Positions 1-64,000 of a stretch of 64,000 nucleotides of DNA are shown in pieces. Position 1 is the first letter of the stretch; every line of letters starts with the position of its first letter. The notes under the pieces were generated by a model that saw only the letters and a program-made list of their open reading frames with translations, did no database searches and was not told the DNA's origin. Both the position numbers and the translations under genes were made by a program. The stretch comes from Macrostomum lignano (Eukaryota): assembly GCA_002269645.1 (NCBI GenBank), contig NIVC01003562.1, positions 27,137 to 91,136 of the forward strand. Reading direction: 5' to 3'.

Positions 1-1808
1 TCTATTATATAGAAATAAACAATTGTATTTAATTCAATAGTTATACTAAATTCTAATATAGTAATAAAAATGACTATAATACAAATTATAATATAATAAC
101 TTACCCCAAAGTTGAATCTCAACATTACTGGTTCACATTTTCTTCTATTTTCTTCACAAAGAGATCGACAAGGCTTTAAATGAGCACGAAGCACATTGCA
201 GACAGGGAAATAAAGCACACAAAGAAATAGCTTCAGTGTTGAACTGCACTTTACATTAATAAGTGCTTTGTAACTTTCAATTTCTCTGTCAGCATCTTCT
301 TGAGTTTGATGACCCAGAATATTTGGAAAGTTGGTTCGATTGTAAGGCAGATCAGTGCAGACTTTTGACTGTAAAACCATGCATTCCTGTTTCTGATCAT
401 ATCTTCCATCTGATTCTAGGCTGGAGACCACTGAATTCGCTGAACAAGAGAAACACAAGCAAAGAGCATAAGCTAAGTAAAAAATTAACTTCGGTGGAGC
501 CATTATTAGTCGCTTATCTTTTCACGTTCTGTCAACCGTCCAGATAGAAGCTGTTTAGACAGTAGACTGTAGACAGTCTGTTCTATAGCTAGGAAGCTAG
601 ACAGGCCTACTTTATCTTAAACATTAGCACTAAGTGATTAACCGTAAATCAAAAAATACAATCTTAAAATTTGACTAGTCCAAACAGGAAATATTAGATA
701 CAATGACAAAATTAAAGTGGTGAATATAACTGGAACAAGACCAAGAGTAGCATGGACACGATGGAAGGTTGTTCTGTGAGGTGTAACTATGGAAATAGAT
801 AATTTTTTTATGTTTGTCGATTGTGAAATTAAATTTGATAGTTCACTAAACGAAGTATAATAAATGAATCACACTTGCTACGTTAATCTTTAAAATTAAG
901 GTAAATGAGTTTTTTTATGTTGTGTAATAATATTTTTTTGTTTCTTATAGAGTAACTTATTTCAGGTAACATGAGTTGATGCTCATTTTAACTTCATGGC
1001 GATAAATAATTTAAGCACAGTTTTGCATGTGGCATTCGTCAATTGTCGATAACATTATTCAGTTGTAAGCCTGATTTTTTATTTTTATCTTTTGATTAGG
1101 ATTGCTTTAAGCATTATTCAATGTCACAAGGCAAGGCAAGTCCAAGAGGCTCTAAATCTGAGTATGATTCGTCATCTCAGTAAGTTTTTTCTTTTATTGT
1201 TTGTCATTGTTTTTGTTAGTCTTAGTCCTATGGCATGTGTGACAGTATCATCAGCAGAAAATAATCCATGGCAGTGCTTATATCAGAACTCGTTATATAA
1301 ACTTTAATATGTAGGACCAGCCTGAAGTCTCAATTTAAAACCTTCTATACTAATTATTGGTCATTTTAGCATTTGGCTCATTTTAGTTTAGTACTATCTT
1401 GCATGTATAAAAGCTCTTAGTAAGACGTAGCTACATAGATCTAAAGATCTAAAATAGTAAACTGAGTTCTGATACGTGTAGAAAATGCATTGATAAAAAT
1501 TTTATTTAGGTCTACTGAATCATCATTTCGTTGCAAAGTTGAGATTTTTTAAGCTTAGCAAAATTTCAAATTGAATATTTTTGGTGGACTGACTGTCTTA
1601 CTGTCTATTTTGCTGTGAGCTTACACTGGTGAAAATCAAACTAAGGGCTATGGTCTTTTTGTAACATTTTAAAAAGAATCCATAAACTATGCAGTACTGT
1701 AAATTTATTTTGATTTTATTAGTTTAAGATATTTTAAGAGGCCTGACTACTAAAGTTAAACTTAAAAGGCGAATTTTATTAAATGCGATTTTTTAAACTT
1801 TTGTTCAG

Positions 1809-3696
1809 ACACTCCTCCTATGGCGACTCGCTGTCCTACACGTACAGCACGTACGGTTCGGGCTCCGAACCCGACTACATCATGCTTGAGATTCGAATCA
1901 AACAGCAGGCGGATGACATTGTGCTGCTACAGAAGCTGAACCGCAGACTGAGGGAGGACTTGGAGCTGGAGAGGTCTCAAGGGATGCAGAGGTTGAAGAA
2001 GCTGGACGCTGCCGCTAAGGCTGGTGAGTCTCACAACAATAAATGATTTGGCATTGGCATGACTCATATGTTTTATGAGTAGTTTAGTGTGACTTTGCAT
2101 GACTCGCATCTACTGTTTGTCGCTGGCATCGAGGAATCGAACCCGGGACTTTGTGTACTTTATTTATCATTTTCAGCCGAAAAGCGAATCCAAGAACTGT
2201 CCGTCGAACTGGCCCGATCACGTGACGTTGTAAAACACTACCAAGAGCTGCAGGAGGCTCAGGAGAATGAAATGCTCGAATGGGCGGCCACCAAGGAGGC
2301 TCAAGATGATCGAAAACGAATCGAAGCCCAGATCCAGCAGCTGGAGTCCGACATCGCCCAGGGTAAAGAGGAGATGAAGAATGGAAATTACGAGAGCACG
2401 CAGCAGAGAGCGGCGATTAGGAAAGCTCAGGAGGAAAAGTGCATCGCTCAGGTGAGGTCATAAATCAATAAATTACATGTACCCTGCACGTAGTGACCTT
2501 AAATTAGTTTTGTGGTGGCTGATTTTCATCTGACACCCCAAATTGACGCCCATCTGACACGCCAAATGAAAGGCTGTCTGATACCTTTATCTGACTACCC
2601 CTGACATCCAAGGTTAGCAACCATCTGACACAAAAAATGACGATCATCTGACACCCCAAATTGAAGACCATCTGACAACCCAAATTGATGACCAACTGAA
2701 ACCTTTAGCTGACTAGCCCTGACAACCCAAGTTAGCGACCATCTGACACCGCAAATTGATGACCAACTGACACCCCAAATTGGCGACCATCTGACACCCC
2801 AAATTGATGACCAACTGACACCCCAAATCGACAACCATCTGAAACCCCATATTGGCGACCATCTGACACCCCAAATTGATGACCAACTGACACCCCAAAT
2901 TGACGACCATCTGACACCCCAACTTCGTTGTCATTCCAGCGACTACTCGAAGCCAGCGAAAAAGAGCGCCACGACCTCGAGAAGAAGCTGGCCGAACTCG
3001 AACGATTGAACCGGCGGCAGGAGAAAGCACTGGAAGGCGCCGCGCAGGGTTGGATTAAGAAAAATCACGAGATGGAAGTTCTGTGCGAGGATCTCAGATG
3101 GAGAATGGTTCGTGCCTCGGCAGCGTTGGGAATCCGCCCCTCTATCCTGACACCCACCGGGAATCCGCCCCTCTCCATCCCTGACACCCACCGGGAATCC
3201 GCCCCTCTCCGTCCCTGACACCCACCTGGAATCCGCCCCTCTCCGTCCCTGACACCCACCGGAATCCGCCCCTCTCCATCCCTGACACCCACCGGAAATC
3301 CGCCCCTCTACATCCCTGACACCCACCGGGAATCCGCCCCTCTATCTCCGACACCCACCGGGAATCTGCCCTTTCCGCTTTTCATAGAATGGGGGAGTAA
3401 CTGCATGGAAATCCTGTCTCCAACCGTGGAAACCGCAGGTGGACTCTAAAAGCGGCATTGTGCTCGGCAGTCACGGCGCAAAACGCGGCGCTGATTCAAA
3501 ATCTGCCGCAGGAAAATCTGCGCAGGCAACAAAGCCGGACAGACGGCCAAAGACCTCAGCATCCTCAGCGGCATCTTCCACAGCTTCAACCAATAAGAAG
3601 ACAGGCTCAGCAAGTCGCAGCAACGATCACGCCAACAATGCTACTGCTACTACTAATAGTAATAAAAATAGCGGCGTAGTAAGCAAAACTAAATAA
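1809..3696 (+). CDS. Partial multi-exon gene for an uncharacterised coiled-coil protein with a Ser/Thr/Lys/Asn-rich tail (exons 1809-2023, 2177-2451, 2940-3107, 3439-3696; 5' exons unresolved)
   Basis: AG/GT boundaries with consistent phases join heptad-like E/K/R/Q/L-rich frames (KQQADDIVLLQKLNRRLREDLELE; EKERHDLEKKLAELERLNRRQE). The donor at 3108 (GTTCGT) is weak. No family recognised. Confidence 0.6.
2527..2922. repeat. Intronic minisatellite, 24-bp unit (CCATCTGACACCCCAAATTGATGA)
   Basis: CTGACACCCC recurs at 24-bp spacing (2767, 2791, 2815). Confidence 0.9.
3128..3375. repeat. Intronic minisatellite, 34-bp unit (GAATCCGCCCCTCTCCATCCCTGACACCCACCGG)
   Basis: About 7 tandem copies; same unit as 4545-4920. 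Confidence 0.9.
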
Positions 3697-4403
3697 AAAA
3701 ATTCTGCTTAAAAATGATTACTTTTTATTAACAGTAGTATTTGAGTACTGAGAAAGTTTCATTTTCTTGAACAGACTCAATTAAGTCTGTTGTTGATTAA
3801 TCAAGGTTGCTAGCGAATTGATGCCTCACCTGACTTATATTGATTTTTTATGGATTTTATTCAACAGACAGAAGTTAAAAAAGTGTATTTTTTATTTGAT
3901 GATGAACTGGATTTTTTGTAGAAATTTTACAGCTCAACTTTATAATTTATTGGTGTAACTTTTTTGTGTACTTTTAAATATAACTTCTGAGTAATGGGTC
4001 TATTTATGATATTTTTGTATTATTTTTTAAATAAAAGGATTTTTTGTTAATGTTTTTTATGTGCTTTTATTGTGCATCAAAATATTTTCATACAATCACT
4101 TCTAAATGCATCTGATGTTTCTATCTGATTCCCATCTGATTCCCCATTCCTTATTCGCCATCTGATACCCCATCTCTGATTCTCCATCTGAATCCCCATC
4201 TCTGATTCCCCATCTCATTCTCCATCTGATTCCACATCTGATTCCACATCTCATTCTCCATCTGATTCCACATCTGATTCCACATCTGATTCTCCATCTG
4301 TATCCCCATCTGATTCCCCATTTTTGATCCCTATCTGAGTCCCCATCTGAATACTTCTGTTGTCAATTTCAGCCTTGGTTGCTGTGCCAGCAACGATAAC
4401 ACG

Positions 4404-6215
4404 ATGGCTTCCGCAGACTCTGTAGCGTTCATTACTGGCGGTAGCACAGGCATTGGCCTGCGAATTGCCGAAAATTTTCTAAGGTTAGTCGAATGAAATT
4501 GCTTTATTAGATAATGGATGTTGATAATTGGCCAGGTATTCGCTCTCTATCCATCCCTGACACCAACCGGGTATCCGGATCTCTCCATCCCTGACACCCA
4601 CTAGGTATCCGCCCCTCTCCATCCCTGACACCCACCGGGAATCCGCCCTTCTCCATCCCTATCACCCACCGGGAATCCGCCCCTCTCCATCCCTATCACC
4701 CACCGGGAATCCGCCCCTCTCCATCCCTGACACCCACCGGGAATCCGCCCCTCTCCATCCCTATCACCCACCAGGTATCCGCCCCTCTTCATCCCTGACA
4801 CCCACCGGGAATCCGCCCCTCTCCATCCCTGACACCCACCAGGTATCCGCCCCTCTTCATCCCTGACACCCACCGGGAATCCGCCCCTCTCCATCCCTGA
4901 CACCCACCGGGTATCCGCCCCGATTTCAACCTTCAGATCCGGCTCAAAAGTTTTCATTGTCAGTCGAAAGCCCGAAAATCTTCGAGCAGCCGCAGAGCGC
5001 TTAAAATCGCTGGGATTTGAGGAATCGCGGTTTGGCACTGCTAGCGTAGATGTTCGAAAGGTACATATTAACCTGCATAAGCTATGTACTGTACATGAAT
5101 GTGCATGTATCTTCTCACATTAGCTCGCGCATTGTTTTGTAGTTTCCTGAAATTTCCTCAGCCGTGCAGTTGTGCCTGGATAAATTCAAACGATTGGACT
5201 ACCTGGTGAATAGTGAGTTGTGATGGCTGTAGTGCCTGTGCTTGGGAGGCGTACCTGTGCTATAAACATGGTTATCGAAAAGTACCATATCTACATGTAC
5301 GACGCAAACTGGGCATGCGCTTAGTACGATGTCAGGTGACTCTAAAATAGAGGTCCTAGAGGTAACCGAAATGCATGTATTATGTCTGGTGGCGCCTAAG
5401 CCAGGTGTCAGGTAGCGGCTAAGATAGGGTGTCAGATGGCGTCCAAGATAGGGTGTCAGATGGCGTCTAACATAGGGTGTCAGGTGGCGTCTAACATGAT
5501 GTCAGGTGGCGTCTAACATGATGTCAGGTGGCGTCAAATAAAGTCTCGGATGGTCCCAACTGACACCCAGGAGCTCATGATAAAAACAGGTGTCAGAAAA
5601 ATATGACGCTAAATATCGTGTCAGATTCAGGTGTCAAAAGCTAAACAGGCGCTAAGCACTTCACTCTCATTTGACTTCGCCTTTCACGCATCCGCAGGCG
5701 CCGCCGGAAACTTTATGTGCCCCGCCGCCAACTTGACACCCAACGGGTTCCGAACTGTGATCGAGATCGACCTGATCGGCACCTTCAACTCCATCAGAGC
5801 CGCCTTCGACGCCTGGATGCGGGACCACGGCGGCGTCATCGTGAACATCACGGCGACGCTGCACCTCGCCGCCGTACCAGGGCAGGCGCACGCCGGAGCC
5901 GCTAAAGCTGGAATCGACGCCCTCACCCGACACCTGGGAGTGGAGTGGTCCTGTCGGGACCGGCCCGTGCGGGTGGTGGCGGTGGCTCCCGGCCCGGTTG
6001 CCGACACGCTCGGCTTTGACAAGCTGGGCGGCGCTACGCTGGATCGACGCTATCTGGTCACCAAGTCGGAGGTGGCCGACATTGTTGTCAACTTGCTGTG
6101 CCGGCGGGACGGCGGCGGGGCCGCTTTTAATGCGCAGACGCTGGTGCTGGACAGGGCGCAGTACCTGGCGTTTGCGTACTTCGATGCGGCTTCTTCGGGG
6201 TCGCCTAAACTTTGA
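4404..6215 (+). CDS. DECR2: Peroxisomal 2,4-dienoyl-CoA reductase (SDR family), 4 exons: 4404-4483, 4937-5060, 5143-5212, 5698-6215, about 263 aa
   Basis: Rossmann motif FITGGSTGIG; LVNSAAGNFMCPA; FRTVIEIDLIGTFN; IVNITATL; HAGAAKAGIDALTRHLGVEW; VAPGPVADT; C-terminal PKL resembles a PTS1. Splice phases 2,0,1 are consistent. Confidence 0.9.
4545..4920. repeat. Intronic minisatellite, 34-bp unit, fills DECR2 intron 1
   Basis: About 11 copies of GAATCCGCCCCTCTCCATCCCTGACACCCACCGG. Confidence 0.92.
5395..5540. repeat. Short degenerate minisatellite (about 21-23 bp, GGTGTCAGGTGGCGTCTAACAT) in DECR2 intron 3
   Basis: About 6 imperfect copies. Confidence 0.75.
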
Positions 6216-6226
6216 CGACTGAACTG

Positions 6227-6930
6227 GTGTCTAGAGGGGTATTGTCGTGTGTCTAGAGGGGTATTGTCGTGTGTAGAGGGGTATTGTCGTGTGTCTAGAG
6301 GGGTATTGTCGTGTGTAGAGGGGTATTGTCGTGTGTCTAGAGGGGTATTGTCGTGTGTCTAGAGGGGTACTGTAGTGTGTCTAGCTGGGTATTGCAGTGT
6401 CTAGAAGGGTATTGTAGTGTCTAGAGGGGTATTGTAGTGTGTCTAGAGGGGTATTGTCGTGTGTCTAGGGGGGTATTTAGTGTGTCTAGAGGGGTATTGT
6501 AGTGTGTCTAGAGGGGTATTGTAGTGTCTCTAGAGGGGTATTGTAGTGTGTCTAGAGGGGTATTGTCGTGTGTCTAGAGGGTTATTGTCGTGTGTCTAGA
6601 GGGGTATTGTCGTGTGTCTAGAGGGTTATTGTCGTGTGTCTAGAGGGGTATTGTCGTGTGTCTAGAGGGGTACTGTAGTGTGTCTAGAGGGGTATTGTCG
6701 TGTGTCTAGAGGGGTATTGTAGTGTCTCTAGAGGGGTATTGTCGTGTGTCTAGAGGGGTTTTGTCGTGTGTCTAGAGGGGTTTTGTTGTGTGTCTAGAGG
6801 GGTATTTTCGTGTCTCTAGAGGGGTATTGTCGTGTGTCTAGGGGGTATTTAGTGTGTCTAGAGGGGTATTGTCGTGTGTCTAGAGGGGTATTGTAGTGTG
6901 TCTAGAGGGGTATTGTAGTGTATCTAGAGG
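6227..6930. repeat. Minisatellite, 22-bp unit (GTGTCTAGAGGGGTATTGTCGT), starting just after the DECR2 stop codon
   Basis: TCTAGA recurs at 22-bp spacing; about 30 copies. Confidence 0.92.
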
Positions 6931-7574
6931 GTCGTTCTAGTTGCTATCCTATATAGTACGCACTAGACACCAGGATACCCCTCCATATCTTAAACATAAA
7001 AAGCAATTTATTATTCTACGATACCTTTTACGACTGTTTCATTCAATCATTTTAATAACAATGAATCATAAATTTTTCCATTACCAATAGTAATTATGCT
7101 AGACAAGTTTTTTAATTGTTTGATTGCGTCATTGATGTGCATCTTCTTAAATTAAACAAAACAATCAATTAGCCAATCTTAATTATTGACTTTTTTAATA
7201 CTTTCAATTTCTAAAAGTTTCAAAATGCAAGTAACAAATTTCCTTAGAAAGGCAATGTGTTTCAAGTCGGTTGACATTTATTATTTTGCAAGCAATCAGT
7301 TTTGCCAAACAGATGAAAAGGCAAATAGATGATGGTCTGATTGATTAGAAAATAGACTCTTAACAACAGACACCATTATGCTGCTGACTCGTGCGCATTT
7401 AACAATCTGTTGGAGGAAACAATTTTAGATAACACATGATGATGTATAAGGTTAAATAAAAGTTGTGTAGACAGCAGTGTCACAATAAAAACATTAGAAC
7501 AGGTTTTCAGCAATCAGGTTAATAGTGTGCGGAGTTTACGGAGTCTGTCTGTTTTATTTTCTGTCTGTCTTATT

Positions 7575-8565
7575 TTCTATCTCTACCTGTCCATCTACTT
7601 GTCTACTACTCGGTCTACCTGTCCATCTACTTGTCTACTAGTCTGTCTACCTGTCCATCTACTTGTCTACTAGTTTGTCTGCCTGTCCATTTACTTGTCT
7701 ACTAGTCTGTCTACCTATCTATCTACTTGTCTACTAGTCTGTCTACCTATCTATCTACTTGTCTACTAGTCTGTCTACCTGTCCATCTACTTGTCTACTA
7801 GTTTGTCTGCCTGTCCATTTACTTGTCTACTAGTCTGTCTACCTATCTATCTACTTGTCTACTAGTCTGTCTACCTATCTATCTACTTGTCTACTAGTCT
7901 GTCTACCTGTCCATCTACTTGTCTACTAGTCTGTCTACCTGTCCATTTACTTGTCTACTAGTCTGTCTACCTATCTATCTACTTGTCTACTAGTCTGTCT
8001 ACCTATCTATCTACTTGTCTACTAGTCTGTCTACCTGTCCATCTACTTGTCTACTAGTCTGTCTACCTGTCCATTTACTTGTCTACTAGTCTGTCTACCT
8101 ATCTATCTACTTGTCTACTAGTCTGTCTACCTATCTATCTACTTGTCTACTAGTCTGTCTACCTGTCCATCTACTTGTCTACTAGTCTGTCTACCTGTCC
8201 ATCTACTTGTCTACTAGTCTGTCTACCTATCTATCTACTTGTCTACTAGTCTGTCTACCTATCTATCTACTTGTATACTACTCGGTCTACCTATCTATCT
8301 ACTTGTCTACTAGTCTGTCTACCTGTCCATCTACTTGTATACTACTCGGTCTACCTATCTATCTACTTGTCTACTAGTCTGTCTACCTATCTATCTACTT
8401 GTCTACTAGTCTGTCTACCTGTCCATCTACTTGTATACTACTCGGTCTACCTATCTATCTACTTGTCTACTAGTCTGTCTACCTGTCCATCTACTTTTCT
8501 ACTAGTTTTTCTACCTGTTTATCTAATTGTCTGTCTGTCTGTCTGTCTGTCTGTCTACCTGTCCA
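7575..8565. repeat. Minisatellite, 32-bp unit built of GTCT/ATCT tetramers, ending in (GTCT)n, downstream of the ELAC2 stop
   Basis: GTCTACTAG recurs at 32-bp spacing (7921, 7953). Confidence 0.9.
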
Positions 8566-8612
8566 TCTGGTAGACCTGTTCAAGCGCCTATCCGTCTCCC
8601 GGTCCCACCCAG

Positions 8613-11600
8613 TCAGTCTCCCCGCTGCTGCGAGTGCCGCCTCTTGCTAGCACGCCGATTGACGGCCCGAGCAGCTCCCGAGCTGCCAGCCGCTTCTCCA
8701 CCATCGCCGCCATCAGTCAGCAGCTGGTCGCCGCCGCCCAGTCGCTCGTGAATCCGATAGGACCGGCGGCCCAGCTCGGCGAAATGCTTAGGAAATACGT
8801 ACGGCAACATTCTGGCTAGACGCGGCAGCCGGTCTAGATCGCCGTTAGCCAGAGACACGCACATGTGATCGTAGGCGAATCCGCAGCCGCTGGTTGCCTT
8901 GCCGTCGATCAGTTTGAGCACGGGCACAGAGCAGGTGTACCGAGTGCTGAAATGCGTCAGAATAGTCAGACCGGCTCGCATCGCGGCCGCCTGGCTCAGG
9001 GCCTGACCAACTGTGCTGTGCTTCTTGGCTCGGGCCTCCGACTCCAGCCCGTCCTGGATATTGGAATGGGGATTGGAGGTTAGCATCTTCGTTTGATCTG
9101 CCTCAGCAAGAGGGATTATAAAATATCTGTCTCTCTGCATCTTCAATCTCTATTTGTCTAATAGCCAAGATCTCTTCTCTATGAAATCTAATCTCACTAC
9201 AAATATAATCTCACAGCATATCTAATCTTAATGCATAGCTTATCTCACAGCATATCTAATCTCACTGCATATCTAATCTCACTGCATAGCTAATCTCACT
9301 GCATGTCTAATCTCACAGCATATCTAATCTCACTGCATGTCCAATCTCACTGCAACCCAATCTTACTGCATATCTAATCTTAGTGCAAATCTTATCTAAC
9401 AGAAAATCTGATGTCTTTGCAATTCTTATCTCACCGCATATCTAATCTCACAGCACATCTAATCTCACTACAAATGGTATCTCTGCATATCTAATCATTC
9501 TCCAATTTTCTATATCTCTAACCTACCGCTATTCTGTTTCTCTGCATCTGCTCACCTGGAAGGTAGCCTCGTGTATAAGCAAGTCGCAGTCCATGCCGCC
9601 CTCAACCAGATTAGCGCAGGGCACGGTGTCCCCGCTGTAAACGATTTTCCAGTCTTTGTGGTCGGACTTGCCACCGCCGCGAATTGCAAATCCGGCCGCT
9701 ACTTTTGTGGAATGCTCGACTCGAATTGCCGCCAGCTGCGGTGAGATATGGGGGCAGGGCAACGCTTCGATTAGAGTTTACTCAGGATTCTTAGAGAGAG
9801 GATTAACTCACGATTCTTGGAGTGGATTAACTCACGATTCTTAGAGTGGATTAACTCACGATTCTTAGAGTGGATTAACTCACGATTCTTAGAGTGGATT
9901 AACTCACGATTCTTGGAGTGGATTAACTCACGATACTTGGAGTGGATTAACTCACGATTCTTAGAGTGGATTAACTCACGATTCTTGGAGTGGATTAACT
10001 CACGATTCTTAGAGAGTGGATTAACTCACGATTCTTAGAGTGGATTAACTCACGATTCTTAGAGAGTGGATCAACTCACGATTCTTGGAGTGGATTAACT
10101 CACGATTCTTAGAGTGGATTAACTCACGATTCTTAGAGTGGATTAACTCACGATTCTTAGAGAGTGGATTAACTCACGATTCTTGGAGTGGATTAACTCA
10201 CGATTCTTAGAGTGGATTAACTCACGATACTTGGAGTGGATTAACTCACGATTCTTAGAGTGGATTAACTCACGATTCTTGGAGTGGATTAATTCACGAT
10301 TCTTGGAGTGGATTAACTCACGATTCTTAGAGTGTGGATTAACTCACGATTCTTAGAGAGTGGATTAACTCACGATTCTTAGAGAGTGGATTAACTCACG
10401 ATTCTTGGAGTGGATTAACTCACGATTCTTAGAGAGTGGATCAACTCACGATTCTTGGAGTGGATTAACTCACGATTCTTGGAGTGGATTAACTCACGAT
10501 TCTTAGAGTGGATTAACTCACGATTCTTAGAGTGGATTAACTCACGATTCTTAGAGAGTGGATTAACTCACGATTCTTAGAGAGTGGATTAACTCACGAT
10601 TCTTGGAGTGGATTAACTCACGATTCTTAGAGTGGATTAACTCACGATTCTTAGAGTGGATTAACTCACGATTCTTAGAGAGTGGATTAACTCACGATTC
10701 TTAGAGAGTGGATCAACTCACGATTCTTGGAGTGGATTAACTCACGATTCTTGGAGTGGATTAACTCACGATTCTTGGAGTGGATTAACTCACGATTCTT
10801 AGAGAGTGGATTAACTCACGATTCTCATAGTAGTAGCTGGATCGTTAATCAACAAACCTTGTTTAATCCCAGCACGTTTTTGACGAATTTCTCGAAACGA
10901 GCCCGAGTCTGCGCAGCGACTTCTGCGTGCAGAGTGACGCCCCAAAATGTTTCTAGCCAGAATAATCTAGAAAGTTAGAGAAATTATGTTAAATTCCGAT
11001 ACAGATCGTTGCAAAGAAACATTAATAAACAGATTATATCTTAAACAGATGCAGATTATTAATTTTCGATACATATCGGCAAACAAAGTCGATTTTAAAC
11101 GACTGGAAATCAAATTTGGGAATATAATAAAGGTTTGTTTAAATCCTTAAAAACTTAATTTCGATACATATCGGATGTTTTTTGCGAAAAAAACAATGCC
11201 TAATACGTGGACTCACTGGAGATCCTTCGCCTCAGCTACGTCGCTCATTCCATCTTCACCGCTGTGCTGCGAAAAGAATTCTAACCAGCGATTGAATCCG
11301 CGCGGACCAATAAAAGCGCAGGGCGACGGCGATTGGCCAGATTCGGCAAAAGCTCGATGTCGAGCTTTCAATAGGCAGAATATGCCCTGTGGAGAGGATG
11401 AGAGAGGTACATATCAGGTAAATGCCATTTTTGCAGGTATGAGATTTGAGGAGCGGATTATAAGGGAAGGCGGATTAGAGGGGCCGATTATAATGGGGGA
11501 GAGCGGATGATGGGAGAGGCCGGAGTTGAGGAGCGGATTTTAGAGGAAGGGCGGATTATTGAGGGTGGATTATGAGGGAGGGCGGATTAGAGGGGCCGAT

Positions 11601-14600
11601 TATGGAGAGCGGATTTGAGGGGCGGATTATGGGGGGAGGGTAGATCATGGAGGGCGGATTTGAGGGGCGGATTATGGGGGGAGGGTAGATCATGGAGGGC
11701 GGATTTGAGGGGCGGATTATGGGGGAGGGTAGATCATGGAGGGCGGATTTGAGGGGCGGATTATGGGGGAGGGTAGATCATGGAGGGCGGATTTGAGGGG
11801 CGGATTATGGGGGGAGGGTAGATCATGGAGGGTGGATTTGAGGGGCGGATTATGGGGGGAGGGTAGATCATGGAGGGTGGATTTGAGGGGCGGATTATGG
11901 GGGAGGGTAGATCATGGAGGGCGGATTTGAGGGGCGGATTATGGAGGGAGGGTGGATCATGGAGGGCGGATTAGAGGGGCGGATTATGGGGAGAGCGGAT
12001 TTGAGGAGCCAATTTTTTAACGGAGATATAAGAAATTTCGTGACGACTTTGACGCGGAGGGGGGGGCAGATTGAAAGGGCAGATATTCGTAGGTAGACCG
12101 GAGTCGAAAAGACGGAGACCAAGAGGTATGCTATATTAAAAAGCCACACAAATAATAATTCTTACACTCTGATGATCCAAATGCATATGAGACACACAGA
12201 TAGCTTTGATAGATTTCAGCACCCTCTGGCAGTCGGCTTCGCCGTAAAAGTTCATCAGTTGCAGAAGGGTGCCCTCGCCGCAGTCTAATAGAATCTTGGT
12301 GGTCTCGCTGAAATATGAGCATAGATATCCGATGCATCGTGTGCATGGCAGACGAGGAAGTCACGACCTGTACTATACATCCTGTGCGCCAGTTAGCAAA
12401 CCCATTTATCTACCAATCCGCCTACCTACCTGTCTATTCACCAATTTGATACCTACCTGCTTATCTACCAATCTGCCTACCTACCTGTTTATCTACCAAT
12501 CTGCCTACCTACCTGTTTATCTACCAATCTGCCTACCTGCCTGTTTATCTACCAATCTGCCTACCTACCTGCTTATCTACCAATCTGCCTACCTACCTGT
12601 TTATCTACCAATCTGCCTACCTACCTGTTTATCTACCAATCTGCCTACCTACCTGTTTATCTACCAATCTGCCTACCTAACTGTTTATCTACCAATCTGC
12701 CTACCTACCTGTTTATCTACCAATCTGCCTACCTACCTGTTTATCTACCAATCTGCCTACCTGCCTGTTTATCTACCAATCTGTCTACCTACCTGTTTAT
12801 CTACCAATCTGCCTACCTACCTGTATATCTACTAATCTGCCCACCTAGCAATTTATCTACTAATCTGGCTCTATCTGTTTATCTACCCGTTAACACTTCA
12901 ATAAACAATCAAACTATTTTAACCCTACCTGACGTGCAGCAAAATGGCCGAAACATTCCTATACTTGGACGGATTAGAAGAAGCTGTGCCGATGAACTGC
13001 AGCCAAGGATAGCATCTGGTGGTAGCGTCACTGTCATCCCTGACTCCGTAATCCGCCTTGAACTCTAACAATTTCTCGTTAAACTCCTGCCTAGTGATGT
13101 GAATTTCGTTATCCTCGAATATCTTCTCTCGCATTGCCGCTTCGGTGAATGCCAAGCATTTTGCCGAACTGTTTGCGGTTGCTATGGCAACTGCGGTGGC
13201 TATGTTGCGATCGACGCTGGTAGATTGGTAATTGAAGCCGATTGGCGGCCGAATCAGGTATTCCTGAGGGCGGAGTTGGGAATTCACGTCTGTCAGATGG
13301 GGATCCAAGCTTAAATCTCGATACCATCAAAATTTGATAATATTGTCTAAAAATCAAGTGTTTCTTTATAAGTTCGAATCTTTACAGATTTGAATCTTCA
13401 CAGTATAGAATATTCACAGGTTCGAATATTCACAAGCTCAAATCTTCACAGGTTAGAATCTCCACAAATTTGAATATTCATATGTTTGAATCTTTACAAG
13501 TTCGAATCTTCACAAGTGTGAATCTTCACAAACTCGACTTTTTTCACAGGTTCGAATCTTCACAAACTCGACTTTTTCACAGGTTCGAATCTTCACAAAC
13601 TCGACTTTTTTCACAAGTGTGAATCTTCACAAACTCGACTTTTTCACAGGTTCGAATCTTCACAAACTCGACTTTTTTCACAGGTTTGAATCTTCACAAA
13701 CTCGACTTTTTCACAGGTTCGAATCTTCACAAACTCGACTTTTTTCACAGGTTTGAATCTTCACAGATTCGACATTTCACAGGTTTGAATCTTTACAAAC
13801 TTGAATCTTCACAGGTTTGAATCTTCGCAAGTTTGAATCTTCACAAATTCGAATCTTGACAAATTCGAATCTTGACAAATTCGAATCTTCACAAATTCGA
13901 ATCTTTACAAGCTCGAATCTTCAGAAATTCGAATTTTTACAGGTTCGAATCTTCACAAAGAAAATTTCTACATATTCCAAACTTCAAATTCACTAATAGA
14001 GCAATAAATATAGCGTATCCCAACCTGAAATATGGCGCAACTGGTGGCCGAGCTGGGAAAATCCGCCAAGCTTTCAGTGTTGGTCGACGCAGCGGCGGAA
14101 GCGCTGGAGGAGGAAGACAAAGTAGCCGAGCCCGAATTATTTGGAGTTTTTGATTCGTCACCCTGTAAGATTAAGATAATTAAATAGCAGATTAACTACA
14201 CGACACTAATGTCTATGACTCCTGACACATTGTTAACCTACACCTGAAACTAATGTCTATGACTCCTGACACATTGTTAACCTACACCTGACACTAATGT
14301 CAATGACTCCTGACACATTGTTAACCTACACCTGACACTAATGTCTATGACTCCTGACACATTGTTAGTATACACCTGACACTAATGTCTATGACTCCTG
14401 ACACATTGTTAACCTACACCTGACACTAATGTCTATGACTCCTGACACATTGTTAATCTACACCTGAAACTAATGTCTATGACTCCTGACACATTGTTAA
14501 CCTACACCTGACACTAATGCCTATGACTCCTGACACATTGTTAACCTACACCTGACACTAATGTCTATGACTCCTGACACATTGTTAACCTACACCTGAC

Positions 14601-17600
14601 ACTAATGTCAATGACTCCTGACACATTGTTAATCTACACCTGACACTAATGTCTATGACTCCTGACACATTGTTAACCTACACCTGAAACTAATGTCTAT
14701 GACTCCTGACACATTGTTAATCTACACCTGACACTAATGTCTATGACTCCTGACACATTGTTAACCTACACCTGACACTAATGTCTATGACCCCTGACAC
14801 ATTGTTAATCTACACCTGACACTACAGTCAATGACTCCTGACACATTGTTAATCTACACCTGACACTAATGTCTATGACCCCTGACACATTGTTAATCTA
14901 CACCTGACACTAATGTCTATGACCCTGACACATTGTTAACCTACACCTGACACTAATGTCTATGACCCTGACACATTGTTAACCTACACCTGACACTACA
15001 GTCAATGACTCCTGACACATTGTTAACCTACACCTGACACTAATGTCTATGACCCTGACACATTGTTAACCTACACCTGACACTACAGTCAATGACTCCT
15101 GACACATTGTTAACCTACACCTGACACTAGTGTCTATGACCTTGACACATTGTTAACCTACACCTGACACTACAGTCAATGACTCCTGACACATTGTTAA
15201 CCTACACCTGACACTAGTGTCTATGACCTTGACACATTGTTAACCTACACCTGACACTAATGCCTATGACTCCTGACACTTTGTTAACCTACACCTGACA
15301 CTAATGTCTATGACTCCTGACACATTTTGTGACGAAACCAGCTATAGCTATAATAATATACTCACCTGCCTCTCCATGAAGCGGTGCCCATACAACAAGG
15401 GAAATATGCTGCTATCAAGCGAATTAAGCATCAGCTGACTCTGATGAGCCGCATAGAGCGCAGGGATGCGGCTTTGACCGTCCAAGACGATGTGCTTCGC
15501 ATTCGAGTTAAGCGGCGACTTGCGAAAGCTGGAAGGGAAAAATTAGGAAACAATTCGAGGTCATGTACTACTGCCACAAATATGCTTTTTATATAGCGTT
15601 GTTGGCGCTGCCTAAGACTCTTCAAAATGGCACCTCTAGATTTACTATGACTAATTAGACATTTTTTAGCCATATTAGACACCTCAGACCGCCATCAGAC
15701 ACCTCAGACCGCCATCAGACACCTCAGACCGCCATCAGACACCTCAGACCGCCATCAGACACCTCAGACCGCCATCAGACACCTCAGACCGCCATCAGAC
15801 ACCTCAGACCGCCATCAGACACCTTAACCCGCCATCAGACACTTCAAACCGCCATCAGACACCTCAGACCGCCATCAGACACCTCAGACCGCCATCAGAC
15901 ACCTTAAAGTGCCATCTGACACCTTAAAGTGCCATCGGACACCTCAAAGTGCCATCAGACACTTTATAGCGCCATTAGACACCTTATAGCGCCATCAGAC
16001 ACCTCAGACCGCCATCAGACACCTCAGACCGCCATCAGACCGCCATCAGACACCTCAGACCGCCATCAGACACCTCAGACCGCCATCAGACACCTCAGAC
16101 CGCCATCAGACACCTCAACCCGCCATCAGACACCTCAGACCGCCATCAGACACCTTAAAGTGCCATCTGACACCTTAAAGTGCCATCGGACACCTCGAAG
16201 TGCCATCAGACACTTTATAGCGCCATTAGACACCTTATAGCGCCATCAGACACCTCAGACCGCCATCAGACACCTCAGACCGCCATCAGACACCTCAGAC
16301 CGCCATCAGACACCTCAGACCGCCATCAGACACCTCAGACCGCCATCAGACACCTCAGACCGCCATCAGACACCTCAGACCGCCATCAGACACCTCAGAC
16401 CGCCATCAGACACCTCAGACCGCTATCAGACACTTCAGACCGCCATCAGACACCTCAGACCGCCATCAGACACCTCAGACCGCCACCACACACCTCAGAC
16501 CGCTATCAGACACTTCAGACCGCCATCAGACACCTCAGACCGCCATCAGACACCTCAGACCGCCATCAGACACCTCAGACCGCCATCAGACACCTCAGAC
16601 CGCCATCAGACACTTCAGACCGCTATCAGACACCTCAGACCGCCATCAGACACCTCAGACCGCCATCAGACCGCCATCAGACACCTCAGACCGCCATCAG
16701 ACACTTCAGATCGCCATCAGACACCTCAGACCGCCATCAGACACCTCAGACCGCCATCAGACACCTCAGACCGCCATCAGACACCTCAGACCGCCATCAG
16801 ACACCTCAGACCGCCATCAGACCGCCATCAGACACCTCAGACCGCCATCAGACACTTCAGACCGCCATCAGACACCTCAGACCGCCATCAGACACCTTAA
16901 AGTGCCATCTGACACCTTAAAGTGCCATCGGACACCTCGAAGTGCCATCAGACACTTTATAGCGCCATTAGACACCTTATAGCGCCATCAGACACCTCAG
17001 ACCGCCATCAGACACCTCAGACCGCCATCAGACACCTCAGACCGCCATCAGACACCTCAGACCGCCATCAGACACCTCAGACCGCCATCAGACACCTCAG
17101 ACCGCCATCAGACACCTCAGACCGCCATCAGACACCTCAGACCGCTATCAGACACCTCAGACCGCCATCAGACACCTCAGACCGCCATCAGACACCTCAG
17201 ACCGCCATCAGACACCTCAGACCGCCATCAGACACCTCAGACCGCCATCAGACACCTCAGACCGCCATCAGACACCTCAGACCGCCATCAGACACCTCAG
17301 ACCGCCATCAGACACCTCAGACCGCCATCAGACACCTCAGACCGCCATCAGACACCTCAGACCGCCATCAGACACCTCAGACCGCCATCAGACACCTCAG
17401 ACCGCCATCAGACACCTCAGACCGCCATCAGACACCTCAGACCGCCATCAGACACCTCAGACCGCCATCAGACACCTCAGACCGCCATCAGACACCTCAG
17501 ACCGCCATCAGACACCTCAGACCGCCATCAGACACCTCAGACCGCCATCAGACCGCCATCAGACACCTCAGACCGCCATCAGACACTTCAGACCGCCATC

Positions 17601-20600
17601 AGACACCTCAGACCGCCATCAGACACCTCAGACCGCCATCAGACACCTCAGACCGCCATCAGACACCTCAGACCGCCATCAGACACCTCAGACCGCCATC
17701 AGACACCTCAGACCGCCATCAGACACCTCAGACCGCCATCAGACACCTCAGACCGCCATCAGACACCTCAGACCGCCATCAGACACCCCAGACCGCCATC
17801 AGACACCTTAAAGTGCCATCTGACACCTTAAAGTGCCATCGGACACCTCAAAGTGCCATCAGACACTTTATAGCGCCATTAGACACCTTATAGCGCCATC
17901 AGACACCTCAGACCGCCATCAGACACCTCAGACCGCCATCAGACACCTCAGACCGCCATCAGACACCTCAGACCGCCATCAGACACCTCAGACCGCCATC
18001 AGACACCTCAGACCGCCATCAGACACCTCAACCCGCCATCAGACACCTCAGACCGCCATCAGACACCTTAAAGTGCCATCTGACACCTTAAAGTGCCATC
18101 GGACACCTCAAAGTGCCATCAGACACTTTATAGCGCCATTAGACACCTTATAGCGCCATCAGACACCTCAGACCGCCATCAGACACCTCAGACCGCCATC
18201 AGACACCTTAACAGTAGGAATACCAAGCCATTTTTCCGCCCGTCGAACTACCAAGGGGGGGGGGAAATTTCCCCCCCCCCTGACAAATTTTTTTGCTGCG
18301 CCGGAACGGAGCAACGCAGACACACAAAATTCAAGAACACGGGCTAACTTTTTGTTGCGCACCTTCTCAAACAAGAATCAAGTCGCCAGCCCTCCGGACC
18401 GTCGAGATATTCGACGATTCTGCCAGAAGGTCGGATTTTTCCCATAAGCGCTAGTGTATTCAGTACACCCCTGTGCGCCAATCAGCACTGCGCCTCAGTG
18501 CAGCCTTGCCAAGTCTCCAAAGTTCATCAGCACGTCGACCACATGTGTCTGCATCAGCTCTGACTTCGTTGGTCACTAGCCTTCACCCAGGCGGAGCTTC
18601 TGGACCTTCAACAGGTGGCACCAAGTGACTATGGACACTCTGATACGAATTTCTCGAGTTTCGCTGATCAAGCCTCGACAGTGGGCATACCTCAACTGCT
18701 AGGTATCCTCAGCTAGTCTCTCGAGCCTTCCATCATCACCCCGACGCCGTCGGCACCTTCAACGGATTACACCAGGTGACTATGAACACCCTGATGCAAA
18801 TTTCTCTAGTTTCGCTGATCAAGCCTTGCCAATGGGCAAGCCTCAACCGCGAAACATCTTCAGCTAGTCTCTCAAGCATTCAGTCATCACCCCGACGCCG
18901 TCGGCACCTTCAACAGATGACACCAGGCGACTATGAACACCTTGATGCGAATTTCTCTAGTTTCGCTGATCAAGCCTCGACAGTGAGCAAGCCTCAACTT
19001 CTGGACACCCTCAGCTAATCTCTCAAGCATTCAGTCATCACTCGGACGCCGTCGGCACCTTCAACAGATGACACCAGGCGACTATGAACACCTTGATGCG
19101 AACTTCTCGAGTTTCACCGATCAAGCCTCGACAGTAGGCAAGCCTCAACTGCCGGACACCCTCAGCTAGTCTCTCAAGCATTCCGTCATCATCCCGACGT
19201 CGTCGGCTCCTTCAACAGATTACAACAGGTGACTATGAACATCCTATTGCAAATATGTCAGGTTTTTCTGATCAAGCTTCAATATTGGGCAAACCTCAAC
19301 TGCTGGACATCCTCAGCTAGTCTCTCAAGCATTCCGTCATCATCCGGACGCCGTCGGCTCCTTCAACAGATTACAACAGGTGACTATGAACATCCTATTG
19401 CAAATATGTCAGGTTTTCTGATCAAGCTTCAATATTGGGCAAACCTCAACTGCTGGACATCCTCAGCTAGTCTCTCAAGCATTCCGTCATCATCCGGACG
19501 CCGTCGGCTCTTTCAACAGATGACACCAGGGGAGTAAGGACACCTGAGCGTGATTTTTCATCATGCTCTTAACATTTCTGAAGCTCTCAAAATTTATAAA
19601 GCACGGACATTGCTATAGTTAAGCTTGAACTCATGCTGCTGTATATTTATATTATTATTACACATACTTTTATGCATACGAGCTACATACATATTTTATT
19701 CGAAAAGCTGCTTAGTTTATTCAGCTATAATATTGAACCCAATGCAGAAAGGGTTATGCTTTTAAAAAGCCAGTAAATTCAGTCGGTTTTTTCATTTTTT
19801 AATGATTCAGAAATGTTAAGAGCATGATGAAAAATCACGCTCACGTGTCATTACTCCCCTGGTGCCACCTGTTGAAGGTGCCGACGGCGTCGGGGTGATG
19901 ACGGAATGCTTGACTGACTAGCTGAGGATGTCCAGCAGTTGATTTTTGCCCACTATCGAGGCTTGATCAGCGAAATTAGAGAAATTATTATCAGGCTGTC
20001 CATAGTCAGCTGGTGTAATCTGTTGAAGGAGCCGACGACGTCGGGATGATGACGGAATGCTTGAGAGACTAGCTGAGGGTGTCCGGCAGTTGAGGCTTGC
20101 CTACTGTCGAGGCTTGATCGGTGAAACTCGAGAAGTTCGCATCAAGGTGTTCATAGTCGCCTGGTGTCATCTGTTGAAGGTGCCGACGGCGTCCGAGTGA
20201 TGACTGAATGCTTGAGAGATTAGCTGAGGGTGTCCAGAAGTTGAGGCTTGCTCACTGTCGAGGCTTGATCAGCGAAACTAGAGAAATTCGCATCAAGGTG
20301 TTCATAGTCGCCTGGTGTCATCTGTTGAAGGTGCCGACGGCGTCGGGGTGATGACTGAATGCTTGAGAGACTAGCTGAAGATGTTTCGCGGTTGAGGCTT
20401 GCCCATTGGCAAGGCTTGATCAGCGAAACTAGAGAAATTTGCATCAGGGTGTTCATAGTCACCTGGTGTAATCCGTTGAAGGTGCCGACGGCGTCGGGGT
20501 GATGATGGAAGGCTCGAGAGACTAGCTGAGGATACCTAGCAGTTGAGGTATGCCCACTGTCGAGGCTTGATCAGCGAAACTCGAGAAATTCGTATCAGAG

Positions 20601-23600
20601 TGTCCATAGTCACTTGGTGCCACCTGTTGAAGGTCCAGAAGCTCCGCCTGGGTGAAGGCTAGTGACCAACGAAGTCAGAGCTGATGCAGACACATGTGGT
20701 CGACGTGCTGATGAACTTTGGAGACTTGGCAAGGCTGCACTGAGGCGCAGTGCTGATTGGCGCACAGGGGTGTACTGAATACACTAGCGCTTATGGGAAA
20801 AATCCGACCTTCTGGCAGAATCGTCGAATATCTCGACGGTCCGGAGGGCTGGCGACTTGATTCTTGTTTGAGAAGGTGCGCAACAAAAAGTTAGCCCGTG
20901 TTCTTGAATTTTGTGTGTCGGCGTTGCTCCGTTCCGGCGCAGCAAAAAAATTTGTCAGGGGGGGGGGAAATTTTTCCCCCCCCCCTTGGTAGTTCTACTG
21001 TTAAAGTGCCATCTGACACCTTAAAGTGCCATCGGACACCTCAAAGTGCCATCAGACACTTTATAGCGCCATTAGACACCTTATAGCGCCATCAGACACC
21101 TCAGACCGCCATCAGACACCTCAGACCGCCATCAGACCGCCATCAGACACCTCAGACCGCCATCAGACACTTCAGATCGCCATCAGACACCTCAGACCGC
21201 CATCAGACACCTCAACCCGCCATCAGACACCTCAGACCGCCATCAGACACCTTAAAGTGCTATCTGACACCTTAAAGTGCCATCGGACACCTCGAAGTGC
21301 CATCAGACACTTTATAGCGCCATTAGACACCTCAGACCGCCATCAGACACCTCAGACCGCCATCAGACACCTCAGACCGCCATCAGACACCTCAGACCGC
21401 CATCAGACACCTCAGACCGCCATCAGACACCTCAGACCGCTATCAGACACCTCAGACCGCCATCAGACACCTCAGACCGCCATCAGACACCTCAGACCGC
21501 CATCAGACACCTCAGACCGCTATCAGACACTTCAGACCGCCATCAGACACCTCAGACCGCCATCAGACACCTCAGACCGCCACCACACACCTCAGACCGC
21601 TATCAGACACTTCAGACCGCCATCAGACACCTCAGACCGCCATCAGACACCTCAGACCGCCATCAGACACCTCAGACCGCCATCAGACACCTCAGACCGC
21701 CATCAGACACTTCAGACCGCTATCAGACACCTCAGACCGCCATCAGACACCTCAGACCGCCATCAGACCGCCATCAGACACCTCAGACCGCCATCAGACA
21801 CTTCAGATCGCCATCAGACACCTCAGACCGCCATCAGACACCTCAGACCGCCATCAGACACCTCAGACCGCCATCAGACACCTCAGACCGCCATCAGACA
21901 CCTCAGACCGCCATCAGACCGCCATCAGACACCTCAGACCGCCATCAGACACCTCAGACCGCCATCAGACACCTTAAAGTGCCATCTGACACCTTAAAGT
22001 GCCATCGGACACCTCGAAGTGCCATCAGACACTTTATAGCGCCATTAGACACCTTATAGCGCCATCAGACACCTCAGACCGCCATCAGACACCTCAGACC
22101 GCCATCAGACACCTCAGACCGCCATCAGACACCTCAGACCGCCATCAGACACCTCAGACCGCCATCAGACACCTCAGACCGCCATCAGACACCTCAGACC
22201 GCCATCAGACCGCCATCAGACACCTCAGACCGCCATCAGACACTTCAGACCGCCATCAGACACCTCAGACCGCCATCAGACACCTCAGACCGCCATCAGA
22301 CACCTCAGACCGCCATCAGACACCTCAGACCGCCATCAGACACCTCAGACCGCCATCAGACACCTCAGACCGCTATCAGACACTTCAGACCGCTATCAGA
22401 CACCTCAGACCGCCATCAGACACCTCAGACCGCCATCAGACCGCCATCAGACACCTCAGACCGCCATCAGACACTTCAGATCGCCATCAGACACCTCAGA
22501 CCGCCATCAGACACCTCAACCCGCCATCAGACACCTCAACCCGCCATCAGACACCTCAGACCGCCATCAGACACCTTAAAGTGCCATCTGACACCTTAAA
22601 GTGCCATCGGACACCTCAAAGTGCCATCAGACACTTTATAGCGCCATTAGACACCTTATAGCGCCATCAGACACCTCAGACCGCCATCAGACACCTCAGA
22701 CCGCCATCAGACACCTTAACCCGCCATCAGACACTTCAAACCGCCATCAGACACCTCAACCCGCCATCAGACACCTCAGACCGCCATCAGACACCTCAGA
22801 CCGCCATCAGACACCTCAGACCGCCATCAGACACCTCAGACCGCCATCAGACACCTCAGACCGCCATCAGACACCTCAGACCGCCATGAGACACCTCAGA
22901 CCGCTATCAGACACTTCAGACCACTATCAGACACCTCAGACCGCCATCAGACACCTCAGACCGCCACCAGACACCTCAGACCGCTATCAGACACTTCAGA
23001 CCGCCATCAGACACCTCAGACCGCCATCAGACACCTCAGACCGCCATCAGACACCTCAGACCGCCATCAGACACTTCAGACCGCTATCAGACACCTCAGA
23101 CCGCCATCAGACACCTCAGACCGCCATCAGACCGCCATCAGACACCTCAGACCGCCATCAGACACTTCAGATCGCCATCAGACACCTCAGACCGCCATCA
23201 GACACCTCAGACCGCCATCAGACACCTCAGACCGCCATCAGACACCTCAGACCGCCATCAGACACCTCAGACCGCTATCAGACACTTCAGACCGCCATCA
23301 GACACCTCAGACCGCCATCAGACACCTCAGACCGCCACCACACACCTCAGACCGCTATCAGACACTTCAGACCGCCATCAGACACCTCAGACCGCCATCA
23401 GACACCTCAGACCGCCATCAGACACCTCAGACCGCCATCAGACACCTCAGACCGCCATCAGACACCCCAGACCGCCATCAGACACCTCAGACCGCCATCA
23501 GACACCTCAGACCGCCATCAGACACCTCAGACCGCCATCAGACACCTCAGACCGCCATCAGACACCTCAGACCGCCATCAGACACCTCAGACCGCCATCA

Positions 23601-26600
23601 GACACCTCAGACCGCCATCAGACACCTCAGACCGCCATCAGACACCCCAGACCGCCATCAGACACCTCAGACCGCCATCAGACACCTCAGACCGCCATCA
23701 GACACCTCAGACCGCCATCAGACACCTCAGACCGCCATCAGACACCTCAGACCGCCATCAGACACCTCAGACCGCCATCAGACACCTCAGACCGCCATCA
23801 GACACCTCAGACCGCCATCAGACACCTCAGACCGCCATCAGACACCTCAGACCGCCATCAGACACCTCAGACCGCCATCAGACACCTCAGACCGCCATCA
23901 TACATCTCATGACGCCATTAAAAACTATATATGGTCTCATTTAGGCACCCAAAACAGTAGAAAATGCCAAACCAAACTCACAGATCGATGACAGCTCGAT
24001 ACTGATTGGACTGCAGCACCGAAGGCTCGGCTAAGTGTACAACTAGGTCGATTTCGGCAGCGCTGCAATTAGCATCGGCACTGCCAGCTCCGCAAATCCA
24101 AGACTTCAACCGGTAGTTTAAGGCCAGCTGGGCCGCGATTTCAGCGGTGGCGCAGTCCAGGATTAGAATTGATTTTGACTGAGCCGGATGAATTAGCAGT
24201 TCGTTTCCGTCAATCTGATAGTGTGTCCGAGAGTGTCCGAGTTGGAAGTATGAGATGTAAAATATTCGAGTTTCGGATATTTATAGTATGATTTTAGGGG
24301 ATATTGTGTCTGAGTTTAGGGGATATTGTGTCCGAGTTTAAGGGATTATAGTGTCCGAGTTAAAGGGATTATAGTGTCTGAGTTTAGAGGACTATAGTTT
24401 CCCAGTTTAGAGGATTATAGTGTCCTAGTTTAGGTGAAATAGTGTCCGAGTTTAGGTGATATAGTGTCCGAGTTTAGGTGATATAGTGTCCGAGTTTAGG
24501 TGACATAGTGTCCGAGTTTAGGTGACATAGTGTCCGAGTTTAGGTGATATAGTGTCCGAGTTTATGTGATATAGTGTCCGAGTTTAGGTGACAGTGTCCG
24601 AGTTTAGGTGATATAGTGTCCGAGTTTAGGAGATTATAGTGTCCGAGTTTAGGGGATTATAGTGTCCGAGTTAAAGGGATGTGTCCGAGTTTAGGCGCTA
24701 CTGTGTCGAAGTTTAAGGAATTATAGTGTCTCGAGACCGAGTTAGGGGATATTGTGTCCGAGTTTAGGATATAGTGTCCAAATTTTGGGACACGTGTCCG
24801 AGTTTTAGGATTATAGTATCTGTAGTGCGCTTGTGTGCTGAGAAAATCATGGTCTCATGGACCGTATATTTGAGCTACTATATAGTATCACTGCCGACGT
24901 GCGGCTACAATGTTACGCAATAGTTGAGGGACAAGTGGCAGTGCACGTTGGTCGAGAGGGCCATGGTTAGTCATCACAGAAGAGTACTAGTAAAGGCATA
25001 GATTGGGCGTACACTACATCTCTCCCCCAACCAAAAAGGTACAAAGTCTGTAATTCGATTAACGGAGATTAACGGAACGAGATTTCGGAACAGTTGTGTT
25101 AGTTTGCCGTTGAGTGCAATTTACGTATGCATGTACATGTGATAATTAGTAGTCTGCAGTCTGCAGTTAGTAGGATGAGGCTCCGTTTCGCTGGCCTTGT
25201 GGTTTGCTGACGTGCTGTCGTGGGGCCAGTGGACCTCCCAAATGCCGTCGCACCCTTCGGTCGCCTGGCGGAGCGCCGATCGAAATTAGCGGCGTGCGCC
25301 GTCTGGTCACCAGCTTCCAGCCGGGCTCGGACGGCTGCTGAACGTCTGCTGTGTCTGCCGGCCGGCCGGCTGAGAGCGTCTCGCTCGCGCCAACGCCTCC
25401 GATGTCCTGGCGCTGGCGTCTCCTTGACACAGCCGCCTGCGCCTGCCGCGCCATGCCAGGCCACCAGAATTTCCTTCTCAGCCGGTCGATGGCCTTCCTC
25501 CTGCCAAATTGACCCTGGTGGGCTCAACTGACGGTCTGCTGCTGAAGCGCTGCGGGTACAACGATTCTGTTGTCCCTGAGCAGCACGCCGTCACGCACTT
25601 GGAGCTCATCCTTGAGCGAGTGGAAGCTGCCGGCCTGGGCTGTAGCGCCGGAGCGCCAGTTGCCAGTTGCCAACGCCTGCATGACGAAGGTCAGAGCCGG
25701 GTCCCCCGCTGTGGCATCGCGGACGCTCTTGATGGTCGGGCCTTCCGGTGCGGACTTGACGGAGTTGAGCTGCTGCAGCGGTACGTTGTCCTGGACTGGT
25801 TGCGCGTTTAGAGAATCGCTCAGACTTGTTGTCTCTCTGGCCGGTGCGCGGGCCTGCGTCCCCAGACTCAGCAGCTGCAGGGATGTCGAGGTTGCACGGC
25901 CGAGCACGCTGGTGCCGGTCCCTGGGACGATGATGAAGCTGGCGCGCCGGACCATTGAGCCAACCGAAACCTGCAGGCTGCAGGCTCCCACAGTGCGCAG
26001 AGGTTTAGCTGATCGAAATGAGAAAATCTTCTTTGTCGTCGGCTGCAGGCCTGGGGGTCCCGGGAGCTCTCGCCAGGCTGCCTCGGTGAGGATGTTACAG
26101 TCGGCTCCGCTGTCCACCAGCACCTGCACTGGAGTCGCTTCTACCAGCACCGTGGCAAGAGCCACTGTTGCGTTCTTGTCGGAGGCCATCACGGTCAGGC
26201 AGAAGACGTCGTCCTCTTCGCCCGAACTGTCGCTGCCGACCCGCAGAGCTCGCACGTCCTCCGGCCGGGACAGGCAGGCCTTGGCGAGGTGATTCGGCTT
26301 GCCGCATCGGTTGCAGGTCTTGCCTAACGCTGCGCTGCAGCTGCGGTGGCCGAAGTTGCCGCAGTGGATGCACTTTGGCTGCGTGCGATCGGCTGCCTGC
26401 GTGGCTGATCTCTGCGGCTGCTCTGGCGGGCTGGACTCGCGCTTCCGCAACCGCTGCACGGTCGCTGCGCTGGTCTCCATGAGGCTGGCCTGCGCCTCCG
26501 CTGCCTCCATGGCCCTGGCCACCCGGACCGCCTGGGCCAGGTCCACGTTGTCCATGGCCAGCAGCTTCCTGCGGAGCTGCTCGGAGCTGCAGCCGGCGAT

Positions 26601-29600
26601 CAGCTGGTCGCGGATCAGCGAGTCCCGGAGGCCTTCGAATTTGCAGCAGTCCGCGGTGTTGTTGAGCCGCCGCAGCCAGTCGTCCAGGGACTCTCCGGTC
26701 TGCTGGGTGCACAGCCGGAACTGGTAGCGGGTGAAGGGCAGGTTGAGCTGGCTGGTGAAGTGCTCATTGAGAGCCTTGATGAGCTTGTCGACGTCATCAC
26801 TGGTGTCGGCGAGTCCGGCTGCAATGGCCTGCAGGTCCTCGCCCGCTGTGTATAGAAGGAGTTGGCGAAGTCGCTTCTTGTCAGAGATATCAGCAGCCGC
26901 GGCGAACAGCTGGAACTGAGCCAGCCACTTGTTCCACTTCGTATGTGCCGCATGAGGCTCTTCGCGCAAGTTCAATGTGGGTGGTGTGGGTAGGCTTGCT
27001 TGCGACGCCATTGTAGTGCGCTTGTGTGCTGAGAAAATCATGGTCTCATGGACCGTATATTTGAGCTACTATATAGTATCACTGCCGACGTGCGGCTACA
27101 ATGTTACGCAATAGTTGAGGGACAAGTGGCAGTGCACGTTGGTCGAGAGGGCCATGGTTAGTCATCACAGAAGAGTACTAGTAAAGGCATAGATTGGGCG
27201 TACACTACAGTATCCGAGTTTAAGGACATAGTTTACGAGCTATAAATTATGTTGTCCATTTTTTCTTGTTTCCCGACTACTAAAGGACTTGAAAGAATAA
27301 ATTTTATGGTTTTGACGCAATAGATAAAATCCGAACAATAAAAATAAATAAAACTCACCACTCTCCCATCGGGCAGTTCAACAGACTCTCCAGCTTTAAG
27401 TTTTTTAGCCGTTACGCCATCTTTGAGCATGGAGCTAAAATATACAGGTTAAGAAAACGAAACTTAAAGATCTGGGAGGCTGGCCCAGCGACTGAGGATC
27501 TGGGAGGCTGGCCCAGCGACTGAGGATCTGGGAGGCTGGCCCAGCAACTGACACTCTGGGAGGCTGACCCAGCAACTGAGGATCTGAGAGGCTGGCCCAG
27601 CAACTGAGGATCTGAGAGGCTGGCCCAGCAACTGAGGATCTAAGACTACTAAGAGGCTGGCCCAGCAACTGAGGATCTGAGAGGCTGGCTTAGCAACTGA
27701 GGACCTGAGAGGCTGGCCCAGCAACTGAGGATCTGGGAGGCTGGCCCAGCAACTGAGGATCTGGGAGGCTGGCCCAGCAACTGAGGATCTGGGAGGCTGA
27801 CCCAGCAACTGAGGATCTGAGAGGCTGGCCCAGCAACTGAGGATCTGGGAGGCTGACCCAGCAACTGAGGATCTGAGAGGCTGGCCCAGCAACTGAGGAT
27901 CTGGGAGGCTGGCCCAGCAACTGAGGATCTAAGAGGCTGGCCCAGCAACTGAGGATCTGAGAGGCTGGCTTAGCAACTGAGGACCTGAGAGGCTGGCCCA
28001 GCAACTGAGGATCTGGGAGGCTGGCCCAGCAACTGAGGATCTGGGAGGCTGACCCAGCAACTGAGGATCTGAGAGGCTGGCCCAGCAACTGAGGATCTGG
28101 GAGGCTGACCCAGCAACTGAGGATCTGAGAGGCTGGCCCAGCAACTGAGGACCTGAGAGGCTGGCCCAGCAACTGAGGATCTGAGAGGCTGGCCCAGCAA
28201 CTGAGGATCTGAGAGGCTGGCTTAGCAACTGAGGACCTGAGAGGCTGGCCCAGCAACTGAGGATCTGGGAGGCTGGCCCAGCAACTGAGGATCTGGGAGG
28301 CTGGCCCAGCAACTGAGGATCTGAGAGGCTGGCCCAGCAACTGAGGATCTGGGAGGCTGACCCAGCAACTGAGGATCTGAGAGGCTGGCCCAGCAACTGA
28401 GGATCTGGGAGGCTGGCCCAGCAACTGAGGATCTGGGAGGCTGGCCCAGCAACTGACACTCTGGGAGGCTGGCCCAGCAACTGAGGCTCTGGGAGGCTGG
28501 CCCAGCAACTGAGGATCTGGGAGGCTGGCCCAGCAACTGAGGACCTGAGAGGCTGGCCCAGCAACTGACACTCTGGGAGGCTGGCCCAGCAACTGGGGAC
28601 CTACACATCTACTGAGAAAGAAAGTATATTAAAACAATTTTAAACCTAACTCACACAGGAAAGTTCATTTGAACTGCCTTGAGCATGTCCAGCTTAGCAG
28701 GCAAAGGATTTGGCTAAAATATTTAGATTAACAAAAATTAAAATTGTTATATCATATAGCAAAGTTGAACAAAATTATTATATAAAAAACCAATTACCTT
28801 AAACAGATAGCAATAAGATTGAGCAGTAGCTGAAATCAAGTAGTATGATAAGTGAATATAAAAAACTTTTTTTTATTTCACAAAGAATTTCTCCATCAAA
28901 GCAAAAACACTCACAAGCGGTGCACCTGGCATTCAAGCTGGCGACTTGAAATACAGGATCGGCAAAGTCCGAGGACGCGTTGTACTCTTAAAAGAAAAGA
29001 AAGTACAAAGAGAGACATTAAGACAATATAAATCAGTCCTGAAGAGCTACTAAGTCATCGCTTACCGATCTTCATCCCACCGGGCGAATCAGCAAACTTC
29101 GACATTAAATTATTGACTTCTTTCTGCAATCGATATTGGTAAAACTGTGTATAGATATAACCCATCACATGCCTAACGATTAGAAAGTCAGGGTTGCTGT
29201 ACACGCTGTGGTTGACACAAGATACGGTGGTTTTTAGAGATAAGACACAGATATACGTATGGTCACGCTACAGTGGGGGTTGCAGCCTAGTGGTTAGAGG
29301 GTCGCACTCATGACTGAAAAGGTCGGGGGTTCGATTCCCGATTCCCACTGGAACAATTTGTGTCCTTGAGCAAGACACTTGACTCTGCATTGCTTTGTTC
29401 ACCCAGCTGTAAAATGGGTGCCAGCATTAGCTGTGGTAATTGAGGCTGTGTGTGGCGACCCCCCAGTCCTTGGACTGAACAGCCGTACGCAGCCTTCAGA
29501 TGCGCTGCGCAATAGCTGCGGCTGAGCTGTCGGTTGCACATCTGCCCATTAGGGCAGGTGTAATTAATTAATACTATTATGGTTACGAAATTCATATTTC

Positions 29601-30417
29601 CCAATTTAAATATCTAGTAATATTAAAGGTTATTCAATAACTGAGACTTGAAAGACCTAAAACATTACTTGAGCCTTTAATTCAATGGATGTGAGGGGGG
29701 TACAGCAGTGGAAAAGAACGAGTTTATCCAGTTTCCAAGCTTTTGTGAGGGGAACTTTGAAGTCTATCAAACAAGAGATACTATCCGATCACAATCCGTC
29801 TGCACACAATATATATTAATATTAATACATACATTAAATACAAGCAGCTTACAACAATGGGTGGGCCGTGCAAGTTCACTGCAGACTGCAGACCAGCTCC
29901 GCTAATGTTCAAACAGGTGCCTAAAAATATAACAATAATCTATTATATCTTAACTAGCACTGCGATAATGCAAATGATTTATTGCCATTGCAATTTGTGC
30001 TCACCAATGATTCCCGCGCACAGATCCCATTGATTTCCAGTAATAAATATGTGCGATATCTTCGAGAACTTGGTTCTAGAAAATTTAACAACACCAATTA
30101 TCAGTTCAAGAACAGGTGATAAAACTTATTAAACATAATTTATAGGCGCATACCCGGACTCTTGCAGCACCCGTGAGATGCCCTCAGGCGCATTAATTAG
30201 GTAGCTGAAGTGTATAAATATGATTATTATGCAAGATAAAAAATTGCAAACATATTGTTGTATAATTGAAGCTGCTAAACGCAGTTTTCCTTCAGTCGAT
30301 AAATATTCAATTAAATGATAAATAGATAGGCAGATAGATAGAAAGATAGATAGATAGAGATAGATATATAGATAGATAGATAGATAGATAGAAAGATAGA
30401 TAGATAGAGATAGATAT

Positions 30418-30502
<85 letters not shown>

Positions 30503-30507
30503 GATAT

Positions 30508-30584
<77 letters not shown>

Positions 30585-30661
30585 GATATATAGATAGATA
30601 GATAGATAGAAAGATAGATAGATAGATAAATAGCGATCTATATCTATTTAGATAGATAGAC

Positions 30662-30699
<38 letters not shown>

Positions 30700-30875
30700 A
30701 AGATAGATAGATAGATAGATAAATAGCGATTTATATCTATATAGATAGATGATAGATAGATAGATAGATAGATAGATAGAAAGATAGATAGATAGATAAA
30801 TAGCGATTTATATCTATATAGATAGATAGATGATAGATAGATAGATAGATATATAGATAGATAAGCAGACAGGCC

Positions 30876-30919
<44 letters not shown>

Positions 30920-30920
30920 C

Positions 30921-30983
<63 letters not shown>

Positions 30984-31010
30984 CACAGACAGACAGACAG
31001 ACAGACAGAA

Positions 31011-31067
<57 letters not shown>

Positions 31068-31068
31068 C

Positions 31069-31107
<39 letters not shown>

Positions 31108-31132
31108 CACAGACAGACACACAGACAGACAC

Positions 31133-31207
<75 letters not shown>

Positions 31208-31684
31208 CACAGACAGACACACAGACAGACAGACAGAGAGACACACAGACAGACAGACAGACAGACAAACAAACAGACAGACACACAGACACACATACAG
31301 ACAGACATACAGACAAACAGATAAGGACAGCAGATAACCAGACATTGATAAATTATACTGACAGAAACAACTAGACAGATATGAGTAAGTGAGCAAATGT
31401 AGCTACGAGTACTACAAGACAAAATTGACAAATGATTTACTTCAGCCTCACCTATTATGAGCTGTGACAACAACCAGACTCTTCTGTGGCGACAGAACAC
31501 TTCCACTTGAGAGGAATATGGTAGAAATGATTGGCGAACCAATAGCAGCCATGGCTGTGTCAACAGGGCCAACAAAGACTTGTCTTTTTAATTTAAATGA
31601 CAAGCCTGGTCTTTGTCTAACCACCAGAGATAATAAATTCTGACAGGCAAGTTGATTAAAACAATGGAGAAATTTTCTTTGCAT
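8613..31684 (-). CDS. ELAC2: Long-form RNase Z (tRNA 3' processing endonuclease), 18 exons, about 895 aa: 31452-31684, 30154-30204, 30005-30075, 29853-29920, 29066-29123, 28915-28986, 28798-28829, 28655-28713, 27359-27434, 23982-24214, 15366-15528, 13994-14162, 12929-13289, 12166-12307, 11217-11386, 10858-10966, 9556-9735, 8613-9053
   Basis: Motifs appear in the expected order: [15 protein letters not shown]; ISHIFIT; exosite [13 protein letters not shown]; [16 protein letters not shown]; LLDCGEGT; SHMHLDH (metal-binding motif II); IVYSGDT; LLIHEATF; KKHST; LTHFSTRY. All junctions are GT-AG and phase-consistent (2688 nt total). The donor of exon 12 (13994) is the least certain. Confidence 0.93.
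9190..9500. repeat. Degenerate intronic minisatellite, 17-bp unit (ATCTAATCTCACTGCAT)
   Basis: CTCAC at 9244, 9261, 9278, 9295. Confidence 0.8.
9783..10825. repeat. Intronic minisatellite, 24-bp unit with 26-bp variants (GAGTGGATTAACTCACGATTCTTA)
   Basis: About 42 near-identical copies between ELAC2 exons 16 and 17. Confidence 0.95.
11450..12010. repeat. G-rich intronic minisatellite, about 44-45-bp unit (GGAGGGCGGATTTGAGGGGCGGATTATGGGGGAGGGTAGATCAT)
   Basis: GATCAT recurs every 44-45 bp. Confidence 0.88.
12410..12885. repeat. Intronic minisatellite, 28-bp unit (CTACCTACCTGTTTATCTACCAATCTGC)
   Basis: About 16 tandem copies. Confidence 0.9.
13370..13960. repeat. Intronic minisatellite, about 15-16-bp unit (TTCGAATCTTCACAA) with about 32-bp dimers
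   Basis: Tandem degenerate copies between ELAC2 exons 12 and 13. Confidence 0.85.
14200..15325. repeat. Intronic minisatellite, 44-bp unit (GACTCCTGACACATTGTTAACCTACACCTGACACTAATGTCTAT)
   Basis: About 25 copies at 44-bp spacing. Confidence 0.95.
15677..23898. repeat. Large 20-bp satellite (AGACACCTCAGACCGCCATC) filling ELAC2 intron 10, interrupted by a foldback element at 18212-21000
   Basis: Hundreds of near-identical copies, with recurring variant blocks containing TTAAAGTGCCATC and 9-bp-deleted units. Confidence 0.97.
18212..21000. mobile_element. Non-autonomous foldback-type DNA transposon with very long inverted arms and TTAA target duplication
   Basis: TTAA at 18208-18211 and 21001-21004; removing the element restores the satellite unit GACACCTTAAAGTGCC. 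Termini CAGTAG...CTACTG. Left arm 18212-19582 is the reverse complement of right arm 19806-21000, around a 223-bp AT-rich spacer. Arms contain 151-bp subrepeats. No transposase. Confidence 0.9.
24230..24815. repeat. Intronic minisatellite, 22-bp unit (TAGTGTCCGAGTTTAGGTGATA), the target of the LTR element insertion
   Basis: GTGTCC at 22-bp spacing; one more partial unit resumes after 27209. Confidence 0.88.
24821..27209 (-). mobile_element. Internally deleted Ty3/Gypsy LTR retrotransposon with two identical 198-bp LTRs (24821-25018, 27012-27209)
   Basis: TG...CA LTRs identical by eye; 5-bp TSD GTATC (24816-24820, 27210-27214); PBS TGGCGTCGCAAG after the 5' LTR and PPT GGTTGGGGGAGAGA before the 3' LTR on the minus strand. 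Confidence 0.95.
25524..27011 (-). CDS. Gag-protease ORF fused in frame to the pre-integrase linker; RT and RNase H absent
   Basis: Mag-like gag ([31 protein letters not shown]-like, LIRDQLIAG), two zinc knuckles (second is canonical [14 protein letters not shown]), protease [10 protein letters not shown], then [19 protein letters not shown]. Past an in-frame TGA the frame continues AHQGQFG...FWWPGM (start of the integrase Zn finger). Confidence 0.88.
   Translation of the reverse strand: MASQASLPTPPTLNLREEPHAAHTKWNKWLAQFQLFAAAADISDKKRLRQLLLYTAGEDLQAIAAGLADTSDDVDKLIKALNEHFTSQLNLPFTRYQFRLCTQQTGESLDDWLRRLNNTADCCKFEGLRDSLIRDQLIAGCSSEQLRRKLLAMDNVDLAQAVRVARAMEAAEAQASLMETSAATVQRLRKRESSPPEQPQRSATQAADRTQPKCIHCGNFGHRSCSAALGKTCNRCGKPNHLAKACLSRPEDVRALRVGSDSSGEEDDVFCLTVMASDKNATVALATVLVEATPVQVLVDSGADCNILTEAAWRELPGPPGLQPTTKKIFSFRSAKPLRTVGACSLQVSVGSMVRRASFIIVPGTGTSVLGRATSTSLQLLSLGTQARAPARETTSLSDSLNAQPVQDNVPLQQLNSVKSAPEGPTIKSVRDATAGDPALTFVMQALATGNWRSGATAQAGSFHSLKDELQVRDGVLLRDNRIVVPAALQQQTVS
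27470..28598. repeat. Intronic minisatellite, 28-bp unit (CTGAGGATCTGGGAGGCTGGCCCAGCAA)
   Basis: About 40 copies between ELAC2 exons 8 and 9. Confidence 0.95.
29275..29580 (+). mobile_element. tRNA-derived SINE with CORE-like central domain, copy 1
   Basis: A box GCAGCCTAGTGG, B box GGTTCGATTCC, central TGTGTCCTTGAGCAAGACACTT...CAGCTGTAAAATGGG resembling the MIR/CORE consensus, AT-rich tail; second copy at 56809-57064. Confidence 0.8.
30320..31325. repeat. Compound microsatellite (TAGA)n then (CAGA)n in ELAC2 intron 1
   Basis: Direct reading. Confidence 0.97.
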
Positions 31685-32420
31685 ATTATTACAAATTTAT
31701 AAGCATTTCAGTGTTAGCAGCACTAACCATGCAAAGAAATGTAATTATTTATAAAAATGATTTATTACAAAACTGGAGCATTTTGCTATACCTTTTAAGA
31801 TTTGCATCATGCATTTAATAATAAAAAAGCCTTTTTGATAATCCTTTACTTTGAAGACTAATGAAAATTATTGTATAAAAACCTTCTAACCATGCAAGTA
31901 ATAATTTGCTTGGTACCTAAAAGACTTAGGCAATTATAAACGTCACTAAGTGTTTGATTTCTAAGACTGAAAATTAATTAAGACTTTTATATTTATATTT
32001 AAACTGCACATTCTAAATTTATACTTTGGTTGTAAACTTTTCTTTTCAAAAACAAAAGTAGCTATATAAGCAAAAATAGTTTACTTAGTTAGTTTCCTCT
32101 AATTTTCTGCATACAAAATCCCTAAATCTGCTACCTAAAGGATGTAAAAATAAATTTTTCAAAAGCCCTCCTAAAATTCAAAACTTTTTCTAAAAGCTTC
32201 CATGTGCATTAAGAACCTTTGAAGTTCTCTGAGGACTTTTATAGTATTTGCCATTTAATAAAACATTAAGCAAAATTATGATGCAAAGGCCAAACCAAAA
32301 ATTAAGTATATGAAGCATACAAACAAGGAAAGAATTAGATGTGAAATAATCTACCCATGAGAAGTGTTTATAAAAAAATACTTATAGTAGAGGAGAAAGA
32401 GGTAAAGGAAATATGAAGTT

Positions 32421-32996
32421 GTGAAAACTCAAGACATAGGCCCAAGGGACTTCCCGCAGCCCGGGTCCCGCTATGACCAGCCAGGGTCGCCGATGTCGCT
32501 GGTCGAAGGCATCCCGTCGCCGCGAGCCGGCCACGAGGAGGCGTCCGAGCCAGCAGGCCTCTGGGAAGGCCTGGCGGAAGCGCTGCGTGGCGAGTTACCT
32601 CGCGCTCCGCCGCCCACGCCGGAGGAGCCACCGCAACGGGCTGACATCGGCACCCAGACGAGCACCCCAGGGCCAGCTCTACCCGCCGACGAGGGACGTG
32701 CGGCGCTGCTGACCGCCGCCGCTTGCCTAGCGCGCAACCTCCTGGTCGACGCGGCTCGACACGGCCACTGGCCCCAGGTGTTCGCTGGTCCGGTATGGAG
32801 CAGCCTGCGCTGGACGACGATGGAAGAACGCTCGGCCCTACTCGAAGAGGCCGTTCGTCTGGGCGGTCCAGACTTGCAGCAACCGAACCGCCCGTTCGCT
32901 GTACACCTGGCGGCGACTGAGATCGCCCGGCATCTCGGCGGCAGCGAGGCAGAGCTGCCGGCGGCCCTGGCCCGGCCGTCGACGCGGTATTTGTGA
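32421..32996 (+). CDS. GC-rich orphan ORF (191 aa from GTG, about 167 aa from the first ATG) upstream of a PPT and LTR; probable retroelement accessory ORF
   Basis: Open GC-rich frame in an AT-rich context, about 350 bp before the PPT at 33339-33346; no recognisable domain. Confidence 0.4.
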   Translation: MKTQDIGPRDFPQPGSRYDQPGSPMSLVEGIPSPRAGHEEASEPAGLWEGLAEALRGELPRAPPPTPEEPPQRADIGTQTSTPGPALPADEGRAALLTAAACLARNLLVDAARHGHWPQVFAGPVWSSLRWTTMEERSALLEEAVRLGGPDLQQPNRPFAVHLAATEIARHLGGSEAELPAALARPSTRYL

Positions 32997-33346
32997 AACG
33001 AGGAAAAGCTGCATTTTAACCATGGTTTATTCAGGTTAAGGTGTTCTCGCCAACCCAAAGCTCACTCCCAGTTAGGGATGCAGGTGCCTCCACGCGTGCT
33101 TGAGCGCCCTTTTGTAGTGGACTGGTGCCCCACATCAACATTTAGGCGTTTAATAGCGGGCCAACGCCCCCGCGGTACGGGCTTCATCTTTTATGGCCTT
33201 CGCCCAGCCAGCATTATGCATCCTTCGCCGTCATCCTCTAGCCGCAGCATTTTGCATCGCATTAATTTTCATTAAAACTTGCATTTGTTCTCTTTTAAAT
33301 AAAGCACGCGCCGCTTCACTCCGCCTCTTTATTTGAACGGGGAGAG

Positions 33347-34404
33347 TGTAGTGAGTCGCTAGTTTAGTTAGGCGCCGCACTAGTCAGCTGTTGCCCTCGC
33401 CCCCGCCCTGGGCTTCTGTCTGCCGCTGGGCAGTTGCCTGTCCCTTCCCGCCTGTCCTCTGGCCTGTCCTCTGCCCGCTTGCCTGTCTGTCTGTTTGTCC
33501 TCGTTTGCCCCCTTTTGCTTCGTTTTCCCTTTTTGCAGTGCCAAGACAGCTTGGTCTGGCCTGCCTCTGTTTTGTTCTCTGGCATCTCCAAATTTGGAGT
33601 GCCATTCTGTTTTCCGGTCCCACGGTCACGAGTGCCTTCACTTGTGGGCCTTTTCCCCTTGTCATGTGAGCCAGTCACATGATAAGGCCTTTTTCCTTCT
33701 TTAGTCCAAAGTGCAATGATTTCATCATTGTACGCTGGGCTCGTGTTTATGGGGAGATCACGTGCGCCCGGACCCCCTTGCCTCCTCTGAGGCAGGGCCC
33801 GCTTGTTTGTTGCTAAAAATAGCAACAGAGTCACCCATGACTCTCAGCGGGGGTCTTTCGTGCTATGGTGCAATCGATTCTCCCTATAAATGCGGCCCCT
33901 CTCATGGCTTGGCTCAGACAAGCGTTTCAGCTTTTCCGCGTTTCAGCCTTCCGTTTCTGCGTTTCCGCGTTTTTCCGTATTCATTTCACCTCTCCGCCGT
34001 TTCGATCAGCGCGTGTGCTAAAGTTTAAACTCCAAGACTCCCGACTTTGCGCGTGACTGCCTCTGATTGTTCCTGCTATCAATTAGCAGGCCAGCTCGGA
34101 TCGCCCGGAGCTAGCACTTTTGCTCTCACCCCGCACCAGCCCGGCAGGGACTGCTGACAGTGGGCACCTCTGCGCGAGAACTGCTAAATCTGCACGAAGT
34201 GCGAGTCTCTTTCTCTCGTCTTAGTTATTTGCTTCTACGAGCTCAGCACCTCACCGAAGGCTGCGACTCTACGAAGCTGGTGGCAACATTACCTATGCTA
34301 CGAGAACTACTTTCTAAGAAACCGCCAACTCGAGGTCACCGACCAGGAGCCAGAAGATCTGCTAGGACACCTCTAGAAGCTATCGAGGAAATAACAACAC
34401 TTCA
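33347..34404 (+). mobile_element. Single LTR of about 1.06 kb, with a PPT immediately upstream and a tRNA-Leu-type PBS immediately downstream
   Basis: GGGGAGAG|TGTAGTG at 33339-33353; CACTTCA|T|TGGTGGCAGCG at 34398-34416; imperfect terminal inverted repeat TGTAGTG/CACTTCA; TATAAAT near 33885. Confidence 0.7.
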
Positions 34405-34729
34405 TTGGTGGCAGCGCTCCTATAGAAGGCCTCTAGACAACAGGCAAGACACCTATACTCCAATAATAATATTAATAACAATAATAGTAATAATATTACT
34501 AATAATAATAGTAACTAATAATTATTAACATTAATACCACCATTAATATCTAATCTATTTCTTGCTGTTAAGGATACTGAGTACTCCCTAAGATGAAAAA
34601 TGAAAAAATGAGATTATACACTTAGTAAATCCTCTTTTGTTATATATTATACAACTATGCTTAGCCTTAGTTTAGTATATAGAATGACCTATTTAATATA
34701 TAGGTTAGACACTGATAAAAACAGAAATA

Positions 34730-36339
34730 TGAGGGGTGTTTGGAAAGTAGTGTTACTTTTACTTGTAGACATTTGATTAGCTGCATTGATATAAATTTGT
34801 TATCATTTGAAAATGGCAAGTCTCTTCTTTAAAATGACTTAAACTGTGATTGATTTAGATTTGTATTTTAAAAGATATGTGCATTTAAGTAGAGAGAGAT
34901 CAGTTATAGACTTAAAGAAAATCAAATGAGCTTAATTGTTAAAATTATCATTCTGCTCAATAGCTATCGATTTTTTTGCATGCATGAGTTGTTTTATAGT
35001 CAAATGTGGCACAGTAAAAGCTGATGTCATTCTTTCTGTCTGGCCCAGCACTATTGTGCTACACATATTCACCATTAAATACTATATACTTCTGATAGCA
35101 TTCGATCAGATTGTCAAACCCAGCCTTCCAGAAGCTGGAGTCCAGCTGGTGCAGCAATGCATTAGTGGCATCAATGACCTGATGTGTCATAAAAACTTGC
35201 CAACGCATTGGCAACTTCATTGGACCGAAGAGATGGAAGTTGGCAATTGCAAGGTTGGGGCTGTAGGCTGGGTGACTTAGCTGACAAAAGCCCAGCTCTT
35301 ACACCTTGGTGCAAGTGTGAGCAGCAGCATGCTGATGCACATTGTCCCAAAGGATGAATGGCTTCTGACGCATGATTTGGTGCTTGGATAGAATGGCAGC
35401 ATGCATTTGCTTTAGCTGGTTAATCACATAGTTGGCATTGATTGTCTGGCCCTGTGGCGGGTAGTCAACGAGTAGCACGCCTCGCGCATTGAACCATACT
35501 GTGCACATGATGTTCTGGGTCCAGGCCAACTTCATGACCTTTGTGTCTGGGTGCCGTCCCTTTGGCCCCCACTGCATTGACTACTGCATTGACTGTCAGT
35601 GGATTAAACATTGGCAGCGGCATCTTGTCCATTGTTATTACAAGCTCCTAGCTTGAACTTCTCATCACCAAGCTCATTCCATACAGCCTAGTTGTCTGCC
35701 GAATATCGCACCCGTGCTTTTTGTGTTCTTCTGTCAGCTCTCGTGGCACCTACTTAGTACAAATCTTTGACCAGCCGTGGCGTTGGAGAATGCAACTCAC
35801 AGACGAGTAGTAAATACCACACATTCTCCACTTTACACACATATGCAGATGGGTTTACCTCCAAATATTGGAGCACAGCAGCCACATTGTTGTCATCTGT
35901 GCTGGAACGTGGATGGCCAGAGCAAGCAGCATCAGCGATGCTTGTTTGACCATCAGCAGCAAGTTGGTGGTGGGCAAACACTTGTGTGCAACCCATTGCA
36001 TGATCACCAAAAGCAGTACAAACTTTGTTAAAAGTCTGCATTGGTGTCTTACCCATGTGTTGACATGCCATACAAGCTAATGAAATGATATTGACTTTTT
36101 TTCAAACCAAAATCTGAGTGGTTTTTTGGTCAGCTCATTCTCCGAGTGAAATTGTGTGAAATAACATAGACCCTCAGGCTTAACTTGGCTCTAATGTAGG
36201 CTGTGTTTGTCCTAGTCATGCAAAATTTTAGCCTGGCACTTATAAATAACCAAATAGTTTATGGATGAAAGCTCATCCAAATCTGATAAGAATTGTGCTT
36301 TAGCGAACACTAGTCTGGAAACTTTTGCAATACCCCTCG
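34730..36339 (-). mobile_element. Degenerate mariner (DD34D-type) transposon
   Basis: TA-flanked imperfect TIRs (TGAGGGGTGTTTGGAAAGT / CGAGGGGTATTGCAAAAGT). Broken transposase: GKTPMQTFNKVCTAFGDHAM, SGHPRSSTD, MCTVWFNARGVLLVDYPPQGQTINANY, WDN, YSPNLAIANFHLFGPMK. Confidence 0.88.
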
Positions 36340-38689
36340 TACTTTGAAATACATCTATAAAATAAAAAACTCAAAATAAAACTCGGCCTATAATCAAGAA
36401 TAAAGATTAAAAATTTGTATTAATATTAAATAATAAGAACTAGACTTAGCTATCAGTTGAAAATAAAAAAACTTTTCATAGTTGAATTTCTAATTTTCAA
36501 TATAACTAAAGACAAAACATAGACCATAGCATAGGTAGCTATAGGTCAAAAAGGCAATTGATTAAAATGGCAATTTAGTCAAAATGGTGATAGTCAAAAG
36601 AGCAACAAACTAACAATCACAATATATTTATTAGAATTACAAGTTTGCTAGCAAATTAAAATATATATGTTAAACCTAGACCTAGACTTATGAGTAAATT
36701 CATTATTTTTTTTAAATATACAAGTAGGCCTAGGCCCTAGCAATAAAGAATATTTGAATTTTGATTCTTAACTGAATATTGTTGAAAAGCTTTATAAATA
36801 TCAATAGAGCTAAAAGAAAAGCAGAATATAACAAAAGATAAACATTGAATCTTTGTTTTATATCAAAAGTAATAACAATTTTTGTGCTGCAATACAAATA
36901 AAAACTTGATATCTTCATAATATATTTTTGGAAAAACCTGCCTCATAATTTTTTTTAAAAAGGAAATCAAGGTTTTCTAATTTTTGATACTTAAGACTAA
37001 GTGCATTAATAGTACTTGTATTAAAATGCTTATTTAAATCTTAAATAAACATTGTGACAATAACAACTTGTATATTTTACCAAAATCATTTTTACAAATG
37101 TACATTTTGACAAACACAAATTATAACTAAGCATAATATATTTGAAGTAATGAACTTGTAATTATTATGACTATCACCTTTTTGACTATTGCCCTTTTTA
37201 CCTTTTGACTATTGCTTTTTATATGGTTCCTACACAGACTAAAGAAAGTGTAGATAACAACTACTAATAAAATTGTTTATTGATGCTCCTACTTAATAAT
37301 AAATATAAAGTAGGCCTACAAAAACAAACTATACATGTAAACTTAGGGCCTAACCTAATAATCTAAAGAATAAGAAATTGTTATAATTTTATATTTTGGA
37401 ATCAAGACATTTTGTTGAATTCAAAGGTATCTCTAGAGACTGATTTAATCGTTTTACTCACTGACTTAATAGGCATAGTAGTCTTTATTGCTAAAATAGT
37501 AAAATGAGACACTGTTGGACAAAAAAATTCTATTTAAATTTTACTAACAGAAAAGCACTGAAATAAACCTGCCAAAGAATAAGCTGCAAAGATGATAAAA
37601 TGAAACACATTTGGGTTTGCTTAATAATTGATACTACTGACAGGAGATACTAAAGCAGAGACACAGCCAAGGAAGGATCTGTTGGGAAATGAAGTCCATG
37701 AGTCATGAGATATGGGATTGAACTTTCTCAGTGTGTGGTAGAGCGGGGACTAGGCCTACCACTGGTGAACGATTTTGTGAAATTTGACTGGTTTAACTTA
37801 CGTCACTGCCTCCCGTTGCCCCAGCTGTTTTCCCCACCCGTTGCCCCTTCTGCTGGTCCTGCGTTCCCGCCTTTGGCCCCTCCCGTTGGTGTCTTTTGCC
37901 CTTGCGTGGCCCCTTTGTTTTTCTTACCTGAACCCGTTGGACGTTTCTTTCTAGACAAATTTCTTTCTAGACAAGCGTCCTAGACAAATTTGACGCTTGT
38001 TCCTAACCGTACGACAGAAACTAAAGTGCTGTAGAAGTGTCTGAATAAGTGTCGGCGAATGTTTCATACGTGCTTCTTTCCACTGTTTGCCCCATCGGTT
38101 GCCCCACCGGTTGCCCCATCGCCTGCCCGGTTGTCCCACCCCCTGCCTCACTTGATGTACGCTACTATTTAAATAATTATTTTGTGCGACGCTCATGCTA
38201 TGCTTCTCCTTGCTCCTTTCTCTCCCTTCCGCGCTCGCTCCCCATTTTGTGTTTTGTTAAATATATAATCCCACAAATTTAAGTTCAAAGTCAAACTCGA
38301 GGCAACTTCTTTTAAAGAAGTACTCGCCAGTAAAAAAACCTATCCAAGACTGATCATCTGGTAGGGAAAATGGCAGAGTACAAGAAAATTTATATTGCCA
38401 TGCATTAACATGTGTATGTATATTTTTCCAGCACACATCAGTTAATTTGGAGCTCATGTATGGGATCAAGATAGAGCTGGTGCATGTAACAGTCGAGAAA
38501 GGCTGTACAGGGGTGGAAAATATATTGTTAAAACGCCTCTTTTAGGCACACAGTCTTATCAAAGATGAGCATCGAAAACTACAGAGACACTAGCTGTATA
38601 ATAAGAACTCCTTGAACTAAAACAGCAACATAGGGGTGTGCTTCAGGTCTTGGTAGCAAACGTATAATTACATAATAAGTAAAGGATCG

Positions 38690-38856
38690 ACGCGACGCTG
38701 ATCGCTGGAATCTGCATGGGGCGCCGAAGTCACCCAGCAGATAGGCGAGCAGATCGAGGAACAATCCAGTGCTTGTCCTTGACGAGCGTTCGCGACTCGG
38801 TGCGGAATGATCATGTGTTTCAGCTAGCTGTCAGCTGGAGTCGCCGACGGTGCAAC
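38690..38856 (-). mobile_element. Decayed 3' fragment of the same RTE-like LINE family as 49085-49790
   Basis: Reverse complement GTTGCACCGTCGGCGACTCCAGCT matches GTTGCGCCGTCGGCGACTCCAGCT near 49541; LLGDFGAP versus LLADAGAP. Confidence 0.55.
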
Positions 38857-39011
38857 TAGTAAAGTGAATGATAGAGTTCCTAGTCAGAAGCATATACAAA
38901 TACAGCTAAGTGTGCATAGAGAAAGTCTACATAATGAATTATTAATCTGTTACATATGTTACATTCAAGTTCAAAAACAAAAGGATGAAACGTACAGCGA
39001 AACAAGACTAC

Positions 39012-39388
39012 ATGTCAGCGATTAGTTGCAGGTGTCAGCGATTAGTTACAGGTGTCAGCAATTTGTTGCAGGTGTCAGCGATTTGTTGCAGGTGTCAGCG
39101 ATTTGTTGCAGGTGTCAGCGATTTGTTACAGGTGTCAGCGATTAGTTGCATTTGTCAGCAATTAGTTAAAGGTGTCAGCGATTATTTGCATTTGTCAGCG
39201 ATTAGTTGCAGGTGTCAGCGATTAGTTACAGGTGTCAGCGATTAGTTGCAGGTGTCAGCGATTTGTTGCAGGTGTCAGCGATTAGTTAGCTCGTACAGGT
39301 GTCAGCGATTAGTTGCATTTGTCAGCAATTAGTTAAAGGTGTCAGCGATTATTTGCATTTGTCAGCGATTATTTGCAGGTGTCAGCAA
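39012..39388. repeat. Minisatellite, 20-bp unit (GCAGGTGTCAGCGATTAGTT), abutting and overlapping the stop codon of PAN-GRD gene A
   Basis: About 18 copies. Confidence 0.9.
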
Positions 39389-42168
39389 TTCGTTGCAGCC
39401 ACACAAAGCCGCTGTTGCTGCCCGTGTTACCGCCTGTGGTGGCCACACAGCTGCTGCCACCGCAGAAGGAGCCGCCGCCGCCTCCGCCGTGCTCTTTGAG
39501 AGTTCCGGCTCCGCCTCCGCTGTAGCCTCCGCCGGCTCCTGCAGAGCCTTTGTCAGAGCCTGGCGCAGCGCCGCCACCGCCTCCGCCGCCAAAGCCGCCA
39601 TGGGCTGGGCTGCCAACCCCGGCGAGGCCGCCGACCCAGCCTTCGGCCCGACCGCCGCCTCCGTCTCCGGACTCATTGTCTCGTCGCACGCCTGTAGGTC
39701 TGCCCAGCCAGCCGGCTCCGCAACCGCCGGGATTTCTATTGTGGTCTGCGGTGCTCTGGTCGCTGCTGCCTGGCTGTCCGTTGGCGCCTCCGATGCCAGT
39801 TTTTGTTGCCTGCAGTTGTTAGTAAGTTTCTCTTCTAAAAGTCTCCTCGATACCTATTAGCAGCACGAATTAAAAGAACATTCTACCACTTAAAATGCAC
39901 CCCGATTGAAACAAAAAAATAGTTGCTTTGACTCACATCAAAACTACCAATTGAGTTCGTGCCGTTCATGCCTGCCTGACCGTCGGCACCTAAAAATGCA
40001 GATGAAACTGCTTTTACTGAATGAAATGCAGATGAGACTGCTGCTCTCCAAAAAAGATCTCTTTACTCCCCATGCAGGTACTGATTTTGAAAACCGCTAG
40101 AACTAAATTTGGATCTATAATTCTTTGGCAGTGCTACTGTAATACGCTCTTAGTTAAATAGTTAAACCGGCTTTGAAGGTCTCAAGTAATCTAATTCATA
40201 ACTTGCATTAATACCCCAATATACTCTACCATTTCTCAAAAGCTAGCTCTGAAAATGCCAAAGATTTAGTAACACAGTCGGGTAACTGCAATCAGCAAAC
40301 CGTTATTATTTTGTGAAGCTCCTCCACCACCGCCAGCGGCCATTAGCAGCGAATTGTCCGATGTCCGGTACACGAAGCTGCCTCCTCCGCCTCCGCCACC
40401 GCTATCGTCCTTTTGGGCCGGACCTCCGGCCTGACCGACAACGATGGCCAGCTGAGTGCCTGCTGTCAGGCTGACATTGCCAGCCACCAGGGCTCCCCTG
40501 CCGCCATATTTGGCACTACCAGCTAGGGTGTTGTTGCCACCGTGAGCTCCGGCGAGTTCGATTCGGTAGCAGCCGGTAACGTCAATCAATGTGTAATGAA
40601 TGGAACCAAACCGGCCCACCGTAGCGTCTGGAATTATATTTTCGGTTTAGTTGGAAGTGAAATAAGCTGAAATCAAACTACATTAATCAGGAACTCGAGA
40701 ACTTTTTGTTTCTAGAACTTTTAACGACAATTCTGACTGCCAGCCTTTTGTATATAGCAAGAATTCAACAGTTTCACTATGAACTCTGATCTTTGTTTCG
40801 ACTGTTTCAAGACTATTGAGATACCGTACCAATTTAACATTATTCTGTCATTCATTTGTCAGCTGTCATTTTATTACTTGGCGGTGATCGCATACATGTA
40901 TTAATCAAATAAACTATACGATATTTATAAACTGCAGAGTGGTATAACGGACCGGAAAACTGCCAATTATTCCATATTCAAGAAGTTTGCTTGCATGATT
41001 AAGATTACGAGCGTAAATGTAGAATTAGAAATCTTATAGACGTGGGTCCGGTCCACGACGTTTGACTATAGCTACCAGTAGTTTGACTGCCGAGTATTTG
41101 TAGACCACTAGAAATTGAATTCTGACTCTAACCCTAACCCTAATCTAAATTCTAACCTATCAACCCATCGCAGTCAAACTGCCTCTAAATTCGCATTCAG
41201 ATACACAGTGTGACGGTGTCAAATTCTGTCAGATACTTTATGGATTATTACGAGCGTAACATTGACGTTTGTGATTTTTTAATGTAATCTTTATAAATTA
41301 ACCTGATCTGTTCATCTATTCAATATAATCAATACTTAAGTTTGTTTTAATTGTATCTCAAAAAGCGAATTATTTTGAAGCGTAATTATTGTGTCGATTT
41401 TTAAACACAGTCTTCCTTCGCTGGCGCTAGCATTGTCTGGTGACCAATCAGTGGCAATCACACACTAGCTACGGTCTCTACTGCGAAAACTCAATCTATT
41501 ACATGATAGACTAAAGACCCTTTATGATATTATGCGTTTAACTACTACAGAAGCCTGTCCCTTTCGATTGTTATAGAACGGCTGTCAATTAGTAATAAAC
41601 AAATAAATTATACACTCTCAGCTAAAAGCATACTTTACGACTACACTACTGTTCACTTCGTCACACATAGTTCTTGTACTGAAGTCTCTCTTACTTTGAA
41701 ACTCGAGGGTGACATTGGAAACCGGAGCCAGCTTGATCAGATCTTCAAAGTTCTCCAACCTCATCACAATTGCATCAGGCTCCGTCCCCATGAGTCTCCA
41801 CTCGTTGGTCCCAGCTGGAACTCCTGGCTGCTGAGACACTGTCACTAGCAGACAGAGACCGCTGCTCTTTCTAAATACGGCGGCAGAGCAACGCATATGT
41901 CCGCACCGCATGGTGCATTCTTCAGCTGACGTCACTCCACTGACGTTTAACACATGGCTGGTGATAGTCGAGTTTATTTCCAGAGCACCATTGTACTGGA
42001 TGTAGCGAGTTCGGTTGCAGTTGCCTACAAATTAAAAGCCATTTTTGTTTTAAACAACACGAAATGATAAGACACTAATACTGAATAAGTTTTACCTTCC
42101 ACAGAGACAATGCAGCACAGAGTCATAATGGTAGCAGCCGTCAGACTTTGAATACTTCCAGAGCACAT
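39369..42168 (-). CDS. Secreted PAN/apple plus ALK/LTK-type glycine-rich domain protein, paralogue A (exons 42096-42168, 41695-42024, 40301-40627, 39937-39989, 39369-39809; about 407 aa)
   Basis: Signal-like MCSGSIQSLTAATIMTLCCIVSVEG; PAN cysteines EECTMRCGHMRCSAAVFRKSSGLC; glycine-rich motifs GCYRIELAGAHGG, LAIVVGQAGG, GGGGGGSFVY, LLMAAGGGGGA, GAGW, GGFGGGGGG, GGGYSGG, GGGGGSFC. Intron phases 1,1,1,0. Confidence 0.88.
41472..41505 (+). ncRNA. Spliced-leader-like sequence (degenerate SL RNA gene or SL relic)
   Basis: CGGTCTCTACTGCGAAAACTCAATCTATTACATG matches at 31 of 35 positions the Macrostomum lignano SL as I recall it (CGGTCTCTTACTGCGAAGACTCAATTTATTGCATG) and ends in ATG like flatworm SLs. 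The GT donor is missing (ATAGAC follows). Confidence 0.6.
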
Positions 42169-43238
42169 TGCGGATTATATTCTTGCTACGAGCCGCAGTG
42201 AGGGAGCAAAAGTTTTTGCAACTAGCCTTCTCTGCCTAATTATGAGCGCTATTTCCAGGAAATTATTGGCTTGTCGAGATAAAAAGCAACTTGAAGAAAA
42301 AGAGGAGTAACAAGTCTGCTTCAGTTGTTCGGCAACACAGCACATGCACAAGGAAGCGGTAGCATAGATTCGACTCAATACTTCCGCCTTTAAAAGCTAC
42401 TAAAAATTGGGACTCAAAATGAAGACAACCTCTGTTAATTTTCTTTTCACTGTTGTGTTGTAGGCTGCAAGTTGCTAATTGCCTCACTTAACAGTTGGAT
42501 AGCTCCAGTAAAAAGTGCTTTAAATGATGGGCTAACCATTAAAATCCCTCCTGCTGTCATCCTTGTGAGATGTAGTGTTTGCGCTAAAAAGGAACCCAGT
42601 GAATAGCCAATACGCTCGTAAGCTAGATGTAGTAAATTATGCATTAGCTCTGTTGTTTAAGTGCAGACCCGGTAAACACGTTAAACTCAGGGGAGAGAAT
42701 TTAATGCGTTGGGAATTCCATGTGCCACAATATGCTTATGCTCATTTCCCCACCAAAAAACGTATGGTAGAAAGACCTATTACAAAAAAAATTGGCGAAG
42801 TGCTGTCAAATGAAACCCGAAGTTCGACACCCCGACCAAATGGACTGCAGTAGAAAACTTGCCAGACCGGTCGACTGTACGCGACAGCCCATATTGCGGT
42901 TCATCTCTTGGTATTAATGTGATTTAATAGGGATTAGTTTTAATTTAAGGCTCTAAGACAGAACCTGTGGTGACTTGGCTGGGTTGATTTTTGTTAGGGA
43001 TGTTAGCTTGTACTTTATTCAGTGTTTGGGGGTGGTGTTTTTACCTGTTTCGCTCTGTGCGGCTTTCTACAATATCTTGATGTACTCTCTTACTCATGTA
43101 CGTTCTTCAATCTGGCTACTTTTGTTCTCCAACCTTATCCACTAAATGTATCGTGCTCAATACTTACAATATAAATCGCAGTCGCTTGCCTCGTATCAAG
43201 CTTATATCGTTCTACAATCTAAAGTGAAGTCTTTACAC

Positions 43239-46200
43239 TGGCGACGAGCCATGAGCTTGTTGGGCTCAGTTGAACCCTTTGAAGAGGGGAGTGAAAAATG
43301 GCAGCAGTATCAAGCCAGATTGGAGCAGTTCTTCGAGGCGAACGACATCAGACCTTAAAGCAGCGTGCGGTTCTTCTGAGCGTCTGCGGCAGGAAGACCT
43401 ACCAGCTGATCGCCAGCCTGCTGTCTCCGCAAGAGCCGGCCAAGTCTGACTACGCTACGATCTGCGAAAAGTTAAAAGATCATTTTGATCCTGCACCGCC
43501 CGAGATTGTGCTCCGTTTCCGGTTTTACAGCCGCGGCCGTCAGCCTGGCGAAACCATCGCCGATTTTCTCGCCGAGCTGCGCAGATTGGCGCAGGATTGC
43601 AACTTCGGTGACAGCCTGAGTGCCATGCTCAGAGACCGCCTCGTGCTCGGCATTAATGATGACACCATCCAGCGGAGACTGCTGTCAGAGAAAAATTTGA
43701 CGCTTGACACCGCGTTGACTCTGGCACAGGCTCAGGCCTTGGCTGCTGAAGGCAACTCGCTTGTGGCGAAATCCGCTAGCCATGAGGCCTTCCAGATCGC
43801 CAGACAGACGGCGCTAGCGAAGCGCTGTTTCAGATGCCTCTCCCAGAGACATGTGGCAAGCAAGTGTCCCTTTCTGGAAAATAAGTGTTTCAACTGCTCG
43901 AAGGTGGGCCACACAGCTGCGGCCTGCAAGTCGCCAGCAGCTGCCAATCGTCGCACAGACCAGGCCGTTAGAGAGGTGGAGGTGGACCAAGAGGAGGCGC
44001 ACACGCTGCATGTGATGGCTGAGCCGAGGACCAAGATTCCCCCGATTGAGACGACTGTCATCATCGAGGAGACGCCTGTTCGAATGGAGATTGACACTGG
44101 TGCATCCGTCTCGCTCATCTCATCGGATACTTTTCGCTCTGAGCTCCGTGGGCTGCCCAAGCTGGAGCAGGGCAACGCACAGCTACGTACGTATTCAGGG
44201 GAGCCGATTCCTCTACTCGGCAAAATCAACGTCTGCGTGCGTATCGGAGAGATCTCCAAGGAGCTCCCGCTACTCGTCGTCAAGGGCTCCGGATCGAATC
44301 TGATCGGCCGGGACTGGCTGGCCGGCTTGCCGCTTGACTGGAGAAGCATCAACCAGGTGCAAAAAGACGGTGAGAACCCCAGAATCCGAGCCTTGCTGGA
44401 AAAGTATGCAGCTATTTTTGAGCCCGGATTGGGTCAGTACAACGGTCCACCTGTGCAACTGCATTTGAAGCCTGATGCCCGGCCTCGCTTATTCAAAGCT
44501 CGCAACGTTCCGTTTGCGCTCAAGGCTAAGGTGGAGGCTCAACTCGAAAAGGAGATTGAACAGGGCGTGCTCAAGCCAGTCAGCAGCTCAGATTATGCAT
44601 CGCCGATTGTTCCCGTTCTGAAATCAGACGGCACCGTGCGCATCTGTGCCGACTTTAAGCAGACCGTCAACCTCGCCGTGGAGCCGGACAAGTACCCCTT
44701 GCCGCGAATCGAGGAACTTTTTGCAAAGCTGGCAGGCGGGAAAAAGTTCACTAAGCTCGACTTGTCGCAGGCTTACTCCCAGATGCCGCTCGATGAAGCT
44801 GCCCAGCAGATCTGCACTATAAACACTTCCAAAGGCCTGCTTCGCTATACCCGCCTCCCGTTTGGTGTCGCTCCAGCCGTTGGAATTTTCCAGCGCCACA
44901 TGGACAGCCTGCTGCAGACCATTCCCCATGTGGCCTGCTTCATCGATGACCTGATTATCACCGGGGTTGACTACGAGAGCCATTTGCAATCGCTGGAACA
45001 GGTGCTGCAACGGCTGCACCAAAGTGGACTGCGCTGCGGCCTGAGCAAGTGTAACTTCATGCAGAACAGCGTCTGCTATCTGGGTCATCGGATCAATGCC
45101 GCTGGCCTGCATCCCCTGCAAGACAAAGTGCGTGCCATCGTGGACGCTCCGGCACCGCAGGACGTGACCCAGCTACGCAGCTTCCTCGGAATGGTCAACT
45201 ATTACAGCAAGTTCCTGCCGAACCTGTCAGCCGAGTTGGCCCCGCTGCACCGCTTGCTAAACCAAGGCGCCAACTGCTGCTGGGGCGCTTCGCAGGATGC
45301 CGCCTTTAAGAAGTGCAAGGCGCTGCTCGCCAAAGCGCCGGTCCTCGCGCATTTCGACGACACAAAGCCGTTGGTGCTGGAGTGCGATGCCTCTCCGTAC
45401 GGCATCGGCGCCGTCATCAGTCATCGGGTTGACGGTTGCGATCGATCGCTTTCGCTTCGCGTTCCCTGAACGATGCCGAGGCGAAGTACTCGCAGCTGGA
45501 CAAAGAAGCTCTGGCGATCGTTTTCGGGGTAAAAAGATTTCACTCCTACCTTTACGGCCGGAAATTCACCCTCGTCAGCGACCACAAGCGTTGCTAGGAC
45601 TCCTGCATGAGTCTAAGCCGATTCCCGCCATGGCGTCCGGAAGGATTCAGAGGTGGGCGCTCATCCTGGCGGGCTACAGCTACTCGATGGAACACCGATC
45701 TGGCAAATCACTACTGCGTGCAGACGCACTGAGCCGACTGCCACTGCCTGAAAGACCGACGAAGGCCCCGACACCTGCGGACGTTGTCCTGGTCATGGAC
45801 ATGCTGGGCGAAGGGCCAGTGACCGCCGGCGACATTCGAGCCTGGACCCGAACTGACCCGATCCTGTCAAAGGCACTGCGCTTCACGGAGGTCGGCAACT
45901 GGCCTGAGCGGACCGTGCCGGAGTTGCAGCCGTACAGATCCAGGGCCGACCAACTGAGTACTCAAGACGGCTGCCTTCTCTGAGCAACTCGAGTCATCGT
46001 TCCAGAGGCAGGCCGGACAGCCCTTCTCCATTGTTTGCACCAAGGACACCAGGGCGCATCTAGAATGAAGGCGCTGGCCCGCAGCTTCTTCTGGTGGCCA
46101 AAGCTGGACGAGGCAATTGAGCAGCTCGCCGGCGCTTGTTCGGACTGCCAGGAGCTGCAGAAGTCACCGGGGCCTGCGCCGCTGCATCCCTGGGCCTGGC

Positions 46201-46494
46201 CTGACAGGCCGTGGTCGCGCCTTCATCTGGATTTCGCGGGTCCGATCGAAGGGAAAATGCTGCTGGTGATTGTCGACGCCCATTCCAAGTGGATGGAGGT
46301 ACATGTATTGGCGCCAGACACTTCCACGGCAACCATCCAGCGGCAGCGGCAGAGCTTCGCTACACATGGGCTGCTGGACATCGTCGTGACGGACAATGGG
46401 CGCAACCTGGTCAGCGATGAAATAGAAGATTTTCTGCAGCGGAACGGCATCCAGCACGTACGAACTGCCCCGTACCACCCGGCGTCAAAGAACC
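43239..46494 (+). mobile_element. Decayed, 3'-truncated Ty3/Gypsy (Mag-like) retrotransposon: gag-PR-RT-RH-IN with frameshifts
   Basis: PBS TGGCGACGAG at 43239 after an LTR-like end TTACA; gag MSLLGSVEPFEEGSEKW; two CCHC knuckles; PR IDTGAS; RT ASPIVPVLKSDG, FIDDLIITG; RH LECDASPYGIG; IN HQGHQG...CSDC, LHLDFAGP, TDNG. Ends at PYHPAS. Breaks near 43355, 45450, 45590 and a stop at 45983. The 5' LTR start (about 42920-43000) and a 3' LTR were not found. Confidence 0.92.
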
Positions 46495-49084
46495 CAAAGT
46501 AGAATCTCAATATCAAAAGCACAATAGTTGCATGTCGGCAAGTTGACTACAAGGACTACTAGGAACAATTCGCTATAGTAGTCTAGTAGTAGTGTAGAGA
46601 TCTCCAAACATGGTAGCCTACTAGAAGTAGTAAGATAAAATTATGAACACAAATTTAAAGATAGCTATGCGTCATAATCTATTTTTAGTAATACCAGTAA
46701 TATCACGCAAACAGCGAGTGGCTATGCTATTGTCTGAAAACCGGTTCTCAACATCTATTTTTAGAACTTCCAAATATAGTAAATGTTAACCTGAATGTGA
46801 CCCATGTCTCACCCTTTTCTATTCAAAACACCCCACCTGTCAAATAATAAAATTCCTTTCGTAAAATCATCAAAAAACCGGTTTTGAGCTCAAGGTCGAC
46901 TCAAGGCCGACAAATTGTGTATAAATACAAACGCAAAATCCGAGCTGAAATCTCAGACTCGGAGCAGCCTCCAAAGATCTTGGGCTTTGCAAGAGGAGCC
47001 AAACGAGGCTATATCTTTAAGGAAGAGATAAACACCAATTGGTAAGCTTTGTTCGAGTCTTCGATATTTTGATTATTGAAAGCGATTTTATTGCCGGCCG
47101 TTACTGTCCAGTTGATTTTATCGAGTCTATTGAGTTTGAGGCCTCCCTTTTCCTAAGGGATTGGATAGGATCTGCTGACCGATTCCGATACCCCTAGATG
47201 ATTATTGAGTGATTGATTTTGTTGCCCTAGAGTAACCGATAGGAGCAGACGACTCAGATTCCGTTATTTCTAGAAGAAGACGCCCTTTCTGGAGGACCTC
47301 GTCAATGTTAAAGAATTGATTTTTGTTATTAGGGCGCATCGCTGCTTCTGCACTCGAGGAATTATATTGATTTCGGCACTCGAGGATTTATATTGACTTC
47401 TGCACTCGAGGAATACCTCGACGTCGACAGATTGAATTGTTACGCTCTCACATTCGGCCGATTTTGGAATTCAAGAAGACTACTCCAGAGGAAGAAGCCG
47501 TAAAGAAACGAGCTCGGAGAACCTGCCCGACAAAGAAGAGGAGCCCGCACCGGTAAGTGATCACTGAATTTTGTTCCCAGGCTTAACATCTGGAAGTGGG
47601 AGTTTTCGGGTGACTGATCACCACCCGATCAAACTCTTCACTTGGTTGACTACCGAAAATGTATAGCTTAGATTTCCCTTCTCGCGACGCCATTGTTATG
47701 GACTTAAAATTGTCACTACTAGTCAGTGCTTCGAGATAATGTTTTGTCTATGGTAAAAACTATCGAAACTTAGATTTTTCTTTGATAGTCTGTGGCAATA
47801 GCGTCAATTCTGGATAATGTAAATAAGTGCCACAGACACAGATTATCCACAGATTATCCATAAGTGCCATAAGACACGGACATTATCCATGACTTAACTA
47901 TAGATAAATGTCCGTGACTTGCGGGTAATGTCCTGTCATTCCTCGATTCAAATTTCATTCAAATTTCAAATTTCACACACAGTAACAAAAGGTGACGAGA
48001 AACAATAGGAATACATTAAAAAGTCAAACTTCAAAAGGACCACTCAATATGCTTGATATGAGTTCGTGTCAGAAGAACATGATTGTTCACAGACTGCCGT
48101 GGTTGAACGTACAGTTTTGCATGACGAGATGTTCTTGCCATTTGGATGAGCGTTTCCGAAGTTAACCGCCTCTTGGACCGTTGAGCTCTGAATGTTGACT
48201 GCCCCCAAGTCTTCTTCTTCTTTACCGTCTTCACTTTCACCCGGAAGCAACGGCAGGTCGTCACTTGTTCACCCCTTTTCGATGAACTTGATAAACATGC
48301 CTAGGTCTTCGCCAGCTGCGAAGTCTTTACTCGATCTTAATAGCATCGCGAAAAATCCATTTTGGAGCGTGAGACACCAGAAAGACAACAAATCGGCAAA
48401 TTAGTCCAGTTAATCATATGGACAATGCCAAGAATTCTACATGTACATGACTTAATTTCTGAATGTACATTATTTTGAGAATCGGTGTTGTCAGCGCTTA
48501 TTTTAGCGCCCGAAGGCACTCATTTTAGTATTGATTGATGTATGTATTGATTTCCATAACGGGTCTGTTTGTATGTATTGATTTTCATAACGGGTCACCA
48601 GTTGGAGTTGGGGGCAAAGCATTATCATGTCCCCCATAGCTAACTTTATGAGGGGACATATCCTGATGTCCCTCGGTGGGGACGCCCGCCCCCTCCATCT
48701 CTGGACCTTCTTCGCCAATAGTCTATGGTCAAAAAGTTTCATGTGCTCGTTTTCAGAGAAACAACCTATGGCACTGCAACTTCAACCGAAGATTTTGTCT
48801 ATGGTACTTCCGAGCGAAAATGAAGCTAGAGAAGGTAAGATCTCAGCAGGATAATGATTGGGGGCGTGCTAAGTTCAGCAACGCAGGATAAATCAACTCA
48901 GGATAACCCAACCATTATCCTGAGATCTGACCTTCGTCTAACCACCCATTGTTGCCATAACTTATATGTTTGTTGATTTTAGATTGGCAACTTGAGATGG
49001 CATTTGCATAGCGAGTCTGAAAGTGCTGAGGTCTTTTAGTGACTTTGGTTGGGATCGTTAGGATCATATATATAAGTTTGTTGA

Positions 49085-49790
49085 ACTATTGAACCATGCG
49101 CTTTTTTCTGAGCGTTCCCAATCTCTCAATTGTCGAGGGCGCCCAGCGACAACTGGACAAGCTAGTTGCTGTTGCGGCGAGTGTCGGCCTGGCGTCAACA
49201 TGCAGAAACCGTCGTGTTTCCGCGCTGGTCTGGTTCCCGGCGTCCGCGAGGATTTGCGGCATCGCCGCGGACTTGCCTGGGCTGCCTTTCGTCTGTGAGG
49301 GCAGTCCTGCAGTCCGAGGCCTTACCTGACCGCCAGAAGGCGGCGTTTTTCCTGCCGATATTGAGATCGTCCTGCTGTACAACGCCAAGACTTGGACGCT
49401 GACGGAGTCGCCCGAGCAACAAGTTGACGCGGCGCACGCTGGCCTGCTGCGCGCCGCCTTCAAAATCGGTCACGAGCGAGTGGCCGAGTAACCAACGCGG
49501 CTTTGTATCGCCGCGCCGGCCTGGTCCGTCCAAGCGACCTGTTGCGCCGTCGGCGACTCCAGCTAGCACGCCACATCATCTGCACCGAGTTGTACCGCCC
49601 ACAGCCGGTGCAGGAGGTGCTGCTGCTAACCCTGCAGGCACCTTACCGGCGGCGGGGGCAGGCGCGCACTCGGCGTTTCGTCGACTGCCTGCTGGCTGAT
49701 GCCGGCGCCCCGGATTCGGCCGGCGGCGTTGCATTCGTTCGCGACCTGGCCTTGAGGTGCACCCTGTGACGCTGAACGCGTATTCTGTTG
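49085..49790 (+). mobile_element. 5'-truncated, frameshifted non-LTR retrotransposon (RTE-like RT C-terminus)
   Basis: AQRQLDKLVAVAASVGL; LLYNAKTWTLT; LYRRAGLVRPSDLLRRRRLQLARHI; RGQARTRRFVDCLLADAG. Confidence 0.75.
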
Positions 49791-51226
49791 TTGTGTTCTC
49801 AATCGATTTGTCTAACAAGTTATCGATTCCAACCGCTTCACTAAATTCAGGTATGTTTTTGCTTAGAGCAAAATTGAGCAAAAGGAATAAAATATTTACA
49901 TTACAAGATTTTTTTCACCAGTTGAGCTAGTGGATTTTTTCAAAGGAAAAATATGGCTACTGTAAAGATGCATTTCTACTAATAGTAGTAATTTAAGCAA
50001 ATTTAGTGAAATAATTCAGTTTGAATATCAATCAGAGACTACTTGAACTTAGTTTCATAAGATATCAATAGAGTTATATAAGAGAGGCACATCATATCAA
50101 AAGGACAGGTGAACATTGGGTCTGCATCCTATCCAAAGCAATAATTTTGTTATCCTTCAAAGCTTCAAAATATTTCCATAGATTTCGAGACGTGTCTTTC
50201 TACTTTAGTAGTCCTTGCGTTGAATAATTTTGGATGACACACGTTTTCTGTTTAATTAGACAATCGCTTTCACAAAATTTTGTAAGATATTTATTATTTT
50301 CATTTTTAACGCTATTCTCTTTCGCTATTAACTGTTTCCTACTCTGAAATAAGTTTAGGAGTTGAGAAAGGCGACCCTTGAAACTCTCAAGAGCCTTGCA
50401 ACGTATGCAGATCCAGCTGTAGCCATTCAGTCAACAAAGTGAAATTGCTGCTTTGATAGCAATCAAGCCATGTATGGCACTTGCAGCTTCCCAGACCAAC
50501 TGTATGTACTAGCTAGTAGACTCTGTTTTTATTAGAGTCAAGTGAACTTGTACCCGATTGAGCTTGAACTATTGCTGACAAGAGAAATGTTGCCACGGTC
50601 AAAAAAAGTTTCTGAACAATCAATGCTCCGTGCTGAAAAATAATGCAATAGAATTGTTATATCCTGCTTGAATGATTTTCCTGTGAACCCATTTTCTAGC
50701 GATACACACTGCCTGCATAGGACCGTGACTGTATAATACAGACTTTGCGGACGGATATTACACTCGAAATCAGCATTCAAGTGAACACGCAAGCAATTCA
50801 CTAATACGTGGGCTAACATAATGTGAAAGTACCACTTTGCATGCGAACAATTAAAACTATTGTTCACTATTATAGTTCTGATGCCATATTAGCTCTTTTA
50901 AGTTCGTTTTCTATTGCTCAAAACCGTTCAGAACAAGTGCACACAGAAGTATTGTCATAAAAACATCCGTAGTACCTCCAAAAACCAAGGATACATTTTT
51001 GCGGAGAACTCTTTGTCTTAAAGATGATCTTAAAAATCTTAAAAATTTGACTTTAGACGAGAATTAAACATTGCACGAATACGGTATGCTGTAAAGAAGT
51101 AGTCTAAATATTTCTAAAAATTCTTAAGATTTTTGTTCCTATTAAACGAACGTCACACAGACTACCTTTTGCTTCAAATTATTTTAGTTCAGTAGCTACT
51201 CTTTTAGACAACAGGCCTCCTTGGTC

Positions 51227-54200
51227 TCAAGGACACGAGCCAAGATTCGCCAGACTCAGCAGCACAGAGCCGTGCTTGCTGGCCGTGTTGCCGCCAGCAC
51301 TGCCGGTGCAGCCGCTGCCGCCGCAAAATGAGCCACCGCCGCCTCCGCAATGGTTGCCGTAGATACCGGCTCCGCCGCCGCTGTAACCGCCGCCAGCTCC
51401 GGCTGCGCCAACGAAAGAGCTGGAGGCCGTACCAGCACCTCCTCCACCGCCGAAGCCGCCGCAGGCGATGCTGCTGCCACCGGCGCTGCCTCCGACCCAG
51501 CTGTCGTTTTTACCACCGCCTCGATCGCCGTCGTAGCTGTTGTACCTGCGGTGTAATAATGCTCATATAGTCACTTGACGAAAGGATTTCAGTGTTGCAC
51601 TGTCTCAAAAAATGAACTTTCCGACAGTAAATGAAGCATATTTGTATTAGTATTTTGTCTTCCAAGGTTGATTTACAAGTTTATAGGACATATTTTTCGA
51701 AAGATAACAGCATATGCAGTTCCTTTCTTTTCTTCTTCCTTTCTGTATTGGGGATTTCTAGTTTCAGAGCTAAAAGTAAAAACCATATTTTTATGCGATT
51801 TTAGATGAGCTTTTCACTGCAACAAATCTGCTTTCTGTGATATTGGCACGATTTCCAGACGTAGAATGTACTGCACAGTATTTGCGCACGTGCTTTAAGA
51901 TCCTAGATACGCCAATATAGGCCAGTATACTCATGCTTACCTGGGGTTCACAGGTTTCCCCAGCCAGCCGGCACCGCAGCCGCCATGGTTCATGCCAGAG
52001 GAAGTTGTTTTAGCACTTGGATTATTGCTTCCGGGTTGACCGTTTACGCCTCCGATTCCGAAAAGATGGCTCTGGTGATTTGATATAAAGTTAACTGATA
52101 CCAGCAAACGTAAAGAAAACTATTTGCAATGAGGCTCATCTCGCCAAATCATATAGTAAATCGTAAAATGCGGTATTTGTTGATATGCATGTAAATTTAA
52201 AAAATGGAGCCACACAGTCGTCTCACAGCCAGCAAAAAGTACTTGTGCACATTTGCTGACCTCTAAACATGTCGTCGCACAGTGTTTCTACTGTGGATGT
52301 TGTAGGAACCTGCGTGAGTCCACCCCAGTGCCCAAACCCAAAATTGTTGTGGTCGTGCCCGAAAAAATAATAACAAACGACTTTATCGCTCCGCTATCCA
52401 CCGTCTCTGCTACGCTACGCTTGTACAACCGAATTGACACAGGCACATGGATTATGCATTCCGCTCGATGATTATTTCCACATAACATTCTATTTCATAT
52501 TTCAACACATTTCCATAAAAATTAAGTGGCTTGAATTACACCATATTTCATAATTGCAGCAAAATACGGCTTGATGGCTCCTCCATGCAAACTTTCCGTT
52601 CTCAAAGGTCTTCAGAAGGTAGAAATATACGAGCTACAATCGATTCAAGATAGAAACTACTACCGTTTTTTTATTTCGATAGGCCCTACCAGTTGCTGAA
52701 GATGAACTTTTCAAAAAAATTTAATGTGTTTACGCATTTGTATGTATGCATCAGTAAAAAGGCAGGCTCAATATTGGTTGAGCGCTGGTACGCTAGGATA
52801 CCGCAATTTTGTCTTAGGCTCGGTACCTCATGAATGACACAAGATGGCCAGGATGAATTCCTGACTTGTTGCTTGAAAGCATACTTCTAAGCAAATAGAT
52901 TCTCTGTTTCACAACTCAAAACCCATGCAAATACGAGTAGAGCTCAATAATTGAAGAGGCTTTTCTTACTGATAGCTCAGGTGTGTGAAACTTACCTCAC
53001 CTTCACCTAGGGAACCTGATCCGTTCACGCCTGCCTCGCCAAGCCTTCCTAAAGAGATAATTTGCACACAAAGCTTAGGCATTCAAAATGCGAATTTCAA
53101 AAGTAAGACTGAACACTACCATTTGAACTCACCATCGTATGCGAAGGACGCGCCGCCACCACCGCCGGCAGCCATCAAGAGTTGATTGTTGAATGCGTCG
53201 TACGCGAAGCTGCCTCCACCGCCGCCGCCACTGTTTGAAGACGAGTCTGCCGGACCGCCAGCCTGACCGACAACGATAGATAGCTGTGTTCCCGCTGTCA
53301 GGTTAACATTGCCAACGACCAGGGCTCCCCTGCCGCCGAACTTGCTGCTACTAACCAGGGTGTTGTCGCCTCCTTTTGCTCCGCTGATTTCGATGCGATA
53401 GCAGCCGGTAAAGTTTATAACTACTTGTTGGATGACACCGAACCGACCGGTGCTCGAGTCTGGAATCAGGCAAAACAGTTGAGCATTGTTGAGTTTTGCT
53501 GAACCGTAGAATCATGAGCAATTAAAACAGAAGGATGTCAAACTTTAAAACTGGTTTTGAAGCAAAAATTTCACGGATTCCTAGTTTCGAATCATTCTAC
53601 TTCTGTTGTCTCTGCATGAAATTGTGAAAAACAATGAAACACTTGCTTGAAAAAACGCGAGTGAAATTGATTTTGGCTGTTGACTTGATTATATCTTCAA
53701 AATCCGGTAGTTTCCACGCGACTGTGTCAGTCTCAGCTCCCAGGAATCTCTGCTCGTTAGTTCCAGTCGCCGATCCTGACTCCCCAGACACGGTCGCCAG
53801 CTGGCAGAGACTGGTGCCCTTCCAGAACGCGCCAGCAGAGCAGCTCATCAGTCCGCATCGCATGACGCATTCCTGCACTGTCGTGACTCCGGTGACGTTC
53901 AACACTTGGCTGGAGACTGTCCCGTTGATGACTAGGACACCAGAGTGCTTGACGTAGCGAGTTGAATTACGACAAGAGCCTAAACGTTTGTAAATGAAAG
54001 CTTCATACATGTAAACCTGACGTCGCCAAGGACTACTTAAGTAAAAGGACAGAAAAGTTTTGAGAGGCAGGTTTTACTGTTAAATACGCTCGTACATAAC
54101 TGAGAATATATATAAGCTTTAAAAGATGAAAAATGGATCAAGTCGACTTATTGGTTTTATGAATCTATCAAGGACAACTTTGACGGGAAATGACGGGAAT

Positions 54201-54678
54201 TAATAACTTAGATGGGCCTCCAAATATTGTCGTTTCCCGTCACCGAGTATTGAGTAGTCTCTAGAATCTATTTTATCATTCTGTTGAACATTTTTATTTC
54301 ATAGTCAGCCAAGATCTCTTATTTTCTAACCTTAAAGGTTTATGATTATCAATTTCTGCTATAAGAAAAAGCAATACATATAACGATGAAGATCATGGGT
54401 CTGCCTCCGATCAGAGTCAGTAGCAATTTTTGTTCTGAAAAAAAACGAAAACCGTTCTTTGTAATGTTTTTTTCGGTAAAACATGCCCCTTAAAATTTTT
54501 CAACTAGCGTATTTTACCGTCTTTCTAATTGAAAAATCCTTGGACGTTATATGCACAAAACAAAACAAAATAGTAACGAAATAAAACAAAATAAAACGGA
54601 TCTCTCACCCTCCATCGAGCCGATGCAGGAGCAAACGAAAGCGCAAAATATGATAAATCTAATGTGCGTTATCTTCAT
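51227..54678 (-). CDS. Secreted PAN/apple plus glycine-rich domain protein, paralogue B (exons 54609-54678, 53647-53979, 53133-53459, 52996-53048, 51941-52071, 51227-51545; about 410 aa)
   Basis: Signal-like MKITHIRFIIFCAFVCSCIGSMEG; PAN ECVMRCGLMSCSAGAFWKGTSLC; same glycine-rich motifs as A and C; one GC-AG intron and one extra intron. Confidence 0.86.
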
Positions 54679-56618
54679 TTCTTTCTAATACGCTCATATA
54701 ATTGAGTCTTTCTAAGGCAACTGTTCTTCTGCCGACGTAGCAGATGATTATTTTCCAATATGCTCAGAAATCTTAGTCACTTTCAAGGCATGACTATATA
54801 TATGTGTATATATAAGCTGCTCACGAAGTTCCTGTCCATTACACCTATCGCTTTTCGTCGCAACCAATCAACGCCTTTTTCGCAATTTTATCCAACCACG
54901 CTGCCATGAAGGCTTCATTTCTGACCAGGAGTAATAAAACTTGCCTGTAGCTGCCACGCTGGATTCATAAGAAGAAGCTTAATGAAAAACTCGGAGGCCA
55001 TTTTCAAGGTCTCAATTGGTACGCTACTTCTTTTGAGAGATCAAGTATCGCAGAGTTTTTTACGCGTCTATCTGGCAAGCTGACTAGATCAAATTTGAAT
55101 TCTGATCAACCTATCTGTCCAAATAGGCTAGGCCAGTGATCCTTAGTGAACTCGTTTCTAAAATTATTTTAGAATATTATATTATCTATCTATATATTAT
55201 ATTATTATTATAGATAGTATATAATTAGTTATAATATAATAGTAGCGCTAATATAATAGTTATAATACATTATATATTAGCGCGTATGTTGTAATGTAGT
55301 TTTTGCCTGGCCTTATTTAGAATATACTTTGTCTGGGGATTCTTGTGCTAGTGAGTCCCTACGAGTATTATACACCGCTTAACGTACATGTACTACGTAC
55401 GTGCGTATTACAGAACTGATTACCCAGAAAATACATATATACTGAAATATTTAATGACCTAAAATATGATGGATAGTTCTAATACAACCGCCTGTCTATC
55501 AAATATATCAATCGATAGAAGCTTCTGATTGGATGAGCTCAGGATGACTAGCGCGACTCTGATTGGCTGATCTCAAGACCTCAAAACCATCTCCACCTGG
55601 CGATCATAAATCATAAATCATAATTGAAAGTAGTTAGTTAAACGTAGGAGACAAATTGAATGTCAAAACCCTTAACTTTCTGAAGCAGACGTGACTGCAG
55701 TATATCGCAGCTCAATAAAATCAAATGTGACAATACAATACAGTAGAAGATACTATGATGATACGAAACTGCCAGCTACGTCTTGCATAGTTATATGAGA
55801 GGCAGTGCAAACAGTATAAGAATAACTGCTGATACAGGCAATAGAATTCTACAATCAGGTGATGCTATGCACAGCAAATATGAATACTCGTAAAAATGAG
55901 AAGCAGCATTGTTCAGCTGACGTCTGCAATGTCAACACAATTCAATAGCTTTCAGAAAAACTAACGTTCAGAAAGCTAGTTAAAAAAACTAGCTTTCAGC
56001 TTCTTAGCCAACCGCGGGCCAAAAAAGGAGCAAAAAGGAAGCCACAGGGGTGTCGACGAGGAAGCAGTCTGGCAAGAAGCAAATGTATTTGAAGCAAATA
56101 TCACGATGCGATGTCACGGCGTACATGTATAAAAGAACGGACGTGGAAGCGCCTTGCAATTTTCCGTGAACAAGCCCCAAATGAATGTGGCGAACTAGGC
56201 ATCCAGATGTGTTTAAGCTGCTGTCTCCCCGCTTTTAGTATCTAAGCAATCTGTCAACAGTCGCTACAGGCTTACATGTATGTTGCTAAGGCATCAATCG
56301 ATAATTTAAGCCCACATACGGAAACACACACAGGCATCACGCAAGCCAAATAAAAAGCATAAATCGCTTCTGCTGTTAATGCACGATCTCCATCTGCGTT
56401 TCAGAAAAATGTCGGATCAGTCGTTTACTTACTGACTACTGACTGACTCACTACTTTGTGAAACATTGTCTATTTACAGTGTATACCAAAGAGACGGACA
56501 ACGTCCCATTCCGTTTGATAGTGAGTAAAAAACAAGTAGCGATATAGCATCCTTACACTTCTACTGCCATTTAGGAAAGCTGGGACTTATATACTAGTAT
56601 AGTTGCTTCATTTAAACC

Positions 56619-56729
56619 GGAATTGGAGATCTTTCTAAGTCTTCGAAATCTAAATAGCACCCCCACTCACGAGCTTCACGCGCACGGCGGCTGTTGTGCC
56701 GGCTGGCTGGGCAGAGCTGTACTTTCGAG
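56619..56729 (+). pseudogene. Degenerate exon relic of a fourth PAN-GRD paralogue (B-type exon 5)
   Basis: Begins GGAATTGGAG (GIG) and contains HGGCCAGWLGRAVLSR versus HGGCGAGWLGKPVNPR in gene B; ends at the position equivalent to B's exon boundary; frame disrupted. Confidence 0.55.
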
Positions 56730-56808
56730 GCTGGGTCTTTTAATGCTTGAATTGAAAGAGGCATTGTATATCCACCTTTGCTATGTCCTAATACCTTGTT
56801 TTACGTTT

Positions 56809-57064
56809 GGGGTTGTAGCCTAGTGGTTGGAGCGTCGGACTCACGACTGAAAGTTTTCAGCCTGCTCTTAACAATTTGTGTCTTTAAGCAAGAAACTTAA
56901 CTCTGCATTGCTTCAGTTCACCCAGCTGTAAAATGGGTGCCCCAGTCCTTGGACTGAACAGCCGTACGCAGCATTCAGATGCGCTGCGCAGTAGCTGCGG
57001 CTGAGCTGTCGGTTGCACATCTGGCCCAATTGGGGCAGGTGTAATCAGTTATATTATTATTATT
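56809..57064 (+). mobile_element. tRNA-derived CORE-like SINE, copy 2 (B box lost)
   Basis: Colinear with 29275-29580, including the 3' domain CCCAGTCCTTGGACTGAACAGCCGTACGCAG...GCAGGTGTAAT and a (TAT)n tail. Confidence 0.8.
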
Positions 57065-57942
57065 AAAACCTTGAGCTTTGTCAAAGCTTTCGTTAAATTT
57101 AATTGAACTCACGTCTCGCTACTAAACTATCACAGTAGTGTCGACCGTCTTTACTCGATATTTTATGGCACAAAATGTCAGAATTTAACCATCCATAACA
57201 GCTTTTATAATCACGTATACTTTTGTCTGACTACATCAACTGCAATCAAGCAAGGACTATCTGGCACATTTACGAGCTATACTTTTGGATTGCAATTCAA
57301 ACCACAGTGGTTAAGTCATAATAAATAGCCAGCAGGCAAGTTTATTTTTCTTTACGAATTATTCCCAACAAAGAATCACATTGAACTTAGCTCCGGCCTA
57401 GCTAGTTGCTTTAATAGGCACAGTGTAAAGGTAAGGTATTAGGTGATATTGTTGATATATTGTAATGAGAGATAGTAACTTTTTAAGGCATAAGAAATGC
57501 CCACAATTTTAAACGCTACAAATTGCTTTAGAAATAGTGCAGCCCCGTCACCATGCAAAACTAGCTAGCTGGCAGAGTCTATATCGTTTAACGACACTCA
57601 TGTAACTTCCATGGAAATGCTCTCATTTTGGAATGTACAGTACAGCATGAAAAATGTACAGCAAAGCCTATTGCAGTGTCAAAATACATCGCCAAGATAC
57701 GCCCCCTTCAACTAACTGAAGTGCTTGATGCAAGAGGACAACGACAAAGTCAAAACTCTGCATGGAAAATTCCATTGGCTAGTATTTTTTACGATGGAAA
57801 ATTACTAGCATCCAGTTGCAACTGGGGAAAAACTCAATCGATTAGCTTTACCATAAAGAAGAAAAATTTCCTGCAATCTAAAATTTCTGTCCGTCAGGAC
57901 TGTACGCAACTCTATAGGCATCAAGATATTAACTTCTGTTAA

Positions 57943-58750
57943 CAGTAGAAAGACCCACGCTACATGTATTTTTCACTTTATGGTGAATCCATATTGGCTC
58001 AATAATCTGGGTCCATCTGTCGTCGAGGCCTTTGTTCTCAGCATCCCAGGCACCAGTATCCTCTTCATCACCGTCTGGAGCATTGACGGCGACCGTCGGG
58101 ACTTTCAACGGTGTGCCACCACGCGGCCCTGACGAGCTGACACCCCGAACATCGTGATTTCTCTATCCAGGCACCAAACTAGGCATGTTTGCATATTATA
58201 AAATGGTCCTGAACCATGTTCAGCATTCAAGCTCTGTCTGGACGACCTTCGGGACCTTCAACGGAGTGCCCTGACGAGCTGGCACCACCAACATCATGCT
58301 TTTTCTATCAAGGCCGTGTGGTAGAACTCCGTTGAAGGTCCCGAAAGTCGCCTGTATATCTACAGGTCAGCCTAGAGGGTCGCCATGATTGTCCATTTCA
58401 TTCACCGATTATGTATACTGACTGAATGCTGCATGCAGAAGAGGATTTGATGAAGGGGACCCTGGTGCCTGGGATGCTGAGAGCACGTCCCTGCGACTGA
58501 CATGCATAGGTTGTTGAGCCGATGTGGTTTCATGATGAGATTTTGTGAGCAGAAAAATTTTGCCAATGTTGGAGGTTTTTGCCACCGGACACCCGAGGAG
58601 AATTTTTAATATCTCGACGATGCCGATTTTTCGTTATTCTCGAAGTTGCTTCATCGAATAGAGAGGAAAATTTTAGCACGTGTTTTGGATTTTCATGGCA
58701 ATTGGCTGAATATTTTTGGAGATCCACCAAAGGAAAAATGTGTGTATTTG
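57943..58750. mobile_element. Old, diverged relative of the foldback element
   Basis: Starts TTAA|CAGTAGAA. Internal inverted repeats CTCAGCATCCCAGGCACCAG (about 58037 and 58462) and GGGACCTTCAACGGAGT (about 58251 and 58326). Segments AATATCTCGACG and TTAGCACGTGTTTTGGATTTT resemble the outer arm of 18212-21000. Confidence 0.5.
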
Positions 58751-59652
58751 AAATACATTTTCACATTGAAACTTGTGGTGGCGAGCTTATGCATTAAATA
58801 TACTTGACATCTATCATAATCTTTTAGACAAAAACGGTTACAGTAAAACAATACCAAGATTAGGTGTATATTCCAATTTTTTAACCGCTGAATCGATTCG
58901 AATGGCTACCAGAGCAATATTCGAAGCTGATTGACAGGTGCATGTGTACTGTGGTGGCGAACAGGCATAATCAAAGCTGGAAAATGTCAGATTTTCGTTA
59001 TTTCAGTTTCGCGTGCATCAAAGAAAGTACCTTGTTTTAGGAGCTTTTGCCTCAGCTTGCTTGTGCTAGAATATTTGTGCCTCAGTCAAATATGGCTGCA
59101 TCTGATCTCGTTTGAGTACATGCTCAAAAAAGTCTTGCTCTCTCGAGACTGAGGCTATCCTTTCGTCTATGACGCCCACTCAGCCTTAAGTCTTAGGCCC
59201 AGCAAGTTGCCTGAGAAGCATGACGACTTGAAGCCTTATTATTCCAGAAAAGGTTTTACTCTGTATGAAGCGTCACCTGAGTCATGCAGTGAAGTGGGCG
59301 AGATAAAAGTCTACGAAGAGGAAGAAAATTTAGTAGAAAAGCGAAACTGGGGAAACGCCTAAAACAAATAAAAAAACTTCTGCACAGTTGAGAAAGTCAG
59401 AAAGTCAGAGAGTAGCATCCCTCCGTGGCTGGACGTACAAAGCGAATTGAAGTGTACTGCAGAGACCGGAGTGGGACAGAGACACTGAATCTATAACCTC
59501 GCGCGCCTTGACAACGGCTCAGCAAAAAAATCAACAGAAGGGCCTCTGAGAAAATTTTAAACAGTAAAGATTTGTGAGCGGGAAAAAGCTCCTCGTTCCA
59601 ATTCGGACGCACAATTCCAGTACTGAGAGACGGCAAACACACAACTTTCGAG

Positions 59653-62600
59653 ATGCGTCAGTCGAAGACATTGCTACTCTTTGCCATCGGTTTCTGCTGC
59701 GTCATGGTCTCCGAAGGTGTGTGATGAAGTTGATTTTTTGCTCTAAAATAGTTTATCAGCAAAATATATCCAGGTTTTCGTGGCAAAGAAGTACTTTGAA
59801 TAAATAAGAACTGCTATGGCGAGGCAAGTCTTCCAGATCCGGCTTGCTTTTTTAATTTGTAGCGAGACGATATCTAAGAAGGCGATGATTAAAGATAAAC
59901 GATACTTCATTTGCTTTTGCCTTTTGAAATTATTCTTCTCAGGGCGTCTAATAACTAGAAATCCTATAGGCCTCTTGAATCCCATCTTTGCGTCTCGGGG
60001 TTGCCTAAGTTTATACTTGAAACTGTTTTACCAATGGTCAGGTGATATGCAGAATACGACTTTGCCCCCCCCCCACTCCATGTTGCAATGTAGGCGCTTG
60101 CAACCGAACTCGCTATGTGCAACACAACGGCGTCCTTGTTGTCAACTCGACCATCAGTAGCCAAGTCCTGAATGCCTCCGGAGTGACTTCAGTTGAAGCA
60201 TGCGCCATGCTGTGCGGAATGAAATCCTGCTCTGCCGCCGTGTTCTGGAAGAGCAGCGATCTGTGCCAGCTGGTGACGGTGTCTCGCGAGCCGGGATTTG
60301 CTGGAAACAACGAATGGAGACTACTGGGCTCGGAGACTGCTGAGGCGGTGGTGATGAAGCTGGAAAACTTCGAAGAACTGATGAAGCCTCGTATTATAAA
60401 TGTCACTCGAGTGTTTACAAGTGAGAGTTCAGCCGCATGTAAATTTGCATAGAGTATCGCACACTTGGTGCACTTTTTCCGTCTTCTTTAAGTCGGCTCG
60501 AGCTGGCCACAAGTTCCTAATTTGCGCTATCCCATGTTCGTTTTAAATTCAATCCATATGAGCATATTTGAGTCAGCAATAACTAATTGAAACATGCATG
60601 GATTTCAGACAATGGAACGGGTCGAATCGGCTCTGTCCAGCTGGTGACCATCGACATTGCCGGCTGCTACCGGATCCAACTCGCTGGTGCCAAGGGCGGC
60701 GACAACACGTATGTCAGTCCTGACGAACTCGGCGGCAGGGGAGCTCTGGCTGCTGGAAACGTCAGTTTGTCAGTCGGAGTTCAGCTGTCGATTGTTGTCG
60801 GCCAGGCCGGAGGTCCGTCGCAGAGCAGCGGCTACTCTAGCGGCGGCGGCGGCGGAGGCAGCTTCGTGTACCGGACATCGAACAATGAGCTGCTGATGGC
60901 CGCTGGCGGCGGCGGCGGCGCCTCGTATGGGTATTCCGGTAAGCATGCGATTTTTATTGTATCTTAACTGAGACGTTTGATAGTTGCTTTTGCCATATTG
61001 TCGTATGCAGCTATTCAATAATGTATTTGTGAAAAGTTTCAAGAAACTGAAGCCGGTAAACAGTTTAGGGAAATGGCGACTTAAGTATCTTTTATCAAGT
61101 ATATTTTTAAGTAGTCCTTGAACCAGGGACGAAACTACACTGAAGAATGCCTCAGTCTACTGGCGCATTTCTATTGTAAAATTGTGAAATCTTCATGGAT
61201 CTACAGGCCAGAGTTCATTGATGGTGCAGGCTGCCAGAAATATTGCAGAATTTTTTCTGCTTCACAACACTTTAGCCGAGACAGTCTTCAATTGACGACG
61301 ATCGCATGCTAAAATTCTTATGAAAGCAAAAGTTGGCACTTATATATACATTCGGAAAAGTAGAGTGAGCAGTATATGCTCGTAACAACTTTGAAAAAAA
61401 CAATTTAAAGTTAAAAAGTTTTTGTTGTTGCAAAACTTTAAGGTACGCTCGTACTCAGCAACATGGTTAAATTTCCAGCCCGAAAACAGTTGTCAACTAT
61501 TCTCGGATCTCAGTCTTAAGTGACGCAATTCACAACACACCTGCGGTTCTCGTCTCAAAGCTGTGGGTGATACAGCTTAGGCTGGTGAGGGGACAGTGGA
61601 GAGTTGTGGCTTGAGCTGCATTACAGCTGCCACTTGTTAACCTCTGGTTTCGTGAAAACGTTAACATGATATCTGCGTATTTAAGGTTGGTTCAGCTATA
61701 GAAATTTCTGAGCCTTACCTTCTCCTGCAGTAGATTGGGTGAATGAGCGATCCCTGCAATGAATGAACTGACTGTAAATGAATTTCAGGTCGACCCGGAG
61801 AGGCGGGCACAGGAGGCTCAAACTCGTTCGGGACTGATGATGTAAGTTCTACAGATTGTTCGATTCGAATTAATTGTTTGCTGCAATTCAATACAGTTGA
61901 CATCTCAGCAATGGCAAGTAATTAGCTAAATAAAGCAGATTGGACACTGCAACAGCGCTTCTTTGAATTTCACTTTAGTCGATTTTTGCTGCAATATAGA
62001 GCTATGTAGATACTTTTACATCTTTTCAACAAAACAATTTGACAATTACCTTCCGAAATTCACAATTGCAAATGAAGCCTGCATAAGTATGCGATGTGTT
62101 TTCCCGGATTTTCATTTACACTGTAAATGCTTGTCCAGCTATTTTTTAGAAATGCTATGGAATACGTAAGTTATTCGAATCGCATTAGTGTATTGTGAAG
62201 ACTTCTTTCTCAGACGGTTCTGTTTTGACAGCACGGTTGTATGTCGCAGTCCCAGCTGGTGCAGCTGTTTATTTTTATACATACGTACATAGAAACTTTT
62301 CAGGTTGAGTTATTTAGAGATTTCCGATTTTAATTGAAGTAGCTACACCTGTACATGCTTCTTAGTCTGCGCCGGCACAGATAAAAGGCTTTCGTTCCTT
62401 TTCAATCTGGAGCCGTCTAGTAGAGTAGGTGTAGTGCTGCTACCAGTCCCTTCGGGTCTCAGCCTTCACATGACAAGGGGAAAGCGGCCCACCAATGAAG
62501 CCGCTAATGACCGCTAGACAAGAGAACAAGACACCCAGGCACTAGTGCATCCACTAGTGCCGCTGCACAAAGAGCAAACCAAGAGCTGCAGGCTGAGCCA

Positions 62601-63193
62601 AGCTGCCCAGCGGCTGCAAATAAGAGCACAAGGGAAACTGCTGACGAGTGAGACACCAAACAGTAATCCTAATGGCTCACTGCATAATCTTAGCGTCATT
62701 CCGCTTCAGTTCTACAGAAAGCAAATGGTTTCAAAAACATACTCGACATCGCTTGCAGGCAGCCCAAACTGGCATCGGAGGCGTTAACGGACAGCCGGGC
62801 AGCAACGACCAAAGCACTGCGGCTACCGATAGAAACCCTGGAGGCTGCGGAGCCGGCTGGCTTGGCAAGCCTACCGCCGCCCGCACAAGCACCGAATACG
62901 GAGACAGAGGCGGCAGTCGCGCCGACGGCTGGGTCGGCGGCAGAGCCGGAGACACGAGTCCCGCCGACGGCGGCTTCGGCGGTGGCGGAGGCGGAGGCGC
63001 GGCCACCACCAAAGGAGCGGCAGGAGCCGGCGGAGGCTACAGCGGCGGCGGAGCTGGGGCTCGCAGCGACCACGCCGGAGGAGGCGGCGGCTCCTTCTGC
63101 GGCGGCAACGGCTGCGTGGCCACAACGAGTGGCAACACGGGCAGCGAGCACGGCTTCGTGCTGCTGCAAATGATCGGCAGCGGCTGCGCTTAG
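59653..63193 (+). CDS. Secreted PAN/apple plus glycine-rich domain protein, paralogue C (exons 59653-59716, 60094-60420, 60609-60938, 61789-61841, 62759-63193; about 402 aa)
   Basis: Signal-like MRQSKTLLLFAIGFCCVMVSEG; PAN EACAMLCGMKSCSAAVFWKSSDLC; glycine-rich domain FTNNGTGRIGS...GCYRIQLAGAKGG...VVGQAGG...GGFGGGGGGG...GGGGGSFC. Phases 1,1,1,0 as in A. Confidence 0.9.
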
Positions 63194-64000
63194 CCGTCGA
63201 TTTTGAAACGCAACTCATCTTTTCAAGCGAAAAAATGAAGGTCAAAGGAAAAACTTACTTTCGTTTTGAGGTTTCAGTGGTTTTAAGGATGCTCTATTGT
63301 TTGTTTTTGGATACAACGTTTATTATTTCGAATGTACGTAGTTAGACAAAACTTTTTTTCTCCCTTTAAAAGTGGGGATGTGTGTTTGAATTTCTATCGG
63401 ACTGATAATCTGTGGGTTTAAGTTAGCACAATGCTTACATTTACTATATGATTCTAAATACAGGGGCTAGCTTGTCGTGGGATTTCTGCCCCATGAGGTC
63501 CATGAAGAACTACTCTCTAGGCACAGAGTAGCTACTTATCTCGATAATTCATGCAAATATGATTTTCTATCTGAAAGTGTTCGACATGTTTCCTTACCAA
63601 TTCAACTCTAAAGCTTTTTTGATTGTTTACTTACTATTGCACTCTCTGGTTAAAGTTTTATTTTTTTCAAAAGGCAGAGCATTTTTTTGACACGTGAAAA
63701 TCTTAATTCAAGTTCACAATACCTCTACCATATAGTTACGGAAATAGCTCCGCGGATTGAAGATTGCTCAGATGAATTGAACGATTGGCCTTGAGCCAAC
63801 TACATGAACGCTCGTAGTTACATCGATTTGAGTAGTCTTCTACAAGCGGAACTCTGGCCTTTATGAGATGAATTTTGTATTTGCACGCCTACTTTTTAGT
63901 TGAACTGGATGCATAATGTGCAGTTTTATCCAATGTTTAGCAATTATATTGTTTCATTTTGTTTTACTGTGTGACAGTGTCAAAATTCATTGATTTGTTT

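What the first reader, a model, noticed from the sequence alone, without database searches (positions are those of the whole stretch)
39369..63193. Cluster of secreted PAN/apple plus ALK/LTK-type glycine-rich proteins with no membrane anchor or kinase
Seen: three intact paralogues of about 400-410 aa with the same exon plan (signal, PAN, glycine-rich domain) and stops right after the last glycine-rich motif; B and C are divergently oriented; sequences are well diverged yet keep all Cys and Gly-run motifs. Established: in ALK/LTK receptors this domain is a TNF-like sandwich plus a polyglycine-II helix bundle that forms the ligand-binding and dimerisation region; related Gly-rich folds occur in phage adhesins. 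PAN domains mediate protein or glycan binding. Inference: a soluble ALK-ectodomain-like family that could act as ligand traps, lectin-like innate immune effectors or mucus/adhesive components. I know of no functional description of this architecture, and it is the best candidate for a novel system in this window.
Basis: partly seen in the sequence, partly recalled or inferred. Interest (0 to 1): 0.75.

Follow-up and report, generated by a model that had tools for sequence, protein, structure and literature searches.

The report
Secreted PAN plus ALK-type glycine-rich proteins
Three neighbouring flatworm-type genes encode secreted proteins that join a PAN/apple binding module to the unusual glycine-rich fold known from the ALK receptor and phage tail-fibre tips. 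They belong to a widespread family of free-standing proteins for which I found no functional study, and they are not cut-down ALK receptors.

Summary
Three intact paralogues lie exactly where stated: A on the minus strand (42168-39369, 407 aa), B on the minus strand (54678-51227, 413 aa) and C on the plus strand (59653-63193, 402 aa). Each has a signal-peptide exon, a PAN/apple exon and a complete TNF-like plus glycine-rich (TG/GRD, Pfam PF12810) domain, and stops right after the last motif. They are 54-65% identical and under purifying selection (dN/dS about 0.3). None has a transmembrane segment, and no frame of the window holds a kinase motif.

A 75-sequence family profile hits only ALK, LTK and SCD-2 ectodomains among PDB sequences. 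An AlphaFold model of the closest full-length relative (Macrostomum lignano) matches only ALK/LTK TG structures in the PDB.

The "soluble ALK ectodomain / ligand trap" reading is not supported. The proteins are much closer to free-standing GRD proteins of cnidarians, which already show PAN-(EGF)-GRD architectures, and to bacterial and phage GRD proteins.

My best reading is a secreted, glycosylated recognition or adhesion protein with two binding modules. This function is inferred, not shown. These are new members of a known domain family for which I found no functional study. Interest is moderate.

The parts
42096..42168 (-). Gene A exon 1: start codon and signal peptide (MCSGSIQSLTAATIMTLCCIVSVE-G), phase-1 GT donor
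   Evidence: Upstream scan for ATG + hydrophobic stretch + phase-1 donor. It ends in the same x-E-G motif as B and C. Model.
41695..42024 (-). Gene A exon 2: PAN/apple domain
   Evidence: Pfam PAN_1 25.5 bits against a cutoff of 21.4. The domain profile hits only PAN/apple structures.
40301..40627 (-). Gene A exon 3: TNF-like part and first glycine runs of the GRD
39937..39989 (-). Gene A exon 4: 53-nt micro-exon (ADGQAGMNGTNSIGSFD)
   Evidence: Found by comparison with homologues; AG/GT sites and phases fit.
39369..39809 (-). Gene A exon 5: remaining glycine runs, C-terminal strands, conserved last Cys, stop TAA
   Evidence: The last 9 codons and the stop lie inside a 20-bp minisatellite.
54609..54678 (-). 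Gene B exon 1: signal peptide (MKITHIRFIIFCAFVCSCIGSME-G)
53647..53979 (-). Gene B exon 2: PAN/apple domain; GC donor
   Evidence: PAN_1 scores 19-21 bits, just under the cutoff. Profile evidence.
53120..53459 (-). Gene B exon 3: TNF-like part and first glycine runs
52996..53044 (-). Gene B exon 4: 49-nt micro-exon (LGEAGVNGSGSLGEGE), junction phase shifted relative to A and C
51941..52071 (-). Gene B exon 5: GIGGVNGQPGSN...GGCGAGWLGKP segment
51227..51545 (-). Gene B exon 6: last glycine runs, C-terminal Cys, stop
59653..59716 (+). Gene C exon 1: signal peptide (MRQSKTLLLFAIGFCCVMVSE-G)
60094..60420 (+). Gene C exon 2: PAN/apple domain
60609..60938 (+). Gene C exon 3: TNF-like part and first glycine runs
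   Evidence: Pfam ALK_LTK_GRD 30.4-32.9 bits against a cutoff of 24.5.
61789..61841 (+). Gene C exon 4: 53-nt micro-exon (RPGEAGTGGSNSFGTDD)
62759..63193 (+). Gene C exon 5: remaining glycine runs, C-terminal Cys, stop
43298..46502 (+). Not part of the family: degraded Ty3/gypsy-type pol (protease, RT, RNase H, integrase) lying between genes A and B
   Evidence: Pfam RVT_1, RT_RNaseH_2, gag-asp_proteas, rve and Integrase_H2C2. The reading frame is split over three ORFs. No LTR pair was found in 42200-51200.

Best explanation
SHOWN: the cluster holds three intact paralogous genes under purifying selection. Each encodes a protein of about 37 kDa after signal cleavage, with 6-9 N-glycosylation sequons. 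Each protein has one PAN/apple domain followed directly by one complete TG module (a TNF-like beta-sandwich plus a polyglycine-II glycine-rich bundle, Pfam PF12810). None has a transmembrane segment, EGF domain or kinase.

The three genes belong to an animal subfamily of free-standing extracellular GRD proteins. That subfamily is abundant in the flatworm Macrostomum and in cnidarians, where PAN-GRD and PAN-EGF-GRD forms occur. It is nested in a large GRD superfamily that also includes bacterial surface proteins, phage and giant-virus fibre or virion proteins, and the ALK/LTK ectodomain.

INFERRED: these are soluble or matrix- or mucus-associated recognition or adhesion proteins with two binding modules. 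PAN/apple would supply glycan or protein binding, as it does in micronemal adhesins, HGF and factor XI. The rigid glycine lattice would present the more variable inter-run loops as a second binding surface, as described for phage fibre tips (Pam3 gp24, S16 gp38) and for ligand capture by ALK. A Cys conserved at the start of the PAN exon and a Cys conserved one or two residues from the C-terminus could staple the two modules together or link subunits. Tandem duplication has produced diverged binding variants. They are not truncated ALK receptors or decoys derived from ALK.
For: - Gene structure and integrity.
- Three copies only.
- Selection: dN/dS 0.27-0.37 in both domains. Glycine-motif columns are 69% invariant against 30% for the other GRD columns, and pN/pS stays below 1 everywhere outside the signal peptide.
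- Secretion: the only hydrophobic segment is N-terminal. There are 6-9 N-X-S/T sequons, several at matching positions in all three paralogues, and an even number of conserved Cys.
- GRD identity: Pfam PF12810 is above cutoff for C. The 75-sequence family profile hits only ALK, SCD-2 and LTK ectodomains in PDB sequences, E 5e-10 to 6e-5. The window trio against the family alignment gives hhalign probability 100%, E 2e-76 over 328 columns.
- Fold: the AF2 model of the closest full-length relative, P0004, has pLDDT above 90 over most of the GRD. A long stretch with no DSSP alpha or beta is confidently modelled, as expected for polyglycine-II. Foldseek's top 21 PDB hits are all ALK/LTK/SCD-2 TG domains, E 5e-11 to 3e-7, TM 0.45-0.59 normalised by target; the next hit has E 0.19.
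- PAN identity: the N-terminal domain profile hits only FXI and kallikrein apple domains, the HGF N domain and MIC4-type proteins. Pfam PAN_1 is above cutoff for A.
- Family context: the best hits are Macrostomum lignano proteins, up to 64% identity. Coral, anemone and jellyfish proteins carry PAN + (EGF) + GRD.
- Family size: 4,059 cluster representatives at E <= 1e-3. These include proteins with EGF + C-type lectin + GRD, fn3 + GRD or DUF285 + GRD, and giants with up to 9 GRDs.
- Phage relatives: 94 predicted viral proteins at E <= 1e-3, best 4.7e-16. One match has TM 0.66 and rmsd 2.9 A over 280 columns. The list includes cyanophage virion structural proteins.
[quoted passage not shown] It resembles C. 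elegans ALK and recognises the host through variable distal loops (PMC9608196).
Against: - There is no expression, localisation or binding data for any member, so the function is inference from domain content and analogy.
- The fold was predicted for a 45%-identical Macrostomum homologue, not for the window proteins. The predictor refuses spliced sequences.
- The PAN part of that model has low confidence (pLDDT 50-60).
- Pfam scores of A and B for PF12810, and of B and C for PAN_1, fall just below the curated cutoffs.
- There is no sign of diversifying selection in the loops. That weakens an arms-race, immune-receptor version of the idea, although dS is near saturation.
- Exon 1 assignments and several splice junctions lack transcript support.
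- Only 0.8 kb lies downstream of gene C in the window.
Confidence: 0.6

Rival explanations
1. Soluble decoy or ligand trap derived from the ALK ectodomain. The proteins would bind the flatworm's ALK ligand (Jeb/HEN-1/ALKAL-like) and modulate ALK signalling.
For: The GRD is the ligand-binding region of ALK/LTK (PMC10605310; 10.1101/2023.11.25.568672). The family profile and the homologue's fold match ALK/LTK TG domains.
Against: - A single window sequence and the window-only profile find no ALK in the PDB.
- The same query finds cnidarian and bacterial free-standing GRD proteins at 1e-28 to 1e-20.
- The same architecture occurs in several cnidarian lineages. A published ALK/LTK evolutionary survey is framed within bilaterians (PMC7851593). 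I did not test whether cnidarians have ALK.
- Predicted phage GRD proteins match as well as or better than ALK.
- There is no EGF-like module after the GRD, unlike ALK/LTK.
- Conservation of ALK ligand-contact residues was not tested.
Confidence: 0.07
2. Structural glycine-rich material, for example a component of cuticle-like secretions, eggshell, stylet or glue. The glycine runs would give bulk mechanical properties rather than specific binding. Databases name relatives 'loricrin-like' or 'PE-PGRS'.
For: Glycine makes up 29-31% of the C-terminal two thirds. Sources give names such as loricrin-like and PE-PGRS. Macrostomum has many paralogues.
Against: The glycine runs are short, fixed in number and position, and interleaved with conserved non-Gly residues and Cys across phyla. 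They are modelled with high confidence as a globular domain. This is a fold, not a low-complexity repeat. Size is constant at about 400 aa with no repeat expansion. The names are automatic and similarity-based.
Confidence: 0.15
3. Recent horizontal acquisition of a bacterial or phage GRD gene, with no conserved animal function.
For: The GRD is common in bacteria, phages and giant viruses. Among the listed top hits, the animal proteins named by a source are Macrostomum and cnidarians only.
Against: Each gene has 4-5 spliceosomal introns, a separate signal exon and a metazoan-type PAN exon. The paralogues have diverged to dS of about 1 under purifying selection. The PAN...GRD arrangement is shared with cnidarians. 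An ancient transfer cannot be excluded.
Confidence: 0.08
4. Non-functional duplicates or a gene-prediction artefact produced by GC- and glycine-rich sequence.
For: The region is repeat-rich. The wrong-frame ORFs over the same exons are long. There is no transcript evidence.
Against: All three have open frames across 5-6 exons with canonical splice sites. dN/dS is about 0.3. Cys, sequons and motifs are conserved. Homology to proteins of other phyla is strong.
Confidence: 0.03

Closest known systems
Free-standing PAN-(EGF)-GRD proteins of cnidarians and the Macrostomum lignano GRD family. I found no functional study of them; examples are Stylophora pistillata AWC38_SpisGene21703, Porites ABFA07_017308, and M. 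lignano A0A1I8HRN4 and A0A1I8GD17.
   Same: Signal peptide, N-terminal PAN/apple domain, C-terminal complete GRD ending a few residues after the last strand, and the same glycine-run and Cys pattern. Identity is 29-64%.
   Different: Coral members carry an extra Cys-containing linker of about 60 aa, or 1-4 EGF domains, between PAN and GRD, and their GRD is largely single-exon. Macrostomum paralogues also pair the GRD with other N-terminal regions. The window proteins are at most 64-72% identical to any listed protein, so they come from a different species or from unsampled paralogues.
ALK/LTK/SCD-2 TG supradomain (TNF-like + glycine-rich domain; PDB 7NX0, 7NX1, 7MZY, 7LRZ, 7LIR)
   Same: Same fold class by family profile and by the predicted structure of a close homologue. 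It is an extracellular ligand-binding module built on a polyglycine-II lattice.
   Different: No EGF-like domain, TM helix, kinase or MAM/LDLa domains. Sequence similarity is too low for single-sequence detection. PAN is the N-terminal partner. Foldseek identity is 18-26%.
Phage receptor-binding fibre tips with TNF-like + glycine-rich domains (cyanophage Pam3 gp24; S16 gp38 for the glycine-rich part)
   Same: The TNF-like sandwich continues into a glycine-rich lattice, with conserved glycine stems and variable distal loops (PMC9608196). Predicted phage proteins are the best structural matches to the homologue model, with E down to 4.7e-16 and TM up to 0.66.
   Different: There is no N-terminal helical trimerisation or baseplate-docking domain and no chaperone gene nearby. 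The genes are eukaryotic, with introns. The solved Pam3 fibre itself matches only weakly (E 0.19). The oligomeric state is unknown.
PAN/apple-domain adhesins and binding proteins (factor XI and prekallikrein apple domains, HGF N domain, apicomplexan MIC4-type micronemal proteins)
   Same: The four-Cys core pattern, and profile similarity to these proteins only.
   Different: A single PAN domain is fused to a GRD. The outer disulfide pair is incomplete within the domain: an N-terminal Cys is present, and its possible partner is the conserved C-terminal Cys of the whole protein (inference).

Membership tests
PF12810 ALK/LTK-type glycine-rich (TG) domain superfamily | Match to the Pfam model above the gathering score | tested here: inconclusive
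   C scores 30.4-32.9 bits (cutoff 24.5). A scores 21.4-23.6. B scores 21.1 with the early model and is not listed with the final model. Close homologues score 28-38 bits.
PF12810 ALK/LTK-type glycine-rich (TG) domain superfamily | Profile-level sequence homology to solved ALK/LTK/SCD-2 GRDs | tested here: met
   The A1 profile (window trio + 72 homologues) hits only ALK, SCD-2 and LTK chains, E 4.8e-10 to 6e-5. The window trio against the family alignment gives hhalign probability 100%, E 2e-76. The window-only profile does not reach ALK.
PF12810 ALK/LTK-type glycine-rich (TG) domain superfamily | TNF-like beta-sandwich fused to a polyglycine-II helix bundle | tested here: met
   Tested by proxy. 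The AF2 model of M. lignano homologue P0004 (45% identical) has GRD pLDDT mostly above 85-95. Foldseek's top 21 PDB hits are all ALK/LTK/SCD-2 TG domains. The window proteins themselves could not be folded.
PF12810 ALK/LTK-type glycine-rich (TG) domain superfamily | Several conserved glycine runs at fixed positions | tested here: met
   Seven to eight runs are conserved among A, B and C and across 75 family members.
ALK/LTK receptor tyrosine kinases | Transmembrane helix after the ectodomain | tested here: not met
   The only hydrophobic 19-residue window is the signal peptide. A stop codon follows 10-15 residues after the last strand in all three.
ALK/LTK receptor tyrosine kinases | Intracellular tyrosine kinase domain | tested here: not met
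   No HRDxxxxN, DFG, GxGxxG-V or related motif occurs in any of the six frames of the 64-kb window. Family members from other species end at the same point. Caveat: only 0.8 kb lies downstream of C.
ALK/LTK receptor tyrosine kinases | EGF-like domain following the GRD; MAM/LDLa domains in ALK | tested here: not met
   Pfam finds only PAN_1 and ALK_LTK_GRD.
PAN/apple domain | Match to Pfam PAN_1 above the gathering score | tested here: inconclusive
   A scores 25.5 bits (cutoff 21.4). B scores 19.2-21.1 and C 20.2-20.3.
PAN/apple domain | Profile homology to solved PAN/apple domains and the conserved Cys core | tested here: met
   The A3 profile hits only PAN/apple-containing proteins such as FXI (5.6e-6), kallikrein, the HGF N domain and MIC4-type proteins, apart from weak matches at E 0.018-0.55. 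Four Cys are invariant in 15 sequences.
Phage TNF-like + glycine-rich tail-fibre receptor-binding proteins | Fold similarity of the distal TNF-like + GRD part | tested here: met
   Tested by proxy. 94 BFVD predicted viral proteins match at E <= 1e-3, best 4.7e-16. One has TM 0.66 and rmsd 2.9 A. The solved Pam3 fibre matches at only E 0.19.
Phage TNF-like + glycine-rich tail-fibre receptor-binding proteins | N-terminal helical shaft or baseplate-docking domain, trimer, dedicated chaperone | tested here: not met
   The N-terminus is a signal peptide plus PAN. The genes have introns and no phage context. Oligomeric state is not testable here.

The most novel reading that the evidence does not exclude
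The PAN-TG proteins would be survivors of the ancestral, free-standing animal form of the TG module. On this reading they are a pre-bilaterian secreted recognition protein that uses a phage-fibre-like polyglycine-II tip to bind microbial or glycan targets. The ALK/LTK ligand-binding domain would have been recruited later from this stock by fusion to a receptor kinase. In the flatworm, the tandemly diversified copies would act as soluble pattern-recognition or agglutinating effectors in mucus or epidermal secretions.
Probability: 0.2. Interest if true: 0.65.

Novelty: new member of a known kind. Interest (0 to 1): 0.42.

Why it matters
The TG (TNF-like plus polyglycine-II) fold has been studied almost only in the oncogenic receptors ALK and LTK and in a few phage fibre tips. 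This cluster, with its cnidarian and Macrostomum relatives, shows that animals also carry many small, secreted, free-standing TG proteins, often led by a PAN/apple or lectin/EGF module. I found no functional study of them.

They offer three things:
- A tractable system for asking what the TG module binds when it is not part of a receptor. Macrostomum supports RNAi and in situ hybridisation.
- An outgroup for reconstructing how ALK acquired its ligand-binding domain.
- Compact natural polyglycine-II scaffolds of about 270 aa for structural and design work.

It is not a new kind of system. The domain family and even this architecture are already in public databases.

Tried and rejected
1. My first gene models lacked the micro-exon and used wrong junctions between the third exon and the last. 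Homologue sequences showed a missing segment of about 17 aa, and I rebuilt the models.
I folded the closest full-length homologue, P0004, instead.
3. Single-sequence phmmer of C against PDB sequences gave no hits at E <= 0.01. The profile of A, B and C alone found only chance antibody light chains at E about 0.1. ALK is reached only with the deep family profile.
I replaced it with a motif scan for kinase signatures in all six frames, which found nothing.
5. M. lignano relatives are named 'Protein kinase domain-containing', 'receptor protein-tyrosine kinase', 'WSC', 'PPC' and 'F5/8 type C'. For those I scanned (P0003, P0008, P0010, P0014), Pfam finds none of these domains. The EF-hands on P0005 are followed by a frame-disturbed GRD, which looks like a fused gene model. 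I therefore did not use these names as evidence.
6. I looked for positive selection in the loops and found none. pN/pS is below 1 everywhere outside the signal peptide, and dS is near saturation.
7. An LTR search around the retroelement found no direct repeat of at least 80 bp in 42200-51200.
8. Ten literature searches found no paper that characterises secreted PAN+GRD proteins. The only mention of PF12810 was for a nematode-killing fungus, with 'no hint of a function'. The Nature 2021 ALK structure paper PMC8639797 is not held.
9. The roughly 300-aa 'ENA' hits looked bacterial by size. The one contig I inspected (4.8 Mb) is gene-sparse and has an animal-type HTH neighbour, so I treated these hits as probably cnidarian, not bacterial.

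Full report
**What is there**

The window is eukaryotic. It is rich in minisatellites and holds retroelement fragments. In 39369-63193, six-frame translation shows three sets of exons that encode the same protein plan.

I built gene models by anchoring on conserved peptide segments and canonical splice sites. Homologues from the protein database have about 17 residues between the 'GGGGGAS...' and 'GIGGxNGQPG' segments that my first models lacked. The matching 49-53 nt micro-exon is present in all three genes, with AG/GT sites and fitting phases.

Final models:
- A, minus strand, 5 coding exons, 407 aa.
- B, minus strand, 6 coding exons, 413 aa. It has one GC-AG intron, an extra intron in what is the last exon of A and C, and a shifted exon 3/4 junction.
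- C, plus strand, 5 coding exons, 402 aa.

Exon 1 was found in each gene as an ATG, a hydrophobic stretch and a phase-1 donor. In all three it ends in the same x-E-G motif, which joins the first Cys of the PAN exon.

tblastn finds no further copy in the window. A and B lie in tandem and are separated by a degraded gypsy-type pol. B and C are divergent, with start codons about 5 kb apart.

**Are they real genes?**

Pairwise protein identity is 54-65%. Nei-Gojobori dN/dS is 0.27-0.37, with dS 0.8-1.2, and is similar in the PAN and GRD parts.

Ten Cys of the mature protein, seven to eight glycine runs and several N-glycosylation sequons occupy the same alignment columns in all three. The only hydrophobic segment is the N-terminal one, and there are 6-9 N-X-S/T sequons per protein. 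The products are therefore predicted to be secreted glycoproteins of about 37 kDa. There is no transcript evidence, so junction details remain predictions.

**Domain identity**

- Pfam gives ALK_LTK_GRD (PF12810) above the curated cutoff for C. A is just below it; B was just below it with the early model and is not listed with the final one. PAN_1 is above the cutoff for A and just below for B and C.
- For the GRD, a profile built from A, B, C and 72 homologues hits only ALK, C. elegans SCD-2 and LTK ectodomains among all PDB sequences, with E from 4.8e-10 to 6e-5.
- The window trio aligns to the homologue family with hhalign probability 100% and E 2e-76 over 328 columns.
- The structure predictor does not accept spliced window proteins. 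I therefore folded the closest full-length relative, M. lignano P0004, which is 45% identical, using the family alignment. Its GRD is modelled at pLDDT mostly 85-97. This includes about 140 residues with no DSSP helix or strand, as expected for polyglycine-II helices.
- Foldseek against the PDB returns 21 hits with E from 5e-11 to 3e-7. All are ALK/LTK/SCD-2 TG domains, with TM 0.45-0.59 normalised by target. The next hit is a cyanophage Pam3 fibre at E 0.19.
- For the N-terminal domain, a 15-sequence profile hits only PAN/apple proteins: factor XI and kallikrein apple domains, the HGF N domain and micronemal MIC4-type proteins. Four Cys are invariant. The PAN part of the model has low confidence.

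**No anchor or kinase**

- All three genes stop 10-15 residues after the last predicted strand.
- Macrostomum and coral relatives end at the same place.
- No kinase catalytic motif exists in any of the six frames of the window.
- Relatives that sources name 'kinase' have no kinase domain by Pfam.
- Caveat: only 0.8 kb of sequence follows gene C.

**Where the family sits**

- The best database hits are Macrostomum lignano proteins, with at most 64% identity in the hit table (up to 72% in the multiple alignment). The source is therefore probably a related flatworm rather than M. lignano itself.
- Next come many cnidarian proteins, from corals, anemones and jellyfish. Several are PAN + GRD or PAN + EGF(n) + GRD.
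- The numerous unnamed 'ENA' proteins of about 300 aa have a coral-like consensus. The one contig I inspected looks animal.
- A myxobacterial protein is hit at 1.5e-20.
- An exhaustive profile search of 1.84 billion cluster representatives finds 4,059 proteins at E <= 1e-3 and 861 at E <= 1e-10. These include EGF + C-type lectin + GRD, fn3 + GRD and DUF285 + GRD proteins, and giants with up to nine GRDs.
- Against predicted viral structures, the homologue model has 94 matches at E <= 1e-3. Among the best 50 listed are cyanophage virion structural proteins, Caulobacter phage proteins and giant-virus proteins. The best E is 4.7e-16, and one match has TM 0.66 and rmsd 2.9 A over 280 columns.
- By contrast, a single window protein, or the three together, does not detect ALK at all.

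These proteins are therefore not recent derivatives of an ALK ectodomain. ALK is one distant branch of the same superfamily.

**How it most likely works**

What is shown is a secreted, two-module protein under purifying selection. What follows is inference.

PAN/apple modules are protein- or glycan-binding units in adhesins and plasma proteins; this rests on general knowledge of the proteins hit. The TG module is a binding device wherever it has been studied:
- In ALK/LTK it captures the activating cytokine.
- In the Pam3 tail fibre, a TNF-like domain continues into a glycine-rich lattice with conserved glycine stems. The authors propose that its variable distal loops recognise the host, and they note its similarity to C. 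elegans ALK (PMC9608196).

In A, B and C, the glycine-motif columns are 69% invariant and the remaining GRD columns 30%. That is the same conserved-stem, variable-loop pattern, though no window exceeds pN/pS of 1.

The partners of GRDs elsewhere are C-type lectin, EGF, fn3 and PAN domains. All are extracellular recognition or adhesion modules.

I therefore favour a soluble or matrix- or mucus-associated recognition or adhesion protein with two binding surfaces. A possible disulfide between the conserved first Cys and the penultimate-region Cys remains speculative.

Rivals, in order of my confidence:
- Structural glycine-rich material (0.15).
- Ancient or recent lateral transfer without a conserved role (0.08).
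- An ALK-ligand decoy (0.07).
- Artefact or pseudogenes (0.03).

**Comparison with what is known, and novelty**

The domain family (PF12810), the fold (ALK/LTK structures, Pam3 gp24) and even the PAN + GRD architecture are already public; the last appears in annotated coral and Macrostomum entries. Ten literature searches found no functional study of the free-standing animal proteins. The only mention of PF12810 was 'no hint of a function' in a fungus.

This is therefore a new set of members of a known domain family for which I found no functional study. It is not a new kind of system. Its value lies in pointing to an accessible animal model for the non-receptor role of the TG fold and for the origin of the ALK ligand-binding domain.

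**Verdict**

- Observation: confirmed, with corrected exon plans.
- Interpretation: partly supported. The domains and secretion hold; the ALK-derived decoy reading does not.
- Novelty: new member of a known kind.
- Interest: 0.42.

Noticed in passing
window 39013-39398 (gene A 3' end at 39369-39398): A 20-bp minisatellite of about 19 copies starts inside the last 9 codons of gene A. The first unit encodes LQRIADT, and the junction with the second unit supplies the conserved C-terminal Cys, Lys and the TAA stop. Paralogue C has a similar CTGCAA...CTGC 3' end, so the array seems to have grown by slippage from the gene's own 3' terminus.
   Followed up: partly
window 43298-46502 (+): A Ty3/gypsy-type pol (aspartyl protease, RT, RNase H, integrase) is split over three overlapping ORFs, so it is frameshifted. 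It lies between genes A and B. No LTR-like direct repeat of at least 80 bp was found in 42200-51200.
   Followed up: partly
window 2500-31300: This stretch is extraordinarily dense in minisatellites, with more than 20 arrays. They include two 20-bp arrays of 128 and 148 copies (15677-18208 and 21008-23918) with strong GC and AT skew. These flank two 151-bp arrays whose consensus units appear to be reverse complements of each other (18604-19544 and 19858-20634). The arrays create long spurious ORFs.
   Followed up: no
window 5631-6215 (+) and 25527-27041 (-): An exon-like ORF carries a short-chain dehydrogenase/enoyl reductase domain (adh_short_C2, 3.7e-19). A 505-aa gag-like ORF carries a PNMA-type domain, probably another retroelement remnant.
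   Followed up: partly
window 53645-53647 and 51545-51941 (gene B): Gene B differs from its paralogues. Its intron 2 has a GC donor (TCAA|GCAAGT) at the position where A and C have GT. It has an extra intron inside the last exon. Its exon 3/4 junction is in phase 2 instead of phase 1. This needs cDNA confirmation.
   Followed up: partly
related proteins P0124-P0129, P0140, P0212 (representative library): Very large proteins of 2,000-3,700 aa carry 5-9 tandem GRD modules. Others combine EGF repeats + C-type lectin + GRD, or bacterial DUF285 repeats + GRD. Their organisms are unknown because the library has no names.
   Followed up: partly
related proteins P0007-P0017 (Macrostomum lignano, UniProt): Rule-based names such as 'receptor protein-tyrosine kinase', 'PE-PGRS family protein' and 'Protein kinase domain-containing protein' are attached to short GRD-only fragments. 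Of these, P0008 and three differently named relatives (P0003, P0010, P0014) were rescanned and show no such domain; for the 'receptor protein-tyrosine kinase' entries (217-341 aa) the precomputed Pfam column lists only PF12810. The same mislabel appears on phage proteins in BFVD.
   Followed up: yes
window 49100-49800: A GC-rich block has overlapping Ala/Arg/Pro-rich ORFs on both strands, downstream of gene B. Its nature was not determined; it may be a repeat or a transposon fragment.
   Followed up: no
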